IMG/VR virus record: IMGVR_UViG_3300030372_000635
Coordinates: 1 to 56,980 of that record
Origin: a virus
Lineage: Duplodnaviria > Caudoviricetes
DNA length: 56,980 nt
Direction: 5' to 3' (one strand)
Part shown: piece by piece, positions 1 to 56,980 of the stretch
Layout: each line of letters starts with the position of its first letter
Numbering within the stretch: the stretch's first letter is position 1
Program-made: the position numbers and the translations under genes
Notes under the pieces: generated by a model
Database searches by the model: none
The model's input: only the letters and a program-made list of their open reading frames with translations
What the model was told of the DNA's origin: nothing

Positions 1-215
1 ATGATTACTTTTGGGGTCATCCACCTAGAAATTATGGAAGGTTTAATGATAAGTGTGATATAGGTGATAATAGAATTTATGATATGATTGTTGACTATCC
101 AGAAGAGGTAGCACTTTTATTAGAAGATCTTGGATACACAGCTGATGAGTTACATGAGATGTTGGGTATACAAGATCATGGGTACATTAATGAATACTTA
201 GAGAGGGTAAGCTAA
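1..215 (+). CDS. C-terminal end of the M28/M20-type peptidase that starts at 56080 (wraps the contig junction)
   Basis: Frame from 63 reads GDNRIYDMIVDYPEEVALLLEDLGYTADELHEMLGIQDHGYINEYLERVS, TAA at 213-215 overlapping next ATG (TAATG). Confidence 0.85.
   Translation, partial: DYFWGHPPRNYGRFNDKCDIGDNRIYDMIVDYPEEVALLLEDLGYTADELHEMLGIQDHGYINEYLERVS
62..138. repeat. 77-nt exact copy of the window end (circularisation/assembly overlap)
   Basis: AGGTGATAATAGAA...CTTGGATACA at 62-138 is identical to 56904-56980. Confidence 0.95.
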
Positions 216-442
216 TGATAGTATACAGAACTACAGTAATGAAAGGTGATAAACTTATAGCACAGTTTCACTCGCATGATTTAACTGAAGCCAACGATAA
301 AGCTCAAACAGTTGCAGAGAGTGGTGCAGTTGTTACAATCGCCACAGTTATACAAGCTGTTGATGGTGAATGGGAGAATACTAGTGAAGATAATCTAGTA
401 ATGCGTTACCGATATGCAACACCTAAATCTTTTCTAGATTGA
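215..442 (+). CDS. hypothetical early protein
   Basis: 75 aa ORF, TAATG coupling to the upstream gene. Confidence 0.75.
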   Translation: MIVYRTTVMKGDKLIAQFHSHDLTEANDKAQTVAESGAVVTIATVIQAVDGEWENTSEDNLVMRYRYATPKSFLD

Positions 443-448
443 TGGTAC

Positions 449-540
449 TTGAATTATAGTAAATGATTACTATATATACTTATAGTATTACTTAAAGTAT
501 ATTACTAATACTATAAGTATTAATATTAACACTTAAAGTA
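449..540 (+). promoter_or_regulatory. promoter-like element followed by TACTTWAAGTA-type palindromic repeats (operator or origin array)
   Basis: TTGAAT at 449, AT-rich -10-like boxes, then TACTTATAGTA 477, TACTTAAAGTA 489, TACTATAAGTA 509, ACTTAAAGTA 531. Confidence 0.55.
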
Positions 541-550
541 TGAGGAGATA

Positions 551-958
551 ATGATAAATAAAATACCAGAATTTTGTCAGTCACATTGGCTATGGAGAAT
601 ACCTTTAGCTATTGTATTTATACAACAAGGTTGGTGGAAGATGCCTGTTGATATAGCAGAAGCAGAATCGTATGGTTTATCCTATCTAACATGGTGGGTG
701 GTAGCTTATGGTGAATTTCTTGCAGGTATAGGTTTACTTGTAGGTGGTATCCTTAACAGAATGTGGATGTATGAGATGCCTGATTGGGTAGGGGATATAG
801 TCACTAGATTTAGTGGTATCACTATGTGTTGTATTATGACAGGTGTAATATGGATAGGTGATCCAGAAAGTATACTTGATGTGTTGTTCTATGATAACCT
901 TCATGTATTACTGTGGGTTGGTGGATTATATTTTTCATTGAGAGGTAATAGAGTATGA
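551..958 (+). CDS. DoxX-family membrane protein
   Basis: LWRIPLAIVFIQQGWWK and YGEFLAGIGLLVGG match the DoxX R...F...G..K / E...G..L..G pattern; about 4 hydrophobic segments; GAGGAG RBS. Confidence 0.75.
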   Translation: MINKIPEFCQSHWLWRIPLAIVFIQQGWWKMPVDIAEAESYGLSYLTWWVVAYGEFLAGIGLLVGGILNRMWMYEMPDWVGDIVTRFSGITMCCIMTGVIWIGDPESILDVLFYDNLHVLLWVGGLYFSLRGNRV

Positions 959-1158
959 GTGACGAGATAAAACAAGCATGTCAAAAGCAAGCTGAAGATG
1001 CTTATAAGATGTTTCTTTGGTTTTGTAAGTGGTTTTCTTACTACTGCATCTTTCTTCTTGTCGTATTAGCATCTTGTAACTTTGGTGTTGATGGATCAGG
1101 TGGTAAAGGTAGATCAGATTTACATCAAGAGTATAAAGAAAGGATGGGATTGAAATGA
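955..1158 (+). CDS. small membrane protein, possible lipobox (LASC)
   Basis: 67 aa, hydrophobic stretch ending VLASC; ATGA overlap. Confidence 0.6.
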   Translation: MSDEIKQACQKQAEDAYKMFLWFCKWFSYYCIFLLVVLASCNFGVDGSGGKGRSDLHQEYKERMGLK

Positions 1159-1325
1159 TTAGTGAAGATGGTATAAGAGAATGGGCATTTGAAGAGGCAG
1201 AGGCTGCATTTTCTCATTTGCTTGAGAGTCCTGCAAAAGATAAGATAGTTTATCAAATGGCTATGCAGTTAATAGAAGATGCACAAAATGATTTAGACAT
1301 AGACAGGTTTGATGATGGAGTTTAA
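1155..1325 (+). CDS. small acidic hypothetical protein (56 aa, not in ORF track)
   Basis: MISEDGIREWAFEEAEAAFSHLL...DRFDDGV; ATGA overlap upstream and overlaps integrase start. Confidence 0.65.
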   Translation: MISEDGIREWAFEEAEAAFSHLLESPAKDKIVYQMAMQLIEDAQNDLDIDRFDDGV

Positions 1326-2412
1326 GTATACAACTAAGTATCGTAAAGCTGATGGTACTTTATCTTGGAGATTCACACCACCTGATGATGTAAAAGTTGC
1401 AGGTGTTGTTAGTAATGTTACATTCCAAGATGGTAGAACTGCCAGATATGAGATACCTAAACTACTAAAACTGATTGAACAATACAAGAAGGGTGAGATC
1501 AAGGCAGGTAGAATAGGTTCTCGCAGTACTTTGCGTCAGGTATTTGCACATTACAGAGACTCATTTCACTTTAAGAGACTCTCGTATAACACTGAAATTG
1601 CTTACACTTATGGGTTACACTACGTGTGTAGAACAAAAGTATTTGGTAAAGAGTTCGGTGATATACCTATTGGAACGATAAACCCACAGCATTGTGCAGA
1701 AGCATATCAGACTTGGTGCGAGTTAGTTAGCGTTAGTAGTGGTAATACTCATGCTAGATTGTTATCTGTATTGTTAAACTATTGTGTGTCTCTTGATGTG
1801 ATAAAGAATAATCCCATGTCTAAGGTACAGAAAGAACATCATGAACCTAGATCAGTAGTCTGGACTAAAAGTCAAGTAGAATTATTCCTTGATACTGCAT
1901 TTAATCATTTTAATTATAGGAATATAGGATTGTTAGTGCTTATGTGTTACGAGTGGGGACAAAGACCAGCTGATATACGTAACTTAACTTGGAATTGTAT
2001 CAACTTTGAAGATAAAAAAATTACAATAACACAAAGTAAACGTGGTGCTACAGTAGTATTACCAATACCATCTAATATAATTGACATGCTTAACCAACAG
2101 TTTGAAGACTGGGGGTGGCAACAATATGTAATACCCTATCACAGAGCTTCTGATGGGTGCTACAGACCGTATACTTGTTCTCAAGTGGGTGAGTATACTA
2201 ATATAGTTAAGGCTCTGTGTGACCTTCCTGATGACCTTAGAGCAGGTGATCTAAGAAAGACTGCTATCAATGAGATGATAGAGAGTGGTGTAGATCAACT
2301 AGCAATCATGTCTGTTACAGGTCACAAGAATGTACAAAGTCTTAACCCATACAACAAACATAATTACAACACTGCTAATCAAGCATTACAGAAAAGAAAA
2401 AGTATTGCTTGA
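1309..2412 (+). CDS. int: tyrosine recombinase / integrase
   Basis: Catalytic pattern GQRPADIRNL (R), QSKRG (K), DLRKT (R), TGHKN (H), NPY (Y); N-terminal SAM-like region ending NNPMSKV. Confidence 0.9.
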   Translation: MMMEFKYTTKYRKADGTLSWRFTPPDDVKVAGVVSNVTFQDGRTARYEIPKLLKLIEQYKKGEIKAGRIGSRSTLRQVFAHYRDSFHFKRLSYNTEIAYTYGLHYVCRTKVFGKEFGDIPIGTINPQHCAEAYQTWCELVSVSSGNTHARLLSVLLNYCVSLDVIKNNPMSKVQKEHHEPRSVVWTKSQVELFLDTAFNHFNYRNIGLLVLMCYEWGQRPADIRNLTWNCINFEDKKITITQSKRGATVVLPIPSNIIDMLNQQFEDWGWQQYVIPYHRASDGCYRPYTCSQVGEYTNIVKALCDLPDDLRAGDLRKTAINEMIESGVDQLAIMSVTGHKNVQSLNPYNKHNYNTANQALQKRKSIA

Positions 2413-2437
2413 TATTAATATTAATCACTGATACTAT
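2409..2437 (+). promoter_or_regulatory. sigma70-type promoter for replication genes
   Basis: TTGATA-17 nt-TACTAT with extended TG; AAGGAG RBS before 2460. Confidence 0.6.
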
Positions 2438-2459
2438 TCTAAAAAAGAAAGGAGATTGA

Positions 2460-4058
2460 ATGAACGATAACCCCCATCAACCATGTCCTTATGTAGATTG
2501 TGGATCATCTGATGCATTCAACTGGCACAATGATGGGTATGGATATTGTCATAGCTGTGGTGAGTCCTATCCATCTAAGACTAAGTTAAGCACATTTGAT
2601 TGGGTGCAACATAGATATCCAGTAAAGAGGAGAGTAAATGTAATGGATATAGAAGTAAACGGAATGACCTTTGATGGCATACGTAGTATTGATCCTGAAG
2701 TTTGTAAACTGTATGGTATACAAATACAAACTGACAAGGATGGTAATCCTATTCGCTATGCCTACAAGTATCCACACACTGTCAAGTACAGAGACTACAA
2801 TGACAAGTCTAAGTCTTGGATCAAAGACAGAGGTGTGGGTATGAATGAACTATTTGGTCCTGAGTTTAATCAAGGATCATCACACAGGATTTATATTACT
2901 GAGGGTGAGTTTGATGCAGCTAGTTTGTATCAGATACTCAGACAAAAGTTTCCTGTTAAGTCTCTGCCTTCTGCATCTATTGGTGAGAAGTTTATTAAGA
3001 ATAATTATAACTACCTTAATGCATTCAAGGAAGTAATCTATGCAGGTGAGCTTGATGAAGCAGGTAGACGAGCTGCTGAAAGAATCTATGAGTCACTGCC
3101 AGAAAAGTTTTACTACGTACCAATGTCTAAGTACAAAGATGCTAATGAGTTTCTAGAGGCAGATGATATAGAGCCTCTGTATTGGGCAGCTCAAAAGCCA
3201 CAGAGGTATTCACCAGAAAACTTCTTTTGTTCTGATGAGGAAGTAGAACAAGCCATACTTACAGAGAGTCCCTATGATTACATACCAACAGGTCACTCTG
3301 GACTTGATGATAAGATACGTGGTGTTGTAAAGGGTGGTCTTACTTTTATTAAAGCACCAAGAGGTACAGGTAAGACAGAGGTAGTCAGATACTTTGAGAC
3401 TGGTCTACTCAAACATCCTAATACACGTATAGCTTTACTGCATATGGAAGAGATGAAGTCTACTACCTACAGAGCTATGGCTACGTACCATCTTGGTGTT
3501 AATGTCAGGACTAAAGATGATGCAAAAGAAAACAGAGTATCAGAAGATGATGTTATAAAAGCTGCAAAGGATGCTACAGAAGGTGAACGTACAGTAGTAT
3601 TTGAGATGAGGTCACATGATGATCCACTTAAACTATTGGAGTATACTAGACTAGCTGCAACTGTGTATGGTGCAGAGTATATCTTTGTGGATCATGTTCA
3701 AAGACTAGCTTACCTCAGTCAGTCCGGTGTAGATGGTGCTACTTCTGTACTCACATCTCTTGGAGCAAGAATGGCACAGCTGTCTAAAGAATTAAATATA
3801 GGTGTAGTATTTATATCACAAGTCAATGATGATGGTAGAACTAAGTATGCATCATCACTTGAAGAAGAAGCCATCATCTGCATCAAGATTGAAAGAGATA
3901 TTGAAAGTGAAGATGAGATAGTACAGAATACTACTACCTTTATTGTCGATAAGAATAGACCATTCGCTAAGTTAGGGTATGCAGGTACAGTATACTACAA
4001 TCCTGATACTACTATCCTTACTGAAGAGGTTGTAATAGGGAGAGAAGAAGCTGCATGA
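2460..4058 (+). CDS. T7 gp4-like DNA primase-helicase
   Basis: N-terminal Zn ribbon CPYVDCGSSDA...YCHSC, TOPRIM ITEGEFDA and KDANE, Walker A APRGTGKT, FVDH, ISQ, KNR of DnaB-like helicase. Confidence 0.95.
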   Translation: MNDNPHQPCPYVDCGSSDAFNWHNDGYGYCHSCGESYPSKTKLSTFDWVQHRYPVKRRVNVMDIEVNGMTFDGIRSIDPEVCKLYGIQIQTDKDGNPIRYAYKYPHTVKYRDYNDKSKSWIKDRGVGMNELFGPEFNQGSSHRIYITEGEFDAASLYQILRQKFPVKSLPSASIGEKFIKNNYNYLNAFKEVIYAGELDEAGRRAAERIYESLPEKFYYVPMSKYKDANEFLEADDIEPLYWAAQKPQRYSPENFFCSDEEVEQAILTESPYDYIPTGHSGLDDKIRGVVKGGLTFIKAPRGTGKTEVVRYFETGLLKHPNTRIALLHMEEMKSTTYRAMATYHLGVNVRTKDDAKENRVSEDDVIKAAKDATEGERTVVFEMRSHDDPLKLLEYTRLAATVYGAEYIFVDHVQRLAYLSQSGVDGATSVLTSLGARMAQLSKELNIGVVFISQVNDDGRTKYASSLEEEAIICIKIERDIESEDEIVQNTTTFIVDKNRPFAKLGYAGTVYYNPDTTILTEEVVIGREEAA

Positions 4059-5902
4059 TAATATTTGATATTGAAACCAATGGTATTAATCCAGACAAGA
4101 TACACTGTATGGTATTTAGAGATACAGATGATGAAGTATCTAAGTGTACTGCTACAGATGACTACAATTACATGCGAGATGTATTGTTATCTGCTCAGGG
4201 ATTAGTAGGTCACAATATCATACGTTATGATGTACCAGTATTAGAACGTATACTAGATATTAATATTACTGCTAGACGTTTTGACACTCTGCCTATGTCT
4301 TGGGTTCTTAATCCAACTAGACCTAAGCATGGACTTGATAGTTTCTTTGCTGACTTTGGTATACCTAAACTAAAGATAGATGATTGGGAGAACCTATCTC
4401 TGCAAGAGTATGTTGATAGATGTACTAATGATGTGATGATAACAGATGCATTGTGGACAAACTTGTTGAAAAGATTTCTACATCTATACAAAGATAAGTA
4501 TGAATTAGATAAGTTTTTCAGATACTTAGAGTTTAAAATGGAGTGTGCAAAAGAAGCTGAACAACAAGGTTGGAAGTTAGATCTAGACATGGCTAAGTCT
4601 TGTGTAGATAAACTACTAACTCTACAAGCAGAGAAGGTAACAGAACTATCTGATGCTATGCCTATGAGAAAACTATATAGGGTACAGACTAAACCTAAAG
4701 TATGCTTTAAGAAAGATGGTTCTCTTTCATCTCATGGTAAGAGATGGTATTCTTTACTAGAAGAGTATGGTTTACCTAAAGGTTACAATGGTGAAGTGAC
4801 AGTAGTAAAAGGTGCAGAAGATGCTAACCCTAACTCTACTGATCAAGTAAAAGATTGGTTAAAGTCTTTAGGTTGGAAACCTTGTACATTTAAATACAAC
4901 AAGAACAAAGACACTGGTGAAGAAAAGAAAGTAGAACAAGTCAGAAAGAATGGTGAGCTTACAGAGTCTGTAAAGTTATTAATAGAAAAGAACCCAGCTG
5001 TTGCAACATTAGAAGGTCTTACTATTATACAACATAGACTAGGTATCTTTAATGGCTTTGTTGAATGCGAACAAGATGGTTATCTCAAGGCAGAGATAGA
5101 TGGTCTTACTAATACTTTTAGATTTAAACATAAGAAACCTCTTGTTAATCTTCCCGGAGTTGATAAGCCTTGGGGTAAAGAGATACGTAGTTGTTTAGTA
5201 GCACCTGAAGATTCTACATTATGTGGTGCTGACATGACTTCTCTTGAGGATACAACTAAGAGACATTACATGAAACCATACGACCCAAAGTATGTAGAAG
5301 AAATGTCAAGAGATGGTTTTGATCCTCACCTTGACCTTGCTAAACATGCAGGCAAGATTACACAAGATGATATTAATAAACATAATAGTGGTGAAAAAGA
5401 TTTGAAGTCACTACGAAAGAATTTTAAAGTGGTTAATTATTCTGCTACCTATGGTGTAGGTGCAGCTAAGTTATCCAGAGAGACAGGTATGTCTGTACGT
5501 GAAGCACAAGAACTTCTTGATGCTTATTGGAAAAGAAATTGGTCTGTCAAAGCTTTCTCTGAATCTCAACCTATACGAACAATAGCAGGTGAGATGTGGA
5601 TACAAAATCCTGTGAGTAAGTTCTGGCATAGTCTTCGCTACGAGAAAGATGCATTCTCTACTATTAATCAAAGCACAGGTTCTTATTGCTTTGACAAGTG
5701 GGTGGCATTCTATCGTACTAGAAGACCAAACATTGTGGGTCAGTTCCATGATGAAAGTATTAATGTAGTTCCTTTGGGCGAAGAGAAGGAACATGAGAAT
5801 GCATTGTATTGGGCAGTTGATAAGTTAAATGAACAGCTCAAATTAAATGTAGAATTAGGTATTGATGTACAGTTTGGAAAAAATTATGCACAAATACATT
5901 AA
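4055..5902 (+). CDS. polA: family A DNA polymerase with 3'-5' exonuclease
   Basis: FDIETNG, GHNIIRYD exonuclease motifs; motif A GADMTSLE, motif B RKNFKVVNYSATYG, motif C QFHDE. Confidence 0.95.
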   Translation: MIIFDIETNGINPDKIHCMVFRDTDDEVSKCTATDDYNYMRDVLLSAQGLVGHNIIRYDVPVLERILDINITARRFDTLPMSWVLNPTRPKHGLDSFFADFGIPKLKIDDWENLSLQEYVDRCTNDVMITDALWTNLLKRFLHLYKDKYELDKFFRYLEFKMECAKEAEQQGWKLDLDMAKSCVDKLLTLQAEKVTELSDAMPMRKLYRVQTKPKVCFKKDGSLSSHGKRWYSLLEEYGLPKGYNGEVTVVKGAEDANPNSTDQVKDWLKSLGWKPCTFKYNKNKDTGEEKKVEQVRKNGELTESVKLLIEKNPAVATLEGLTIIQHRLGIFNGFVECEQDGYLKAEIDGLTNTFRFKHKKPLVNLPGVDKPWGKEIRSCLVAPEDSTLCGADMTSLEDTTKRHYMKPYDPKYVEEMSRDGFDPHLDLAKHAGKITQDDINKHNSGEKDLKSLRKNFKVVNYSATYGVGAAKLSRETGMSVREAQELLDAYWKRNWSVKAFSESQPIRTIAGEMWIQNPVSKFWHSLRYEKDAFSTINQSTGSYCFDKWVAFYRTRRPNIVGQFHDESINVVPLGEEKEHENALYWAVDKLNEQLKLNVELGIDVQFGKNYAQIH

Positions 5903-5908
5903 TACTAC

Positions 5909-5938
5909 TTGCATTGTAAATAGTAATCGTGTTACAAT
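5909..5938 (+). promoter_or_regulatory. sigma70-type promoter upstream of SSB-like gene
   Basis: TTGCAT-18 nt-TACAAT with TGn extension; AGGAG RBS. Confidence 0.5.
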
Positions 5939-5967
5939 AATTTTTTGATTAATTATAGGAGTCTTAA

Positions 5968-6495
5968 ATGGCAACAAGAAAAGTAATATTAACCGGTATC
6001 TCCGAGTGGGCAAAAGTATTTGAACAGAATCGTGACAAGACTGGTTATAAACCAACACCTGAAGCACAAGGTACATATGAAGCAACTGATGGTGCTTGTA
6101 CCATTGATGTAATATTAGATGACGATAACTTTGGTAAGCTAAAGTCTTCTAAGTCTATGAAGAAGGGTGTTGTAGATGCTCAAGGTAGAGGTCAGAAGAT
6201 AACTTTTGATAGAAAGTTCAAGACCAATAATGATTGGGAGTGTGGTCCACCAATCGTTGTAAAGAATGATGATGCACCTTGGAGCTATGATGAAGATGGA
6301 CCAATTGGTAATGGGTCTACTGTTCAAGTTCACCTATCTGTATATGATATACCGAAGTATCAGAACGTAGGAACTAGACTAGAGAAGGTAAAAGTTCTTG
6401 AGCATGTAGAGTATATTCAACCACAGACTGATGGTGACGTGCCTCCCTCTACGAAAAAACCATCTAAGAACACAAGTGAAGAAGTACTCTTTTAA
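5968..6495 (+). CDS. single-stranded DNA-binding protein (T7 gp2.5-like)
   Basis: WAKVFE, IGNGSTV, RLEKVKVLEHVEY pattern, acidic tail ending in F; position after polymerase. Confidence 0.7.
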   Translation: MATRKVILTGISEWAKVFEQNRDKTGYKPTPEAQGTYEATDGACTIDVILDDDNFGKLKSSKSMKKGVVDAQGRGQKITFDRKFKTNNDWECGPPIVVKNDDAPWSYDEDGPIGNGSTVQVHLSVYDIPKYQNVGTRLEKVKVLEHVEYIQPQTDGDVPPSTKKPSKNTSEEVLF

Positions 6496-6628
6496 GAGAC
6501 CCAAACCACGAAACCTTGAGGCTAAATCTTTACAATCTCCTCAGTTTAGTCTCAAGGTTATTCCCCTTAAAATTAAAAAAATATTTAGAAAAAGAAAACA
6601 TAAAGGATTACCTTATGAAAAAGATTGA
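6476..6628 (+). CDS. small basic protein, ArfA-like (start uncertain: GTG 6476 or ATG 6431)
   Basis: KPRNLEAKSLQSPQFSLKVIPLKIKKIFRKRKHKG fills the gap between the SSB-like and exonuclease genes. Confidence 0.55.
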   Translation: MKKYSFKRPKPRNLEAKSLQSPQFSLKVIPLKIKKIFRKRKHKGLPYEKD

Positions 6629-7478
6629 TACATTAGTAGAAGACATATACTCTACTATACAAGGTGAAGGTAATTGGAATGCAGCTATAACTAAACACTT
6701 CAGTTCTAAATTAGCAATGCTATCTTGCCAGAGGTTTCTTAAACCACAAGAGCCAAGAAGCTATCTTTCTTTGTCGTCAGTTGGAACACCATGTAAACGT
6801 AAGCTATGGTATAAGATTAACTTAGTAGGTAAAGGTGAACCACTAGAAGCATATACATTACTAAAGTTTTTTTATGGGGATATGATTGAAGAATTAATAC
6901 TGTGTTTAACTGCTGCTAGTGGACATAAAGTAGAGGGAATGCAAGACAGACTAGATGTTCATGGTATAAAAGGACACAGAGATGCAATTATAGATGGTAT
7001 GACTATTGATGTTAAGTCATGTAGTAGCTATGCATTTAAAAAGTTTAAAGAGGGAAGGTTAAGAGATGATGATCCATTTGGTTATATATCACAGCTTAGT
7101 TCATATGTTTATGCAGGTAAAGATGATCCACTTGTTACTAATAAAACACATGGTGCTTTCCTTGCAGTTGATAAACAGAATGGACATGTTTGTCTGGATG
7201 TTTATGATTTCTCTAAAGAATTAGAAACTAAAGAGAAAGAGATATTAGAAGTTAAAGATATGGTTAAAGGAGATATACCAGAAGAGAGAATAGATCCAAT
7301 ACCACAATCTAAAACTAGTCCTAATACTAAACTTAGTGTGCAATGTAGTTATTGTGAGTACAAGAAAACTTGTTGGCCGGAGATGAGAACATTCTTATAT
7401 TCTTATGGTCCTGAGTTTCTTATTAAAGTAAAAAGTAAACCTAAAGTTAAAGAGGTGATAGATGAGCAGGTCAGCTAA
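6615..7478 (+). CDS. PD-(D/E)xK Cas4-like exonuclease (likely start ATG 6615)
   Basis: LSSVGTPCKRKLWY, GHRD...IDVKS, Y..QL..Y, C-terminal CSYCEYKKTC; AAGGA RBS before 6615. Confidence 0.85.
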   Translation: MKKIDTLVEDIYSTIQGEGNWNAAITKHFSSKLAMLSCQRFLKPQEPRSYLSLSSVGTPCKRKLWYKINLVGKGEPLEAYTLLKFFYGDMIEELILCLTAASGHKVEGMQDRLDVHGIKGHRDAIIDGMTIDVKSCSSYAFKKFKEGRLRDDDPFGYISQLSSYVYAGKDDPLVTNKTHGAFLAVDKQNGHVCLDVYDFSKELETKEKEILEVKDMVKGDIPEERIDPIPQSKTSPNTKLSVQCSYCEYKKTCWPEMRTFLYSYGPEFLIKVKSKPKVKEVIDEQVS

Positions 7479-7818
7479 AGCTAAAGGTAGACTAGGACAA
7501 CAAGAGATACGTGATAAACTATTGGAGTCCTTTCCACATTTTGAAAAAGATGATATTAAGTCTGCTATAATGGGGGATACAGGTGCAGATATACAGTTCT
7601 CACCACAAGCTAAAAAAAGATTACCATTAGCAATAGAAATTAAAAGACGTAAGAATGAATTAAAAACTGTATATACATATATAGAACAAGCAGTTAAACA
7701 TAATACAGGAGAGCCTGTAGTATTTTATAGATCAGATCATAGACCTTGGGTTGTAATGATAGGACTAGAACATTACATGGACTTACTTAAAGATTGGAAA
7801 ATAAATGGAGATAACTAA
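7462..7818 (+). CDS. Holliday junction resolvase-like PD-(D/E)xK endonuclease
   Basis: SAKAKGR..QQ, GADI, AIEIKR, QA, PVVFYR. Confidence 0.8.
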   Translation: MSRSAKAKGRLGQQEIRDKLLESFPHFEKDDIKSAIMGDTGADIQFSPQAKKRLPLAIEIKRRKNELKTVYTYIEQAVKHNTGEPVVFYRSDHRPWVVMIGLEHYMDLLKDWKINGDN

Positions 7819-8077
7819 AATGAAGATATGGGCAATGACAGAAGGTCCATATCATTACACAGATTTACCACCTGAAGATATTGAAGACTATCCTCATGTA
7901 GGTGAACTAGAATGGTTTGCTGTTTGTAAAGTAGAAATAGATGGCAAGCTTATAGATCACGAGTTTTTCTTTGAGACTCTTGATCAAGTCTATCAATGGA
8001 AAAACTATTTCAATAACAACATGGAGGCACTAGAAATAGATATGAGAGATAAAGATTATTTAGGAAAACTATCATGA
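7805..8077 (+). CDS. hypothetical protein
   Basis: 90 aa ORF overlapping both neighbours. Confidence 0.7.
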   Translation: MEITKMKIWAMTEGPYHYTDLPPEDIEDYPHVGELEWFAVCKVEIDGKLIDHEFFFETLDQVYQWKNYFNNNMEALEIDMRDKDYLGKLS

Positions 8078-8850
8078 GTAAAACAGCTGTGGTATATACA
8101 TGTGCTCATGCAGATCCAGAGGTATCCAATGAGAGATTTACTTGGTTAGGTGAGATGATATATGATCTTAAACCTGACTATGTAATTGATCTTGGAGATG
8201 GAGCAGATATGAGATCATTAAATAGTTACGATACAAAGTATCCTACTGCAATAGCATCACAAAACTATGAGAAAGATATTAATAGTTATAATGATTCTCA
8301 AGAACGTATTAGATACAAGTTTAAAAAGATGAAGAAGAAAAGACCTGCGTTCTTTGGAGCAGAAGGTAATCATGAGCATAGAATAAAGAAAGCAATAGGT
8401 TTTGATCCTAGACTAGAAGGTGTAAAGTATGGTATTAGTTTTAGCCATCTTCAAACTAAGACTTGGTTTGATGAATACTATGAGTATAAAAACTCAGCAC
8501 CAGATGTATTTACAAAAGATGGTGTATCTTATGCACACTATATAGCTACTGGTAATTATGGTACAGCTATGTCAGGAGAGCATCATGCCTATAGTTTGAT
8601 TAAGAAGAGACATTCTTCTACCACAGTTGGACATAGTCATAGAAGACATATCTACTTTAAAGATGATGCATTTCCTAATCCATCTATAGGATTAGTAGCA
8701 GGTTCTTTTAAAGGTGGTCAAGAAGGATGGGCAGGTCAGGCAAACTTAGAGTGGTGGAAAGGTGTAGTCATAAAAAGAAATATAAACAATGGTGCATACG
8801 ATCCAGAATTTGTTTCGTTAGAAAGATTAAAAGCCGAATATGGTAGTTGA
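8074..8850 (+). CDS. calcineurin-like metallophosphoesterase
   Basis: CAH, DLGDGAD, EGNHE, YAH, GHSH motifs. Confidence 0.85.
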   Translation: MSKTAVVYTCAHADPEVSNERFTWLGEMIYDLKPDYVIDLGDGADMRSLNSYDTKYPTAIASQNYEKDINSYNDSQERIRYKFKKMKKKRPAFFGAEGNHEHRIKKAIGFDPRLEGVKYGISFSHLQTKTWFDEYYEYKNSAPDVFTKDGVSYAHYIATGNYGTAMSGEHHAYSLIKKRHSSTTVGHSHRRHIYFKDDAFPNPSIGLVAGSFKGGQEGWAGQANLEWWKGVVIKRNINNGAYDPEFVSLERLKAEYGS

Positions 8851-8879
8851 CAATTAATAATATTTAGATATAACTAGGG
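8847..8879 (+). promoter_or_regulatory. promoter TTGACA-N16-TATAACTAGGG
   Basis: TTGACA 8847-8852, TATAAC 8869-8874; same architecture as 36183-36210 and 51955-51982. Confidence 0.75.
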
Positions 8880-8888
8880 GTTCTTGTT

Positions 8889-9056
8889 ATGGAGTATGAA
8901 GTAGTAATTAATATAAATATAGATGATGATTCTAATATGTTAGAGGTAGGAGATACTAATAATATAGACACTATTACTAGTGCTATAGAGTCTGCTCTTT
9001 ATGATATAGATGACCTAGAAATTAAAGATATAGATGTAGTAAGGAGATTAGATTGA
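8889..9056 (+). CDS. small acidic protein (55 aa, not in ORF track)
   Basis: MEYEVVININIDDDSNMLEV...DVVRRLD directly after the promoter; stop overlaps TTG of next gene. Confidence 0.7.
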   Translation: MEYEVVININIDDDSNMLEVGDTNNIDTITSAIESALYDIDDLEIKDIDVVRRLD

Positions 9057-9364
9057 ATATAAAAGATTATTCTGAAGAAGTAGAAAAGTTAGTTATTACT
9101 GTTGCTAATACTAGACTTGTAGAAAATACACTAGGCTTGGTTGGAGAAGCAGGAGAAGTAGCAGAAAAAATAAAAAAGTTTATTAGAGATGAAGATTTTT
9201 CAAAAGAAGATATTGTTAAAGAGCTTGGAGATGTTTTGTTTTATACTACTGCTCTGGCTAATCATATAGGATCTGATTTACAAACTGTATTAGATACTAA
9301 TATTAAAAAATTACATGATAGAAAAAAGAGAAATAAGATACAAGGGTCAGGAGATAATAGATGA
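9053..9364 (+). CDS. mazG: MazG-like nucleotide pyrophosphohydrolase
   Basis: LGLVGEAGEVAEKIKK, KELGDVLFY, N..KL..R, GSGDNR; TTG start with AAGGAG. Confidence 0.9.
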   Translation: MNIKDYSEEVEKLVITVANTRLVENTLGLVGEAGEVAEKIKKFIRDEDFSKEDIVKELGDVLFYTTALANHIGSDLQTVLDTNIKKLHDRKKRNKIQGSGDNR

Positions 9365-11268
9365 GTAATGCACTACCAACAGACTACCAAAACTTTATTG
9401 CAACATCACGATATGCACGTTGGCTAGATGATGAGAGCAGAAGAGAAACGTGGAGTGAAACTGTTACTAGATATGTAGATTATATGTCTGAAAAAGTAGG
9501 GATAGATGAGAATACTAGTAATGAAATATGGGCAGCTATACATAACCTAGATGTTATGCCCTCTATGAGAGCCTTGATGACTGCAGGTGCTGCATTAGAT
9601 AGAGATAATACTGCAGGATATAACTGTAGTTATCTACCGGTAGATGATATTAAATCTTTTGATGAAGCTATGTATATATTACTCTGTGGTACAGGTGTAG
9701 GCTTCTCTGTTGAAAGACAATATGTAGATAAACTACCAGAAGTGCCAGAGGTTTTATCTGATAGTCAAACTACTATTGTTGTAAGAGATAGTAAGGAAGG
9801 TTGGGCAAAAGCATTTCGTATGCTTATAGCTTTATTGTATGCAGGTGAGATACCAACTTATGATGTTAGTATGATTAGACCTGCAGGTGCTAGACTAAAA
9901 ACATTTGGTGGTAGAGCATCTGGACCTGCTCCTCTTGTTGATCTATTTAAGTTTACTATTAATATGTTTAAAGAAGCAAAAGGCAGAAAGCTATCTAGCT
10001 ATGATTGTCATAGTATTATGTGTAAAGTTGGTGAGATTGTAGTGGTAGGTGGTGTACGTAGATCAGCTATGATTAGTTTGTCTAACTTATCTGATATTAG
10101 AATGCGTCATGCTAAGACTGGTCAATGGTGGGAGACTGCTCCACATATGGCATTGTCTAATAACTCTGTCGTTTATACAGATAAGCCTGACTCTGAAACA
10201 TTCTTACGAGAGTGGACTTCATTAGTAGAATCTAAGTCAGGTGAGAGAGGTATCTTTAACAGAGTATCTGCTAAGAAACAAGCTATGAAGAATGAGAGAA
10301 GAGATCCTAACTATGACTTTGGTACTAATCCTTGCAGCGAAATAATACTAAGACCACATCAGTTCTGCAATCTTACTGAAGTAGTAATAAAAGATGGTGA
10401 CAAAGATCATGATATAGAGAAGAAGATTAGGATTGCTACTATATTAGGAACAGCTCAAGCTACACTTACAGACTTTCCATACTTAAGAAAAATATGGAGA
10501 ACTAATACTGAAGAAGAAAGATTACTTGGTGTAAGTCTTACAGGTATTATGGATAACATGCATACTAATTGTAATCTAGTTGATATGGATAAAAGACTTT
10601 CAAGATTTAAGCAAGTAGCTATTGATACTAATAAAGAGTTTGCTAATAAATTTGGTATCCAAGAGAGTACTGCTATTACATGTGTTAAACCTAGTGGTAC
10701 AGTATCTCAGCTGTGTGATTCAGCAAGTGGTATTCATGCTAGACATTCTAAGTATTACATAAGAACAGTACGTGGTGATAACAAAGATCCACTTACAAAG
10801 TTTATGATAGATCAAGGTGTGCCTAGTGAACCATGTGTAATGAAACCTGATACTACTACAGTATTTAGTTTTCCTATGAAATCACCTAAAGGTTCTAGAA
10901 TTAGAGATGAACTATCTGCTATAGATCAATTAAATATCTGGTTAATATATCAAGAGCATTGGTGTGAGCATAAACCATCTATTACTGTTACTGTTAAAGA
11001 AAACGAGTGGTTAGATGTAGGTGCATTTGTATTCAAACATTTTGATAAGATGTCAGGTGTATCTTTTTTACCACACTCTGATCATGTATATCAACAAGCA
11101 CCTTATCAAGAGTGTACAGAAGATGAATATAATGATATGCTTTCTAAAATGAATACTAGAATTAATTGGTCTAAATTAAGAGAATATGAAGTAAGTGATA
11201 CTACATCTGGCAGTCAGACTATGGCTTGCAGTGGTGATTCTTGTGAGGTCGTAGACATAGGAGTTTGA
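9361..11268 (+). CDS. nrdJ: class II (adenosylcobalamin-dependent) ribonucleotide reductase
   Basis: SRYARW, RRETW, YNCS, GGVRRSA, TNPCSEI, FCNL, KPSGT, C-terminal ACSGDSCE; no beta subunit gene. Confidence 0.93.
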   Translation: MSNALPTDYQNFIATSRYARWLDDESRRETWSETVTRYVDYMSEKVGIDENTSNEIWAAIHNLDVMPSMRALMTAGAALDRDNTAGYNCSYLPVDDIKSFDEAMYILLCGTGVGFSVERQYVDKLPEVPEVLSDSQTTIVVRDSKEGWAKAFRMLIALLYAGEIPTYDVSMIRPAGARLKTFGGRASGPAPLVDLFKFTINMFKEAKGRKLSSYDCHSIMCKVGEIVVVGGVRRSAMISLSNLSDIRMRHAKTGQWWETAPHMALSNNSVVYTDKPDSETFLREWTSLVESKSGERGIFNRVSAKKQAMKNERRDPNYDFGTNPCSEIILRPHQFCNLTEVVIKDGDKDHDIEKKIRIATILGTAQATLTDFPYLRKIWRTNTEEERLLGVSLTGIMDNMHTNCNLVDMDKRLSRFKQVAIDTNKEFANKFGIQESTAITCVKPSGTVSQLCDSASGIHARHSKYYIRTVRGDNKDPLTKFMIDQGVPSEPCVMKPDTTTVFSFPMKSPKGSRIRDELSAIDQLNIWLIYQEHWCEHKPSITVTVKENEWLDVGAFVFKHFDKMSGVSFLPHSDHVYQQAPYQECTEDEYNDMLSKMNTRINWSKLREYEVSDTTSGSQTMACSGDSCEVVDIGV

Positions 11269-11269
11269 C

Positions 11270-11677
11270 ATGACAGTAATCTTTCCTAAAGAAATATGTG
11301 CTATGTGTGGCAACTATCTTGATGATGACTTAAAGTGTTATGAGTGTGAAATATGTGACGGAGAAAATATGGAAGATACAATTACCTTAACTACTGATAC
11401 AACTTTTCATGGACACTATGATGATGTTAATAATCCTAAACATTACAATCGTGGTGGACTAGAGTGTATTGAAGCTATTGAAGCTATGACAGAAAAAATG
11501 TCTGGAGATATAGCACCACATGCTGCAAATGTATTAAAGTATTTGTGGAGATGTGAATATAAAAATGGACTACAAGATATTGATAAAGCAATCTGGTATT
11601 TAAATAGACTAAAAGATAGGTGGGTACAAAGAAATGAAGTGGAAAAATCTGGAACAGGAAGCAAGGAATTTTCGTAG
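11270..11677 (+). CDS. DUF3310 (SaV / T7 gp1.7-like) protein with N-terminal Cys cluster
   Basis: VNNPKHY, IEAI, NVLKYLWR..YKNG..DIDKAIWYL; possible second in-frame start MEDT after GGAG. Confidence 0.85.
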   Translation: MTVIFPKEICAMCGNYLDDDLKCYECEICDGENMEDTITLTTDTTFHGHYDDVNNPKHYNRGGLECIEAIEAMTEKMSGDIAPHAANVLKYLWRCEYKNGLQDIDKAIWYLNRLKDRWVQRNEVEKSGTGSKEFS

Positions 11678-11843
11678 ACTACGTATAGTTAAACCTACTA
11701 AAAAAGCAAAACCCTTAACAACTAGACGTTATCTTGCAGGACAAGCATTGTCAGGTCTAATTGCTAAGGGTAAAACAGATAAGATAGAAGTAGCTAAAGA
11801 GGCTTATGAGTGGGCAGATAGATTATTAGATGAAGAAGATTAG
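11634..11843 (+). CDS. conserved small phage protein
   Basis: LTTRRYLAGQALSGL...AYEWAD.LL; last gene of + arm. Confidence 0.75.
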   Translation: MKWKNLEQEARNFRRLRIVKPTKKAKPLTTRRYLAGQALSGLIAKGKTDKIEVAKEAYEWADRLLDEED

Positions 11844-14800
11844 TTAAAAGTTTTATATGGTTTATAATCATCATAGTTTTTTAACATATGTTCAATAGTT
11901 CTTAATTGTTTTAAACCATCTGGTTTATCTAATAAATCTATTAGCTCACCTTCTATATCTAAGAAATCCATTATTTCTTTTACCTTTTCTTTATCTTTAT
12001 TAAACAGTAATCTAATAATATTAATTTCTTTAGGTAAAGATTTTTCCATAAAATTAATTACATCATCTTTAACCTTAGATGATATATCCATTATTATATC
12101 TACTTGATCTTGCTTTCTAAGATCCATAAAATCAGGATTAGCTTTTAGAGCTTCTATAGCTCTGTCCTCAAAGAAAGGTGCAGCTATCTGATTCATTCTG
12201 TTTTGTATTTGATTAGGTGCATCTGTTTTATAAACATCCCAGTATCTCATACCTGCAACATTAACCATTCTTTCCATTAGATTAGGTTCATTTACAGTTC
12301 TAACTCCAAATAAATTTTTACCGGGATCAGCTTTACTTAACTCTACACCTCTAAATGGTGTTGCTTTTAGTGGTAGATCTTCAGATAAACCCTCTTGACT
12401 AAATAATTTTGGTATATTATTAATATATCTTACAGCTTCTCCCTGTAAAAATAAACCTTCTCGTAGATTAGGATTCATATTACTATCAGTAAACATTCCT
12501 ATAACTTGATTTGGAGTATCAAAAGGTCGAGTAGCACCTGATAGTATTCTCTCTCCTGCTCCACCCATAAGATCTACAAGAGGTTTAATATCACCATTCT
12601 TTAACTTTTCTACTACATACTTTACTTGTCTACCTGTAAAATCTAAATCTCTGATAGCTTGACCACCAGTCTGAAGTATGACCTCATCTATTAAATTTTT
12701 AGGTATCTCTGAGTAGTCTATTTCTCTAGGATCATTAGTATCTTTCATACCATGAGCTAGTATCTGAGATAAAAGTCTGATAGTTGACACAGGCCAGTCA
12801 TAAGTTTTATCTTCAATATCTCCCATACCTTGTCCTGATCCTATCTTGTAAGGACCAAGTTGTAATACCTCTTCATTTCTTTCTTGAGAGTATGATAAGC
12901 CTTCAGCAATTCTTTCTCTAGCTGCAGGTATTCCTAAAGCTATTAATGCTATACCAACAGAAGCTTTACCCCAAGCTTCAGCAAACTCTGGATCAGCATA
13001 ATCAGGTTTCTTTCCAGTCAGCGCTCTATACGTGGCTCTAAAAGCATTGAAAGCAGTTAAGTCTCCCATAGTAGCAATAGTAGTATTCATGAAACTACCG
13101 AAAGGAACTATATAACCTATCTCAGTATTATTAGTAAAGTTTTCTATTTGTTTTGCAGCTGCTCTAAAAGCATTACCTGCAGGTAAAGTAGACCAGTTTA
13201 CAGATGCAGTCTCTCTCATTGTTCTAAATAATGCCCTGTCTACTACCCTCTCTTGAAATTTTTTAGAGGCCATCTCTAAAGATACATCAGGTCTGGCATA
13301 AAACTGATCAGGACTCACACCATATTCTCTCATTATATATTGATTAACATTAGTCCCAAAAGCCCAACGCTTAGTTATATCATCTTGTAATCTAACAAAG
13401 GTTAAAGTTTGTGCACCTTTTGTTGCTGCATCAATTATTCTTCCTGTTGAAGATACTATTATATTACCTTTATCTAAATTAAAATGCTCAAAAGAATCTC
13501 TTACACCACCATCTCCTGCAACATCTCTAAATAATCTAGACTTAATTTTAGGATCTAACTCAAGTATTTTATTAGCGTACTCTATTGGAATGTCTGGAGA
13601 TATTACATCAAAACCCCTACGTAAAGCACCAAACACACTACCATAAGCTTCATCATAAAACTCTTTTCCCTTTTTAGCATCAAGCATTCCATAATAAACA
13701 CCACTCTGAGCTAAGTTAATACCACCAGTTACAAAGTCAGCCATAGTATTTAAGTTTACTAAAGCAACAAAACCTTTTAAGTTTGCACCGGTTGTAGATA
13801 GATGAGAAGTTAATAGTCTTTTATAAACAGATAAACCAAACTGTCTCATCTCTTTACTTGTTGGTCCTTCTCCTTTTTTAGTTTGACCTGCTATCATTTC
13901 AATAGCATCTTTTATATTAACACCTGCTTTTTCAAGTCTACTTAATTCTGATGGTAGCCACAGAGCTTCACCTGCTTCACTAACTGATTTAGCAAAATGA
14001 TAACCCATGCTTCTAGCTGTTATCTTATCTCCTGATACAGGATATGAAACATTCACATTTGTTTCTACTCCATCTATAATTCTCTTTTCAGTTTTAATAT
14101 CTGTAAACATCAGTTTACGACCAGTATCTTCTTCAAACTTTTTTACTATTTCCCTAACTTGTTTCGTATCTAAGTATTCCATAATAGCATTAGCATAAAC
14201 AGCTGTTCTTGTTCCATATTTTTTTAGCATAGCAGGATGAACAACAAATCCTGAATCTTCTAATGCTTGAAAAAATCCTTTAGTCTTTTGATCTGGACTA
14301 CCTAACCAAAAGTATTGAAAGAAAGCATTTGTTATCTCATTACTATCGTATTGTTCACCTCTAGCCTTTACTCTTTTCTTAGCATTATCTCTAAGAACTT
14401 TCCATTCTAAAAAGTTTTTACTATCACCTTTTATTAATCCAAAGTTTTCATCTACATAGTTAATGATGATGTCCTTTTTAACTCTTTTCTTTAGTTCTGC
14501 TTCAGCTTTACTAGTTCCTAAAGTTAAGAAGTCTTCATCAAATTGACGATAAGAAAGAAAAGTCTTTTTAAGTGGACCTTTCCTTAGTTCTTTTACAGTT
14601 GCACCCATAGCAACTAAAGTTGGTATTACTAACATATTACCTGCTGCAGTTATAGCACTTTGTGCAGGACTAAATTCATCTTGAACACCTACATCCATTA
14701 ACTGCATCTGTGTTAATGCATCTGCACCAACTGCTATTGTAGTATCTATAAAAGCAAAAGGTAAAGCTTGTTTAGCAGTGTTGCCAATAGTTTTAAATGC

Positions 14801-15580
14801 TAGTTGTTTAGTTGTTCCTTCTTTAACTGCTTTTAAATATGCCTCTTTCATAAGAGTTTTTGCAGCTAATGCTGAAGTTTTAGTAGCACCAAAACCAAAC
14901 AATTTACCAATACCAAATCCTAGTAATGTTGCAGGATCATATACACCTGCTTTAGCATAGTCCCAAGTAGCATCAGCCATCTCTGCCCAACTACCATCAC
15001 CAGTAAATGCATTAGTCATCTGATCAAATAATTTATAACCTGCACCAAGCTTAACTTTAATATCGTCATTAGCATTCATTGTGTAAGCTATCTCATTACC
15101 TACAGTAACTGTTTGACCTGCACTAAAAGATCTTTGGTAGTTCTGCCATATTTCAAATACATCTTCGTCAGACATATTCCTGTAGTCCCTACCTTTGAAG
15201 CCACCTATATCACCACCTGCTAAACCAACAACACCCCTTCTAGCTTTAGTTAGTAACCCACCCGGTGTATACCTAGCTTCTAAATTACTTCTAATAATAT
15301 CCATAAATCTATTATCAGCTAGTATTTGTTCTTTAGTGAGTCTTCTGTTTTCATAATCTTGAGCAAAAATCTTTTCAAGATCTATATAAGAGTCTTCATT
15401 TAATGAAGGAACAACAACTGGTGATTCTATATTATATGGTACAACCTCCATTTCATAAGGAGTTGGTTCAATAGTGGGTGTATTAATATTATCAGAATCT
15501 TGTTGATTAAGAAAATCTGAAATGTCAAACTTTTCTGGTTCTGGAATATTAGTATTAATATTTATAGGCATTATTGTCAT
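11840..15580 (-). CDS. large internal virion (ejection) protein
   Basis: 1246 aa, helical composition, terminal position of the structural arm as in podoviruses. Confidence 0.7.
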   Translation of the reverse strand: MTIMPININTNIPEPEKFDISDFLNQQDSDNINTPTIEPTPYEMEVVPYNIESPVVVPSLNEDSYIDLEKIFAQDYENRRLTKEQILADNRFMDIIRSNLEARYTPGGLLTKARRGVVGLAGGDIGGFKGRDYRNMSDEDVFEIWQNYQRSFSAGQTVTVGNEIAYTMNANDDIKVKLGAGYKLFDQMTNAFTGDGSWAEMADATWDYAKAGVYDPATLLGFGIGKLFGFGATKTSALAAKTLMKEAYLKAVKEGTTKQLAFKTIGNTAKQALPFAFIDTTIAVGADALTQMQLMDVGVQDEFSPAQSAITAAGNMLVIPTLVAMGATVKELRKGPLKKTFLSYRQFDEDFLTLGTSKAEAELKKRVKKDIIINYVDENFGLIKGDSKNFLEWKVLRDNAKKRVKARGEQYDSNEITNAFFQYFWLGSPDQKTKGFFQALEDSGFVVHPAMLKKYGTRTAVYANAIMEYLDTKQVREIVKKFEEDTGRKLMFTDIKTEKRIIDGVETNVNVSYPVSGDKITARSMGYHFAKSVSEAGEALWLPSELSRLEKAGVNIKDAIEMIAGQTKKGEGPTSKEMRQFGLSVYKRLLTSHLSTTGANLKGFVALVNLNTMADFVTGGINLAQSGVYYGMLDAKKGKEFYDEAYGSVFGALRRGFDVISPDIPIEYANKILELDPKIKSRLFRDVAGDGGVRDSFEHFNLDKGNIIVSSTGRIIDAATKGAQTLTFVRLQDDITKRWAFGTNVNQYIMREYGVSPDQFYARPDVSLEMASKKFQERVVDRALFRTMRETASVNWSTLPAGNAFRAAAKQIENFTNNTEIGYIVPFGSFMNTTIATMGDLTAFNAFRATYRALTGKKPDYADPEFAEAWGKASVGIALIALGIPAARERIAEGLSYSQERNEEVLQLGPYKIGSGQGMGDIEDKTYDWPVSTIRLLSQILAHGMKDTNDPREIDYSEIPKNLIDEVILQTGGQAIRDLDFTGRQVKYVVEKLKNGDIKPLVDLMGGAGERILSGATRPFDTPNQVIGMFTDSNMNPNLREGLFLQGEAVRYINNIPKLFSQEGLSEDLPLKATPFRGVELSKADPGKNLFGVRTVNEPNLMERMVNVAGMRYWDVYKTDAPNQIQNRMNQIAAPFFEDRAIEALKANPDFMDLRKQDQVDIIMDISSKVKDDVINFMEKSLPKEINIIRLLFNKDKEKVKEIMDFLDIEGELIDLLDKPDGLKQLRTIEHMLKNYDDYKPYKTFN

Positions 15581-15582
15581 TA

Positions 15583-16785
15583 TTAATTTGACCTGTTTGT
15601 TAAATCATATGAGTGTAATATATTAGGTGATTCTAAAGTTCCATCATAAGCTGCAATCTTATCTCCTACTCCAAATAACTTATCTCCATAAACTAATTGA
15701 TATAAAAAACTTTGCGTATTAGGATTAAGATTAGGATCATAAGGAATTAATTCTGTAGGTCTTCCGGGAAGAACAGGAACTAAAATAAAATCTCTAGCTC
15801 TAGCAGCTTCTAAGTATTGATTAACTAAAGTATCTCTGGCTAATTTAGGTGATTGTTTTAAGTATCTTTCTAATCCTTTAGCACCATAAATTAAAAACAA
15901 TTCTAAAGGATTATCGTCATCTTCAAAAGATTCTCTTGCACTATCTAATTGTTGTTGATAATTTATATAAAAATCTCTTTCAATTATTTCAGATTCTGTT
16001 AAATTTCTAGGTGTTGTTTGAGTTCTTCTGCCAGAGGGATCAGTAACATAACCTTCTTTAATATCATTAAGTTTTCTTATCTTATCTCCAAGTTTATCAC
16101 TATGTCTTTTTGCCATTAGTGCAGTTGATGAAGTAGAATTATTAACAAAAAGTTTTATTTCATTAGGTGTAAAATCCTCTCCTAAAAATTTATCACCAAG
16201 AATAATCTGACCTCTTGGCATTTCTTCTTGTTGAAGTATTACTTTATATAAACCATCTAATTCTCTACCAATATAATCTTCTACCTTTTTAATATCTATT
16301 CTTCCTGATGGAGTAGATGCCTGAGCTACAGAACCTTCTATTAAACTTCCAATAAATTTTTCTGATACCGGACTTCTTGCAAAAGGTTTATCTTGTACTT
16401 CATAAAATTGTTGAGCCTCTTTAATTTTTTTATGTAGTCTTTCAAAAACTGTTGGGTCTCCATTAGCCATAAACTTAGCAGCTGTATTATCATCTAGTCC
16501 AAAGTTCTCTTGGAGATTCTTCATAAAAGCTGCTTCTTTTGTTGACTGACCAAACACATAACTATCTCCCATAGTAGGACCTAAAGATGTTTGTGTTATA
16601 TCATCTTCATCATTACGATTAAATAACTGTATACCTCTATTATTAACAGTTGATCTATTAAATAATTTAGCTATTGATGATGCACCACCTTTAGCATATA
16701 AATCCATAATAGTTTTTTCTCGTTGATCTTGACGAGCTTCTACTTTATCTTGGTAGTTTCTTATACCTACTGCTGTTAATTTCAT
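15583..16785 (-). CDS. putative internal virion protein
   Basis: 400 aa ORF tightly packed in the ejection module. Confidence 0.55.
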   Translation of the reverse strand: MKLTAVGIRNYQDKVEARQDQREKTIMDLYAKGGASSIAKLFNRSTVNNRGIQLFNRNDEDDITQTSLGPTMGDSYVFGQSTKEAAFMKNLQENFGLDDNTAAKFMANGDPTVFERLHKKIKEAQQFYEVQDKPFARSPVSEKFIGSLIEGSVAQASTPSGRIDIKKVEDYIGRELDGLYKVILQQEEMPRGQIILGDKFLGEDFTPNEIKLFVNNSTSSTALMAKRHSDKLGDKIRKLNDIKEGYVTDPSGRRTQTTPRNLTESEIIERDFYINYQQQLDSARESFEDDDNPLELFLIYGAKGLERYLKQSPKLARDTLVNQYLEAARARDFILVPVLPGRPTELIPYDPNLNPNTQSFLYQLVYGDKLFGVGDKIAAYDGTLESPNILHSYDLTNRSN

Positions 16786-16786
16786 C

Positions 16787-17407
16787 TTATGTCCTCGCCA
16801 TTAATCCTTGGGGTTTATCAATTGATGCCTCTCTTATAGGATCATCTTTAATCATACGTTTATAATCAGGTGAATCAGTATCTATTACTTTACCTTTAGG
16901 TTCAGGTTTTGGAATATAGTTATCCCTAATTCTACCATCTGGTCCAAAAAAATCCATACCTTCTTGTTTAGATAATCCTGCTTCTGAATCATATTCAAAG
17001 TCTTCTTGTCTTTCAGCTAAAAACTTCCTAGCTAACATTTCATTTCTAGCATAAGATATTCTTTCATCTTGTTCTTTATCTTCAAAACCCTCATCATAGT
17101 TTACATCTAATGAATCTGCATAACCTTTTAAGTATTCATGTATAACAGGTGCTACTATTAAACTTATATCTATAGAATGCATACCCTCCACCACAGCATT
17201 ACGAGTAATACCTTCTACTAATGTAGACAGATCCACACCCATTTCTAACATAAACATTGCTTGTTCCACTGCTTTAGGATTATCAAGTATATCTAAGTGG
17301 TAATCTAAAGCTTTTACTGGATCATTTATTTCTGGGGGTCTCTCATATGGAGCACCTTTAGGTGTTGATGTTAGAGATTGACCCGGAACAGGTCTGTTAA
17401 ATTGCAT
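16787..17407 (-). CDS. conserved virion-associated protein
   Basis: FNRPVPGQSLT..PYERPPE start and GLMAR end, as recalled for marine podophage proteins. Confidence 0.6.
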   Translation of the reverse strand: MQFNRPVPGQSLTSTPKGAPYERPPEINDPVKALDYHLDILDNPKAVEQAMFMLEMGVDLSTLVEGITRNAVVEGMHSIDISLIVAPVIHEYLKGYADSLDVNYDEGFEDKEQDERISYARNEMLARKFLAERQEDFEYDSEAGLSKQEGMDFFGPDGRIRDNYIPKPEPKGKVIDTDSPDYKRMIKDDPIREASIDKPQGLMART

Positions 17408-18144
17408 TATAAGTCCTCTCTATTAAAATAAAAATTAGCATCAGAAATTCTATTTTGCATCTTAGGTTCACCTGCAACTAGATATTGTCTTTCAAACATT
17501 TTAGTTAGCTGACTAATACTTAAATCTTGATTATTAAACTTCTCCATAAAATCCTCTGTAAATCCATGAGTCCTATTATTCTTCAATTCATGAATTAAAA
17601 AAGCATAACTACCCTCATAAGTTTTAGGATCTAAATTATTCTTCTTAGTAAAATCTAAAAATTCTTTTCTTCTTGTAGCTGTCCATTGGGCATCACCTAA
17701 ACCTCTACCACCAGTTTCTTTAAATGCAGTAAAACCTCTAGACTCATGATGAAGATTACCAATAATGGCACTAAGTTGTTTCTTAGTAAGATTAGGAAAC
17801 TCACTCTTTAAATCTTTAAAGTATCTATTAGCTCTTTCAGTATTATATTCATCAGACTCAGAAAATTGTTTTTCTAAATCTGGTCTAGTATTAATAGGTT
17901 GATCCTCACCTGAAGAAGCTTTCATTTTTAAAAAGTTTTGTTCTTTAAGTCTTTTATTTTCTTTTCTAATAGCACTAAATCTTTCATAGATAGCAATATT
18001 AGTATCTCCTATTTTAGATATTTGTGCTTCAGCTACCTTTACATCAGGTCTACCACCTAAAGATTTAGGTTTCTCAGGTGAAGCAAAAGAACTACCCTCC
18101 ATCTTTAGATATTGATTATAAGCTTGTTCATACATACTAGACAT
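17407..18144 (-). CDS. virion-associated phage tail lysozyme-domain protein (likely start 18144)
   Basis: QLSAIIGNLHHES...GLGDAQWT..RR...FERQY; AAAGGGG RBS before ATG 18144. Confidence 0.8.
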   Translation of the reverse strand: MSSMYEQAYNQYLKMEGSSFASPEKPKSLGGRPDVKVAEAQISKIGDTNIAIYERFSAIRKENKRLKEQNFLKMKASSGEDQPINTRPDLEKQFSESDEYNTERANRYFKDLKSEFPNLTKKQLSAIIGNLHHESRGFTAFKETGGRGLGDAQWTATRRKEFLDFTKKNNLDPKTYEGSYAFLIHELKNNRTHGFTEDFMEKFNNQDLSISQLTKMFERQYLVAGEPKMQNRISDANFYFNREDL

Positions 18145-18205
18145 ATCTGTCCCCTTTAATATTAATAATAACGAAAGTAAAATAAGTAGACCTCTGAATA
18201 ACATA

Positions 18206-21200
18206 TTAGCTAAAGAAAGGCATACTTCCAATTAGACCTTTACCACCAAATAGACTACCTATTCCACCACTACCAAAAAGTAAACTAAAGATGTTTTCTG
18301 TAAATGCATTATCTTGAGCCTCATCTAATTGCATTCTCACTTTTGCTAACTCTTTGTCTCCAAGAAGAAGATTCATAGTTCTTTCTTTAGCATTCTCTGC
18401 TCCAGTAAATGCAAAGTTCATGATGTCTCTTTCTCTCTGCCAGATCTCATCAATAGCTTTGTTAGTTAAACCATTAACATCTTTTGCAAATTGAAAGTTA
18501 CTTTGATTAGCAGCAGCTGTGTTTGCAGTAGTAGTGTCTTGTCTCCATTTAGCATTAGCTTGTGCTATCTGTGCATACATCTGTGCATTAAATTGTTCTC
18601 TTGCAGCTTGTAACTCTGAGTTAAATTTTTGTATTGCATTAGCTTCTCCTGCATTAAATTGATTCATAGCATTTACTTGTGCAGAATTAAACTGATTCAA
18701 CTGTGATTTCATTGTAGCATTGAACTGAGAAGTTTGAGTTTCATTTGCTGCATTAAATTGTTCAGTTGCATTTTGTGAAGCAGTGTCACTTAATACTGTG
18801 TTAGCTAAAGTTTGTGCTTTAAATATTTCCGTTTGTTGTTCATTATTAAGATTAGCCATATCTATCTGCAAAAAGTTTTGTGCATTTTGAACTTGAGCTT
18901 GTTGTTCATTACTTAAACTAGCCATTTCTAACTGAGAGATCTGAGCAGCTTCTGCCATTACTAATGCTTGTTTATTATTTAAGTTAGTAAGATTCATAGT
19001 CTGTGCCATCTTAGCATTCTCTAGTGCTACCTGCTGATCTGCAGTAAAATTCATGTTAGCTATTTCACTAACCTTTGCAGCATTCATAACTTTAGTTTGA
19101 AAGTTTTGATCAAACTCTATCTGCATAAACTTAGCTCTTTGTTCTGCTTTAGCTAAAGCCATCTGTTGTTTATTAGCTGTATCTATTTGTGCTATTGGTA
19201 ATGATGCTTCCATAGCAGCTTGTATAATAGCTTGACCTGCCATACTAGATGCACCTAAACCTCTCTGTGCCATTACTGCAGTAGCTTTACGCATTGCTCC
19301 TGCTGCCCAAGGTGGTGTATTACCTCCCTCAAACTGATCCATCAAGGTAGTTAATTCATCTTGCATAGAAGCAGCTTTTACTTCTCCTGTACCAAAAGCT
19401 TCTGCTACTTTAGTTTGATCTACTGCAGAACCATCTATCATTTCTCCTACTTGCAATGTCCTAGTAGGAGCATCTTCAACTTTAGTTGCCTCTCCTTGAG
19501 CTGCTTCAAGATCAGAAACTTTAGTAGTATCTTTTGTTTGTGCTTCTATTGTTTTTGTAGGACCTTCAGATTTTTGTGCTTCAACATCATCAAGAACTTC
19601 TTTTACATCTTCTTTAGCTGTAGTAACTCCTGCTTTAGTTGTTTTTGCGTCAGAGGGAGTATCTGCTGTTGCTATATCTGAAACCTGTGAAGGGTCATCA
19701 ACAATAGGAGCAGTAGTTGCTGTCTGACCTGTAGTAGCAGATAATACTGTACCCTCTGCATCAGGATTAATTTGTGATACAGGAGCTGCTACTGCTGTGC
19801 CTGCAGGGTCTAATACTGCACCTGCAGTAAGATCAGCTTGACCTTGTGCTACTTGTTCTTTAGTAAGTTCTTGTCCTGCAACTGTTACTGTTTGTCCACC
19901 ATCTTGATAACCTCTAATCATACCACCTTGATAAAAAGTATCTTTACTTTGAGAATATTCTTCAAATGTCATTCCAATAGAATCTAAAAAGGCTTGTGTT
20001 TGCTCTGCATAAGGTCCTTCACCATATTTATGAACACCATCTGCAGGACCAGAATAATAACCTTTTGGAATAAGTGTGTTACCCATACCATATTGAGGTT
20101 TTCCATATTGAGGATTAACAACATCACTTGAAGTGTCTGCATCATCATCAGTAGTAGTAGTAGTTGGAGCATCCGCAGCTTGTTGTACGAGATAAGGAAG
20201 AGTATTAGTTGAACTATATGGAAAATAACCAATAGGTATATTTTGAGAAGGTGTCCATACACCATTACTATTATAAACACCTAAAACATAAACAGACATA
20301 CCTTGTTTATTTTTATAGAGTCTTTGCTCAAGTTGTCCTGCTTTGTCTCCTGTACCATAAACACCTGCAGCTATTTTTTCTGCTCTTGTTTGTGGTTGTA
20401 TAAGTTGAGCTTGAGCTTTACCTCTTTTAATAAAATTTTCTTTTTGTTGTTGAATATTAGATTCAAAAGTTTGAGCAGGAACTTGTGTTGTACCTTCAGG
20501 ACCTGTCAATACTGGAGTTTGAACTGTTCCTGTAGTGCTAGTTCCTGTAGGAACACTTACTGCTTGACCTTCAGTTGGTATAGAAATAGTAGAAGGTGGT
20601 GTAGTTTCATCAAAACCAGTAGGTATTACTACACCATCATCAGTAAATATTTCTGCAGCTTTATTTATCTCTTCTTGTGTTGGACTTAAATTTTGTGTTA
20701 ATACTTCACCATCATCAGTATATGTAATTACATCTGTATCAATAGGTAAATACTGACAAGATCCATCATCTTGGGTTGCTGATGAATTATAATTTGTGGC
20801 ATTTGGATCTGTACAACCTAAAACTGGTTGTGGAGTTGGTATGACTGGTGTAGGTGTAACATCTGGAGTTGTATCATCAGTACCCTCATCTCCATCATCT
20901 TGTTGTGGCAAATCAACAATACCTGCAGCTAAAGCTCTGTTCGCATCATTATAAGATATAGGTTGAAACTCATCTTTTTCATTTTGATAACCAACAAGTG
21001 TAACACCACCTACTTGTTTACTTGTTAAACCTTGGTTATAAACACCCATGTCGTGACTTCCGGGAACTGCTTCATTTTGTGACGTAATCGTATTATAATT
21101 TTGACCCCCTAAAAAATTTTCTGCTCTAGCATCAGTACGACCTCTTACATAGTCTTGAGACACACCTTGACTTGCACCTGCAGATATAGCTCTTTTGTAA

Positions 21201-21526
21201 TTTGCATAATTTTTACTAAACTCTTCTTGAGCATCACTTTGACCAAAATGTTGTTCTGCAGTTGTTCCATCTGTACTTAAAGTAAAGGGTCCATAATCAT
21301 ATGATGTTTTACCAAAAGGATTATCTCCTGCTGCAAGACTACCTTTAGAAAAACCTAACGCTTCACTTTGTATAAATGCACCTTTGTTAGCAGTAACTGC
21401 AGCTTTAGCTCTTGGATTAGCTTTAACAAAAGCATCTATAGATGTCCACCTTGCAGGACCATCATAACCAAAAGGTTCAAGATTATTCTTAGCTTCTCTT
21501 GCTGTTATCTCTCTTTTCTGTGCCAT
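18206..21526 (-). CDS. large internal virion protein with Q/A/N-rich coiled-coil C-terminus
   Basis: PPWAAGAMR, RGLGASSMAG, repeated QFNA units, C-terminal GG-rich hydrophobic tail (pilot/ejection-like). Confidence 0.7.
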   Translation of the reverse strand: MAQKREITAREAKNNLEPFGYDGPARWTSIDAFVKANPRAKAAVTANKGAFIQSEALGFSKGSLAAGDNPFGKTSYDYGPFTLSTDGTTAEQHFGQSDAQEEFSKNYANYKRAISAGASQGVSQDYVRGRTDARAENFLGGQNYNTITSQNEAVPGSHDMGVYNQGLTSKQVGGVTLVGYQNEKDEFQPISYNDANRALAAGIVDLPQQDDGDEGTDDTTPDVTPTPVIPTPQPVLGCTDPNATNYNSSATQDDGSCQYLPIDTDVITYTDDGEVLTQNLSPTQEEINKAAEIFTDDGVVIPTGFDETTPPSTISIPTEGQAVSVPTGTSTTGTVQTPVLTGPEGTTQVPAQTFESNIQQQKENFIKRGKAQAQLIQPQTRAEKIAAGVYGTGDKAGQLEQRLYKNKQGMSVYVLGVYNSNGVWTPSQNIPIGYFPYSSTNTLPYLVQQAADAPTTTTTDDDADTSSDVVNPQYGKPQYGMGNTLIPKGYYSGPADGVHKYGEGPYAEQTQAFLDSIGMTFEEYSQSKDTFYQGGMIRGYQDGGQTVTVAGQELTKEQVAQGQADLTAGAVLDPAGTAVAAPVSQINPDAEGTVLSATTGQTATTAPIVDDPSQVSDIATADTPSDAKTTKAGVTTAKEDVKEVLDDVEAQKSEGPTKTIEAQTKDTTKVSDLEAAQGEATKVEDAPTRTLQVGEMIDGSAVDQTKVAEAFGTGEVKAASMQDELTTLMDQFEGGNTPPWAAGAMRKATAVMAQRGLGASSMAGQAIIQAAMEASLPIAQIDTANKQQMALAKAEQRAKFMQIEFDQNFQTKVMNAAKVSEIANMNFTADQQVALENAKMAQTMNLTNLNNKQALVMAEAAQISQLEMASLSNEQQAQVQNAQNFLQIDMANLNNEQQTEIFKAQTLANTVLSDTASQNATEQFNAANETQTSQFNATMKSQLNQFNSAQVNAMNQFNAGEANAIQKFNSELQAAREQFNAQMYAQIAQANAKWRQDTTTANTAAANQSNFQFAKDVNGLTNKAIDEIWQRERDIMNFAFTGAENAKERTMNLLLGDKELAKVRMQLDEAQDNAFTENIFSLLFGSGGIGSLFGGKGLIGSMPFFS

Positions 21527-21530
21527 CTAA

Positions 21531-21761
21531 TTAATCCTTGCTCAATACTTTATCTAGTTTATCTTCTAATCTATGTAGTGCATCCATTACCTGTGTAAGA
21601 TCATCTCTAAGTTCTTTACGTGTAGCATACTCTTCTCTTGTTTTATTTAGTAGTATATCAATACGTTTTACTTCCTGTACAAGCCCTCTAAATGCCCATA
21701 CAGCAGGAGCTATTACTAATGTTAAGATAATATTCCAAAACATCCATGCACTAATTTCCAT
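21531..21761 (-). CDS. small membrane-anchored coiled-coil protein (holin-like)
   Basis: N-terminal TM FWNIILTLVIAPAVWAF then LLNKTREEY...RLEDKLD. Confidence 0.65.
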   Translation of the reverse strand: MEISAWMFWNIILTLVIAPAVWAFRGLVQEVKRIDILLNKTREEYATRKELRDDLTQVMDALHRLEDKLDKVLSKD

Positions 21762-21764
21762 CTA

Positions 21765-22241
21765 CTACTCCTGAATTGATTTTAAATACCAGACAAGCCA
21801 ACCAAAACCTACAATTGTACAAACAAGAAAGAATATAAATAAACCCTCAATACATCTATCTTTAAACTCTTGTCTTTTATATAGTTGTTCCTGTCTAACC
21901 TTTCTAATTTTACCTTCCATTGCTAGTAACTCATCCCAAGCTTTATGTCCATGAGAAAACTGTATGAAAGTTTTAAGTTCATATCTCTGTTCTTCTAACT
22001 TCTTCTTAGCAGCAAATGCTTCAAGTGCTTCCTGCTCTACTGACCCAAAGACTTTACGAAAGATAGGTGGGTTTTTTGCCTGTTTTTCTTTTTGTTCTAT
22101 ATCAGACACAGCACCCATCCACTTTGAAAGATCACCACTCATTTGCTCTATATCACGACCTGCTTGAAATGCTCGTTTTAGACCTGAAAATGCAGTGCTT
22201 GCAGTGGTCAGAGCAGCACCTATCGTAATTGGATCAAACAT
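21765..22241 (-). CDS. conserved membrane protein
   Basis: MFDPITIGAA start, coiled coil, C-terminal TM helix. Confidence 0.65.
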   Translation of the reverse strand: MFDPITIGAALTTASTAFSGLKRAFQAGRDIEQMSGDLSKWMGAVSDIEQKEKQAKNPPIFRKVFGSVEQEALEAFAAKKKLEEQRYELKTFIQFSHGHKAWDELLAMEGKIRKVRQEQLYKRQEFKDRCIEGLFIFFLVCTIVGFGWLVWYLKSIQE

Positions 22242-23083
22242 TAGTGCTTTGTCTTACTCTCTATCTTCTTAGTATTAGTCAATGACTGCTTATCAAGAAG
22301 AGTAAAACCTCTACGCTCTGCAAACTTCTGTGGATCACCTTCCCACTTATCTGCACAAGCTTCTAGCCAACGCATAGTCATCTCATGTGTAGGTGCTTTA
22401 CCATTCTTCATTAGTTCATTTTCTGTATTAAGATAAGCAAATACTTCAGCCTGTGCTTGAGCACCACTAATACCTAAGTCAAAGATATAGATCATGTTAC
22501 CTTCATCTATAATACCACCTCTGGGTCTAGCACTTGTTAAGGCTTGTTTCATAGCTGTCATTATGTGGTATCTGTTTTCTTCTCTTTCATACATCTCTTC
22601 TGTAATTTCATCTACTCCTAAGTGTTTAAGAAGTGACTGATATTGATTGACAAAAAAGTTCATCTTACGTATTGCACCTTGAACAGCATCTTGTGCATTA
22701 ATAGAATTTGTTTGTAGCTCTAGTATTTCTATCTCTAACATCTCTCTTTCAAGATCATCTTGACACTCAAGTAACTCACGCTGTTTCATCTTTAGTTCTA
22801 CAGCTTTCTTTTGCATTCTAATATGAGCTTCTTGTAAGGCATTCTTTGTTTTGTTTACTTCTGCTAGTGTGTGTTTAATAGAACGAACAGGAGTAATAGC
22901 AGTTACATCAAGTGTTACACCCATAAACTGTGAGTGTGATTTATGAAAGTTACTAGATGCTTCTTGTATAACAGGCATTTTTTCATCTATGTTCTTCAAC
23001 ATAGTCTTATATTCTGGTTTTACTTCAACCAAGGCATTTTGTATATCTTTTACTACTAAATCAGTTTTCAAATTATCCACCAT
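22241..23083 (-). CDS. coiled-coil protein of the tail-appendage cassette, function unknown
   Basis: 280 aa, SQFM, MKQAL, IDEGN motifs; coupled to neighbours. Confidence 0.7.
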   Translation of the reverse strand: MVDNLKTDLVVKDIQNALVEVKPEYKTMLKNIDEKMPVIQEASSNFHKSHSQFMGVTLDVTAITPVRSIKHTLAEVNKTKNALQEAHIRMQKKAVELKMKQRELLECQDDLEREMLEIEILELQTNSINAQDAVQGAIRKMNFFVNQYQSLLKHLGVDEITEEMYEREENRYHIMTAMKQALTSARPRGGIIDEGNMIYIFDLGISGAQAQAEVFAYLNTENELMKNGKAPTHEMTMRWLEACADKWEGDPQKFAERRGFTLLDKQSLTNTKKIESKTKH

Positions 23084-23417
23084 TTAATGTTGTTAAATCA
23101 TTCCATATTATTGTAGCATGAGTTGCAGGTACAAAATCTTCTTCTGTAATTCCATCTGACGCTATTTGCTTCCAACCATTACCATTACTTGCATTAGTAA
23201 GATAAGTTATAAGATCATCTTTACTTGCTATCTCACCTTCAGAAGCAGATATATCTGCTCCATCATCTGCAATCCCAAGCATTACATGATCTCTTGGACT
23301 TGCTGTATTATCTTTAACAGGATACATACCTCCTGTTCCTTGAGGTACACCAAACTTTAAGAAAGTTGGTATTGTACCTTCTGCTGTCAATCTATATTTT
23401 ACTACCTTGTGTGCCAT
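23073..23417 (-). CDS. hypothetical protein of the tail-appendage cassette
   Basis: 114 aa, KVVKYRLTAEGTIP; AGGAG RBS. Confidence 0.7.
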   Translation of the reverse strand: MAHKVVKYRLTAEGTIPTFLKFGVPQGTGGMYPVKDNTASPRDHVMLGIADDGADISASEGEIASKDDLITYLTNASNGNGWKQIASDGITEEDFVPATHATIIWNDLTTLNGG

Positions 23418-23425
23418 TATTTCTC

Positions 23426-23932
23426 CTATGAAGGTTTAGTAGGCCAATCACTGTCTGCTAAGTGAGGCCATTTAGAATGTTTTGGTAAGTCTCTTAGAGC
23501 TTGTCTATAAGTTTTCATATTACTAGACATTGTTACATCTGAAAGACCAAAGTAATCTGTTTCTGCAAGTAAAATATTTCTTTTACTTCTGTTTCCTTCA
23601 GTTACTTTTGCATCTATACCTGCTTTGTAATTAGTAGTTTGAGTTTCTACAGTTACAGTCTTACCATCTTTATCTGTATAGTCACTATAAATAGGACCTA
23701 CTTTATACTTAGTGTACCACTTACCATCATTTTTATACTCCACTCCATCATCTACTACTATTTGATAAGGAGGAGTAGTAGATGGTCTTGTACCTTCAAA
23801 TACAGGATCAAGTTGATTATGCTCCATAAACTCTGTGGTCAAAGGTTGTGGTGGTCTTTTAGATTTATTCTCTCTTATCCACGTAACGTCATTCATAACC
23901 CTACCTGTGCTTCTCTCTCTTACCCAACCCAT
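23426..23932 (-). CDS. tail fibre assembly chaperone
   Basis: R.KRN.LLAETD...YRQALRDLP...WPTKP C-terminal signature. Confidence 0.85.
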   Translation of the reverse strand: MGWVRERSTGRVMNDVTWIRENKSKRPPQPLTTEFMEHNQLDPVFEGTRPSTTPPYQIVVDDGVEYKNDGKWYTKYKVGPIYSDYTDKDGKTVTVETQTTNYKAGIDAKVTEGNRSKRNILLAETDYFGLSDVTMSSNMKTYRQALRDLPKHSKWPHLADSDWPTKPS

Positions 23933-23941
23933 TATTATCTC

Positions 23942-26032
23942 CTATGCTGCTATTGCGTAAAATATATAATCACCAGTAGTGAACCCACTAGCTATTTGAA
24001 AGCCACTGTTAAGTGGATCAATTAAATCTGTATTTGTAACAGCAGATGCGTTATTATTAAGTGATAAATAAGAGTCATTACCAGATACAATACCTCTAAC
24101 ATTATCCCAATGATAAAATAAAGCATTATTGCTTATACCACTATCAATTCTTCTTACCATTACCAAACTAGAACCAGAACTAAAACCACAATCTACATCT
24201 GTGCTAGAGCCATTGGTATGACTAAAACTTCCTACTTTACTTATTCCTGCAAGGGTAGCCCAAAGATAAGCTATATAATCTTTACCACTTTGATTTAATC
24301 CATTATATGTGCCAAGAGAAAAAACAGTTGAGGTAGGTGCTGTGCTATTCCAAAGTAAAGTTCCACTGTTTAAATTGATGTTACCTAAACTATTTACAGT
24401 AAAACCATCATCATTTGGAGTAGGAAGATTTTTATGATAAACCCACCAACTGTTGCTAGATGAAACTGTTTCTCTTGACTTACACCAAATCATTTCTGGT
24501 GCTACTCCCAAGTTGTGATTTAAGGTTCTTGCACTACCTGTTCCTGTATAAGCGACTATATCAAAAAATCCTGGTGCTCTTCTCCATGCGTTATAAAGAT
24601 TACCACTGTAGTTTCCATAACCATCACCTGCTCTATTTATTAGACCTTTAGCAGTATCAAAACTTGTAGTTGTACTTCCACCACTTTCAGCATTATCAAG
24701 TTCTGTAGATAAGACTTTATTTCCTCGCAATCTATCTCTCATATAATTAGAACCACCACTTGCATAATTATCTCTAAACATTGCTAAATCAACAGGAAAA
24801 CCAGTATTCATAGTTAAATCATTATCATTTAATGAAGTATTACCAAGTTCAACATCAAATACACTAGCTCTACTTGTAGGTGTAGCCATTGGTCCTCTGC
24901 GTATTGCTACATAAATATAAGTTGCACCATTATTATTTATAGCAGCATTGTTGTCTTGTAATTGAAAACCTGTTGCTGTTGGAGCAGTACCATATTCTGT
25001 AGCTTCTGCATCAGTTTTATTTGGATTTAAACTTCTAGACGAATTAGCAACATTAGCAGGTAATCCTCTTATAGTATCCCAAATAAACCAATCATTAGTA
25101 TTAGTAGTATCTTTTACCATAAGCCATTGTGGTTCAAAACCAAGAGTAACTGATGGTCCGGGATTACTAGAATTACCAGTATAAGAACCACATTGTATCA
25201 TACCATCAGAAGAAGTATCATGTCCAAAAAGATAGGCAACATAATTTTCACCATTTGCATTAACTGAATGGTCTGTTCCAACAGTAAAAACACTGGAAGT
25301 AGGAGCAGTATCATTCCACCAATCAGCACTATCAGCCACAGCTGCATTAGTATTAAGTATAAGATACTTATCCTCAGGTGCAGAACTATCTGCTCCTCTG
25401 TGATAAACTGCCCAATTGTCAGTTTGATCTATATTTTTAACTAGTATCATTCCGGGAGCTTGACCAAGACTATGACTTATAGTTTTTCCTGCACTACCAT
25501 CCCCTGTATATGTTACAACATCAAAAAACTTTGGTGCTTTTCTAAATGCCCAAGAAACATAATCATAAGAAGAATCTGAATTTATTGCAGCATCATTACC
25601 CTTTGTTGTAAAACCATTACCATTACTATTGGGTACAATGTAATGCCCAAACTGATCAAAAAATTCCCCATCAGTAGCATTAGAATTTAATCTTTTTTCA
25701 AAAGGATTACTACCTCTTTTACTGTCAAAAAGAATGTGAACATTATCTTGACTTCTATTTTTTATCCAAACCAAACCATCATTATTTTGTAAGTCTATTC
25801 CATTATTAATACTTTGATCAGAACTTGTTCCACTCCAAATATCAATACTAAATATATTTTCTATAAACTTCTGAGGATTACTAACACCTGCTGTTGGCCA
25901 AAGACCCTGCTTGTTAAGAGCTTGAGCTTCTTCTAGTGTCCATACTCCCGGAGCAGAAGTATCTTGAAAGTTATTAGCAGGAAGAACTAATGATTCATCT
26001 TTAGTAATTAATCCACCTAAATATCTTGTCAT
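23942..26032 (-). CDS. tail fibre / receptor-binding protein with internal repeated domains
   Basis: Duplicated FFDVVTYTG..HSLG.APGMI.VK..W.VYH..W..TAPTS.VF.VG module; N-terminal RYLGGLI and GVWTL. Confidence 0.75.
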   Translation of the reverse strand: MTRYLGGLITKDESLVLPANNFQDTSAPGVWTLEEAQALNKQGLWPTAGVSNPQKFIENIFSIDIWSGTSSDQSINNGIDLQNNDGLVWIKNRSQDNVHILFDSKRGSNPFEKRLNSNATDGEFFDQFGHYIVPNSNGNGFTTKGNDAAINSDSSYDYVSWAFRKAPKFFDVVTYTGDGSAGKTISHSLGQAPGMILVKNIDQTDNWAVYHRGADSSAPEDKYLILNTNAAVADSADWWNDTAPTSSVFTVGTDHSVNANGENYVAYLFGHDTSSDGMIQCGSYTGNSSNPGPSVTLGFEPQWLMVKDTTNTNDWFIWDTIRGLPANVANSSRSLNPNKTDAEATEYGTAPTATGFQLQDNNAAINNNGATYIYVAIRRGPMATPTSRASVFDVELGNTSLNDNDLTMNTGFPVDLAMFRDNYASGGSNYMRDRLRGNKVLSTELDNAESGGSTTTSFDTAKGLINRAGDGYGNYSGNLYNAWRRAPGFFDIVAYTGTGSARTLNHNLGVAPEMIWCKSRETVSSSNSWWVYHKNLPTPNDDGFTVNSLGNINLNSGTLLWNSTAPTSTVFSLGTYNGLNQSGKDYIAYLWATLAGISKVGSFSHTNGSSTDVDCGFSSGSSLVMVRRIDSGISNNALFYHWDNVRGIVSGNDSYLSLNNNASAVTNTDLIDPLNSGFQIASGFTTGDYIFYAIAA

Positions 26033-27003
26033 TAAGATAATCCTCCATGAGCACTAGAAATATCAGTGTGATTATATGATCTAATTGCTGCAGTTAAATT
26101 ACCAAAGTCTGTAGCATTTCCTGAAGATGCCATAGTAATATAATCAATCACATCTTGATTAGCACCCCCTGATGTAAAACCTGATGCAAACAACCCTCTA
26201 GTTTTATCAGAACATCCTGTTAAAAGTGATCTTGCAACAGTTAGATCTCCAAAGTCAGTTCCATTTCCTGTTGATGCTGTTGTCACATATTCTATGTTGG
26301 CTATTACAGAACCTCCTGTATTATATCCACCACCAACGAAAACTCTTGTACTGCTATTTGAACTTCCACATGACCTCTGTAATTGAGAAGCATCACCAAA
26401 GTCTGTTGCGTTGCCAGTTGAAGCTATAGTTATATACTGTATAGTATTTGAACTATAATTAACATAGTATATACCTCTTGTTGTGTTACTACCTGCACCC
26501 ATATCCAAACCACTAGATGAAAGTAAATCTCCAAAACTAGTAGTATTACCTGTAGATGCAATCGTAACATATTCCATCAAATCATCATTAACACCTGCTC
26601 CACCTGCTTTGACTGATCTTGTATCATTAGCTAAAGCAGCACATCTTCTATTTAAATGAGCAGCATCTCCAAAATCTGTGGCATTACCAGTTGAAGCAAT
26701 TGTTACATAATCTATTGACTGTGTTCCATTGCTAGTTCCCGGATTAGGCATTCCTTGCCATTTAAGACCTCTAGTTGAACTACTACTGCCACAAATTCCA
26801 TATCTTGCTTGAATCAAATCTCCAAAGTCTGAAGCATTACCTGTGGTTTGTATACCAACAAAATCTAAAGCATCAACATAATTAGTGCTAAAACCACCAC
26901 CAAAAATAGCTCTACCTGTCATGTCAACATATTGTTGCCACCTACCACCTTTTTGAGCAACACCTTGCTGTCTTAAATCCCAAACTCCAGAAAAATTAGG
27001 CAT
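26032..27003 (-). CDS. six-repeat beta-propeller virion protein
   Basis: Six IDYITIASTGNATDFGDL-like repeats; N-terminal SGVWDL; ends HGGLS. Confidence 0.75.
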   Translation of the reverse strand: MPNFSGVWDLRQQGVAQKGGRWQQYVDMTGRAIFGGGFSTNYVDALDFVGIQTTGNASDFGDLIQARYGICGSSSSTRGLKWQGMPNPGTSNGTQSIDYVTIASTGNATDFGDAAHLNRRCAALANDTRSVKAGGAGVNDDLMEYVTIASTGNTTSFGDLLSSSGLDMGAGSNTTRGIYYVNYSSNTIQYITIASTGNATDFGDASQLQRSCGSSNSSTRVFVGGGYNTGGSVIANIEYVTTASTGNGTDFGDLTVARSLLTGCSDKTRGLFASGFTSGGANQDVIDYITMASSGNATDFGNLTAAIRSYNHTDISSAHGGLS

Positions 27004-28541
27004 TATGATAATCCTCCATGCACATTTGAAGTTGCAGAACCTCTTTGATTTGCAGCTAGTAAATCACCAAAGTCTTGTGCGTTACCAGTAGATGCAATAG
27101 TAATGTAATCTATATTATCTACATTACCACTATTAGTATACCCTCCTAAAAAAACACCTCTAGTTGAATTAGAAGTTCCTGCTGTAAAACCTTTTCCTGC
27201 TGTTAGATTACCAAAATCGGTAGCATTGCCAGTGGATGCAATCGTAATGTAATCCATAACATCACTATAAGAACTTCCATCATATCCACCTGCAACAACT
27301 CCTCTGGTAGAAGAGGATAAAGCTGAAGGTCTTGATCTTCTTGCTACAGTTAAATTTCCAAAATTGGTTGCGTCACCTGTGCTTGCTATTGTTATATAGT
27401 CTATAGTATTTTTTGGAGTTGATGAAGAACCTTCTCCACCTGCAAACACACCTCTTGTAGAGGATGCTAAACCTGCTGCACCTGCTCTTGATGAATAATA
27501 ATTTCCAAAGCTAGTAGCATTTCCAGTAGATGCTATTGTTATATATTCTATTCTATTATGGTTAGAATCAGCAGGCGTTCTACCACCACCAATTATACCT
27601 ATTGTAGAATTAGAAAACCCTGCTGCATCCTGATGGTCATCAATTAAATTACCAAAATCCGTAGCATCACCTAATGAAGCTACTGTAATATACTCAATTG
27701 TTTCTTCTGATCCTCCAGTACCACCTGCATAGTAAGCTCTTGTTGAAGAAGATCCTGCTGCAGTAGCATATGAATTAATACTCATATCTCCAAAATCAGC
27801 AGTATTTCCAAGAGAAGAAATTCCAAAATACTGAATAACATTTTGATTAACTGTACCACCAAAATATATACCTCGTTCAGATGAAGGACTTGCAGTAGAA
27901 GCATCACTGTAAGGTGACTGACCAAAAGCATTTATAGCAGATGCTCTAACATTATAAGACTCACCATTAGTAAGAGAACTTACAGTAATAGGACTAGAAG
28001 AACCTGAAGCACCACCTTGTAGACTTGTTTTAACATTTGCTGTACCACCCATACCAGAGTGAGAACTACAGTAGTAGTAAAGAGTAGAAGCAGCTCCTGA
28101 GTCAACAGCTATTTTTGTAAAAGCTCCTGCACTTCCCGGAGTACCACTTGTTGTTACACCTGTAGTATATTCTGATCCACCACCATGAGATCCATTACTT
28201 GTAGTAGATAAACGAAGAGGGTGACCACTGTTACTACTATCACTTTGATCAAATATATAAGTATGACCTTTATGTAAAGTTACAGTACCTTGTGTTGAAC
28301 CATCTATTGCATATTTGTTACCACCACTACTAACAACAGTAACTGCAAAAGTTGTGTCTTCTATAGGTCCTGTTAAAGCACTAGCAGCATATCCTGTAAT
28401 ACTACCACCACCAACATCTGATGGATTAGTAATAGTAACAGTAACTGCATTAAAACCTGCTGAAACACTTATAGTAGGAGCATCAGGTGCTCTAAGCTGA
28501 TCAAAGCCACCTACTAAGCCACCTTTTTTATGTACACCCAT
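27003..28541 (-). CDS. FN3 + cupredoxin-like + six-repeat propeller virion protein
   Basis: FN3 halves (PDAPT..GGSITGY / LTNGESYNVRASAINAFG), GHPL...YYYCSSHSGMGG, six IASTGNATDFG repeats. Confidence 0.75.
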   Translation of the reverse strand: MGVHKKGGLVGGFDQLRAPDAPTISVSAGFNAVTVTITNPSDVGGGSITGYAASALTGPIEDTTFAVTVVSSGGNKYAIDGSTQGTVTLHKGHTYIFDQSDSSNSGHPLRLSTTSNGSHGGGSEYTTGVTTSGTPGSAGAFTKIAVDSGAASTLYYYCSSHSGMGGTANVKTSLQGGASGSSSPITVSSLTNGESYNVRASAINAFGQSPYSDASTASPSSERGIYFGGTVNQNVIQYFGISSLGNTADFGDMSINSYATAAGSSSTRAYYAGGTGGSEETIEYITVASLGDATDFGNLIDDHQDAAGFSNSTIGIIGGGRTPADSNHNRIEYITIASTGNATSFGNYYSSRAGAAGLASSTRGVFAGGEGSSSTPKNTIDYITIASTGDATNFGNLTVARRSRPSALSSSTRGVVAGGYDGSSYSDVMDYITIASTGNATDFGNLTAGKGFTAGTSNSTRGVFLGGYTNSGNVDNIDYITIASTGNAQDFGDLLAANQRGSATSNVHGGLS

Positions 28542-28550
28542 TAACTATCC

Positions 28551-28913
28551 TTATGCGTCATCTATTTCTTCATATGAACAAGTAGCAGATAAATCACCTG
28601 CAGCACTTGCTTGTATTTTAAGAACATCACTTTCTGTTAAATATAAACCCATGTTCTTATCAATAACAACTAAAGTTGCATCTGCAGGAACAGAAATAGT
28701 TTTTGCTATATAGTAGTCAGCAGAAGAACGAGTAACCCATACGTCAATCGTAGCTGCATTTGTACCATCTATGTTAGCGATAACTAAACTGTTTATTTTT
28801 TGTAACTTGTTAGAACCACACGTTAACAAACTTACTGCAGAAGCTGCTACATCAGCATCAACAGCAGTGTTTGCATATATGCTACTAACAGCTACTACAT
28901 TGGGGTTTGCCAT
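28551..28913 (-). CDS. small beta-sandwich tail-fibre adaptor protein
   Basis: MANPNVV, NIDGTNAA, SVPADATL, SYEEI; follows fibre ending KAIAMAMVFG. Confidence 0.7.
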   Translation of the reverse strand: MANPNVVAVSSIYANTAVDADVAASAVSLLTCGSNKLQKINSLVIANIDGTNAATIDVWVTRSSADYYIAKTISVPADATLVVIDKNMGLYLTESDVLKIQASAAGDLSATCSYEEIDDA

Positions 28914-28928
28914 ACTTTCTCTCCTTTA

Positions 28929-31900
28929 TTATCCAAATACCATTGCCATAGCTATTGCTTTACCAGTTGTAGCTGCATTATTTAATTGTGTTTGTATGTT
29001 TGATGTAACACCATCAACATAGTTTAATTCAGCAGCAGTTGCTGTAACTAATGTACCACCTAATTTTAAACCATTAGATGTATCATGGCTTGCAATATCA
29101 AAATCATAAGCACCATCAGCAAAAGTAGTGTCACCTGTAATTGTAATGGAAGATCCGTCTGCTGTCAAGCTATCTAATGCAATATTTCCAACATTTGTGA
29201 TATTATTGTCGTTAAATGATGTCGCACCTAACGATACTGTGCCTGTTGCAGTCAAATTACTTGAGCCAACATCTATATTTCCAAACCCTGAAGTAATACT
29301 TCCTGCATTTACATCACCTACTGTTACAATAGAAGAACTACCTGCTATTGCACTATAAATAGAACCAATGTCTGTGCCACCTATTGATATAGCATCTGCA
29401 TTAAAACCTGCTTTTGCTTCAAGTTTTTTGTAAGATTGAACCTCTTCATCTACTCCATTAAATCTAAAATACTCAACAACACCATTACTATCTCTTATTT
29501 GAAATTTTTGTTGAACATCTCCTTCAAACCCATTTCCAAATGTAATCCATAAAGCATTGTTTCCTACAGCATTACTATTAGCACCATCAATTGCATTAAA
29601 AACTATATTTTGTTGAAAATCTACGTTTCCAACACTATTAGTAAAATGATCTAAATGTAATGTAGCACCTATAGTTCCATCATTAGTATTTTGTATATGT
29701 AAGCCATTATTTATATTAGTACTATTTGTTTCTATAATACCTTTACTACCATCACTATAAACTTTTAAATCACTACCTGCTCCAAATATTGCTTTATCAC
29801 TGTCTCCAAAACTTAAATCTAAATTACTGTCTAATAAAGCTACAGTACCACTACTGTTAGGTATGGTTATTGTTCTATCTGCTGTTGGGTCAGTAAAAGT
29901 TACAGTTGTTTCGTGAGCATCAGCACTAGCACCTTCTACAACAAAACTTGAATCACTAAGAGATAAACCAGATATAGTAGGACTTGTAAGTGTTTTATTG
30001 GTTAATGTTTTTGTTGTTCCTGAAAAATATGTGTCTAATAAATCAACATCACGATAACCAATATTGTTACCACTATCAAACACCAAAACTCCATCACTAC
30101 TAGCAATAGCTGTACTTGAGTCTAAACTTATTTCAGAAAAATCAGCTACAGCATTAAGTTCTGAACCTGTTGCTGTAAGACCAGTAACATTATTAGCCTG
30201 TCCTGCTACTGTAGTGACATAGGCTTTAATAGATTGTTGTGTAGCAAGTTTAGTTGCACTGTCACTGCTAAAGTCATCTTCATCTGCAATGTCTGTAATA
30301 GTAACAGAACCATCTGTAAGACTACCAAAAGTTATTGTACCTGAAGTTGTAATAGCACTTGAGCCATTATTAATAGCACCAAAACCTGTTGCAATACTAC
30401 CACTATTTAATGCTCCTGTAGTTACTAGGTTTGGCATAGCAGTTATTTCATCATCAAAGTAGGCTGCTAGATCTGTAACAGCTACCTGCTTCATTGTACC
30501 TGCATCATTAAGAACAACTCTGTCAGCATCAACTATAGTTGTAGAAGTAGCACTAGTATCACCATCTAGTATACTTATTTCAGCAGGTGTGGCTGTTACT
30601 GCTGTATCACTATCTGCAGCTAATACTACAAGAGTTCCTGACTGATTAGGTAACTTGATTGTTCTATCTGCATCAGGATCAGTAATTGTTAAAGTTGTTT
30701 CATTAGCATCTGCTGTTGCACCCTCAAATACAATAGCATTTTGAGCATTCATAGTAACAGTATCTACAACTGTTTGTGTTCCTGTAACAGTAAGATTGCC
30801 TGTTACTGTAAGGTTATCACCTATTGTTACCTCTGAAGTACCATGACCTATTGTAATAGCTGTACCTGATACACCTGTACCTATAGATATAGACTCACTA
30901 CTGTTACCTGTATCAACAATTAAGTAAGCATCAGATCCTTGTTTAATAGTAAAAGAAGTAGCAGAGTTATCTGTAATAGCTACATTAATATCTGTACCAT
31001 CTGCACTAATAGAGTCAAGAGCTATATCACCTACGTTAGTAATATTAGCATCACCAAAAGATGTAGCATCTAGAGTAGTTGTTCCTGTTACAGTTAAGTT
31101 ATCTGCTATTGTAACTTCTGAAGTTGTGTGACCTATTGTTACAGCTATACCACTTGTCTCTGTAGCAAGCTTTAATGTACCTGTAGCATTAGTAATAAAA
31201 GAGTCAGTACCATCATGGAACAACTGCATATCACTACCTGCACCAAACTTAAACTTATCACTATCAGGTACAATTAAGTCACCATTACTATCTACTGTAA
31301 CAGCTTTAGAAGCTTGTGATGTACCTAATGTAGTTATATCAACATAGTTTAATTCTGCAGCAGAAGAGGTTACACCATCTAATATATTTAACTCTGCAGT
31401 TGTTGATGTTACTCCATCCATTATGTTAAGCTCTGCAGTTGTAGCAGTAACACCATCCATAATGTTTAACTCTGTTGCTGTGGCTGTAACTCCATCAAGT
31501 ATATTTATTTCAGCAGAAGTAGCTGTAACAGCAACACCTGCTATTGTTAAAGATCCAGATACATCTAAATTACCATTTACATCTATTGTTGTAGCATTTA
31601 TTTCTATTTCTGTGTCACTAACAAGATCAAGCACACCATCAGCAGATTGATGAATATATGTTCCTGTATCCCCAAAGTTAAGTCTTTCAGTACTATTTAT
31701 TAAAATGTCATCATTAAATTGAAAGTAGTCTTCATCTTCCATCCACAATAATTGACCATCATTATCTTGACCATCAAAGTTAACAGTAATATCTGTACCT
31801 GCAGTACCATCACCTATCGTAATAGTTGTTCCTAACAGTTTAGTTATAGGACCACCTTCTGCAGATGTACCATCATGTGAGTGTCCAGTTGAAGATGCAA

Positions 31901-32003
31901 AAGCATTTACAACAGCGTTAAGTTCAGCATTTAATGGTGCTGATTTAACGACCTCATCAGCTTGAATATCTGAGGTATTTGTTCTTGTGTAACCTGTACC
32001 CAT
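28929..32003 (-). CDS. main tail fibre protein
   Basis: N-terminal anchor GYTR...N.E.N...GHSHDGT.AEG.PI; TATAAELNILDGV repeats; C-terminal ATTGKAIAMAMVFG. Confidence 0.85.
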   Translation of the reverse strand: MGTGYTRTNTSDIQADEVVKSAPLNAELNAVVNAFASSTGHSHDGTSAEGGPITKLLGTTITIGDGTAGTDITVNFDGQDNDGQLLWMEDEDYFQFNDDILINSTERLNFGDTGTYIHQSADGVLDLVSDTEIEINATTIDVNGNLDVSGSLTIAGVAVTATSAEINILDGVTATATELNIMDGVTATTAELNIMDGVTSTTAELNILDGVTSSAAELNYVDITTLGTSQASKAVTVDSNGDLIVPDSDKFKFGAGSDMQLFHDGTDSFITNATGTLKLATETSGIAVTIGHTTSEVTIADNLTVTGTTTLDATSFGDANITNVGDIALDSISADGTDINVAITDNSATSFTIKQGSDAYLIVDTGNSSESISIGTGVSGTAITIGHGTSEVTIGDNLTVTGNLTVTGTQTVVDTVTMNAQNAIVFEGATADANETTLTITDPDADRTIKLPNQSGTLVVLAADSDTAVTATPAEISILDGDTSATSTTIVDADRVVLNDAGTMKQVAVTDLAAYFDDEITAMPNLVTTGALNSGSIATGFGAINNGSSAITTSGTITFGSLTDGSVTITDIADEDDFSSDSATKLATQQSIKAYVTTVAGQANNVTGLTATGSELNAVADFSEISLDSSTAIASSDGVLVFDSGNNIGYRDVDLLDTYFSGTTKTLTNKTLTSPTISGLSLSDSSFVVEGASADAHETTVTFTDPTADRTITIPNSSGTVALLDSNLDLSFGDSDKAIFGAGSDLKVYSDGSKGIIETNSTNINNGLHIQNTNDGTIGATLHLDHFTNSVGNVDFQQNIVFNAIDGANSNAVGNNALWITFGNGFEGDVQQKFQIRDSNGVVEYFRFNGVDEEVQSYKKLEAKAGFNADAISIGGTDIGSIYSAIAGSSSIVTVGDVNAGSITSGFGNIDVGSSNLTATGTVSLGATSFNDNNITNVGNIALDSLTADGSSITITGDTTFADGAYDFDIASHDTSNGLKLGGTLVTATAAELNYVDGVTSNIQTQLNNAATTGKAIAMAMVFG
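31340..31530 (-). repeat. tandem 42-nt (14-aa) coding repeats T(A/S)xxxE(L/I)N(I/Y)xDGV in the fibre
   Basis: TATSAEINILDGV TATATELNIMDGV TATTAELNIMDGV TSTTAELNILDGV TSSAAELNYVD. Confidence 0.85.
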
Positions 32004-33538
32004 TACCTTATATCTCCTAATCCATAAGTAATTGTGAATCCCTGTATACTGTGACTAGCATTTGTATCTTCTGCAACAAAACGAAAAGAGATAGATTTAC
32101 CTGATCCTGTAAATGTTGCTGTCTCTACTGGAGAGGGATTACCATCATAAACTTGTGTTGTATCAAATATTGCTGAACCATACACAGCTGCTGTACCAGT
32201 AGCACTAAATGTTACGTTAGCAGGGTTAAGAACATCTGTATCTTCAAAGTCGTACACTATACCTAATGAAACAGATATTGCACCCTCTGCACGTAAATAC
32301 GTAGACATATCATAAAATATTTTTCTTTGTCTTGGATCTTGAAAATATAAGTAAGGTGTCTGATAAATACTTAATACATCAGATCCTGCAAAAGATGTTC
32401 CTGATTCTTGTGCATAAACTTTACCTGTAGAGTCACCATGTATAATTGTTTCTGTTGTTCCTATATATCCACTATCTGCACAAGTAACAGAAAAACCAAA
32501 CAATGTTGCAAACTCAAAACCAAAACCACCTTGAGGGTTTTCTCTAAGTGCTCCTAGTATTCCTACAGAACTAGTGCTATCAAACATATATCTAAACTGT
32601 GACTTTGACCTAATTAATACAGAAGATAGACCTGTAAGTGTTTCTGTATTAATAGTATTCTGTACTGTCTTATGTATCTTTTTAGACACAGTTTCTAAAT
32701 TTACGTCACCAATTTTTGCTGTACCACCAATAGGTCTAATACCATCTGGTGCTAAAAATAGTAAGTCACCACCTATTTCTATTACACTGTCTGTAGCTAA
32801 ACAACCTAAATTATTTGTAACATTCTCTAATACAAAGTCTGTTCTATTATTACCAACAAGTCTTTTAATATTATTAGTGCCAAAGATGTAAAGAATATTA
32901 CGAAAAACTTTTATAGCTACAATATCAAAACCTACATTAATATTACCTGCACCATTTGCAGGAGTAAAGTCAGTTTCAGCTAGTGGAGCACTAAAAAATA
33001 ACTCATCTTTCTTTGCAGGATCACCTGCTAAAAATAAATGATTCTGATAAACTTCTGATATTACAGGATCAGTAGGAGCATTAGAATCTGTTATTTGAAC
33101 GTAGCTACTACCATCATAAGTAGCTGCAGGATTAATACCATCTGTAAGTACAATTTTAGGTGATCCAAAATTAATTCTGGTAAACCTAACTTTAGTTACA
33201 CCATTCATTGTTGGTGAACCTGCACTAGTAACAGCAGCCCAAGCAGAACCTGTCCAATAGTGTAAATAGTTACTTCCTGAAGATGGCTTTCTCGCAGCTA
33301 GTATACCATTATGTATTCCATCTGCTACACATACACCTAATACAGAACCTGTTCCAGTAACTGTACCATAAGTATTTGTAAAACCACTTATTCTTCTATA
33401 ACCACCCTGTAGGTCAGGTTCATAGTTTAATAGCTTTGTAGCACTACCCGGAAAGTCTTGACCTTGAGATAAAACATCTCCTGTTGTATTTAAGCCACCC
33501 CTAGATATAACTTTAAAGGTTTGTAAATTATCTGCCAT
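32003..33538 (-). CDS. tail nozzle / tubular protein B
   Basis: GGLN, NYEP..GGYRRISG, GGDLLFLAPDGIR; follows adaptor. Confidence 0.75.
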   Translation of the reverse strand: MADNLQTFKVISRGGLNTTGDVLSQGQDFPGSATKLLNYEPDLQGGYRRISGFTNTYGTVTGTGSVLGVCVADGIHNGILAARKPSSGSNYLHYWTGSAWAAVTSAGSPTMNGVTKVRFTRINFGSPKIVLTDGINPAATYDGSSYVQITDSNAPTDPVISEVYQNHLFLAGDPAKKDELFFSAPLAETDFTPANGAGNINVGFDIVAIKVFRNILYIFGTNNIKRLVGNNRTDFVLENVTNNLGCLATDSVIEIGGDLLFLAPDGIRPIGGTAKIGDVNLETVSKKIHKTVQNTINTETLTGLSSVLIRSKSQFRYMFDSTSSVGILGALRENPQGGFGFEFATLFGFSVTCADSGYIGTTETIIHGDSTGKVYAQESGTSFAGSDVLSIYQTPYLYFQDPRQRKIFYDMSTYLRAEGAISVSLGIVYDFEDTDVLNPANVTFSATGTAAVYGSAIFDTTQVYDGNPSPVETATFTGSGKSISFRFVAEDTNASHSIQGFTITYGLGDIR

Positions 33539-34302
33539 TATGAACCAAGACTCAACATATGTGAAGAAAATTTAGGTCTTTGTATCATTGTAGATTCTAC
33601 AGAAAGTTTATCATCAAGTAATAGTCTACGCATAGCTTTCATACCCATCATAAACTTTTGTTGATGTATTTGAGCACTTTGTTCATTTGATCTAAATCTC
33701 ATCATATAAACCATAGCACCATCAATAATAATATAATTAAATCTTTCAGGAATAATAGGAATATCATGTGTACTGTCTGTACCATTTGTTGCAGCTTCAG
33801 TAGATGCATTGATACCTAATGTATTAGGAAACTTATAGTACACATATTCTACTACGTAAGCTGCATTAGGAATAGGTGTAACTCCAAACTTTTCTTCTGC
33901 TGTTTGATAAACTAAATCAGGTGCAGTTCTACCACCTGTTCCTGCAGCATCTTCTATTGTTCTATAGTTTCTAGTATAACTTTCAAAAGATATTGTAGGT
34001 AAAGATTTAGCTGTATTAGATTCAGAAGTAAGTGTCTTTAAATAAAAACTATCCCAATCCACTGAAGACATATCTGAAGGAAAATCGTATGTTCCTGTAC
34101 CTGCCGTTAGTGTTTGGGATTGTGTAGTCTTTAGAAATGGAAACTCATGCCCATCTTGAAGTATCTCTCTTATAGCACTGTTAATAGCATCTTTTGCTAT
34201 CGCCTGAACATTCTTAGCTGTAGCAAATGTATCTGTTGTTAGAGTAACTTCATTGAGCCTACGTAACAATTCATTTGTTAAAGTTAAAAATGTTGTTGCC
34301 AT
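33538..34302 (-). CDS. head-tail adaptor / tubular protein A
   Basis: TFLTLTNELLRRLNE, P.P..AY, P.IPERF...IIDGA. Confidence 0.8.
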   Translation of the reverse strand: MATTFLTLTNELLRRLNEVTLTTDTFATAKNVQAIAKDAINSAIREILQDGHEFPFLKTTQSQTLTAGTGTYDFPSDMSSVDWDSFYLKTLTSESNTAKSLPTISFESYTRNYRTIEDAAGTGGRTAPDLVYQTAEEKFGVTPIPNAAYVVEYVYYKFPNTLGINASTEAATNGTDSTHDIPIIPERFNYIIIDGAMVYMMRFRSNEQSAQIHQQKFMMGMKAMRRLLLDDKLSVESTMIQRPKFSSHMLSLGS

Positions 34303-34321
34303 AGTACATCCTTGTTTTAGA

Positions 34322-34351
34322 TAAACTAAGAGGGCAAGTTGCCCTGCCCTC
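34322..34351 (-). terminator. intrinsic terminator after capsid genes
   Basis: On - strand GAGGGCAGG-GCAA-CTTGCCCTC then TTAGTTT. Confidence 0.75.
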
Positions 34352-34364
34352 CCAATGTTATTTA

Positions 34365-34895
34365 TTAAGCAAGTAGATCTCTATCTACTTCAGTAGCTCT
34401 GTCTACAGCACCATGATCGTTACAATCAATCACAGTTGCGTAAACTCTAAGTCTACCTGTAGCTGCAGCTGCTCCTGCAATCGTACAATCAATTGTATCA
34501 GTTGTTCCAATAAATTGAGTGTAAGTTGAAGCTGCTGAACCTACGACTGTGTTGGTCTGACCATTTGAACCTGCAGCACAGTAACCTGCAGAGGTTATGT
34601 CTGCACCATCAATGATGTCATCACCACCACCAAAGTCCATGTCTAATGTACAGCTTGAAGTAAAAGCCTTCATTACTTCAGCACCTGCATTAAGAACAAG
34701 TGTTCCTGCAGGAATCTCAAGCATTTGAAAAACATCTCCATTAGCAATAGTATTACCTGCTGCTATAAGAGCATCTATATCTAAATACTCTTGTATGGTT
34801 CTTACTACGTGTGTACCTGACTGTGTAGGTATACCTGCAACGACATTAGCACCAACGCCAGTGGTGGATTTAGCTGTTAAATCAAAAGTAGCCAT
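34365..34895 (-). CDS. minor capsid / decoration protein
   Basis: 176 aa beta-rich, directly after major capsid with GGAGG RBS, before terminator. Confidence 0.65.
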   Translation of the reverse strand: MATFDLTAKSTTGVGANVVAGIPTQSGTHVVRTIQEYLDIDALIAAGNTIANGDVFQMLEIPAGTLVLNAGAEVMKAFTSSCTLDMDFGGGDDIIDGADITSAGYCAAGSNGQTNTVVGSAASTYTQFIGTTDTIDCTIAGAAAATGRLRVYATVIDCNDHGAVDRATEVDRDLLA

Positions 34896-34909
34896 TATTT
34901 AATCCTCCC

Positions 34910-35980
34910 TTAAGCTGCGTTATATTTAGCAGTTACGATAGCTTCTGGACGAAGTATCTTCCTACCGTATAAGTGCATACCACGAACAATGTCTGCAAAT
35001 GAGTCAGGGTCACGGTATGTTTCTGTTTTACTTAACTGCTCTGCAGTAGCAATTGCAGAACCATGACCTGCAACAAGAACACCAAAATTACTATTCTGGT
35101 TAGCAGTTCCTGTTGTTCCCGGACCAGTTCCAACAGCAGGTAAGTTACTAGATACATAAACTCTAAAACCTGCCAAGTTATTTATAACAAGACCATTCTT
35201 TAGAGAAGCATCAGCAAAATCAGCATTTACCAACTTTGAGTTCTCATCAGAAAGAAGTTCCATAAACACTGGGTCTATTACAATCCATCTATCTTGTGAA
35301 TCAACTTGCTGTTGATTTAACAACCTGTTCATTCTATTGATGATTACCATTGGAGTTACTGCAGCTGTAGAAACAGCAGTAGCACCACCCGGTTGATTTT
35401 GCACAGGAATTGAGTGATCACCTGCAGATGATGTTGTAATGTTTCCAAATGAATCTTTTCTTAACTTCATAGAAGTAAGAAGTTCATCTGAACCTGCAGT
35501 TGAAACAGCTTTAGTTCCATTTACCTGATCATTAGCTGTACTTGCAACAGTGTTTAATGAAGACTGTTTAAAACCACTTAGATAACCAAGAACTTCTTGA
35601 TCATACTGGTCAGACAATCTGTATGCAGCTCTGTCAGTTGCTAATTGCATAAAATTCACATGACTGTGAGCTTCTTCAATATCGTCCATTTTAAAAGCAT
35701 AGTAGTTTGCTTTATCAACAACGAGTTGAAAATCCTCATCATCTAAATCTTGTGCTGTTACGTTAGTACCTCTTGCGTACTCTTTTACTGAAATTTCAGG
35801 TTCTTTAATAATCCTGACTGTATCGCCCTGATTAGAAATTTCCCCAAAATAGTCAGAATTAGTTATATCTCCTACAACAGTTGACTTACGGAATGCAAGC
35901 TGTACCTGTTTGGAGTAGATTATAGGAGAAAAATTACCATTAGGTAAATTCCCATAACCTGACGTTGTTTGAAAAGCCAT
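34910..35980 (-). CDS. major capsid protein
   Basis: GNLPNGNFSPIIYSK, ITNSDYFGEI, GDTVRIIKEP, DSFADIVRGMHLYGRKILRPE; AGGAGG RBS. Confidence 0.93.
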   Translation of the reverse strand: MAFQTTSGYGNLPNGNFSPIIYSKQVQLAFRKSTVVGDITNSDYFGEISNQGDTVRIIKEPEISVKEYARGTNVTAQDLDDEDFQLVVDKANYYAFKMDDIEEAHSHVNFMQLATDRAAYRLSDQYDQEVLGYLSGFKQSSLNTVASTANDQVNGTKAVSTAGSDELLTSMKLRKDSFGNITTSSAGDHSIPVQNQPGGATAVSTAAVTPMVIINRMNRLLNQQQVDSQDRWIVIDPVFMELLSDENSKLVNADFADASLKNGLVINNLAGFRVYVSSNLPAVGTGPGTTGTANQNSNFGVLVAGHGSAIATAEQLSKTETYRDPDSFADIVRGMHLYGRKILRPEAIVTAKYNAA

Positions 35981-36182
35981 AATAAAATCCTCCTATGTTT
36001 GGCTTATTTAAAAGCTAAACGTCTTAGAAGAGGCTATATTTTCTAGAGTGCATTTAACAGTGAAATAGCGAGTCTCAAAGTTAATGGGTCTGTACTTATA
36101 TAGGTAGTCTTTTACTAGTTTAGTCTTCTTATTACTTATACACAAAGGTAGTCTATAGTAGAGGCTTTGTGTCTAAGGGTTA

Positions 36183-36210
36183 GTTATACAGATAAATTCT
36201 TTTTTGTCAA
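36183..36210 (-). promoter_or_regulatory. capsid promoter TTGACA-N16-TATAACTA
   Basis: Reverse complement gives TTGACA (36210-36205) and TATAAC (36188-36183). Confidence 0.75.
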
Positions 36211-36214
36211 GTCT

Positions 36215-37090
36215 TTATCTCGCATTTCCTGATAAATCATAGATTATTTTACCAGATCTGTGTGCTTCATTTATTTTATCAGCATTCTTTGCATATTCTG
36301 CGTCACTCATCTTAGCAATTTCAGACTCTCTTATCTTACCTGAAGACTCACTTGGATCTACTTTTGTCTTAGATCCTCGGTCTACCAACGAGGCAGCAGC
36401 TTTTGTTTTATCTTTCTTATCAGATCTCGTAAGTCCATTATCAACTTTATACAGATCAAGAACACGTACAACTGAAGCAGCATCATCCGTATTTTCATAC
36501 AAAGCGTTCTGAACCCACTTAGGCTGTTCTTCAACCCAATTATGAAATTGATCGGAATCACGTAGCTCATCAAAGTCTGAATGTGCTTTCCTAATTTCAT
36601 TCTCTGCACGACTCCTTGTTGCTTCTTCTTTTGCTTTACTTAGTTCTTCTATTTGTATATTAGCCTTATCAAACATTTGCTTTGCTCGTTTGTCAGCTAT
36701 TGTTTCTACTATACCTGCCACATCTGGATATTTCTCTACCCATGCAGATAGTTCTTCATCAGATGTAGGTGGCACTAGTTTTTTAGTTTCTCCTAGTTTG
36801 TCCTCTAGCTCCTTAATCTTGGCATTATATTCTTTTTCTTTAGCAGCTAGGTGTCTTCTCATATCGCCATAGCGAGTTTTAAAAGATTTCTCTTCATCAC
36901 TAAGTTCAACTTCTGGTTTAGCTTCTTCAGTTTTTTCTTCAACCTTTTGTTCTTCTTGAGGTTTACCTTGTTGTTCCATAAGTTGTTTTAGTTCTTCTTC
37001 TTCTTTTTTGATCTTGTCTTTATACTTAGATCTACTTCTGCTCATATATCCTGCAGTTTTTTGTGCTTCCACATTTTCTAATTCTGGCAT
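36215..37090 (-). CDS. capsid scaffolding protein
   Basis: Acidic coiled coil, FK.RYGD.RRH, HSDF, F..W...QP; upstream of capsid. Confidence 0.8.
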   Translation of the reverse strand: MPELENVEAQKTAGYMSRSRSKYKDKIKKEEEELKQLMEQQGKPQEEQKVEEKTEEAKPEVELSDEEKSFKTRYGDMRRHLAAKEKEYNAKIKELEDKLGETKKLVPPTSDEELSAWVEKYPDVAGIVETIADKRAKQMFDKANIQIEELSKAKEEATRSRAENEIRKAHSDFDELRDSDQFHNWVEEQPKWVQNALYENTDDAASVVRVLDLYKVDNGLTRSDKKDKTKAAASLVDRGSKTKVDPSESSGKIRESEIAKMSDAEYAKNADKINEAHRSGKIIYDLSGNAR

Positions 37091-37131
37091 TCCATTTCCT
37101 TTCTTGGGGTCAACATTGTTGAGTAGCCAAT

Positions 37132-39675
37132 CTACTTTTTGTTTCTACGTTTTGGTCTTTGTATTAATCCTCCTTTATTTTGTGGTCCAATTTTATCTGC
37201 ACCACCTTTTCCAGTTCCAACATCAGTACCCGGTTTCATTTTAGAACCAGATAATCCAGTTGCTGTTTTAGTGCTTACACCTGCTTTTACTGCTGATGCC
37301 ATTTGTTGATTTTTAACTGTTGGACTAAAATCACTTGTATTAGGATTATCATCATCAGCACGATCTTTTCCAGTCTTATTTTCAGAAGCAAATTTTTTCC
37401 TCCAGTTAGGATCAACACCACCTCCACCTCCACCATTACCACCACCAGTAGTAGTAGTAGTTTTACCAATCTGTGACCAAGTTTGATTAGACTTATTTAA
37501 AGCATCTTTAATACGTGTAACAGTTCCACTAAAAACACTTTTTCCTATTTTACTTTCTAAAAACTTTTTTGTAGCAAAACTTGATTCATTTTCTAAGTGA
37601 TCTGCTATTTGTTTATTAATAGCATCAGCTTCATCAATATAGCCTGCAGCTCTTGCTGCTTGTTCCATAATAGTAGCTTTAGCAATACCATCTATGTCTA
37701 TCATTTCATTAACTAATAAACCTGCAGGACCTAGTGCCATCATACTAAAAGCACCAAAAAACTTTTCTCCCATATCTCTACCTAAAGCTTTTTTAGCTTC
37801 ACCTGTAAAGTTATTACCTTTCCAAGTTGTAAAATCTACATCTTTTAGATACTGAGGAACTTCAGGTTCTGTGCTTTTTTTACCTCCACTATCATCTCTA
37901 TCTTTAGCAACTTCTTGTTGAGTTGGTGTTGGTTTATTTAAAGACCAAGGTGGTTGAGTAAACTGTAAATCACTAGCAGGAGTTACAACACCATTAACAA
38001 AAGTAATTACCTTAGACTCACCAGTTTGTCCATGATAATAAGTCATAGTAGTTTTATTCTGTTGTGGTTGACCTTGACCTTGACCTGTTTGATAAATAGG
38101 ACTAGCAGGAGTAAATCCTAAAACACTATAGTCTTGAGGATTAAACGTAGGTTGTGATGCATTTATTGCCTTTTGATCTGCACTAACACCACCATTATCA
38201 AATCCAACAACACCACCTGTAGCTTTCTTCTCTTTATTGTCTTTATCTTTTTGACCAAAAGCTATCATGGTCATATCTACTTCTACTGGTTCACCACCTA
38301 TTCTACCTGTAGCTTCCATCTCTGCAAGACCACGCTTTGCTTCTCCACGTAACTCTTCAAAAAACTTTACACCATAATACTGAACAACATCTGCAGGAAC
38401 AACATACTCACCATCACTTAATTGTGCAGGTATATCATCACGGACTTCTTTAGCTAATGATCCCGGAGGTATTTCATTACCACTAACAGGATCTCTATCT
38501 AGTCCATCATCTTTCATTCCACCTTCTTCAAATAGACTCATCTGTTGTTCCATGCTCATTCCACCTTTATTAAATTGATTAGCAACATCACTTCTAATCT
38601 GTTTTCTGTTGTAAATTAAATCTTCAGCTTGTTTTAAATTTAAGTAAGCTGAACTAGATTCTATCTCGTTTTTAAGTTTATATCGTTCTTTTTCTAATGG
38701 CAAAAGTTCTTTATCAACTAATCTGCTTTGAAATTCAAACGCTTCACGAGCATTTTTAAATTGTTCTGAATTACGGCCAAATTTTTTAAAAGCTTCTTGT
38801 ACCTTTTCATCATATGAGCGAAGTTCTTTGCCTCGTATTTCATTCATCTTTCTTGATATTTCAATATCTTTTTTAAATGTTGGATCGTTTTCAAGAATAA
38901 GTTGTAGTCTATCAAGTTCTTGTCGTTCTTTTACAGTAGGTTTATATACAGAGGGAATATCTTTAGCTATTTGTTTTCCAACTGATTCAGCTTTAAACTG
39001 TTTTTCTCTTTCATAAACATTAGAAAGTAACGCCTCTTTGAATTTTTTCTTAGCATCTGATGAAAGTGAGCTTTTTGCTAACGCTTGATCTATACTCATT
39101 GCATATGCAGATTGTAAGTTAGATCTTTGAGAATCTGCAGTAGCTTTAGCTACACCTGCTTCTTCTAATCTTTTAGTTATACCTTCAGGAGAAGAATCTT
39201 GACTAAGAAGATTTTCTAAAGAAGTTCCTGTAAAAGTTTGATTTACAGAATCAGAAGTTTTTTGTTTAGACTTCTGCTGTTCTTTAGCAAAATTTTCTTG
39301 AAGTGTCTTACTTAAATCAGCAGCTGAAACAGCCATTGACAATTGTTCAGGTGGTGGTGCAGTATCAGTAGCTATTTCATCTGGTTCAACAGTTGTTGTT
39401 GTAGGAGCAGGATCAATACTACGAACTTGTGTTGCCTCAACTGGAGCTGCAGCAACAAGACTAAAACTTTCAGGAGGTGGAGCAGTTTCAGTAACTGTCT
39501 CATCTGGTTCAACAGTTTTTGTTTTAGGAGCAGGATCACGCTGAAGTGTTTGTTCAGCAAGAATTTTAGTATCTACTTTATCTTCTTCCTTGTCATATAC
39601 AATCTGTCCATCAACAATAGTACCTTTATGAGCTTTAATAGGTCTTCTTACTAAACCACTCATCTGTTGTTCCAT
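37132..39675 (-). CDS. large putative internal virion protein with DDIPAQLSDGEYVVPADVV domain
   Basis: 847 aa, low-complexity flanks, several [F/Q]xxGG motifs, repeated MEQQMS. Confidence 0.7.
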   Translation of the reverse strand: MEQQMSGLVRRPIKAHKGTIVDGQIVYDKEEDKVDTKILAEQTLQRDPAPKTKTVEPDETVTETAPPPESFSLVAAAPVEATQVRSIDPAPTTTTVEPDEIATDTAPPPEQLSMAVSAADLSKTLQENFAKEQQKSKQKTSDSVNQTFTGTSLENLLSQDSSPEGITKRLEEAGVAKATADSQRSNLQSAYAMSIDQALAKSSLSSDAKKKFKEALLSNVYEREKQFKAESVGKQIAKDIPSVYKPTVKERQELDRLQLILENDPTFKKDIEISRKMNEIRGKELRSYDEKVQEAFKKFGRNSEQFKNAREAFEFQSRLVDKELLPLEKERYKLKNEIESSSAYLNLKQAEDLIYNRKQIRSDVANQFNKGGMSMEQQMSLFEEGGMKDDGLDRDPVSGNEIPPGSLAKEVRDDIPAQLSDGEYVVPADVVQYYGVKFFEELRGEAKRGLAEMEATGRIGGEPVEVDMTMIAFGQKDKDNKEKKATGGVVGFDNGGVSADQKAINASQPTFNPQDYSVLGFTPASPIYQTGQGQGQPQQNKTTMTYYHGQTGESKVITFVNGVVTPASDLQFTQPPWSLNKPTPTQQEVAKDRDDSGGKKSTEPEVPQYLKDVDFTTWKGNNFTGEAKKALGRDMGEKFFGAFSMMALGPAGLLVNEMIDIDGIAKATIMEQAARAAGYIDEADAINKQIADHLENESSFATKKFLESKIGKSVFSGTVTRIKDALNKSNQTWSQIGKTTTTTGGGNGGGGGGVDPNWRKKFASENKTGKDRADDDNPNTSDFSPTVKNQQMASAVKAGVSTKTATGLSGSKMKPGTDVGTGKGGADKIGPQNKGGLIQRPKRRNKK

Positions 39676-39685
39676 TTAGTATCTC

Positions 39686-42652
39686 CTAAAATTTGTATTC
39701 ATTATCTATAGTAATTGACTGACCCGGACCTTGTATATATTGTGGTATTTTATCTGTACCAATTTTAAACTCAGCTGCAACTCTAGTAGCATCTATCTCA
39801 GACATTTCTAATGGTTTATCAAAACTATAATCAGTAATTTGTAAAAGTTTATGTAAAATAGTTCTTTCTTCTATATTAAAATCATTTCTAGTTTTACGTT
39901 TTAAAATTTTAGCACCTGATGTTGGATCTATTGATTCTGAGACAGATTTAATATTTTTAAATATTTCTTTTTCTTTAGGGGTCATAAAGTTATTAAATAG
40001 ATTTGAATTCATTTTAGTCTCCATTATAAATCTACTTAAAAATCCAGACTGAAGTTCTTCTATTTGTGGAACAATAGTTTCTAATCCTATCTTATTTAAT
40101 CCATTTATAAAAGGATCTGCTTCTAATAAAGAACCCTTCTGAAGTCCTGTAAAAAACATTTTTTGAAAATCTTGATACGTTATTGCTTCAGCTATTGCTA
40201 GTGATAAATTATCTGCATCTAAATCTTTTTCAATAGCTGATCCTTTAAATTTAGTATTTCTTAAATCTTTTAATAAAGAAGAATTTTTAATATTTTTTTG
40301 TAACTTAGATACAAAATCTTCTATAGTATCTATACCTGATTCTAAATCTGTTAATTTTGATGGATCTATCCCACCCTTAGAAGTAAGATCAGTAAATTTT
40401 ATTTCAGGATTTTTGCCCGTTATTAGTAAATCAAATAAAGTTAATCTTGCTGCAGCACCGGCAGGTTTAGAAGCAGAAGACGGTCTTGTTCTCATACCAA
40501 TAAACTTATTCACCATTTCAAGATAAGCATCTTTACTTAATTGATAAGGAGGAATTTTCTTTCTTGACTCAAAGGGTAAATTTAATCTAGCTTGAACTAA
40601 TCTAGCTTCAACTTCTGCTAAGTCATTAAGATATGTAAAATGTTGTTTTATATTATGAAATACATTTCCCTCTTTAAGATCATTAAAATATTTTTGAGGA
40701 TCTTTCATAAGTTCAGATTTTTTATTAAATGTAGATGTTGACATAAACTCTTCTGCAGGAGCACCAATCTTTTCCATTAATTCATACTGCAATTTTTTTG
40801 ATAACACTTCAGCTGCTTTAGGACTTAATTTTATTGGTGAAGGAGCATTACTACCTGCTAATGTAGGATATTCAGTAGGACTTACTTTAGCAAGATCTGA
40901 TACAATATCATATTCTCCATTTCTGTAAAACTGTATATAATAATCAGGCAATGATCTATATAAAGGATGACCCGGAGTAATACCATATTTACCTAAATTA
41001 TTAAAAGTATTAATTCTACTAGCCACTTCTCTAGCATTTTCCATCCTAGCTACATTAAATGTTTGCTTAATACCACTATGTCTACCAAAATCTAGAAAGT
41101 TATTCTTTCCTTGTATTACATGTTGTATTTCGTGAAATAAAGTACTTATAATAGATTCTTGAGTGGCATCTGTAATATTATTATTTAATTTATTTCCATT
41201 CATAATAATATTAATATCCTCTGGATCACCTACAAGATTTTTAATGTTTAATTCTATTATCCCTCTAGGATCATCTATTATTTTACCATAACTGTTCATA
41301 GATCCTTTTGGAACATATTGACCATTTACTCCCATTGCTTCACCAGATTTAGTAAATTGAATATTAAGAGTTTTTAATTCTGGAAACAGCTTAAATAAGT
41401 CAACATGTTTAATTAAATCTTGCAATTGTATAGCAGGATCTCCTTTTTTTGGATTTAATGAAGATAAATGCATTCTGTGTAACATTGTATTATAAGGAGT
41501 AACATCTGCAAAATCGCCTACATTATTTAAAGGATAATTAAATTTAATACCACTATTATCTATTTCAGTAAACAATACATTATTTTTTCCCGGCATCCAA
41601 CCAGTCTTAACCCATATCTCATTTAATCTTCTATTAACATTTACTTGATCATTTGGTTGTAATAATTTAATATCATTAAATATATCACCTTTAGCATCTA
41701 AAGCTTTTGGATATATTTCTTTTTTATAAAGATTGTTTATTGATCTTTTTGCTATTCTATAAGAAAGTTTACTACCCCAACCAAATCTTCTACCAATTTT
41801 ACTTAAATCAGGATCTTTTATATTTAAAGAAGCTGTTTTAGTTGTTTTACCTTGAACAGGTACAAATATAGGGTTAATATTATTTAGTAAATTATTTTTA
41901 TTTTGTGGATTAGTATTAATATTTTTACTAATACCTGAAGAGATAGGTTGTAAACTTCCATTATCAGGTGGAAAATTATTATTTAAAAATTCTTGTACAC
42001 CCTTACCTGCATTATAAACACCTTTACTAGTTAAATTAACAGCACCTTTTAAAGCTTGACCTCCCGGTATTGCTTCTGAAACAACTAAAGCATCATATAA
42101 AGCTAAAGATCTTAAACGAGTTACTTCATCATCTGTCGCTTCGTTAATATTAATCCCTTCTCTTTTAGCATAATCATTTAATGTATCCATAAAAAGTTGT
42201 TTAGTAGATGTACTAAAATGCTCTACATAATTAACTGCTCCTTCTGCAGCATAATTTATAAAACCTTGTTGTGCAGCATCTTTAAATTCATCAAATACAC
42301 CACTAGCTGCTGCTTGAATAAAACCCTGAGGATCTTTTCTTATACCATCTTTCATTTTTTCTACAGCATCATTATACTCAGGATCAAGATCCATTCCTGC
42401 TAATTTTTTTGCAAAAGGTTTAAACAAAGGGAGAGTATAATGTTGTCCTAGTTCTGCTAAACCACTAACTAAACTAACAACATTGTTTGCTGCTATAGAT
42501 CCATAAGATTTACCTTTAGATTTAAGAGGATCTAAATTATAAATATAGGGTCTTGTTTCTTTAGCATTAAACTTTAAATTAGCATAATCCTCTTCACTCA
42601 TAGATTCATAATTATGTAGAGGAGATTGATTATTCAACTGATTTGTTTGCAT
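39686..42652 (-). CDS. polyvalent-type protein: LPD23-like domain + zincin metallopeptidase
   Basis: IWVKTGW.PG....FTEID; STLFHEIQHVIQ (HExxH) and downstream Y...AEVEARLVQ.R. Confidence 0.75.
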   Translation of the reverse strand: MQTNQLNNQSPLHNYESMSEEDYANLKFNAKETRPYIYNLDPLKSKGKSYGSIAANNVVSLVSGLAELGQHYTLPLFKPFAKKLAGMDLDPEYNDAVEKMKDGIRKDPQGFIQAAASGVFDEFKDAAQQGFINYAAEGAVNYVEHFSTSTKQLFMDTLNDYAKREGININEATDDEVTRLRSLALYDALVVSEAIPGGQALKGAVNLTSKGVYNAGKGVQEFLNNNFPPDNGSLQPISSGISKNINTNPQNKNNLLNNINPIFVPVQGKTTKTASLNIKDPDLSKIGRRFGWGSKLSYRIAKRSINNLYKKEIYPKALDAKGDIFNDIKLLQPNDQVNVNRRLNEIWVKTGWMPGKNNVLFTEIDNSGIKFNYPLNNVGDFADVTPYNTMLHRMHLSSLNPKKGDPAIQLQDLIKHVDLFKLFPELKTLNIQFTKSGEAMGVNGQYVPKGSMNSYGKIIDDPRGIIELNIKNLVGDPEDINIIMNGNKLNNNITDATQESIISTLFHEIQHVIQGKNNFLDFGRHSGIKQTFNVARMENAREVASRINTFNNLGKYGITPGHPLYRSLPDYYIQFYRNGEYDIVSDLAKVSPTEYPTLAGSNAPSPIKLSPKAAEVLSKKLQYELMEKIGAPAEEFMSTSTFNKKSELMKDPQKYFNDLKEGNVFHNIKQHFTYLNDLAEVEARLVQARLNLPFESRKKIPPYQLSKDAYLEMVNKFIGMRTRPSSASKPAGAAARLTLFDLLITGKNPEIKFTDLTSKGGIDPSKLTDLESGIDTIEDFVSKLQKNIKNSSLLKDLRNTKFKGSAIEKDLDADNLSLAIAEAITYQDFQKMFFTGLQKGSLLEADPFINGLNKIGLETIVPQIEELQSGFLSRFIMETKMNSNLFNNFMTPKEKEIFKNIKSVSESIDPTSGAKILKRKTRNDFNIEERTILHKLLQITDYSFDKPLEMSEIDATRVAAEFKIGTDKIPQYIQGPGQSITIDNEYKF

Positions 42653-42842
42653 TACTATTTAACTCATCTCTAAGATATTTCATTCTACGTAAACAAGCAA
42701 TAGATCCCTGTAGTTTATACACCATAGAAACTTCTGTTGCTTGCTCTAGTGATTTATGTTGTTTAGCTATAGCATCATCTATATACTCTACAAATGCATC
42801 CCATAGTTCTTTATCAGTAGTAAGTTTTCTTAATATCATCAT
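42630..42842 (-). CDS. small conserved protein downstream of portal
   Basis: LEQA....VYKLQG.I..LRR...LRD. Confidence 0.75.
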   Translation of the reverse strand: MMILRKLTTDKELWDAFVEYIDDAIAKQHKSLEQATEVSMVYKLQGSIACLRRMKYLRDELNSNANKSVE

Positions 42843-44959
42843 TATTGTATAGGTCCTTGATCACCAGTAAATCCGGGTTCTTGTGGAGTTGGTACTGAAC
42901 CAGTTCCTATTGTACCACCACCAGAGCCTTGTGTATCTTCTACCTGTCCACCCGGAGGTGCAGGTGGTTGACCTTGTTGTTGTGGCATCATTCCTTGTGG
43001 GGGTGCAGGAGGTGGATTTTGTGCTTGAAACTTTTTAAGTATCTCTGCTTGTACAGCAGCTTGACTCATAGAGTTAGCTACCTTATCAGGATCAAGATCC
43101 ATACTCTTAGCAATCTCTCTAACAATATAATCCATTCTAGCAAAAGGTGCAAGAGCAGGATTAGATACTGTTTGCATAAACTGCATAAGTCTTTGACTTC
43201 TAACTTCATTAGCCATTAAACTTTCTGTACCTTGAGCTTTAACTTCAAGATCACCTTTAATAGCTGGGTCAAAGTCAAACTGCATATTAAAATTAAAAAA
43301 TGCTTTACCTAGTGGTCCTAATAAATAGTCATCTACATTTTTAATAACATTACGAATAGAACCATTAGCTGCATTCATTAACATGGATATACCAGAAGCA
43401 GTTCTACCTACACCCTGTATACCTGTTTGTCCATGAGCAAATGAAGGAAAACCAGTAGACTCATCTGAAAGTTGTCTAGCTTTATCAAACATCTGCATAT
43501 TTTCACCGGCTACATTAGGAAACTTAGTTCCAAAGATTCCCTGTCCGGGAGCACCACCCTGTCTTCTAAATACTTTTCCGGGATATACTGTAAGATCTTG
43601 TCCGGGAACTAGGTTAGTCTCATCTACTTCTATTAACAAGTTTCCTGATAGTGCAGCATTATCTACACTCATTCTCATAAAACCATTCATAAGAGTTTGT
43701 GTATCATCCATGTTTTCTGCAATACCTACACCAAATATATTATATGGATTCATTTCATAAGGTGTAGCATAATAAGGTAGATAAGCAGGAGTAAATGGAT
43801 TCATTACTAATCTTAATACACAACTGTTACAAACCCATGCATTAACACTTACTTGCTCTACATCTTTTAATTCTTTAGGTATATCTATATCATATTGTTC
43901 TATGATCTCTCTATCTACAAAACCCCAGAACTCTAATACTTCAAATCGTTGAGAATAATCATCTTCATTACTCTCATCCATTGCGTGTTCCCACCATTCT
44001 TTATTGTAGTTCTCACCTATCTCTAATGCTTTATCAATAGCATTTTCTCTAAAGAAAGGTCTACGTTTTAATGCACGTAGTTGTGAACGAGACATCTTGT
44101 GTCTCTCTATAACATACTCTGCTTCATCCATATTGTTTGCATCTGGATCAGGATAGAAGTTCCAGATAGAAACATTAGAAGTTTGTGGTACAGTTTTAAA
44201 TACTGGATTGTATTCACCTTCTTCATCCCAATTAGGATATTCTTTATCAACTGCAAAAGGCCCTTTCATAATACCAGTACCAAATAAGGCAGCTTCAAAA
44301 GCAGCAGATCTTAATTGTTTCTTAGCATTAGACTCTTCTAATTGATCATGTATTTTCTTTTCCATCTTTTTAGCTGCAATCATTGCAGGGTGAAACTGCA
44401 CAGCAGATGGACTTTTACCCGGTTTAAACTCTACATCTTCCTCAACTGCGCTCAGATCGTCTTTAAGAGGCCCTACACGGTCATTAAATTCTGGCAGTGT
44501 CTCCCCCGGCAAAAGTTGATTCGGGTCTGTAGCACCCGTTTCTGTCTCTCCTAGAGCCTCTTTGAGTTGTGGGTTAGTTTCTACACTAACTGTATCTTCA
44601 ACTCCTTCAGGTAAAACTGTAGGATTAATACCTAATGGAAAACGATTACCACCAAATAATACTTCTACTAGTTGTCCATAAGCAGCTAGTACTTTTGTTT
44701 TAGTAACCTTTACAAATACTCTTGACTTTTCTGTAGAAGTAAACTGAACTTCAGGACCATAAAGACCTCTATAGTTTCTGTAAGATTGTATCCATCTTTC
44801 TTCATCACTTCTTCTGGCAGTTTCTGCTTTGCTAAATTTTTCTTTTATAAATCTTTCTATCTGACCTGCAGGTTCATCATTGAGAGCATCTGCTTCAACA
44901 TCATCTATTGCTGCAGATTCTTCAGCATCCATTGCCATTTCTTGTAAATCTTTTACCAT
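42842..44959 (-). CDS. portal protein
   Basis: 705 aa after TerL; YRNYRG, KSRVFVKVTKTKV, FYPDP, FGVGIAENM, GRTASG. Confidence 0.92.
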   Translation of the reverse strand: MVKDLQEMAMDAEESAAIDDVEADALNDEPAGQIERFIKEKFSKAETARRSDEERWIQSYRNYRGLYGPEVQFTSTEKSRVFVKVTKTKVLAAYGQLVEVLFGGNRFPLGINPTVLPEGVEDTVSVETNPQLKEALGETETGATDPNQLLPGETLPEFNDRVGPLKDDLSAVEEDVEFKPGKSPSAVQFHPAMIAAKKMEKKIHDQLEESNAKKQLRSAAFEAALFGTGIMKGPFAVDKEYPNWDEEGEYNPVFKTVPQTSNVSIWNFYPDPDANNMDEAEYVIERHKMSRSQLRALKRRPFFRENAIDKALEIGENYNKEWWEHAMDESNEDDYSQRFEVLEFWGFVDREIIEQYDIDIPKELKDVEQVSVNAWVCNSCVLRLVMNPFTPAYLPYYATPYEMNPYNIFGVGIAENMDDTQTLMNGFMRMSVDNAALSGNLLIEVDETNLVPGQDLTVYPGKVFRRQGGAPGQGIFGTKFPNVAGENMQMFDKARQLSDESTGFPSFAHGQTGIQGVGRTASGISMLMNAANGSIRNVIKNVDDYLLGPLGKAFFNFNMQFDFDPAIKGDLEVKAQGTESLMANEVRSQRLMQFMQTVSNPALAPFARMDYIVREIAKSMDLDPDKVANSMSQAAVQAEILKKFQAQNPPPAPPQGMMPQQQGQPPAPPGGQVEDTQGSGGGTIGTGSVPTPQEPGFTGDQGPIQ

Positions 44960-44968
44960 AGTCTATCC

Positions 44969-46513
44969 TTAATATCCAAATGTTGCATCAGCTGCTTGAA
45001 ATCCAGTTCTTTGTGTTTCTGGATTATAGTCAAATAAATTACTTCTTGGTCTTGTCATTATCCCATATCTTAAAGCATCATATAAGTGGTCTTCTGAATT
45101 AGTATCTACATCTTCAGCATTATTTTTATCAAGAGGTATTATCGGTAGTTGCGAGATAATATTTGTGCAGTTATTAAAAAACACCAATCTAGGTGCTTCG
45201 GTAAATTCATCAATTTGTAGTCTTCTGTGAATCTCGTTTTTTCCTGCAATTCTACTCCCTTTACTTCTATCAGATGGTCTCCATCTGCACCCCTTAATAA
45301 TCATTTGTTCTGCCAAAGATGGGCCAGTGTCACCACGCCTATGCCAAAGAGAGCTATCAAGTACACCGTAACGTATAGTTCCATCTTCTTGCTCTGCCTC
45401 CAATACCATGTCTGCTAAATCAGTTGCTAATACTTTAGAAACATACAATTCTCTATAGACAATTAACTGCTCGTCAGGAGCAACTGCAAACCAGAGAACG
45501 CCTGTATAACTTCCGTAGCCATAGTCACAGGCTCTGAACTTAGTCCAACTACTAGGTATATCGTAAGGCTCAACAACATGAGTGGCTCTGTTCCACTCAG
45601 GAAAAGCTGATCCTTCACTAACATCCCAATTTCCTTCTAATAACTGTTTTCTTTGACTTTCTGGAAGTGAAAGTAAGTTGGCCTCGTACACTCCATCTTC
45701 TGATAAATAAGGATTATCAAATAATGTAGCAGGTATAAATCTTCTTTTAAATAATGGTTCACCTTCTTTACTATGACCTTTAGGCCACATAAGAGGTTTA
45801 CCTGTGTCTATATCTGTTGCCCAAAAAGATGAGCCATAAGGTGCAGGGTCTACAAACATTTTCTTTACCCATTGATGTCCCGGACCTCCGGGGTTTGTAG
45901 TAGCCCTCATGTAGATAGGTAAACTAGTATCACTAGTACGAAGACGACTGCGTAAGTAATTCCAAGCATACGGAGTAGACCATTGTGTAAGTTCATCAAA
46001 CCCTATCCAACTAAATGCCTGACCTTGATATCTTGTTACGTCATCATCTCTATCTAAGTAAGATAACCAAAGAGTTGCTCCAGAAGGTGCTACCCAAGTC
46101 TTATCTCTTTCTAAAAACTTTATATCAGGAACAGCTTGAGGGTATAATTGTTTAGAAACTGATATAAGTTCTCTTAGTTCTTCTGTTGTACGTCTTACTA
46201 ATAATCCTCTAAAGTTTGGATTACTAAAATATCGTACTGGATCTGCAAGCATTGCATAACTTTTACCACCACCTGCTGATCCTCCATATAATACTTCACG
46301 TTCTCCTGCTGATAGAAAGTCTGTCTGTGGACCTTTATTAGGTTCAAATATTATTTCTGTTGGTTTTTCTTCAGGCTGACTGTAAACTTTCTGTTGAACT
46401 GGCTGTTCTTCCAATTCTTTCTTTGGAGAGTCTTTTTTCTTTTTGTAACGCTTCTTTGTACCTCTTAGCGAGGTAGCTTTGAGCTGAAGCATTTGACTTA
46501 CGTTTTTGTTCAA
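44969..46513 (-). CDS. terL: terminase large subunit (true start uncertain)
   Basis: YGGSAGGGKS Walker A, GFDELTQW Walker B, TNPGGPGH, nuclease DYGY and EDHLYDALRY. Confidence 0.95.
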   Translation of the reverse strand: MNKNVSQMLQLKATSLRGTKKRYKKKKDSPKKELEEQPVQQKVYSQPEEKPTEIIFEPNKGPQTDFLSAGEREVLYGGSAGGGKSYAMLADPVRYFSNPNFRGLLVRRTTEELRELISVSKQLYPQAVPDIKFLERDKTWVAPSGATLWLSYLDRDDDVTRYQGQAFSWIGFDELTQWSTPYAWNYLRSRLRTSDTSLPIYMRATTNPGGPGHQWVKKMFVDPAPYGSSFWATDIDTGKPLMWPKGHSKEGEPLFKRRFIPATLFDNPYLSEDGVYEANLLSLPESQRKQLLEGNWDVSEGSAFPEWNRATHVVEPYDIPSSWTKFRACDYGYGSYTGVLWFAVAPDEQLIVYRELYVSKVLATDLADMVLEAEQEDGTIRYGVLDSSLWHRRGDTGPSLAEQMIIKGCRWRPSDRSKGSRIAGKNEIHRRLQIDEFTEAPRLVFFNNCTNIISQLPIIPLDKNNAEDVDTNSEDHLYDALRYGIMTRPRSNLFDYNPETQRTGFQAADATFGY

Positions 46514-46790
46514 TTCTAATTCTCTTCATTAAACCTACATGAGATATTTCTCTACCTGACTCTTTACTTAACCAATTAGCAACTTGTCTATAACTATATT
46601 GTCTAATATACTTTTTTGCTTTTTCAAGTAACTCTAACTCTGTAGGAATAGGTAATAATATATCTCTATCATTCTCATCTTGTTTATAGCCAAAAGGTAT
46701 AACCCTTCCAACTCTAACTACAGGTTGCCAATCATAGCCATACTCTGTCTTTTCAGGCTTAGGTAATTTCCAAGTTTTATCAATCTTCAT
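46371..46790 (-). CDS. DNA-binding protein resembling a serine-recombinase DNA-binding (PFGY/HTH) domain
   Basis: GRVIPFGY...SYRQVANWL...ISHVGL. Confidence 0.6.
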   Translation of the reverse strand: MKIDKTWKLPKPEKTEYGYDWQPVVRVGRVIPFGYKQDENDRDILLPIPTELELLEKAKKYIRQYSYRQVANWLSKESGREISHVGLMKRIRIEQKRKSNASAQSYLAKRYKEALQKEKRLSKERIGRTASSTESLQSA

Positions 46791-47142
46791 TTTTAGGTGG
46801 TAATATAAATAATGGATTTGCAGCTGATACTTCTACTTTATCAGTCTTAACAAATCCACCTCTATCTAATATATCTTTTGCTGCAATCATTCTTTCTTTA
46901 TTACCAAGATCTGTAGGATTATCTATAACCTCAGCTAAAGAGTAAGCAGCCTTAGTAGCTGTAGTTGCTAAAAACTTTTTAGTTAAGTCTGCTATCTCAT
47001 CTTGTAATGCATTAGTAATAGTAGAAGTAGCTAAGTCATGACTATATCCTGCGAGTTTTTTAGCTGTAACAGGATTACCTTTTGCTTCTTCAAACAATAC
47101 ATCAAGAAACTTCTGTTGCTTTTCTGTTAGTTGTCTAGCCAT
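46780..47142 (-). CDS. terS: terminase small subunit
   Basis: LTEKQQKF...GN...A...AGYS helix-turn-helix, AAKDILDR.G. Confidence 0.75.
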   Translation of the reverse strand: MARQLTEKQQKFLDVLFEEAKGNPVTAKKLAGYSHDLATSTITNALQDEIADLTKKFLATTATKAAYSLAEVIDNPTDLGNKERMIAAKDILDRGGFVKTDKVEVSAANPLFILPPKNED

Positions 47143-47354
47143 TATGTATCTACCTTATCTGGTTGTTCTGTTCCCGGAATAACTTGACAAAAAGGTCTTG
47201 CTTGAAATACTTGAGGGTATGTAATAGCTTTGTTTGCTTTAGCAATAGAATCTTCAAAACACTTTTCTTTACTTGTATGTAAGTCATTACCTGTTATTAC
47301 CATACATGATGATGCATTCATACTAGCACACAGGATCATTATTGACATCCACAT
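47142..47354 (-). CDS. small Cys-containing exported/membrane protein
   Basis: 70 aa, hydrophobic N-terminus, four Cys; TAATG coupling on both sides. Confidence 0.65.
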   Translation of the reverse strand: MWMSIMILCASMNASSCMVITGNDLHTSKEKCFEDSIAKANKAITYPQVFQARPFCQVIPGTEQPDKVDT

Positions 47355-47806
47355 TATGCTAACTCAAAGTGAGGTCCATCAATAAATGGTCTTCTACCCT
47401 GTCCTCTTCTTAGATCTACGTACGCATTCATAGCATCTTGCATTGTGCCATCCCATGTACGTATATCATCTATATGCCAAGCTGCACCCCAACGAATGCC
47501 CACGTTCTCAAGCTTTGCAGCTTCCTTCATGGCATCAGCTATATCATCATAAAGATTCAGCTCCCATGAAGCCCTCCCTCCTACATAAGCCATCAGGTCT
47601 ACTGCTAGACCATCAAGATGTTTGGATTTTAAAGTCTGTGAAGCACCTTTTTCTACAAGTGCTTGTTGTTCTGCTAAAGTTCTCAAACCACAAATGCAAC
47701 CAAAGTCAACCTTGGTCACTTCTATTGCTTTTTTGACGCATCTCTCTAAGGAGTCGTTCACGCCATTTAATTTTGTTAAACTTTTTTTGCTGAGTGTAAA
47801 GCTCAT
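47354..47806 (-). CDS. endolysin, M15 L-Ala-D-Glu peptidase (likely start 47806)
   Basis: GLRT..EQ, SKHL.G.AVD, IRWG, FIDGPHFE. Confidence 0.9.
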   Translation of the reverse strand: MSFTLSKKSLTKLNGVNDSLERCVKKAIEVTKVDFGCICGLRTLAEQQALVEKGASQTLKSKHLDGLAVDLMAYVGGRASWELNLYDDIADAMKEAAKLENVGIRWGAAWHIDDIRTWDGTMQDAMNAYVDLRRGQGRRPFIDGPHFELA

Positions 47807-47905
47807 GTCTTTCCTCTCTTTTTCTAGTGTGGGCATTTCTGTGTCTTATTCTTGTAATAGGAAACATCCTGTCTCCTAAGTACCTTCTTATATAAGGTAA
47901 GTGCC

Positions 47906-48277
47906 TTATTTTAATTTCTTTTTACCATAAAATTTGCCAATACCTTTCATACCTATACTGGCACTAACAATTCCACCAAGACTTAGCTGATACCACTGTG
48001 GCATAGCTTCAAGTGCAGCAAAGCCTTGTGCTACTGTCTCTCTTCCCCAATCACCAGTAAAGGCTAATATTAGTGGGATTGAAAACAGTAGTAAAATCCA
48101 CTCGTCTTTCCAAGATCCTTGAGTGGCACGTATAGCAGCAAGATCCCAATCAATGTCTCCTGTTGCTTCTTTCATACGTATCTGTGCTTCAGCTTTTTGT
48201 ATAGCAGTCTTGCCATCTATATAAGAAGTAGCAAGACCACCAACTGAACTTAACATTGTTGTAATGGCACTAATCAT
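47906..48277 (-). CDS. holin-like membrane protein
   Basis: SWKDEW followed by TM helices, MPQWYQ, basic C-terminus; adjacent to endolysin. Confidence 0.7.
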   Translation of the reverse strand: MISAITTMLSSVGGLATSYIDGKTAIQKAEAQIRMKEATGDIDWDLAAIRATQGSWKDEWILLLFSIPLILAFTGDWGRETVAQGFAALEAMPQWYQLSLGGIVSASIGMKGIGKFYGKKKLK

Positions 48278-48368
48278 ATTTTTTACCTTTACCTGAAAGA
48301 TACTTTACTCTTTTTTTAGTATATTTATCCAATCTTTTTTCTAACCATTTTAAAAATCTACTAATCAT
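48270..48368 (-). CDS. 32-aa basic peptide (not in ORF track)
   Basis: MISRFLKWLEKRLDKYTKKRVKYLSGKGKKYD; overlaps both neighbours. Confidence 0.5.
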   Translation of the reverse strand: MISRFLKWLEKRLDKYTKKRVKYLSGKGKKYD

Positions 48369-48444
48369 TTTTTGACAGCCAAATTAAAGTTGTTAATATA
48401 GAAATTAACACTATAAAATATGTAATAGTAAAAGCTGTAATCAC
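48361..48444 (-). CDS. 27-aa single-TM peptide (not in ORF track)
   Basis: GTG start in GTGA overlap; MITAFTITYFIVLISILTTLIWLSKND. Confidence 0.45.
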   Translation of the reverse strand: MITAFTITYFIVLISILTTLIWLSKND

Positions 48445-48521
48445 TGCTTTAAACACTTACCTGCTTCAGAACACTCTTTATAAGTTGTACAGGCTGAACA
48501 TATTACTCTAAAGTTCTTCAT
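48441..48521 (-). CDS. 26-aa four-Cys peptide (not in ORF track)
   Basis: TAATG-coupled; MKNFRVICSACTTYKECSEAGKCLKQ. Confidence 0.55.
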   Translation of the reverse strand: MKNFRVICSACTTYKECSEAGKCLKQ

Positions 48522-48760
48522 TATAGTGTCCATGAGTTAAAGTATACTAACATATTTTTTGGAGCTTGTCCATGCTTTAATGCAGCTTGCTTCCAAACAT
48601 TGTACTTCTTTATGGCTACTTCTTTAGCTTGCTCAAACTCTTTGTAAGCTTTCTCCATATCACCATAACGAAGATCATGTAACTGCTGCTGCATATCTTC
48701 TATCTTCTTTTCTAGTTTCATCTCTTCAGATATTTTTATGTCTTGCTTTGTATCAACCAT
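48521..48760 (-). CDS. small coiled-coil protein
   Basis: 79 aa, AAGGAG RBS. Confidence 0.7.
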   Translation of the reverse strand: MVDTKQDIKISEEMKLEKKIEDMQQQLHDLRYGDMEKAYKEFEQAKEVAIKKYNVWKQAALKHGQAPKNMLVYFNSWTL

Positions 48761-48763
48761 TTT

Positions 48764-48880
48764 TTACTCCTTTATAAAAGCAATGTAAAGGCAAAGTCCT
48801 ATTATAAGCAACTTGCCATAGTCTAGGTCAAAGATTGTTCCTTGACCAAATTTCTTTTGAAACCATTCTTTGTTAAACAT
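48764..48880 (-). CDS. 38-aa membrane peptide (not in ORF track)
   Basis: MFNKEWFQKKFGQGTIFDLDYGKLLIIGLCLYIAFIKE; GGAGG upstream. Confidence 0.65.
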   Translation of the reverse strand: MFNKEWFQKKFGQGTIFDLDYGKLLIIGLCLYIAFIKE

Positions 48881-49115
48881 TATCTCGTACCTCCGATTTT
48901 GCTTGTACGTTGACAGTAGACCTGCCCTTGTTTACATAAAGTCCAAACCATGCTGCACCTGCTCCTACTACGACAGAAACAAATCCTGCTTGTGCATTGT
49001 TTGGGTCTGGTAAATCCATAAACCAGTTACACGTTTGATAGAATACCACCATGTACGCTAGTATTAATAATCTTGGAACTATTCTCCATGAGTCTAGTTT
49101 TTCTGGAGTGATCAT
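48873..49115 (-). CDS. two-TM membrane protein (holin-like)
   Basis: LDSWRIVPRLL, WFMDLPDP, QAGFVSVVVGA. Confidence 0.7.
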   Translation of the reverse strand: MITPEKLDSWRIVPRLLILAYMVVFYQTCNWFMDLPDPNNAQAGFVSVVVGAGAAWFGLYVNKGRSTVNVQAKSEVRDNV

Positions 49116-49348
49116 CTATACCTCGCTGTTTTCTTTGCAATGCCTTTAGGCTGTTTGACAAACTGTTTACCTGCTTTACCACCTTTGGCTTTAGCTCTGT
49201 TTGTGGCAGCCTTCTCTGATGCAGACAGAGACTTCCATGCTGCATCAGGTAGGTATCTTCTTTTGCCTTTTGAGGGTTTACCAGAAGAAGTTCTCCACTT
49301 CTGCTTACCCCAATCTTTAAGAGACTTCTGTGATTTAGCTATTGCCAC
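49112..49348 (-). CDS. basic protein, C-terminal half of a DUF5872-like protein
   Basis: SQKSLKDWGKQKWRT, RYLPDAAWKSLS..EKAATNRAK, GKQFV. Confidence 0.75.
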   Translation of the reverse strand: MAIAKSQKSLKDWGKQKWRTSSGKPSKGKRRYLPDAAWKSLSASEKAATNRAKAKGGKAGKQFVKQPKGIAKKTARYR

Positions 49349-50025
49349 TACTCTTCCTTTGCGTAGAGATTATTAAAAGTTGTTTCTGGATCTAAATAAC
49401 TTGTGTGTATTTCTGCTGCGTGTAGATACTGACTAGGCTTAAAGTCTGGTGCTCCTTCTCCTGTCTCCCACAATGCAGGACTTGTAGCTCTAACTCTGTT
49501 GTTAGGAAGTGCCACTATGTTTCCAGTCCAGTTACCTGCATCTGTTAGTTGTATTACGTGACTCTGTTTGTGTTGAGCAGGATCATCAGCAATAGGATTT
49601 TCAGTATAATCTACAGTAAATAAATACTTTCCTTTGTAAAACTCACCATCTATTTTACAAATCCAAGGACTTGAACTAACTCTCTCCATGTTTACTACTG
49701 AGTGATGATGAGAGGAGCAATCCCAAGGCTGTACAAGATGTGTCTCCATTCTGTCAGGCCATTCTTCTAGTGGCTCATCAGCTACCAGTGCTGTGATAGG
49801 CATCCTTGCCCACATTGCACCACCATGTACATTCTGTTCATTATCGTCAAAGTCACTCTCACAGCCAGTAAATACAACTTGAAAACTTAGACATCTATCT
49901 GGTATCGTATTGACTGCGATTGCCATTCCATGTAAAAACTCTCCATGATAATCTTCATGGTTACAGGTATACTCTCTTCTCACCCAACACTTGAAGTGAG
50001 GAATGTTGCTAATTAAATAGGGCAT
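49348..50025 (-). CDS. conserved phage protein of unknown function
   Basis: 225 aa; WVRREY, GGAMWARMPI, QPWDC, YLFTVDY, QHKQSHV, ALPNNRV. Confidence 0.8.
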   Translation of the reverse strand: MPYLISNIPHFKCWVRREYTCNHEDYHGEFLHGMAIAVNTIPDRCLSFQVVFTGCESDFDDNEQNVHGGAMWARMPITALVADEPLEEWPDRMETHLVQPWDCSSHHHSVVNMERVSSSPWICKIDGEFYKGKYLFTVDYTENPIADDPAQHKQSHVIQLTDAGNWTGNIVALPNNRVRATSPALWETGEGAPDFKPSQYLHAAEIHTSYLDPETTFNNLYAKEE

Positions 50026-50318
50026 TACTTCTCCTTTTGATGTTGCTTTTTCAACTGGAGCTTGGCTTGTTTAGATAAACGAACCACTTCAGTCTTACCC
50101 ATTACTTTAGCACGTTGTTCCATCACTGTCAAGATCTGAATTTTTCTAGCATAAGGTTTTTTTACTCTCTTTACTTTTGCAATAGTTGCTCTAGCATCAG
50201 CAGGAGTAGCAAATTTTATACTGACTGTATCTTTAGGATTCTCATCAGTATAAAGTCTTCTACCACTACCTTTAGGTTTTTTACCTGTTCCTACTCTTGG
50301 ATCTCGTTTTTTTGACAT
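50025..50318 (-). CDS. small basic protein
   Basis: GTGKKPKGSGRRLYTDENPKDTV, ARKIQIL.VMEQRA. Confidence 0.75.
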   Translation of the reverse strand: MSKKRDPRVGTGKKPKGSGRRLYTDENPKDTVSIKFATPADARATIAKVKRVKKPYARKIQILTVMEQRAKVMGKTEVVRLSKQAKLQLKKQHQKEK

Positions 50319-50448
50319 GAGAGTTTTTATATCTGGTTTTCTGATCTTTTTGAATCTTAGTTAAAGTTTTAGCTTGACTAGCGTGTAGCTTAGAAGCTTT
50401 TCTTAGTCCACCAATAACTTTCTTTAAAGGTTTAGTATAATGTGGCAT
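50281..50448 (-). CDS. 55-aa basic protein (not in ORF track)
   Basis: TAATG-coupled; MPHYTKPLKKVIGGLRKASKLHASQAKTL... Confidence 0.7.
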   Translation of the reverse strand: MPHYTKPLKKVIGGLRKASKLHASQAKTLTKIQKDQKTRYKNSHVKKTRSKSRNR

Positions 50449-50627
50449 TATCTATATCCTCCTCCTTTAGCCTTGTACTGTTTAGCTAACATCTGTGCTT
50501 TTCTAGCTGACCACTGACCGGGATTACCACCTTTACCACCTGCTTTAATTCTATTAAACAGATTCTTTCTCATAGTGGGTTTAGTATAATTACCTGCTTT
50601 ATTTACTGTAGATTTTTTTGCTGCCAT
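50448..50627 (-). CDS. 59-aa basic protein, N-terminal half of a DUF5872-like protein (not in ORF track)
   Basis: TAATG-coupled; GNYTKPTMRKNLFNRIKAGGKGGNPGQWSARKAQMLAKQYKAKGGGYR. Confidence 0.8.
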   Translation of the reverse strand: MAAKKSTVNKAGNYTKPTMRKNLFNRIKAGGKGGNPGQWSARKAQMLAKQYKAKGGGYR

Positions 50628-50968
50628 TAGCTTGGTATCTCCGTAATTGATGCAACTACGTGTAGCCTATTAGCTGTAGCTGCTTGAACTTTTAAAATAT
50701 CTCCGGCTGTTAGTAATAAATCTCTAGATAATAACTCTACTGTACCATTAGCACTAATTGACTTAACTTTAAAAAGATTAAAGACAGCAGAAGCAGCATC
50801 AGTAATAGTTACTGTTATTGTATCTGCATTCCCACTGTCTTCAGAAATAATAATAGATTCAACAATAGAATCATATCTATTAGGTACAGTATAAAGTGTT
50901 GTATTGTCTGTTGTTGTAAGATCTACTCTAGCAACTCTGAGAGCAGAAGAAGTTTGTATGGTTGACAT
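50627..50968 (-). CDS. small beta-sandwich virion protein, similar to 28551-28913
   Basis: TLYTVP..SIV.SIII...LTAGDILKVQA...SITEI. Confidence 0.7.
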   Translation of the reverse strand: MSTIQTSSALRVARVDLTTTDNTTLYTVPNRYDSIVESIIISEDSGNADTITVTITDAASAVFNLFKVKSISANGTVELLSRDLLLTAGDILKVQAATANRLHVVASITEIPS

Positions 50969-51396
50969 TATCTACCTCTACGAGCAGCTCCACCTCTAGC
51001 CATACCCTTCTTCTTCATCATAGCACCACCTCTAGCCATGCCTTTCTTTTTCATGGTAGCACCACCTTTAGCCATACCTTTTTTCTTCATCATGCCACCT
51101 CTATTCATCTTACCTTTACCATCCATAGCAAATTTAGGAATCATCTTACCTGTTTTAGGATCTTTACCCATAGGCATAGCACCACCTTTTGAGTAGCCCT
51201 TCTTCTTCATCATAGCCCCACCTTTAGCCATACCTTTTTTCTTCATTCCACCTTTGGCATAACCTTTCTTTCTCATCATGCCTCCACCTTTCATACCAGT
51301 AAGGCCTGTGGCTGAACCTGCAGGTTTCTTTTTTGTAGGTGACATCATACCACCCATATTCATTCTTTTCTTAGCTGCACCTTTTTTCTTCATCAT
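50968..51396 (-). CDS. Met/Lys/Gly-rich repetitive basic protein
   Basis: About nine (M/Y)xxGG units such as MMKKKGMAKGGA; AGGAG RBS. Confidence 0.8.
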   Translation of the reverse strand: MMKKKGAAKKRMNMGGMMSPTKKKPAGSATGLTGMKGGGMMRKKGYAKGGMKKKGMAKGGAMMKKKGYSKGGAMPMGKDPKTGKMIPKFAMDGKGKMNRGGMMKKKGMAKGGATMKKKGMARGGAMMKKKGMARGGAARRGR

Positions 51397-51412
51397 GTTA
51401 CTTTCTCCTATG

Positions 51413-51700
51413 TTAACATCTCCATCTACGTCTTGCTTGACGTAATCTACTGTTTGGGTCTTTAGCAGCTTTAGGAAATTTCTTCATTTGCCCTGCAGAT
51501 CTAGCACAATAGGACTTTCTTCTCTTGGCTCTGGACTTTGAAGGACTTTTTTCTGTTACTGCAGTCTTTAATTTAGATCCGGGATTGTCTCTACGATACT
51601 TAGCGACTCCCTTTTTAGTCATACCTGCTCCACTTTTGGTAGGTCTCTTGTGACCACCTTTAATAGTGTGACCTTTCATACCACCTTTTTTAGAAGCCAT
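51413..51700 (-). CDS. small basic protein
   Basis: GAGMT.KGV..YRR.NPGSKLKTAV, RRKSYCARS, DPNSRL..ARRRW.C. Confidence 0.8.
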   Translation of the reverse strand: MASKKGGMKGHTIKGGHKRPTKSGAGMTKKGVAKYRRDNPGSKLKTAVTEKSPSKSRAKRRKSYCARSAGQMKKFPKAAKDPNSRLRQARRRWRC

Positions 51701-51947
51701 ACTCTTCTCTCTTTACATTAGGTTGAAATACGTCTTTGGCATCAAGTAATCCCTCTAGAAACATGGCTCTCTCTACATGATCCAGTGAATACTTAATACC
51801 AGTGTCTAAAAGTATCTTTTGTCTTACGTAAAATACGTCAGAACGAGGTATATGACACCTTCTTAGTTCTAGTTCATCTTCATTAGCCAAAGCTGAGTAA
51901 AATTCTTCTATTACGTTTTCACTAACGTAGAGTTTAGGCTTTGACAT
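51690..51947 (-). CDS. first gene of the late arm, hypothetical (likely leaderless start ATG 51947)
   Basis: VIEEFY, HIPRSDVFYVR, YSLDHVERAM..EG. Confidence 0.75.
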   Translation of the reverse strand: MSKPKLYVSENVIEEFYSALANEDELELRRCHIPRSDVFYVRQKILLDTGIKYSLDHVERAMFLEGLLDAKDVFQPNVKREEYGF

Positions 51948-51949
51948 GA

Positions 51950-51982
51950 CCCTAGTTATACTCCAAAATAGTCCTTTGTCAA
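51950..51982 (-). promoter_or_regulatory. late-arm promoter TTGACA-N16-TATAACTAGGG
   Basis: tgtcaa 51977-51982, gttata 51955-51960; inverted repeat GTCCTT-TGTC-AAGGAC overlaps the -35. Confidence 0.75.
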
Positions 51983-52018
51983 GGACAAACGACAATAAAG
52001 ATTAAAATTTTTATGATT

Positions 52019-52129
52019 TACGTTAAAGTATACTTAAAGTATATTATTAATACTATATAAGAAGTAGTAATAAAGTACTTTAAGTATTACTTTAAGTATA
52101 TTATATAATACTTTATGCCCCCCTGTCAA
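52019..52129 (-). promoter_or_regulatory. consensus promoter followed by TACTTWAAGTA repeats
   Basis: - strand TTGACA-18 nt-TATAAT (52129-52100); TACTTAAAGTA 52031, TACTTTAAGTA 52076 and 52088. Confidence 0.7.
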
Positions 52130-52303
52130 GTATTAATAGAAAATAAATTTAAATATGTAGGATTACTGCAACAATTACCCCCAGTTTACTGGTTTACATT
52201 AATGTAGTTAACAGTTCAAAAATTTACCCCTCTGTCATTGTGTGTATATACTATCTAGAGGGGGGGTGGTGGCCCTTGCGCGTACACCCTTCTTAAAAAT
52301 AAC

Positions 52304-52370
52304 TGTCAAAAATTTGACACTTGAGGAGGAGCTGCGTCAAAATATTGACATATTCGTCAAGTTCTTGACA
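52304..52370. repeat. three YGTCAA-N4-TTGACA inverted repeats
   Basis: 52304-52319, 52335-52350, 52355-52370. Confidence 0.85.
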
Positions 52371-52378
52371 TTTTTAGC

Positions 52379-52739
52379 TAACTTATTGATTTTATTAGAT
52401 AAGTCTTATAATATAAGATTATAAAAATACGATAAGTAATTGATAACGTACCACTTTTTACAGTTTGTAGTGCTAGATCCCAAAAAGAATTACACTTTTA
52501 GTTTAACACTATACTATTTTATTCGTTCAACTTTAAACTATACCTGATCAAATTAGTTTAGGTTTAAACAATATCTAATAATTAGTTTAACGTTAAACTA
52601 TCTATTAAGTTTACCTAACGTCAATTAATATCTATTATCTATTTAGAATTATTCTAAACTATATCTATTATATTAATTTATTTACATAGTTGACGTAACG
52701 TAATCTAAATTTTTATTTCTCTTTAATATCAATAACTTA
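52379..52739. promoter_or_regulatory. three IHF-consensus sites (WATCAA-N4-TTR)
   Basis: 52379-52391 (-), 52433-52445 (-), 52727-52739 (+). Confidence 0.65.
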
Positions 52740-53062
52740 ACAACTATTTTACAAAAAAGTTAAATTTTTTTTGTTGTTACCTCTTGTAATGTTTTTAGTG
52801 GTTATTATCTGACACTTAAGATCAATGAATAAAGGAATAACAAAAACAGATATTTTAAATTTACTTATAATAAGATAATAAGGTTTTCTATAATTACTCA
52901 TAAAACTTTCCTTATAAAAAATAGAGTAATCTTATACTGCTGAAATGGGGTTGAAAGCTAACCACAAGTAACCTCTAATCAGACAGTTCCCGTAAGAGCT
53001 AGTTACTATCAAAGTATGGTATACGTTAAAGGTATGCAAAAAAGCAAGGGATTCGGTGGTAT

Positions 53063-53163
53063 TGGGTGCAATCGCAAAGAGGTGTTAGGGAATCAACGCT
53101 ATAGGTATGGCTTGATTGTTTACTGATAGTGTTCCCTTGTCTAATCTTTGATGGTTGCACCCA
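53063..53163 (+). ncRNA. candidate long irregular RNA hairpin in the early leader
   Basis: TGGGTGCAA/TTGCACCCA, CAAAGA/TCTTTG, AGGGAA/TTCCCT, ACGCTAT/ATAGTGT nested pairings. Confidence 0.55.
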
Positions 53164-53249
53164 TTTTAGTTTCTTATAATGTGACGTATGAATTGTAATG
53201 TGCATTAATGATGGTGTGCATTAGTAGTCATATTAGAGGAGATAAAATT

Positions 53250-53783
53250 ATGACAAAATCAAACGTAAAATTACCAAAAACTTTAGATGTAAAAGTAACT
53301 GATGCAATGATTGAAAAGGATATTGTTGCAGTAAAATCAAAAGTAAGAACTGTAAATAATGCTATTCAGTCTGTATTAACTAAAGTGATGTTAAGATGGC
53401 ATCAATCAGGTGATGTAGGTACTGCTTGCAGATTCATGAATACACTTGTATTAGAACTTGATGGCACAGCAGTACGCAACAATGCAATCAAATCTTGGAT
53501 TGAAGCTTACTGTGGTTTTAATTGGGTTAAAGATGATAATGGTAAATCTCTTTTCACATATAATAAGAAACGATCGAAGGTATCTTATGATGATGTAGTT
53601 ACTGCACATCAAAATACATGGTCTACATTTACTAAAGAGGCTGAATATAAAGGTATGAACTTAGATGAAATGATTGCTAAGTTGATTATTCAAGTTGAAA
53701 AGAAACTTGAAAAGCCAAATGAGTTGGATAATATTAACTTAGAAACTTACAAGGCATTAAAGAATACACAATACGCAAAGTAA
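53250..53783 (+). CDS. first early protein (likely start ATG 53250)
   Basis: AGGAG RBS before 53250; SGDV..A..., R..AIKSW motif; followed by terminator. Confidence 0.8.
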   Translation: MTKSNVKLPKTLDVKVTDAMIEKDIVAVKSKVRTVNNAIQSVLTKVMLRWHQSGDVGTACRFMNTLVLELDGTAVRNNAIKSWIEAYCGFNWVKDDNGKSLFTYNKKRSKVSYDDVVTAHQNTWSTFTKEAEYKGMNLDEMIAKLIIQVEKKLEKPNELDNINLETYKALKNTQYAK

Positions 53784-53794
53784 TGCAACAGATG

Positions 53795-53836
53795 GGAAGC
53801 AGCTACGCATGAAGTGTGTGGCTGTTTCTTTTTTTT
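53795..53836 (+). terminator. intrinsic terminator
   Basis: GGAAGCAGCTACGCAT-GAA-GTGTGTGGCTGTTTCT (16 bp with GU pairs) followed by a T run. Confidence 0.8.
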
Positions 53837-53875
53837 ATTTTTAATTTTAAAATTATGCCAGTGATGGAGAATGTG

Positions 53876-53980
53876 ATGGAACTTTATATTGAATGGGGTT
53901 TTTATTTTCTACTAGTATATAGTGGATTTATTACGGGATATGTGATTAGGTTTCTTAATGAACCTGTCAGACGTAGATGA
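53876..53980 (+). CDS. 34-aa membrane peptide (not in ORF track)
   Basis: GGAG RBS; MELYIEWGFYFLLVYSGFITGYVIRFLNEPVRRR. Confidence 0.55.
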   Translation: MELYIEWGFYFLLVYSGFITGYVIRFLNEPVRRR

Positions 53981-54101
53981 TGGACTATTACGTCTATGGA
54001 AGATTAAGGTATTGCATTATTATTATAGTGGTGGTATACCTTATTGAGTTGGTACTTAATCTATTCGGTATGAGTGGGTTTTTGTACCCTATTATAATTA
54101 A

Positions 54102-54392
54102 ATGATGGAGAGTTATATGAATGAATATGAAAAGATGTACAACTGTATTTATATAGGTATGACTGAAGTGTTAGTAGTGGATAGAGAAACAAATGATACA
54201 GGTAATACTTATATTATTTGTAAGGTTCTTGATCCTACGTTTAAAGATCGACCTTTTATGACCATTGCTGAAGATGTAATGGAAAATGGTACAGTTACTC
54301 ATTATAGTGGTCACTATGATATGAACTTGATGGACGCATGTAAAGATTTTCATAGACGTTTAGGTTCTAATGGGTGGAGGATTATTAAATGA
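54102..54392 (+). CDS. hypothetical early protein (start possibly 54117)
   Basis: YSGHYDM...A..DF..R motif; GGAG before the third ATG. Confidence 0.7.
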   Translation: MMESYMNEYEKMYNCIYIGMTEVLVVDRETNDTGNTYIICKVLDPTFKDRPFMTIAEDVMENGTVTHYSGHYDMNLMDACKDFHRRLGSNGWRIIK

Positions 54393-54493
54393 AAAAGCCT
54401 TGCACTCATTGGGAATATGTGTTAATACTATGGAATGGAGGTAAATGGGAATGAAAAATGATTTACGTAAACAGCTGAGAGAGGAGAAAAACT

Positions 54494-56080
54494 ATGAGCT
54501 TTTACATAAAACCAGAACGTAATGGTGATATTGATTCCACATCTATAACTTATAGGGCAGGTAAAGCATATCCTATATTGAGAGGGGATCGGTTCACTAA
54601 AACAAGTGATGATATATTACAAGATGGTGTGGTGCTTATTGATAATGTTTGCTATCATATCACGAATGGTAATCAGGGTTTCAAGGTCTATCAAGGTAAA
54701 AAGATTGCTGATCCCGTACTTAAAGATTGGGGTGCAGTAGTTACTAAAAGTAATAATTCACTGTTCAGATTAAATCACTCAAGACTTGATGGTGAACTAT
54801 GTGATTGGTTTCATAATAATGTAGCAGGTGTTTTTATTAGTATGTCAGATAATAAACTACGTGATCGTCTGGATTGTCTTAACCCCTTTCGTTCACAAAA
54901 GTTTGTAGGTAAGATATCTATTACTAAATCTCATGAGGATCGTATACGTGAGAGAGAAACTGCTATGAAAGTAGGTAAAGCTATTCGTATGATATTTCCA
55001 GAACTTAGTGATGCAGCCCTAGGTCAAGTGGTGGACAAGTACAATCTTCAGTTTGGTAGTAAAGACTTTACGTTACACAAGAGCAGTGATCCAAAAGTGT
55101 TTGCCAGTGTATACAAAGAGGAGAACCATGCACCTATGGGCAATCCTAAGACTACTTCTTTGCGTAAGTCTATTGCTTGTTCTTGCATGAGATATTCTTT
55201 TGAGAAACAATCACATCACCCAGCCTATGTGTATGGGTCAGGTGACTTTACTCTCTACTACACCAAAGATGGTCAAGGAAGGACAGGTTCTAGATGTGTG
55301 GTGTATGATACAGATAAGACAGATAGACCACAGGCAGGTCCTATTTATGGTGTGTGTGAGCATTCTATGAACAAGATACGAGATGCGTTAGATAAGATTG
55401 GTGCTGAGTGTGTAAATTCAGATTGGAGAGGTGCACAGTTATTACATATAAAACATGGTGATGGTGTGATAGGACCTTATTTAGATTTAGAACCTAGATC
55501 ATTAGCAGTAGTAAATGATAAGTATTTATATGTAACTGATCATGGTGACTATGATGCTAGTTGTTACAGTGGTGTACTAGGTGACTCTGAGCATTGTTGT
55601 GACTGTGGTGATCCTACTCATGAAGATAATGCAAGATGGTATGGTGATGATGTCTTTTGTGAAGATTGTTTTTATGAGAGATATGATTACTGCCCTTGGA
55701 CAGATGATTACTATTCACATGATGAGCTTGTAATGGTATATCCATCTGAAGAGTATGTGTGGAGAGACCATGATAATGTAATTTATATCGAGGACTTAGA
55801 TGAGTTCTGGGATAGTGATGAGTGTAGATATTCTGATAACTTAGATAAGTGGATACCTTCTGATCAGATACTTGAGTTAGGTTACTTTGAGTGTGAGTGG
55901 ACTAATGATATATACAAAGACGATGAATGGGCTGAGACAACAGACGGTGAGATTGTGTGTATCTCTGAGTTAAAGAGCAGGGGTTGGGCTAAAAATGATG
56001 ATGGATTGTGGTATGATTTAGAAAGTGAATTAAGTGAACAAGATGGTTTAGAAGAAGATAGTACAGAAGGAGATAAATAA
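54494..56080 (+). CDS. large early protein with SCM motif and Cys/acidic C-terminal repeats
   Basis: MKVGKAIR..FP, ACSCMRY, RCVV, PIYG, PYLD; CCDC...FCEDC; GAGGAG RBS. Confidence 0.85.
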   Translation: MSFYIKPERNGDIDSTSITYRAGKAYPILRGDRFTKTSDDILQDGVVLIDNVCYHITNGNQGFKVYQGKKIADPVLKDWGAVVTKSNNSLFRLNHSRLDGELCDWFHNNVAGVFISMSDNKLRDRLDCLNPFRSQKFVGKISITKSHEDRIRERETAMKVGKAIRMIFPELSDAALGQVVDKYNLQFGSKDFTLHKSSDPKVFASVYKEENHAPMGNPKTTSLRKSIACSCMRYSFEKQSHHPAYVYGSGDFTLYYTKDGQGRTGSRCVVYDTDKTDRPQAGPIYGVCEHSMNKIRDALDKIGAECVNSDWRGAQLLHIKHGDGVIGPYLDLEPRSLAVVNDKYLYVTDHGDYDASCYSGVLGDSEHCCDCGDPTHEDNARWYGDDVFCEDCFYERYDYCPWTDDYYSHDELVMVYPSEEYVWRDHDNVIYIEDLDEFWDSDECRYSDNLDKWIPSDQILELGYFECEWTNDIYKDDEWAETTDGEIVCISELKSRGWAKNDDGLWYDLESELSEQDGLEEDSTEGDK

Positions 56081-56980
56081 TGTACGATTTAGTAGAAATG
56101 ATGACGTACAAAAGACCTCAAGGTAGTGATACCCAAAAGGAATTTTGTAATAAATACTTAGAACCTATCATGGGTTTACCTGATAAGTATGGTAATTATG
56201 TACTGACAGTGGGTAATAAGCCACAGGTTTGCTTTACTGCTCACCATGATACAGTACACAAAACGTCAGGTAGACAGAAACTAGCAGTAACAAAAGATGG
56301 TATCGTATCACTCAAGAGAAAGAGTAAGGGTGAGTGTCTAGGTGCTGATTGTACCACTGGCATATGGCTTATATGTAATATGATTAATGCTAAGATTCCG
56401 GGTGTGTATGTAGTTCATGCAGAAGAAGAAGGTGGTTGTGTTGGTAGTAAAGCTCTTGTCAAGTCTGATCCACAGTGGTTAGATGATGTCAACTATGTTA
56501 TATCTTTTGATAGGTATGGCAAGAAGTCTATTATTACACATCAGATGGGTAGACGTACTGCCTCTGACAAGTTTGCAAAGTTACTTGCAAAGACACTAGA
56601 GTTACCACTCAAGCCTGATCCTAATGGTTCTTATACAGATAGTAATGTGTACAGATCAAAAGTATCTGAGTGTACTAATGTTAGTGTGGGTTACTATTCT
56701 CAACACAGCACAGAAGAGAAACAAGATGTTGTGTATGCATACAAGCTGCTTGAGTGTTTGATATCTGCTGATTGGGATCAGTTACAATACTACAGAGATA
56801 ATACTGTAGTAGAGATGGGTAGTATGTATGGTGATTGGTATGATGATGATGATTACTTTTTTGGTTATCCACCTAGAGGTTATAGATATGACACTAATCA
56901 AACAGGTGATAATAGAATTTATGATATGATTGTTGACTATCCAGAAGAGGTAGCACTTTTATTAGAAGATCTTGGATACA
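56080..56980 (+). CDS. M28/M20-family zinc peptidase (about 325 aa after circularisation; not in ORF track)
   Basis: TAATG-coupled start; FTAHHDTVH, LGADCTTG, HAEEEGG, ISFDR, YTDS, GYYSQHS; open to window end, continues to 215. Confidence 0.88.
   Translation, partial: MYDLVEMMTYKRPQGSDTQKEFCNKYLEPIMGLPDKYGNYVLTVGNKPQVCFTAHHDTVHKTSGRQKLAVTKDGIVSLKRKSKGECLGADCTTGIWLICNMINAKIPGVYVVHAEEEGGCVGSKALVKSDPQWLDDVNYVISFDRYGKKSIITHQMGRRTASDKFAKLLAKTLELPLKPDPNGSYTDSNVYRSKVSECTNVSVGYYSQHSTEEKQDVVYAYKLLECLISADWDQLQYYRDNTVVEMGSMYGDWYDDDDYFFGYPPRGYRYDTNQTGDNRIYDMIVDYPEEVALLLEDLGY
56904..56980. repeat. 77-nt terminal copy of 62-138
   Basis: Exact identity by inspection. Confidence 0.95.

Follow-up and report, generated by a model that had tools for sequence, protein, structure and literature searches.

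Recurrence of an [FYM]xxGG motif in probable internal proteins of an HMO-2011-type marine podophage and its relation to a Shine-Dalgarno-like element at a module border

Related systems and the position of this locus

Nested genes with in-frame internal starts are known from phage morphogenesis operons, for instance the lambda C/Nu3 pair. Encapsulin cargo-loading peptides and the capsid-targeting sequence of T4 are short terminal peptides, the encapsulin ones containing glycine, and the adenovirus consensus for diglycine cleavage features a hydrophobic residue at P4. Phages and conjugative elements possess polyvalent proteins, which Iyer et al. 2017 (PMC5512222) portray as large, multidomain products of genes beside the head genes, with a zincin-like metallopeptidase and LPD domains. 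In that study, the zincin-like domain is predicted to process these proteins and P1 DdrB is cited as processed before packaging, while the virion RNA polymerase of N4, whose zincin is related, is packaged without processing. Podovirus ejection proteins are large, partly disordered products of structural-module genes (Swanson et al. 2022, PMC8954989), and some of them include hydrophobic segments and modules for cell-wall binding or lysis (PMC8954989, PMC13434306); the C-terminal domain of the N4 virion RNA polymerase likewise has a HExxH subdomain (PMC13434306).

The window considered here, i.e. the whole analysed stretch of 56,980 nucleotides, is the complete genome of an HMO-2011-type marine podophage, and this phage type is abundant in the sea. 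The recurrence of [FYM]xxGG in its internal proteins is genuine. One of the corresponding genes resembles lambda C/Nu3 in that a longer reading frame encloses an in-frame ATG preceded by a Shine-Dalgarno (SD) sequence of its own, and the predicted short product would be the C-terminal part of the long one. Unlike in lambda, the long form bears interchangeable N-terminal cargo modules of 24 unrelated types, many relatives have two distinct genes meeting at this boundary, and both products are predicted ones. The general build of polyvalent proteins is found again here, including further modules such as LysM and methyltransferase, the presumed co-delivery with DNA, an LPD23 match at 2e-18 in homologue P0103 and PF18838 in three homologue matches. 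On the contrary, the modules are here joined to a conserved core of roughly 100 aa that matched no Pfam or PHROG family, the 988-aa zincin-like protein of the window matches LPD23 at E=0.1 only, and processing by the zincin is unsupported. The traits of podovirus ejection proteins are shared as well; no sequence or fold match of window proteins to those of T7, P22 or N4 was found, and, in contrast to those proteins, the conserved core and the place beside the portal are confined to phages of the HMO-2011 type (14 of 14 phage-database matches).

Abundance and conservation of the motif

The motif was followed in three families, represented in the window by the following features:

50968..51396, minus strand: Lys/Gly/Met-rich protein of 142 aa with nine [FYM]xxGG units
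37132..39675, minus strand: portal-proximal internal protein of 847 aa with a variable N-terminal module (aa 1-367), the conserved core and a C-terminal region
18206..21526, minus strand: probable internal/ejection protein of 1106 aa, whose C-terminal half is rich in Q, N and A and whose end is hydrophobic and rich in glycine
19895..19936, minus strand: tandem FYQGGMIRGYQDGG of the 1106-aa protein
21338..21352, minus strand: degenerate FSKGS of the 1106-aa protein

The initial annotation had ascribed a common motif to these proteins, and nine, three and three copies, respectively, bear this out. In the 142-aa protein (K 25%, G 24%, M 18%; net charge +42; Atlas model with pLDDT 0.48), the roughly nine units originally described correspond to nine overlapping matches, namely MNMGG, MKGGG, YAKGG, MAKGG, YSKGG, MNRGG, MAKGG, MARGG and MARGG. 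The 847-aa protein contains FNKGG (aa 368), FEEGG (382) and FDNGG (492) as well as the related copies KATGG (484) and QNKGG (832), which do not begin with F, Y or M; all copies listed earlier are present, but KATGG lies mid-protein and not near the C-end. The 1106-aa protein displays FYQGG-MIRG-YQDGG (531-544) and the degenerate ANKGA (46) and FSKGS (59) as annotated, and in addition FGSGG (1084).

Composition-preserving shuffles of the window proteins served as background. The nine matches in the 142-aa protein compare with 1.57 expected (none of 2000 shuffles attains nine), and the three each in the 847-aa and 1106-aa proteins with 0.47 (P=0.006) and 0.63 (P=0.02). All 31 minus-strand proteins together hold 24 matches versus 9.8 ± 3.0, and the 14 plus-strand proteins one versus 1.9. 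In phage CRP-9, late proteins show 17 matches versus 9.0 ± 2.9, but early proteins are raised as well, with 6 versus 2.4 ± 1.6.

Some of these counts would suit the improbable reading that the motif lacks function and simply results from low-complexity sequence rich in glycine, a preference for AT-rich codons and tandem duplication. Without the 142-aa protein, the minus-strand, late proteome holds only 15 matches versus 8.5 ± 2.9, the early proteins of CRP-9 are slightly enriched, and the units of the 142-aa protein arose through duplication. However, the DNA-level tandem of this gene (36-nt period, 83% matches) is limited to the last three of its nine units, so that the others are kept at the protein level. 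Moreover, F/Y/M at -3 exceeds background 3- to 5-fold in all three families, and position-specific conservation persists despite unrelated flanks (22 of 24 clusters). Conservation in homologues holds for all three: within the 142-aa family (697 matches at E<=0.001), 215 of 248 distinct GG contexts have F/Y/M at -3; the tandem of the 1106-aa protein is retained in 9 of 22 related loci, with a variant form in five more, and the position orthologous to FSKGS reads F[SAN]xGG in 15 of the 22. A hydrophobic residue at +1 after GG is also retained.

The module border and the start of the conserved core

The 847-aa gene resides in the head-gene block, flanked by portal and scaffold genes, and the features relevant to its module border are:

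38287..38532, minus strand: conserved core with LFEEGG, DPVSGNEIP, EVRDDIPAQLSDGEYVVPADVV, a long helix and GRIGGEP
38560..38574, minus strand: FNKGG border motif, whose K-G-G codons AAA GGT GGA form an SD-like element
38551..38553, minus strand: ATG of M375 (MEQQM...), candidate internal start of a predicted 473-aa core-only product
39658..39675, minus strand: 18-nt ATGGAACAACAGATGAGT, copy 1 of an exact direct repeat, at the annotated start of the 847-aa gene
38536..38553, minus strand: 18-nt ATGGAACAACAGATGAGT, copy 2, at M375

The core has 5511 homologues at E<=0.001 and 50 invariant columns across 30 aligned sequences. The motif does stand at module borders, as first proposed, and also at the termini of presumed capsid-internal or ejected proteins. 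At the border of the 847-aa protein, AAA GGT GGA sits 7 nt 5' of the ATG of M375, the sole internal Met of this gene in a strict SD context; the strict pattern precedes 28 of 45 annotated starts in the window versus 25 of 347 internal in-frame ATGs. The MEQQM ATG opens a separate gene in 10 of 22 viral loci (those with the core anchor found among 27 fetched) and in 16 of 27 metagenome loci, and the predicted 473-aa product resembles these separate core genes. The sequence ahead of this ATG is that of a genuine start: fused and split forms alike display an SD-like element 5' of it in all 22 distinct 20-nt contexts, 20 of them with the strict pattern, although counts across the compared sequences are not independent because the sequences are related by descent. 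Where the upstream reading frame ends earlier, the element is non-coding (TAGGAG, TAAGGAA, TGGAGAG); where it overlaps, the element is translated as KGG, QGG, IGG or YGG. Likewise, the tails of the 'KGGLI*' type with which separate cargo genes end are the SD element translated in frame, and the 512-aa and 323-aa fibre proteins of the window end HGGLS* across the GGAGGA of the following gene.

Border PhixxGG is kept in 95 of the 106 core homologues with an N-terminal extension and joins 22 of 24 unrelated upstream-module clusters to the core; F/Y/M two residues ahead of GG is also kept in three families of cargo tails. An RNA-level signal alone does not account for this retention at the junction and in the tails, which hints at a protein-level constraint there as well. 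Moreover, five cargo-tail families overlap the SD element, and all of them translate it in the Gly-Gly frame. As second Gly codon of the junction, GGT is used in none of nine distinct fused contexts versus 41 of 105 other copies, GGT making up 64% of Gly codons genome-wide; this argument (0/9 vs 39%) is modest, because AAA GGT GGA is near the commonest K-G-G codons of the genome. Junction codon use and the two ATGGAACAACAGATGAGT copies, which flank the 374-aa N-terminal module, are compatible with a constraint at the nucleotide level.

The reading favoured here, with a probability of about 0.5, is that the motif has two separate origins, one linked to the ribosome-binding site and one at the protein level, which would render a single reader protein or 'code' unnecessary. 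The Gly-Gly of the border and of the cargo tails would be the in-frame translation of an SD element (AAAGGTGGA, AAGGAGGT, GGAGGT) situated 4-12 nt 5' of the ATG with which the reading frame of the conserved core begins, and variable cargo modules would have been spliced before this start or split away from it. As a nested gene, the 847-aa gene probably yields both the full-length and, from M375, the 473-aa protein, as judged from its sequence; the SD-like codons at the border could also be a relic of fusion. Because the border copy coincides with the SD element before the start ATG of relatives, the module border is a translational boundary and does not speak for cleavage: on this reading, translation and gene fission or fusion separate the modules, and proteolysis does not visibly do so.

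The initial annotation had regarded the motif as a candidate tag for loading or cutting core proteins. In the very unlikely scenario of a cleavage code, a protease would cut at or after GG, free the modules and convert the 142-aa protein into short basic peptides, with the zincin in the 988-aa protein, the M28-like enzyme and an enzyme of the host as candidates. The first of these is encoded as follows:

39686..42652, minus strand: polyvalent-type cargo protein of 988 aa with zincin-like domain, ending ...YKF*
41120..41134, minus strand: HEIQH zinc-binding motif of this protein, predicted from sequence
40601..40615, minus strand: EVEAR of this protein, containing the candidate third zinc ligand

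As in adenovirus and African swine fever virus, a hydrophobic residue precedes Gly-Gly, and the 142-aa protein is small and very basic like adenovirus pre-mu. A thermolysin-like S1' pocket could accommodate the hydrophobic residue that follows GG, and the breakpoints of split genes lie no more than 1-3 residues from the motif. Nine ORFs fuse the zincin to the core, all nine through PhixxGG, and the domain is of the type predicted to process polyvalent proteins in PMC5512222. However, the internal start accounts for the border, where the copy is a ribosome-binding site, and LFEEGG falls within the most conserved block of the core. Unlike in the two viruses, the capsid belongs to the HK97 type that depends on a scaffold, a cysteine protease of their clan was not found, and the hydrophobic residue occupies P5, one position further from GG than in the adenovirus consensus. 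Among ORFs of at least 100 aa, searches against Pfam and PHROGs retrieved neither a prohead protease, in line with the initial annotation, nor a clan-CE or other diglycine protease; the only peptidase-like genes of the window are the 988-aa zincin-like domain, an M28-like gene (56080-56979) and an M15 endolysin. Furthermore, the zincin and the motif do not occur together consistently. In CRP-9, gp54 is motif-rich, but none of the late proteins has HExxH, the sole HExxH ORF of at least 100 aa being a 123-aa early one. Zincin ORFs in loci without the core hold 80 matches versus 44.6 ± 6.8, but in 7 of the 12 longest ORFs listed one match is a conserved GF[AT]xGG site inside the domain, right behind HEIQH; beyond it they hold 0-4 matches per roughly 2500 aa, and apart from this site the junctions of giant zincin proteins from other phages are not enriched. 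The N4 polymerase with its related zincin, packaged unprocessed according to PMC5512222, likewise speaks against processing. Given the SD-like border copy, the P5 position, the lack of a diglycine protease among these ORFs and the untracked zincin, the cleavage code is not upheld.

Copies at the protein level and a possible common partner

Apart from the border, the following elements are relevant:

38188..38226, minus strand: tandem motif KATGGVVGFDNGG after the core, with GG-x(1-3)-G-Phi-xx-GG here in 61 of 114 homologues
37135..37182, minus strand: C-terminal QNKGGLIQRPKRRNKK tail of the 847-aa protein, in which K, G, G and L each reach a conservation of at least 90%
51136..51162, minus strand: DPKTGKMIP, second element common to the 142-aa protein and the 847-aa core (pattern DP.[ST]G..[IVM]P)

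LFEEGG, the tandem GG, the KGGL-plus-basic C-terminus, the tandem of the 1106-aa protein and the 142-aa repeats are conserved without start-codon logic. These copies are protein-level elements; the segments that hold them are rich in glycine and intrinsically disordered, and the proteins are probably capsid-internal or ejected. The AF2 model of the core region (pLDDT 53) is largely disordered with three helices, and at this low confidence both N-terminal motifs each cap the C-end of a short helix in disordered surroundings; the C-terminal region features a hydrophobic patch and a basic tail.

DP.[ST]G..[IVM]P occurs just twice in the six-frame window (0.001 expected per shuffled late proteome), is shared by 85 of 120 sequences in the 142-aa family and by all 120 in the core family, and always lies 2-12 residues downstream of a GG. 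This shared order suggests a common binding partner, which is not predicted by the view that no single reader exists. It would fit a docking tag for cargo loading, the other half of the initial proposal, which may apply to copies not linked to a ribosome-binding site; in this possible but rather unlikely reading, Phi-x-K-G-G-Phi is bound by one putative procapsid receptor (capsid inner face, scaffold, portal or core) and loads internal proteins, the 142-aa protein being a multivalent version. Such putative binding would be reminiscent of the encapsulin and T4 peptides, i.e. short terminal motifs on unrelated cargo and an HK97-fold shell. In its favour, the motif is confined to and conserved in three unrelated internal- or ejected-looking families, including F/Y/M at -3 and the hydrophobic residue at +1, its regions are predicted to be disordered alone, as is frequent for binding motifs, and a KGGL-plus-basic tail ends 67 of 114 core homologues; cargo tails occur in 5 of 578 background-controlled ORFs, with only six other ORFs having such a tail. 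Unlike in encapsulin and T4, however, most C-terminal examples are explained by the ribosome-binding site of the next gene, which accounts for the cargo tails and the border copy. Moreover, a GG tail is absent from the 988-aa protein of the window and from 8 of 15 cargo-bearing split forms, HMO-2011 gp49 has no such tail, and CRP-603 gp62 is devoid of both the tail and the N-terminal motif copies.

Under the favoured reading of two origins, the likeliest role of the protein-level copies is that of helix ends, hinges or weak cohesive contacts, and K-G-G sites would be natural places for gene fission because their codons resemble a ribosome-binding site.

Genomic setting of the motif-bearing proteins

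The virus record of 56,980 nt, which is rated 100% complete, belongs to the HMO-2011-type marine podophages, a dominant and broadly distributed marine viral group according to PMC9038755. Its late genes occupy minus-strand positions 51995 to 11840 in the order small terminase, large terminase, SU10-type portal, a small conserved ORF, the 988-aa protein, the 847-aa protein, a 291-aa protein regarded as scaffold by position, and capsid, followed by SU10-type adaptor, nozzle-like protein, fibres, the 1106-aa protein, tail lysozyme and three further large proteins. The plus strand encodes integrase, primase-helicase, DNA polymerase, ribonucleotide reductase and an M28-like peptidase, and since the integrase is of the tyrosine type, the phage may be temperate.

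Principal features of the window
51416-51700, minus strand: DUF6321 ORF (3e-13)
50968-51396, minus strand: 142-aa protein, motif carrier
50451-50627, minus strand: GQWSARKAQ-type ORF of the small basic cluster
49115-49342, minus strand: small very basic ORF of the same cluster
42842-44959, minus strand: SU10-type portal
39686-42652, minus strand: 988-aa protein
37132-39675, minus strand: 847-aa protein, motif carrier
34910-35980, minus strand: capsid protein
18206-21526, minus strand: 1106-aa protein, motif carrier
1309-2412, plus strand: tyrosine integrase (phrog_1 at 9.5e-41)
56080-56979, continuing into 1 to about 230, plus strand: M28-like peptidase gene (phrog_4191, 1e-73; Pfam Peptidase_M28, 1.2e-5)

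The M28-like peptidase gene crosses the end of the record, its reading frame continuing in frame from the record start. Bases 1-138 and 56849-56980 match at 85%, with the final 77 nt being identical to 62-138, and these terminal matches fit either a circularly permuted record or an intragenic repeat. The small ORF at 42633-42842 on the minus strand (...LRRMKYLRDELN...), located between the portal and the cargo genes discussed below, has counterparts in HMO-2011 gp50, CRP-603 gp63, CRP-9 gp55 and the metagenome loci. All 14 phage-database records matched by the 847-aa protein are HMO-2011-type phages, namely Roseobacter CRP phages, Puniceispirillum phage HMO-2011 and one uncultured phage.

Occurrence and conservation of the diglycine motif

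The initial annotation had proposed that a motif of the form [FYM]xxGG is shared by otherwise unrelated late proteins. Every string it listed is present in the genes named, albeit KATGG, which had been placed near the C-terminus of the 847-aa protein, lies in the middle of it. Compared to shuffles preserving composition, the motif is enriched in all three carriers, with nine copies observed and 1.57 expected in the 142-aa protein, three and 0.47 in the 847-aa protein (P=0.006), and three and 0.63 in the 1106-aa protein (P=0.02). The anticipated late-versus-early contrast was borne out in part: the late proteome of the window apart from the 142-aa protein holds 15 copies (8.5+-2.9 expected) and the early proteome one (1.9 expected), and the late proteins of CRP-9 likewise show an excess (17 observed, 9.0+-2.9 expected), but the contrast is not clean in this relative because its early proteins are enriched as well (six observed, 2.4+-1.6 expected).

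Conservation in homologues constitutes stronger evidence than enrichment over shuffles, keeping in mind that the counts derive from sequences related by descent and are not independent events. The conserved segment of the 847-aa protein, hereafter the core, spans about 100 aa and has 5511 homologues (E<=0.001), with 50 invariant columns in an alignment of 30 sequences. Among the best 120 of these matches, 106 possess an N-terminal extension, and in 95 of the 106 a PhixxGG element (Phi denoting a hydrophobic residue) is situated 0-3 residues from the helix that opens the core. This border copy, FNKGG in the window, carries F at the Phi position in 73 cases, Y in 14, M in seven and L in one. A second copy, of the LFEEGG type, is retained in 110 of 114 core homologues; C-terminal to the core segment a tandem form occurs in 61 of the 114 and a single copy in 28, and in 67 of the 114 the C-terminus is GG[LIMVA] followed by a basic tail. 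The tandem of the 1106-aa protein, Y-x-GG-M-I-[RK]-G-Y-x-x-GG, is kept in nine of 22 related loci, varied in five and absent from six, the site being uncovered in two. FSKGS of the same protein had been labeled a degenerate copy; in 15 of 22 loci a true F[SAN]xGG occupies this position. Throughout the three families, F, Y or M precedes GG at -3 in 222 of 725, 215 of 248 (142-aa family) and 41 of 96 distinct contexts, compared to backgrounds of 9%, 19% and 9%, respectively.

The sequence ahead of the core is far more variable. Clustering of the 90 residues that precede the border gives 24 unrelated groups, and the motif is found at the junction in 22 of them. These N-termini, termed cargo modules here, are of many unrelated kinds, the identifiable ones including LysM, LPD23 and methyltransferase; LPD23 was detected in one homologue (P0103) at 2e-18, and PF18838, LysM and methyltransferase are among the core-family matches. 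A guess by eye that the N-terminus of CRP-9 gp54 represents a CHAP/NlpC hydrolase was dropped, as Pfam did not confirm it.

A sequence search of the PDB with the core returned chance matches only (E >=0.43). The ESM Atlas yielded only unnamed viral clusters; crAss_CARG1 (0.84) and DUF6496 (0.78), weak leads there, fell under the tool's own bar. In the literature searched, including PMC9038755, the motif, the core and virion proteomics of HMO-2011-type phages are not described.

Probable translation start at the border of the 847-aa protein

The border copy precedes M375 (MEQQM...), and the sequence AAAGGTGGA lies in frame 7 nt upstream of this ATG as a Shine-Dalgarno (SD)-like element. At the core ATG, a loose SD pattern is present in 22 of 22 distinct upstream contexts and a strict one in 20 of 22; elsewhere in the window, the strict pattern is found at 28 of 45 annotated starts versus 25 of 347 internal in-frame ATGs, SD-like elements being in general use across the phage genes. 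Moreover, the core exists as its own gene, opening exactly at the MEQQM methionine, in 10 of 22 viral loci with a core anchor and in 16 of 27 metagenome loci. In HMO-2011, gp49 opens at the corresponding helix; in CRP-603, gp62 opens slightly upstream of the core's DP element described below.

Where the core is split from its cargo module, the separate cargo genes terminate in ...LAKGGLI*, ...MAQGGLVA*, ...YSKGGVV* or ...KKIGGY*. Such a GG tail is found in five of seven cargo genes at viral loci versus six of 573 other ORFs >=150 aa from the comparison loci; among 15 metagenome cargo genes, two carry the strict tail, five KK[IY]GGY and eight none. A C-terminal tag on cargo proteins at first looked like a strong explanation for this bias. 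It was dropped, since the tails are accounted for by the downstream gene's ribosome-binding site (RBS): the codons for K-G-G, Q-G-G, I-G-G or Y-G-G read AAAGGTGGA, CAAGGAGGT, ATTGGAGGT or TATGGAGGA, respectively, 4-12 nt before the core ATG, and thus double as its RBS. In cargo genes with an earlier stop, non-coding TAGGAG, TAAGGAA or TGGAGAG takes the equivalent place. Codon choice follows the same pattern, as the second glycine at fused junctions is encoded by GGT in none of nine cases, versus 41 of 105 other motif copies and 64% genome-wide. In addition, the 18 nt ATGGAACAACAGATGAGT occur at the annotated start of the 847-aa gene and again at M375, bracketing the 374-aa N-terminal module, and this annotated start shares its upstream context with the separate core genes.

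A comparable arrangement is seen in the Gly-rich fibre proteins of 512 and 323 aa (26032-28541, minus strand). Both end in ...HGGLS*, the GGAGGA of the next gene lying within the final codons and the stop overlapping the following ATG, so that these ends are explained by the RBS of the next gene being read in frame.

On account of the SD/ATG context, the split genes, the codon use and the 18-nt repeat, we conclude from sequence comparison that the border of the 847-aa protein is a translational boundary. As expected for a nested gene, the in-frame ATG possesses an SD-like element at working distance, and the short frame stands alone in relatives. Cargo modules are inserted ahead of, or split away from, one conserved start, and the 847-aa gene probably yields a 473-aa core-only product in addition to the full-length protein.

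Proteolysis, the 142-aa protein and the remaining motif copies

The initial annotation had read the motif as a possible cleavage code analogous to the diglycine maturation by adenain and pS273R. This reading is unlikely, since no prohead or diglycine-type protease was recognizable by Pfam or PHROGs, the zincin does not track the motif, the hydrophobic residue is found at P5 instead of P4, and LFEEGG is situated within the most conserved block of the core. The cleavage consensus of the adenain/pS273R type has the hydrophobic residue at P4, (M/L/I)-x-G-G|x; in contrast, in all three families described here it precedes the first glycine by three residues and hence corresponds to P5. The lack of a prohead protease noted at the outset was confirmed, as neither Pfam nor PHROGs detected an S78, U35, S49 or assemblin-like enzyme in the head module. 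Likewise, no Pfam or PHROG family of diglycine-type cysteine proteases matched the 45 ORFs >=100 aa, among which remote homologues are possible.

The 988-aa protein was considered as a candidate protease. Across 23 sequences, HEIQH and the Glu of EVEAR show little or no variation, and the AF2 model of its N-terminus (pLDDT 74-93, residues 11-120) consists of three strands and the HEIQH helix. The top fold match is the zincin-like 3e11_B, albeit weak (Z 5.4, rmsd 3.1 over 86 residues), followed by further zincin structures at Z 4-5; Foldseek with the domain model found no significant match, and Pfam MPTase-PolyVal gave a weak match (E=0.038) in a homologue. The fold matches, weak but consistently to zincins, suggest that the protein carries a zincin-like domain. 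The same zincin occurs in ORFs >2400 aa of other viral contigs and, as in the polyvalent proteins of Iyer et al., is tied to LPD and other effector domains in large polypeptides; in that study, polyvalent-type zincins are predicted to process such proteins (Iyer et al. 2017, PMC5512222). A link between this zincin and the motif was nevertheless rejected, because CRP-9 has the motifs without encoding a late HExxH protein and the giant zincin proteins are devoid of junction motifs except for a conserved GF[AT]xGG inside the domain. Zincins of this family are widespread and share the signature H..LF..YPEL ... HEIQH.IQ..EGF..GG ... EVEAR; at least 121 relatives were found on viral contigs, many of them residing within ORFs >2400 aa of phages unrelated to HMO-2011.

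The family around the 142-aa protein comprises 697 matches made of the same units; in the 142-aa gene itself, a DNA-level tandem repeat persists in the last three units only. A tblastn search with this protein against phage genomes gave no match, probably owing to the low-complexity filter. The protein shares with the core the element DP.[ST]G..[IVM]P, which occurs twice in the six frames of the window, once in each protein (0.001 expected per shuffled late proteome), in both cases 2-12 residues after GG, and which is carried by 120 of 120 core-family matches and 85 of 120 of the 142-aa family. Because GG followed by the DP element is common to both, the 142-aa protein is similar to the N-terminal portion of the core. 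Strict SD contexts precede 13 of 25 internal in-frame ATGs of its gene, versus 25 of 347 in other genes, which may be a by-product of the repeat or point to multiple starts.

The 142-aa gene lies among clustered small, very basic ORFs (48500-51712, minus strand), which, compared by eye, have pieces in common with CRP-9 gp65-gp67 and gp69; gp65 ends in two KGG units, and the C-terminus of gp66 is common to some members of the 142-aa family. In some relatives (P0176, P0188), a single reading frame joins the 142-aa-type gene to the next gene (113 aa, phrog_1276, 50627-50968). A SAP/HeH-like C-terminus in some family members stayed sub-threshold (E 0.031, 14.3 bits versus a cut-off of 23.9).

Where start-codon logic does not apply, the motif copies show protein-level conservation and lie in segments of predicted disorder. 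In the low-confidence AF2 model of the core (pLDDT 53, too low to support a fold search), each of the two N-terminal copies terminates a short helix, and the simplest reading is that such copies serve as hinge or helix-end elements. A more far-reaching proposal is that they form, together with the DP element, a "sticker" code of the capsid interior co-loading unrelated internal proteins. It would comprise the tandem GG motif and the KGGL-plus-basic tail of the 847-aa protein, the tandem in the 1106-aa protein and all nine units in the 142-aa protein, along with DP.[ST]G..[IVM]P; the internal proteins would bind one receptor, or co-condense with each other and DNA, with the 142-aa protein as multivalent driver. 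We consider this improbable, though a common partner is hinted at by the presence of the DP element in both the core and the 142-aa protein. In an encapsulin-like mode of cargo loading, a terminal peptide would bind the HK97-fold shell protein on its inner face; co-folding of the capsid protein and putative scaffold with core aa 355-505 (alignments A2-A4) scored 0.00 in a single run, a result that counts neither way. Given the SD-like contexts at 13 of its 25 internal ATGs, translation of the 142-aa gene might also produce a nested series of basic peptides; if true, this would supply many such peptides without a protease. As a separate feature, hydrophobic Gly-rich segments are present in the 847-aa protein (37714-37761, minus strand: FFGAFSMMALGPAGLL) and at the end of the 1106-aa protein (18209-18277, minus strand: FGSGGIGSLFGGKGLIGSMPFFS), and they could mediate membrane insertion on ejection.

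Taken together, a portal-adjacent gene of these phages encodes a widely conserved core without family assignment, on which at least 24 unrelated N-terminal cargo modules can be swapped, the start at the border being fusable or splittable. This provides a concrete picture of how a phage varies its injected proteins. It also calls for caution in reading sequences: a Gly-Gly pair that terminates a protein or marks a border may be simply the RBS of the next start codon. The remaining conserved GG motifs and the basic 142-aa protein constitute defined experimental targets.

What the first reader, a model, noticed from the sequence alone, without database searches (positions are those of the whole stretch)
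38330..38580. DDIPAQLSDGEYVVPADVV domain as candidate reader or protease of the xxGG motif
Seen: a compact segment (DPVSGNEIPPGSLAKEVRDDIPAQLSDGEYVVPADVVQYYG) flanked closely on both sides by xxGG motifs, in the gene just upstream of the scaffold, where tailed phages often place a maturation protease. From memory, a similar D.IPA.LS.GE(F/Y)V motif follows FAxGG in many tape-measure proteins. Inference: a small domain that binds or cleaves at F-x-x-GG.
Basis: partly seen in the sequence, partly recalled or inferred. Interest (0 to 1): 0.7.

Follow-up and report, generated by a model that had tools for sequence, protein, structure and literature searches.

The report
Tape-measure-type latch module in podophage protein
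The flagged stretch is the invariant core of a very common but unnamed module that marine HMO-2011-type short-tailed phages share with the tape-measure proteins of long-tailed phages; it looks like a docking or processing-site element of an injected virion protein, not like a protease.

Summary
Residues 368-464 of the 847-aa protein (37132-39675, minus strand) form a module that is near-invariant in 141 aligned relatives, GG motifs included, while the rest of the protein is hypervariable. The window is a complete HMO-2011-type podophage, and the gene always lies between portal and scaffold.

The core (DDIPAQLSDGEYVVPA plus the following helix) is homologous to a module near the C-terminus of tape-measure proteins (hhalign 96%, E 2e-9). 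It occurs in JBD30 gp46, Douge gp16 (two copies), lambda gpH 730-786 and 422 prophage loci. There it is bracketed at fixed spacing by [F/Y/L]-A-x-G-G motifs.

No protease signature was found. Pfam, PHROGs, NCBIfam and PDB gave none. AlphaFold2 monomers are poorly folded (pLDDT 59 and 64), and the shared Asp and Ser are absent from lambda gpH, the homologue known to be cleaved.

Best reading (about 0.5): a partner-dependent latch or hook that marks this protein as a tape-measure-like, packaged and ejected protein. Relatives carry LysM, LPD23 and methyltransferase cargo domains.

Main rival (about 0.2): a processing-site element. Lambda gpH is cut, by an unknown catalyst, just upstream of its copy.

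The parts
37132..39675 (-). Gene for the 847-aa module-bearing protein (P0001). Order: variable N-terminal region, module, Gly/Gln-rich variable region, weakly hydrophobic segment (res 637-661), poly-G run, NKGGL plus basic tail.
   Evidence: No Pfam or PHROG family for the whole protein.
38284..38574 (-). Conserved module, residues 368-464 (FNKGG ... GRIGGEPV).
   Evidence: Column counts over 141 homologous copies. 3240 clusters at 50% identity match it at E<=1e-3.
38344..38445 (-). Core shared with tape-measure proteins, residues 411-444 (VRDDIPAQLSDGEYVVPADVVQYYGVKFFEELRG).
   Evidence: hhalign of 141 HMO-type against 69 TMP-type copies: probability 96.2%, E 2.1e-9, 33 columns. phrog_3547 tape measure E 2.5e-5. 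tblastn hits inside TMP genes.
38560..38574 (-). FNKGG (res 368-372), the xxGG motif at the junction between the variable N-terminal part and the module.
   Evidence: G371 in 116/120 and G372 in 118/120 ungapped rows. Present 37-52 aa before the DD in 65/67 fused loci. In split forms the upstream ORF ends at this motif.
38518..38532 (-). FEEGG (res 382-386), the xxGG motif inside the module. It aligns with the upstream [F/Y/L]AxGG of tape-measure copies.
   Evidence: GG 141/141; alignment A1.
38293..38307 (-). GRIGG (res 457-461), the xxGG motif closing the module. It aligns roughly with the downstream FAxGG of tape-measure copies.
   Evidence: 139-140/141; alignment A1.
38188..38223 (-). ATGGVVGFDNGG (res 485-496), two further xxGG motifs. 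The first is of the tape-measure 'ATGG-hydrophobic-hydrophobic-G' type.
   Evidence: GG 495-496 is kept in 117-119 rows.
37135..37182 (-). C-terminal QNKGGLIQRPKRRNKK: a family-wide xKGG-hydrophobic motif followed by a poly-basic tail.
   Evidence: GG[LIVMF] lies in the last 25 residues of 115/151 family proteins; the remaining 36 were not examined one by one, and the rows printed include evident fragments.
38536..38553 (-). Internal copy of the 18-nt ATGGAACAACAGATGAGT (codons M375-S380), the point where many relatives start the gene.
   Evidence: Identical 18 nt at the gene start. 10/80 loci start here. HMO-2011 gp49 starts with the module.
39658..39675 (-). First six codons of P0001 (MEQQMS), an 18-nt direct repeat of the module start.
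36215..37090 (-). Scaffold-like gene immediately downstream.
   Evidence: phrog_13678. It is adjacent in 51 of 59 related loci with enough flank, and overlaps the ORF end by a few nt in the other 8.
39686..42652 (-). 988-aa upstream neighbour with an HEIQH motif, part of the same variable portal-scaffold slot.
   Evidence: phrog_87 metallo-protease E 0.0077, weak. No Pfam family. A homologue lies upstream of the module ORF in 5 related loci (L095, L100, L114, L115, L116).
42842..44959 (-). Portal gene (SU10 type) that opens the slot.
   Evidence: PF23899 E 9.4e-26. Portal lies upstream in 46 of 48 related loci with enough flank.

Best explanation
The flagged peptide is the core of a roughly 95-residue, partner-dependent latch module. 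It has a short extended or beta-hairpin segment (D-D-I-P-A-x-L-S-x-G-E-Y-V-V-P-A), an amphipathic helix, and Gly-Gly turns as integral flanks.

The module is the one constant element of a hypervariable protein encoded between portal and scaffold in HMO-2011-type podophages. It is homologous to an unnamed module located about 95-135 residues before the C-terminus of many tape-measure proteins.

By analogy I infer the following. The 847-aa protein is packaged in the virion and ejected ahead of, or with, the DNA, as a tape-measure-like or 'polyvalent cargo' protein. The module docks it to a conserved part of the DNA channel (portal, adaptor or nozzle here; tail-tip hub in long-tailed phages), or holds its copies together. 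The variable parts act on the host. The xxGG motifs are parts of this element, not substrates of an enzyme within it.

Shown: conservation, homology, synteny, the absence of protease signatures, and the poor monomer folds. Inferred: virion location, ejection, and docking.
For: 1. Conservation pattern. The module is 65-96% identical in the 150 best of 3240 clusters, in proteins of 131-2050 aa, and lies anywhere from residue 1 to 1445. Across 14 isolated phages only residues of about 343-658 of the protein are detectable, and about 370-465 in most. By contrast TerL, portal, scaffold and capsid neighbours are strongly conserved and syntenic.

2. Homology to tape-measure proteins.
- hhalign 96.2%, E 2.1e-9.
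- PHROG tape-measure families phrog_3547 (E 2.5e-5), phrog_5448 and phrog_23013.
- In tblastn of the module, 45 of the 46 listed non-HMO rows fall inside annotated tape-measure genes.
- PDB sequences JBD30 gp46 1013-1089 and Douge gp16 961-1028 and 1412-1473.
- Lambda gpH 730-786 occupies the same TIGR01541 profile positions (250-304) as the Burkholderia copy.

3. Fixed architecture in 69 prophage tape-measure proteins. The upstream AxGG ends 10 aa before the Asp in 65/69, and the downstream FAxGG starts 36 aa after it in 44/69. The module lies 95-135 aa from the C-terminus in 59/69.

4. Published reading of the same stretch. [quoted passage not shown]

5. AlphaFold2 monomers show only helices plus an extended segment (pLDDT 58.9 and 63.8). 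This is as expected for an element that folds on a partner.

6. Cargo-like relatives. Of 120 listed relatives, 10 carry LysM, 5 carry LPD23 (with a weak metallopeptidase DUF6782 hit) and 1 carries a methyltransferase. In P0012 the methyltransferase (577-675) lies N-terminal to the module (916-1017). These are the architectures that PMC5512222 (passages) describes for head-packaged, injected polyvalent proteins.
Against: - No experimental or structural datum places this protein in the virion. I found no proteomics for HMO-2011-type phages (3 papers, none on this protein).
- In every solved tail the module region is unresolved. Only the last 32-43 residues of the TMP are modelled (passages of PMC11445458, PMC13033339, PMC12617516, PMC11945409). 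The 'hook' is therefore a prediction, not an observation.
- T5 pb2 does not match the module profile.
- Spacing of the GG flanks differs from the tape-measure type: 26 rather than 10 residues upstream, and about 45 rather than 36 downstream.
- The protein lacks a convincing transmembrane segment. The best 19-residue Kyte-Doolittle window scores 1.23.
- No partner was identified.
Confidence: 0.5

Rival explanations
1. Processing-site element. The module, with its AxGG flanks, marks and presents a site where the protein is cut by a host protease, a phage protease or an upstream zincin domain. This would separate an N-terminal part from a C-terminal part, as in lambda gpH -> gpH* + gpHC.
For: [quoted passage not shown] The precise site is stated to be unknown, and so is how the cleavage is catalysed (passages of PMC12617516). 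The lambda copy of the module starts at 730, right after that region.
- T5 pb2 is cut after R1127 (PMC10038345 passages), and the next residues are AEGG.
- In HMO-type loci the gene is either fused or split exactly 1-3 residues after an xxGG. There are 67 fused and 10 split loci among 80. In 6 of the 7 split loci that have a large abutting upstream ORF, that ORF ends xxGG plus 1-3 aa.
- Relatives carry weak metallopeptidase-like domains upstream, and the upstream neighbour has HEIQH.
Against: - No cleavage has been shown for any HMO-type protein.
- The T5 cut is before AEGG, not after GG, and T5 is not a detectable homologue.
- A lambda gpK (C40 peptidase) homologue accompanies the module in only 12 of 80 prophage loci (small database, limited sensitivity).
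- The split/fused pattern can also arise from cassette insertion at the 18-nt repeat.
Confidence: 0.2
2. One reading: the module is itself a small enzyme or reader that cleaves or binds F-x-x-GG, acting as an autoprotease or maturation protease.
For: - Asp413, Ser420 and Glu423 are invariant in both the HMO-type (141/141) and the 69 TMP-type copies (A5 invariant columns D25, S32, E35).
- The association with xxGG motifs is tight.
- The catalyst of lambda gpH cleavage is unknown (PMC12617516 passages).
Against: - No peptidase family was found at any threshold tried: Pfam at E<=10 on the module gave 0 families. No peptidase family appeared among the 11 Pfam families that matched any of the 69 TMP copies at E<=10; each matched only 1-2 copies. 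NCBIfam gave none.
- There is no solved-structure fold match: 0 matches at E<=10.
- The fold is low-confidence and non-globular.
- Lambda gpH, the cleaved homologue, has Tyr/Glu and His where Asp413 and Ser420 align.
- My recalled likeness to LexA/S24 'GDSMxP..GD.V' is not backed by any HMM hit.
Confidence: 0.07
3. For the outermost motif only (FNKGG before M375): its conservation reflects gene structure rather than protein function. The Lys-Gly-Gly codons (AAAGGTGGA, GGAGG) would serve as the Shine-Dalgarno site for a start at M375, and the motif would be the inherited C-terminal end of an inserted or duplicated cassette.
For: - SD-like A(A/G)GGTGG or GGAGG lies 6-10 nt before the ATG in fused and split forms alike. 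In split forms the stop overlaps the ATG.
- The 18-nt identical repeat at the gene start and the module start.
- The family's own C-terminus carries the same xKGG-hydrophobic motif.
Against: - Gly codon choice at this GG is no more constrained than at the two inner GG motifs. GGCGGT occurs 12 times at GG#1, and GGTGGA/GGTGGT dominate at all three.
- F and N/A in front of the GG are conserved at the protein level, and the motif resembles FAxGG of tape-measure proteins.
- This reading explains one of at least five GG motifs and none in tape-measure proteins.
Confidence: 0.1

Closest known systems
C-terminal region of lambda-family tape-measure proteins (NCBIfam TIGR01541 tape_meas_lam_C; lambda gpH residues 730-786; Burkholderia-phage TMP 1217-1285)
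   Same: Both have the core D-x-I-P-A-x-L-S-x-G-E-(F/Y)-V-V-x-A plus a following helix, bracketed by xxGG motifs. Both belong to large proteins thought to leave the virion ahead of the DNA.
   Different: - The window protein does not match TIGR01541 or Pfam Tape_meas_lam_C.
- A 16-residue insert separates the upstream GG from the core.
- The gene sits in the head module of a short-tailed phage, not between tail chaperone and tail-tip genes.
Predicted 'hook' of Pseudomonas phage JBD30 tape-measure protein gp46 (residues 1022-1066; PDB 8rk3 sequence, region not modelled)
   Same: It is the same module by sequence. The published AlphaFold prediction of two helices and a short hairpin agrees with the helices seen here (PMC11445458 passages).
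   Different: The JBD30 copy has the tape-measure spacing of GG flanks. Its function is also only proposed. I could not see the paper's appendix figure because supplements are closed.
T5 pb2* C-terminal anchor and the pb2 cleavage site (R1127|AEGG)
   Same: It has a comparable position (after a hydrophobic stretch, before the hub-bound C-terminal coil). It anchors in the opened hub and is adjacent to a cleavage site followed by AEGG (PMC10038345 passages).
   Different: The module profile finds no significant similarity. The resemblance is by eye only.
MuF / SPP1 gp7 minor head proteins and phage 'polyvalent proteins' (Iyer et al. 2017, PMC5512222)
   Same: The gene lies directly after the portal. 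A constant element is joined to variable enzymatic or binding domains (LysM, LPD23, methyltransferase in relatives).
   Different: There is no MuF domain and no LPD domain in the window protein itself. The constant element is of tape-measure type.

Membership tests
Lambda-family tape-measure C-terminal domain (TIGR01541 / PF09718) | Match to the family HMM above its cut-off | tested here: not met
   P0001 and P0002 gave no hit. The Burkholderia TMP P0154 scores 120.4 bits against a cut-off of 104.75.
Lambda-family tape-measure C-terminal domain (TIGR01541 / PF09718) | Core motif D-x-I-P-A-x-L-S-x-G-E-(F/Y)-V plus helix | tested here: met
   hhalign 96.2%, E 2.1e-9, 33 columns.
Lambda-family tape-measure C-terminal domain (TIGR01541 / PF09718) | AxGG ending 10 aa before, and FAxGG starting 36 aa after, the conserved Asp | tested here: not met
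   The spacing holds in 65/69 and 44/69 TMP copies. In the window protein the GG motifs lie 26 aa before and about 45 aa after.
Tape-measure protein (functional class) | Encoded in the tail module of a long-tailed phage, after the tail chaperone genes | tested here: not met
   The gene lies between an SU10-type portal and the scaffold/capsid genes. An SU10-type adaptor is present.
Phage prohead/maturation proteases (S78, U35, S49, S80 and similar) | Match to a peptidase family HMM; conserved catalytic residues | tested here: not met
   No Pfam, PHROG or NCBIfam peptidase hit for P0001 or P0002. No peptidase domain was found among 20 other ORFs of the window, mostly of the structural module, at E<=0.01.
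LexA/S24 self-cleaving peptidases (resemblance recalled from memory) | S24 HMM match; Ser-Lys dyad | tested here: not met
   No S24 family among the 11 Pfam families hit by any of the 69 TMP copies, and none for P0002, at E<=10. The Ser position is Asp in all 141 HMO-type copies.
MuF / SPP1 gp7 minor head protein | Phage_Mu_F domain | tested here: not met
   No Pfam family was found in P0001. Only the gene position after the portal agrees.
Phage polyvalent proteins (PMC5512222) | Several effector or LPD domains in one virion-associated polypeptide | tested here: inconclusive
   Relatives carry LPD23, LysM or Methyltransf_23. P0001 itself has no recognised domain.
crAss-like cargo protein 1 (PF25725) | Pfam match | tested here: not met
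   There was only a language-model lead at 0.84. Pfam at E<=10 gave nothing.

The most novel reading that the evidence does not exclude
The module with its AxGG flanks is a self-contained cis element that directs cleavage of virion-ejected proteins at the flanking Gly-Gly. It would be the missing determinant of the lambda gpH -> gpH* + gpHC processing, whose site and catalyst have been unknown since 1974. The element would be shared between tape-measure proteins of long-tailed phages and the polyvalent injected proteins of abundant marine podophages. There the natural split and fused gene forms would mimic the cleaved and uncleaved states.
Probability: 0.13. Interest if true: 0.8.

Novelty: new variant of a known kind. 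Interest (0 to 1): 0.55.

Why it matters
The module is one of the commonest unnamed protein elements in marine viromes. It matches 3240 clusters at 50% identity, and 5450 at 90% identity within one length class alone. No Pfam family covers it.

Recognising it as the tape-measure C-terminal module does three things:
1. It gives a functional handle on the hypervariable portal-scaffold gene of HMO-2011-type phages, which infect SAR116 and Roseobacter hosts. That gene becomes a likely injected cargo protein.
2. It links the ejection apparatus of a podophage group to that of long-tailed phages.
3. It points to a defined, conserved element right beside the unmapped cleavage site of lambda gpH. An old open question becomes directly testable with lambda genetics.

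Tried and rejected
- **Complex prediction**. Chains were the module of a natural split form (L099) and the last 60 residues of its upstream neighbour. The result was no answer (score 0.00, mark 0.32). It is not evidence either way.
- **Foldseek against PDB** with the window model: 0 matches. Against BFVD: only the module's own sequence relatives, then weak tape-measure rows at E>0.3. The model is of low confidence, so fold searches cannot decide anything.
- **A second AlphaFold2 run** on the more diverse tape-measure alignment gave no confident fold either.
- **T5 pb2 as a homologue**: the profile search found nothing. It is kept only as a by-eye analogy.
- **Lambda gpK-type peptidase as a general partner**: found in only 12/80 loci. 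That gpK also has a JAB/MPN domain is my recollection and was not tested.
- **LexA/S24 likeness**: recalled, with no HMM support.
- **Mycobacteriophage TMP motifs 1-3** (PMC1796659 passages): these relate to host cell-wall proteins, not to this module.
- **ESM Atlas**: only unnamed viral clusters and a weak crAss cargo lead.
- **Literature search for the motif as a string**: 2 papers, both irrelevant. A search on 'tape measure protein' / 'conserved motif' / 'GEFV' listed nothing that describes it. These cover only CC-licensed PMC and bioRxiv.
- **A first related-loci run** failed because the alignment was too divergent. It was repeated with three sequences.
- **Correction to my notebook**: entry 3 gives 12 LysM and 6 LPD23 proteins. 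The correct counts are 10 and 5 of 120.
Full report
**What is there**

The finding lies in an 847-aa ORF on the minus strand (37132-39675). The quoted peptide is residues 395-435. The window is a complete 56,980-bp virus record.

Its gene order on the minus strand is as follows:
- large terminase
- SU10-type portal
- a 70-aa ORF
- a 988-aa protein
- the 847-aa protein
- a scaffold-like protein (phrog_13678)
- major capsid protein
- SU10-type adaptor

tblastn of the 847-aa protein against 50,697 phage records finds 14 records: 11 Roseobacter CRP phages, two records of Puniceispirillum phage HMO-2011, and one uncultured Caudoviricetes. None covers 80% of the query, and the matches lie within residues 343-658, in most records only about 370-465. 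The window is therefore an HMO-2011-type marine podophage, and the flagged stretch is the conserved part of an otherwise very variable gene.

**Is it more than chance?**

An exhaustive phmmer search with residues 365-470 against 1.84 billion cluster representatives gave these counts:
- 3240 proteins at E<=1e-3
- 2529 at E<=1e-10
- 565 at E<=1e-30

The best 150 are 65-96% identical over the module. They are 131-2050 aa long, and the module lies anywhere from residue 1 to residue 1445. Of 151 proteins, 141 carry the strict motif.

In their alignment most columns from G385 to P463 are invariant or nearly so. That includes the GG at 385-386 (141/141) and GRIGG 457-461 (139-140/141). G371 and G372 are present in 116 and 118 of 120 ungapped rows.

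The protein has five GG dipeptides within residues 371-496, where about 0.9 is expected from its composition.

**The tape-measure connection**

Pfam has no family for the protein or for the module, even at E<=10. PHROGs, scanned with the module alone, returns the following:
- tape-measure families phrog_3547 (E 2.5e-5), phrog_5448 and phrog_23013
- an unknown family, phrog_13338
- a virion structural family, phrog_8003

tblastn of the module finds 94 phage records. Of the 60 listed, 14 are HMO-type. Of the other 46, 45 fall inside genes annotated as tape-measure proteins (Burkholderia, Gordonia and Arthrobacter phages) and one falls in a hypothetical protein. A further 34 records were not listed.

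The local tape-measure sequences read, for example...FATGG-x10-DSIPAMLSNGEFVVNA...-FATGG. In four such proteins the module lies outside every Pfam domain, and in two of them it follows Tape_meas_lam_C.

A pattern scan of one genome per species found 484 stretches, of which 422 were confirmed and 80 kept. They come from Burkholderiales, Rhizobiales, Rhodobacterales, Streptomyces, Halanaerobiales, Petrotogaceae, Neisseria and others. My regular expression parsed 69 of the 80 loci and missed 11. In those 69:
- an [F/Y/L]-A-x-G-G ends exactly 10 residues before the conserved Asp in 65
- an F-A-x-G-G starts 36 residues after it in 44
- the Asp lies 95-135 residues from the ORF end in 59

The loci were selected on the core motif, so the flanks are an independent observation.

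Profile-profile comparison of 141 HMO-type against 69 tape-measure copies gives probability 96.2% and E 2.1e-9 over 33 columns, residues 411-444 of the window protein. Similarity of the flanks is one of arrangement only.

**Solved phages that carry the module**

Sequence searches of the PDB find three phages:
- JBD30 gp46: 8rk3, residues about 1013-1089.
- Mycobacteriophage Douge gp16: 8zdo/8zdq, two copies, 961-1028 and 1412-1473.
- Lambda gpH 730-786: found with a profile that itself contained lambda, but not with the independent profile A5 at E<=1.

The lambda copy is supported independently. In NCBIfam TIGR01541 it aligns to profile positions 250-304, and the model aligns the Burkholderia protein over residues 956-1287, which include its module at 1217-1285. 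The lambda sequence reads KFHFATGG...KYEPAGIVHRGEFVFTKEA...GYATGG.

In none of these structures is the module modelled. From passages I read:
- JBD30 has only the last 33 residues built. [quoted passage not shown]
- Douge has residues 1658-1699 built (PMC13033339).
- T1 has residues 921-956 built (PMC11945409).
- For lambda, residues 818-849 are resolved and 'gpH residues ~690 to 817' are not (PMC12617516).

**Is it a protease?**

The evidence is against it:
- No peptidase family matches the module, the whole protein, or any of the 69 tape-measure copies.
- None was found among 20 other ORFs of the window, mostly of the structural module, at E<=0.01. That scan did find a tail lysozyme, a tail-fibre chaperone domain, DUF7483 and the SU10 adaptor.
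- AlphaFold2 on the window module with 30 sequences gives mean pLDDT 58.9, with helices at module positions 11-20, 64-70 and 72-92 and no confident sheet.
- On a tape-measure copy with 69 diverse sequences it gives 63.8, with only positions 31-60 above 75.
- Foldseek finds nothing in the PDB. In BFVD it finds only sequence relatives.
- Asp413, Ser420, Gly422 and Glu423 are invariant in both groups. In lambda gpH, the homologue known to be cleaved, the aligned residues are Tyr/Glu and His, and only G-E-F-V is kept.

This is the profile of a short element that folds on a partner, not of an enzyme.

**What the slot encodes**

In these:
- The module ORF is followed by the scaffold homologue in 51 of 59 loci with enough downstream sequence. 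In the other 8 the scaffold frame overlaps the ORF end by a few bases.
- It is preceded by the portal in 46 of 48 loci with enough upstream sequence.
- Terminase, portal, scaffold and capsid give E-values of 1e-70 to 0. The N- and C-terminal parts of the window protein are often undetectable.

Among 120 listed relatives in the near-length class (5450 at E<=1e-5), 104 have no Pfam domain, 10 carry LysM, 5 carry LPD23 and 1 carries a methyltransferase. Re-scanning confirmed four points:
- LPD23 lies near the N-terminus.
- There are weak, sub-threshold hits to the putative metallopeptidase DUF6782.
- LysM was confirmed.
- Methyltransf_23 lies at 577-675 of P0012, whose module is at 916-1017.

These are the architectures described for head-packaged, injected 'polyvalent proteins' and for MuF-anchored effectors, whose genes also follow the portal gene (passages of PMC5512222). 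Complete family members end in xKGG-hydrophobic plus a poly-basic tail: 115 of 151 have this motif. The remaining 36 were not examined one by one, and the rows printed include evident fragments.

**The junction**

Of the 80 loci:
- 67 have the module fused behind an N-terminal extension, 65 of them with a GG 37-52 residues before the DD
- 10 start the ORF at the module (MEQQM...), as does HMO-2011 gp49
- 1 is cut by the contig end
- 2 were missed by my pattern

In 6 of the 7 split loci that have a large abutting upstream ORF, that ORF ends xxGG plus 1-3 residues, and where checked (L099) its stop overlaps the ATG as TAATG.

The Gly-Gly codons form an SD-like AAGGTGG or GGAGG 6-10 nt before that ATG. 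Their codon choice is no more constrained than at the inner GG motifs.

In the window the first 18 nt of the gene are identical to the 18 nt at the module start. The N-terminal 374 residues therefore look like a cassette inserted or duplicated at the first six codons of an ancestral module-first gene.

These facts fit two readings, and I could not separate them: a cleavage or docking junction, or simple cassette exchange at a permissive, translationally coupled boundary.

**Mechanism and odds**

- **Most likely (about 0.5).** The module is a latch or hook that docks a packaged, ejected protein to a conserved part of the DNA channel, or holds its copies together. The GG motifs would be its turns. 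The window protein would be the podophage counterpart of a tape-measure or ejection protein carrying variable cargo.
- **Main rival (about 0.2).** A processing-site element. [quoted passage not shown] The lambda module begins at 730. T5 pb2 is cut after R1127 (PMC10038345), directly before AEGG, although T5 is not a detectable homologue. A lambda gpK-type C40 peptidase accompanies the module in only 12 of 80 prophage loci.
about 0.07.
- **Gene-structure explanation of the outermost FNKGG alone:** about 0.1. It is compatible with the other readings.

**Novelty**

In lambda-like proteins the tape-measure copy is buried inside a curated NCBIfam model. In JBD30 it has been noted as a predicted hook.

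I found no description of it as a separate, mobile module, nor of its presence in podophage head-module proteins (CC-licensed PMC and bioRxiv only; supplements closed).

I file it as a new variant of a known kind.

Noticed in passing
window 39658-39675 and 38536-38553 (minus strand): An identical 18-nt direct repeat, ATGGAACAACAGATGAGT, lies at the start of the 847-aa gene and at the start of the module. The N-terminal 374 residues look like a cassette inserted or duplicated at the first six codons of a module-first gene.
   Followed up: partly
window 50968-51396 (minus strand): A 142-aa, very basic protein with repeated KKKGMARGGAMM units, that is, several M-A-R-G-G motifs of the same hydrophobic-A-x-G-G type. 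It has no Pfam family.
   Followed up: no
window 26032-27003 and 27003-28541 (minus strand): Two Gly-rich neighbouring proteins (323 and 512 aa, 15-16% Gly) both end in HGGLS. The 512-aa protein also begins MGVHKKGGLVGG. A 114-aa protein (23073-23417) ends LNGG.
   Followed up: no
window 39686-42652 (minus strand): The 988-aa protein upstream carries an HEIQH zincin-like motif (weak phrog_87 metallo-protease, E 0.0077; no Pfam hit). In some relatives an equivalent large ORF abuts or is fused to the module protein, and relatives carry LPD23 with weak DUF6782 metallopeptidase hits.
   Followed up: partly
window 37135-37182 (minus strand): The protein family ends in a conserved xKGG-hydrophobic motif followed by a Lys/Arg-rich tail (115 of 151 proteins). 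This could be a DNA- or portal-binding tail or a removable peptide.
   Followed up: partly
window about 39320-39540 (minus strand), residues about 46-119 of the 847-aa protein: A tandem duplication of a roughly 41-residue Pro/Thr/Glu-rich unit (DPAP.T.TVEPDE..T.TAPPPE...) in the N-terminal region, seen by eye in the translation.
   Followed up: no
L099 8284-8288 and other split loci (L103, L112, L118): In natural split forms the stop of the upstream large ORF overlaps the ATG of the module ORF (TAATG in L099; the overlap in the other three is inferred from ORF coordinates). An SD-like GGTGGA or GGAGG is supplied by the Gly-Gly codons.
   Followed up: partly
BFVD entry A0A6J7WTZ5 (rank 9): A 342-aa uncultured-phage protein named as containing an intramolecular chaperone auto-processing domain shows 36% identity to the module over 98 columns (E 0.023). 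The module may occur in tail-fibre-like contexts too.
   Followed up: no
Douge gp16 (PDB 8zdo chain S sequence) 961-1028 and 1412-1473: This mycobacteriophage tape-measure protein carries two copies of the module about 450 residues apart, far from the C-terminus.
   Followed up: no
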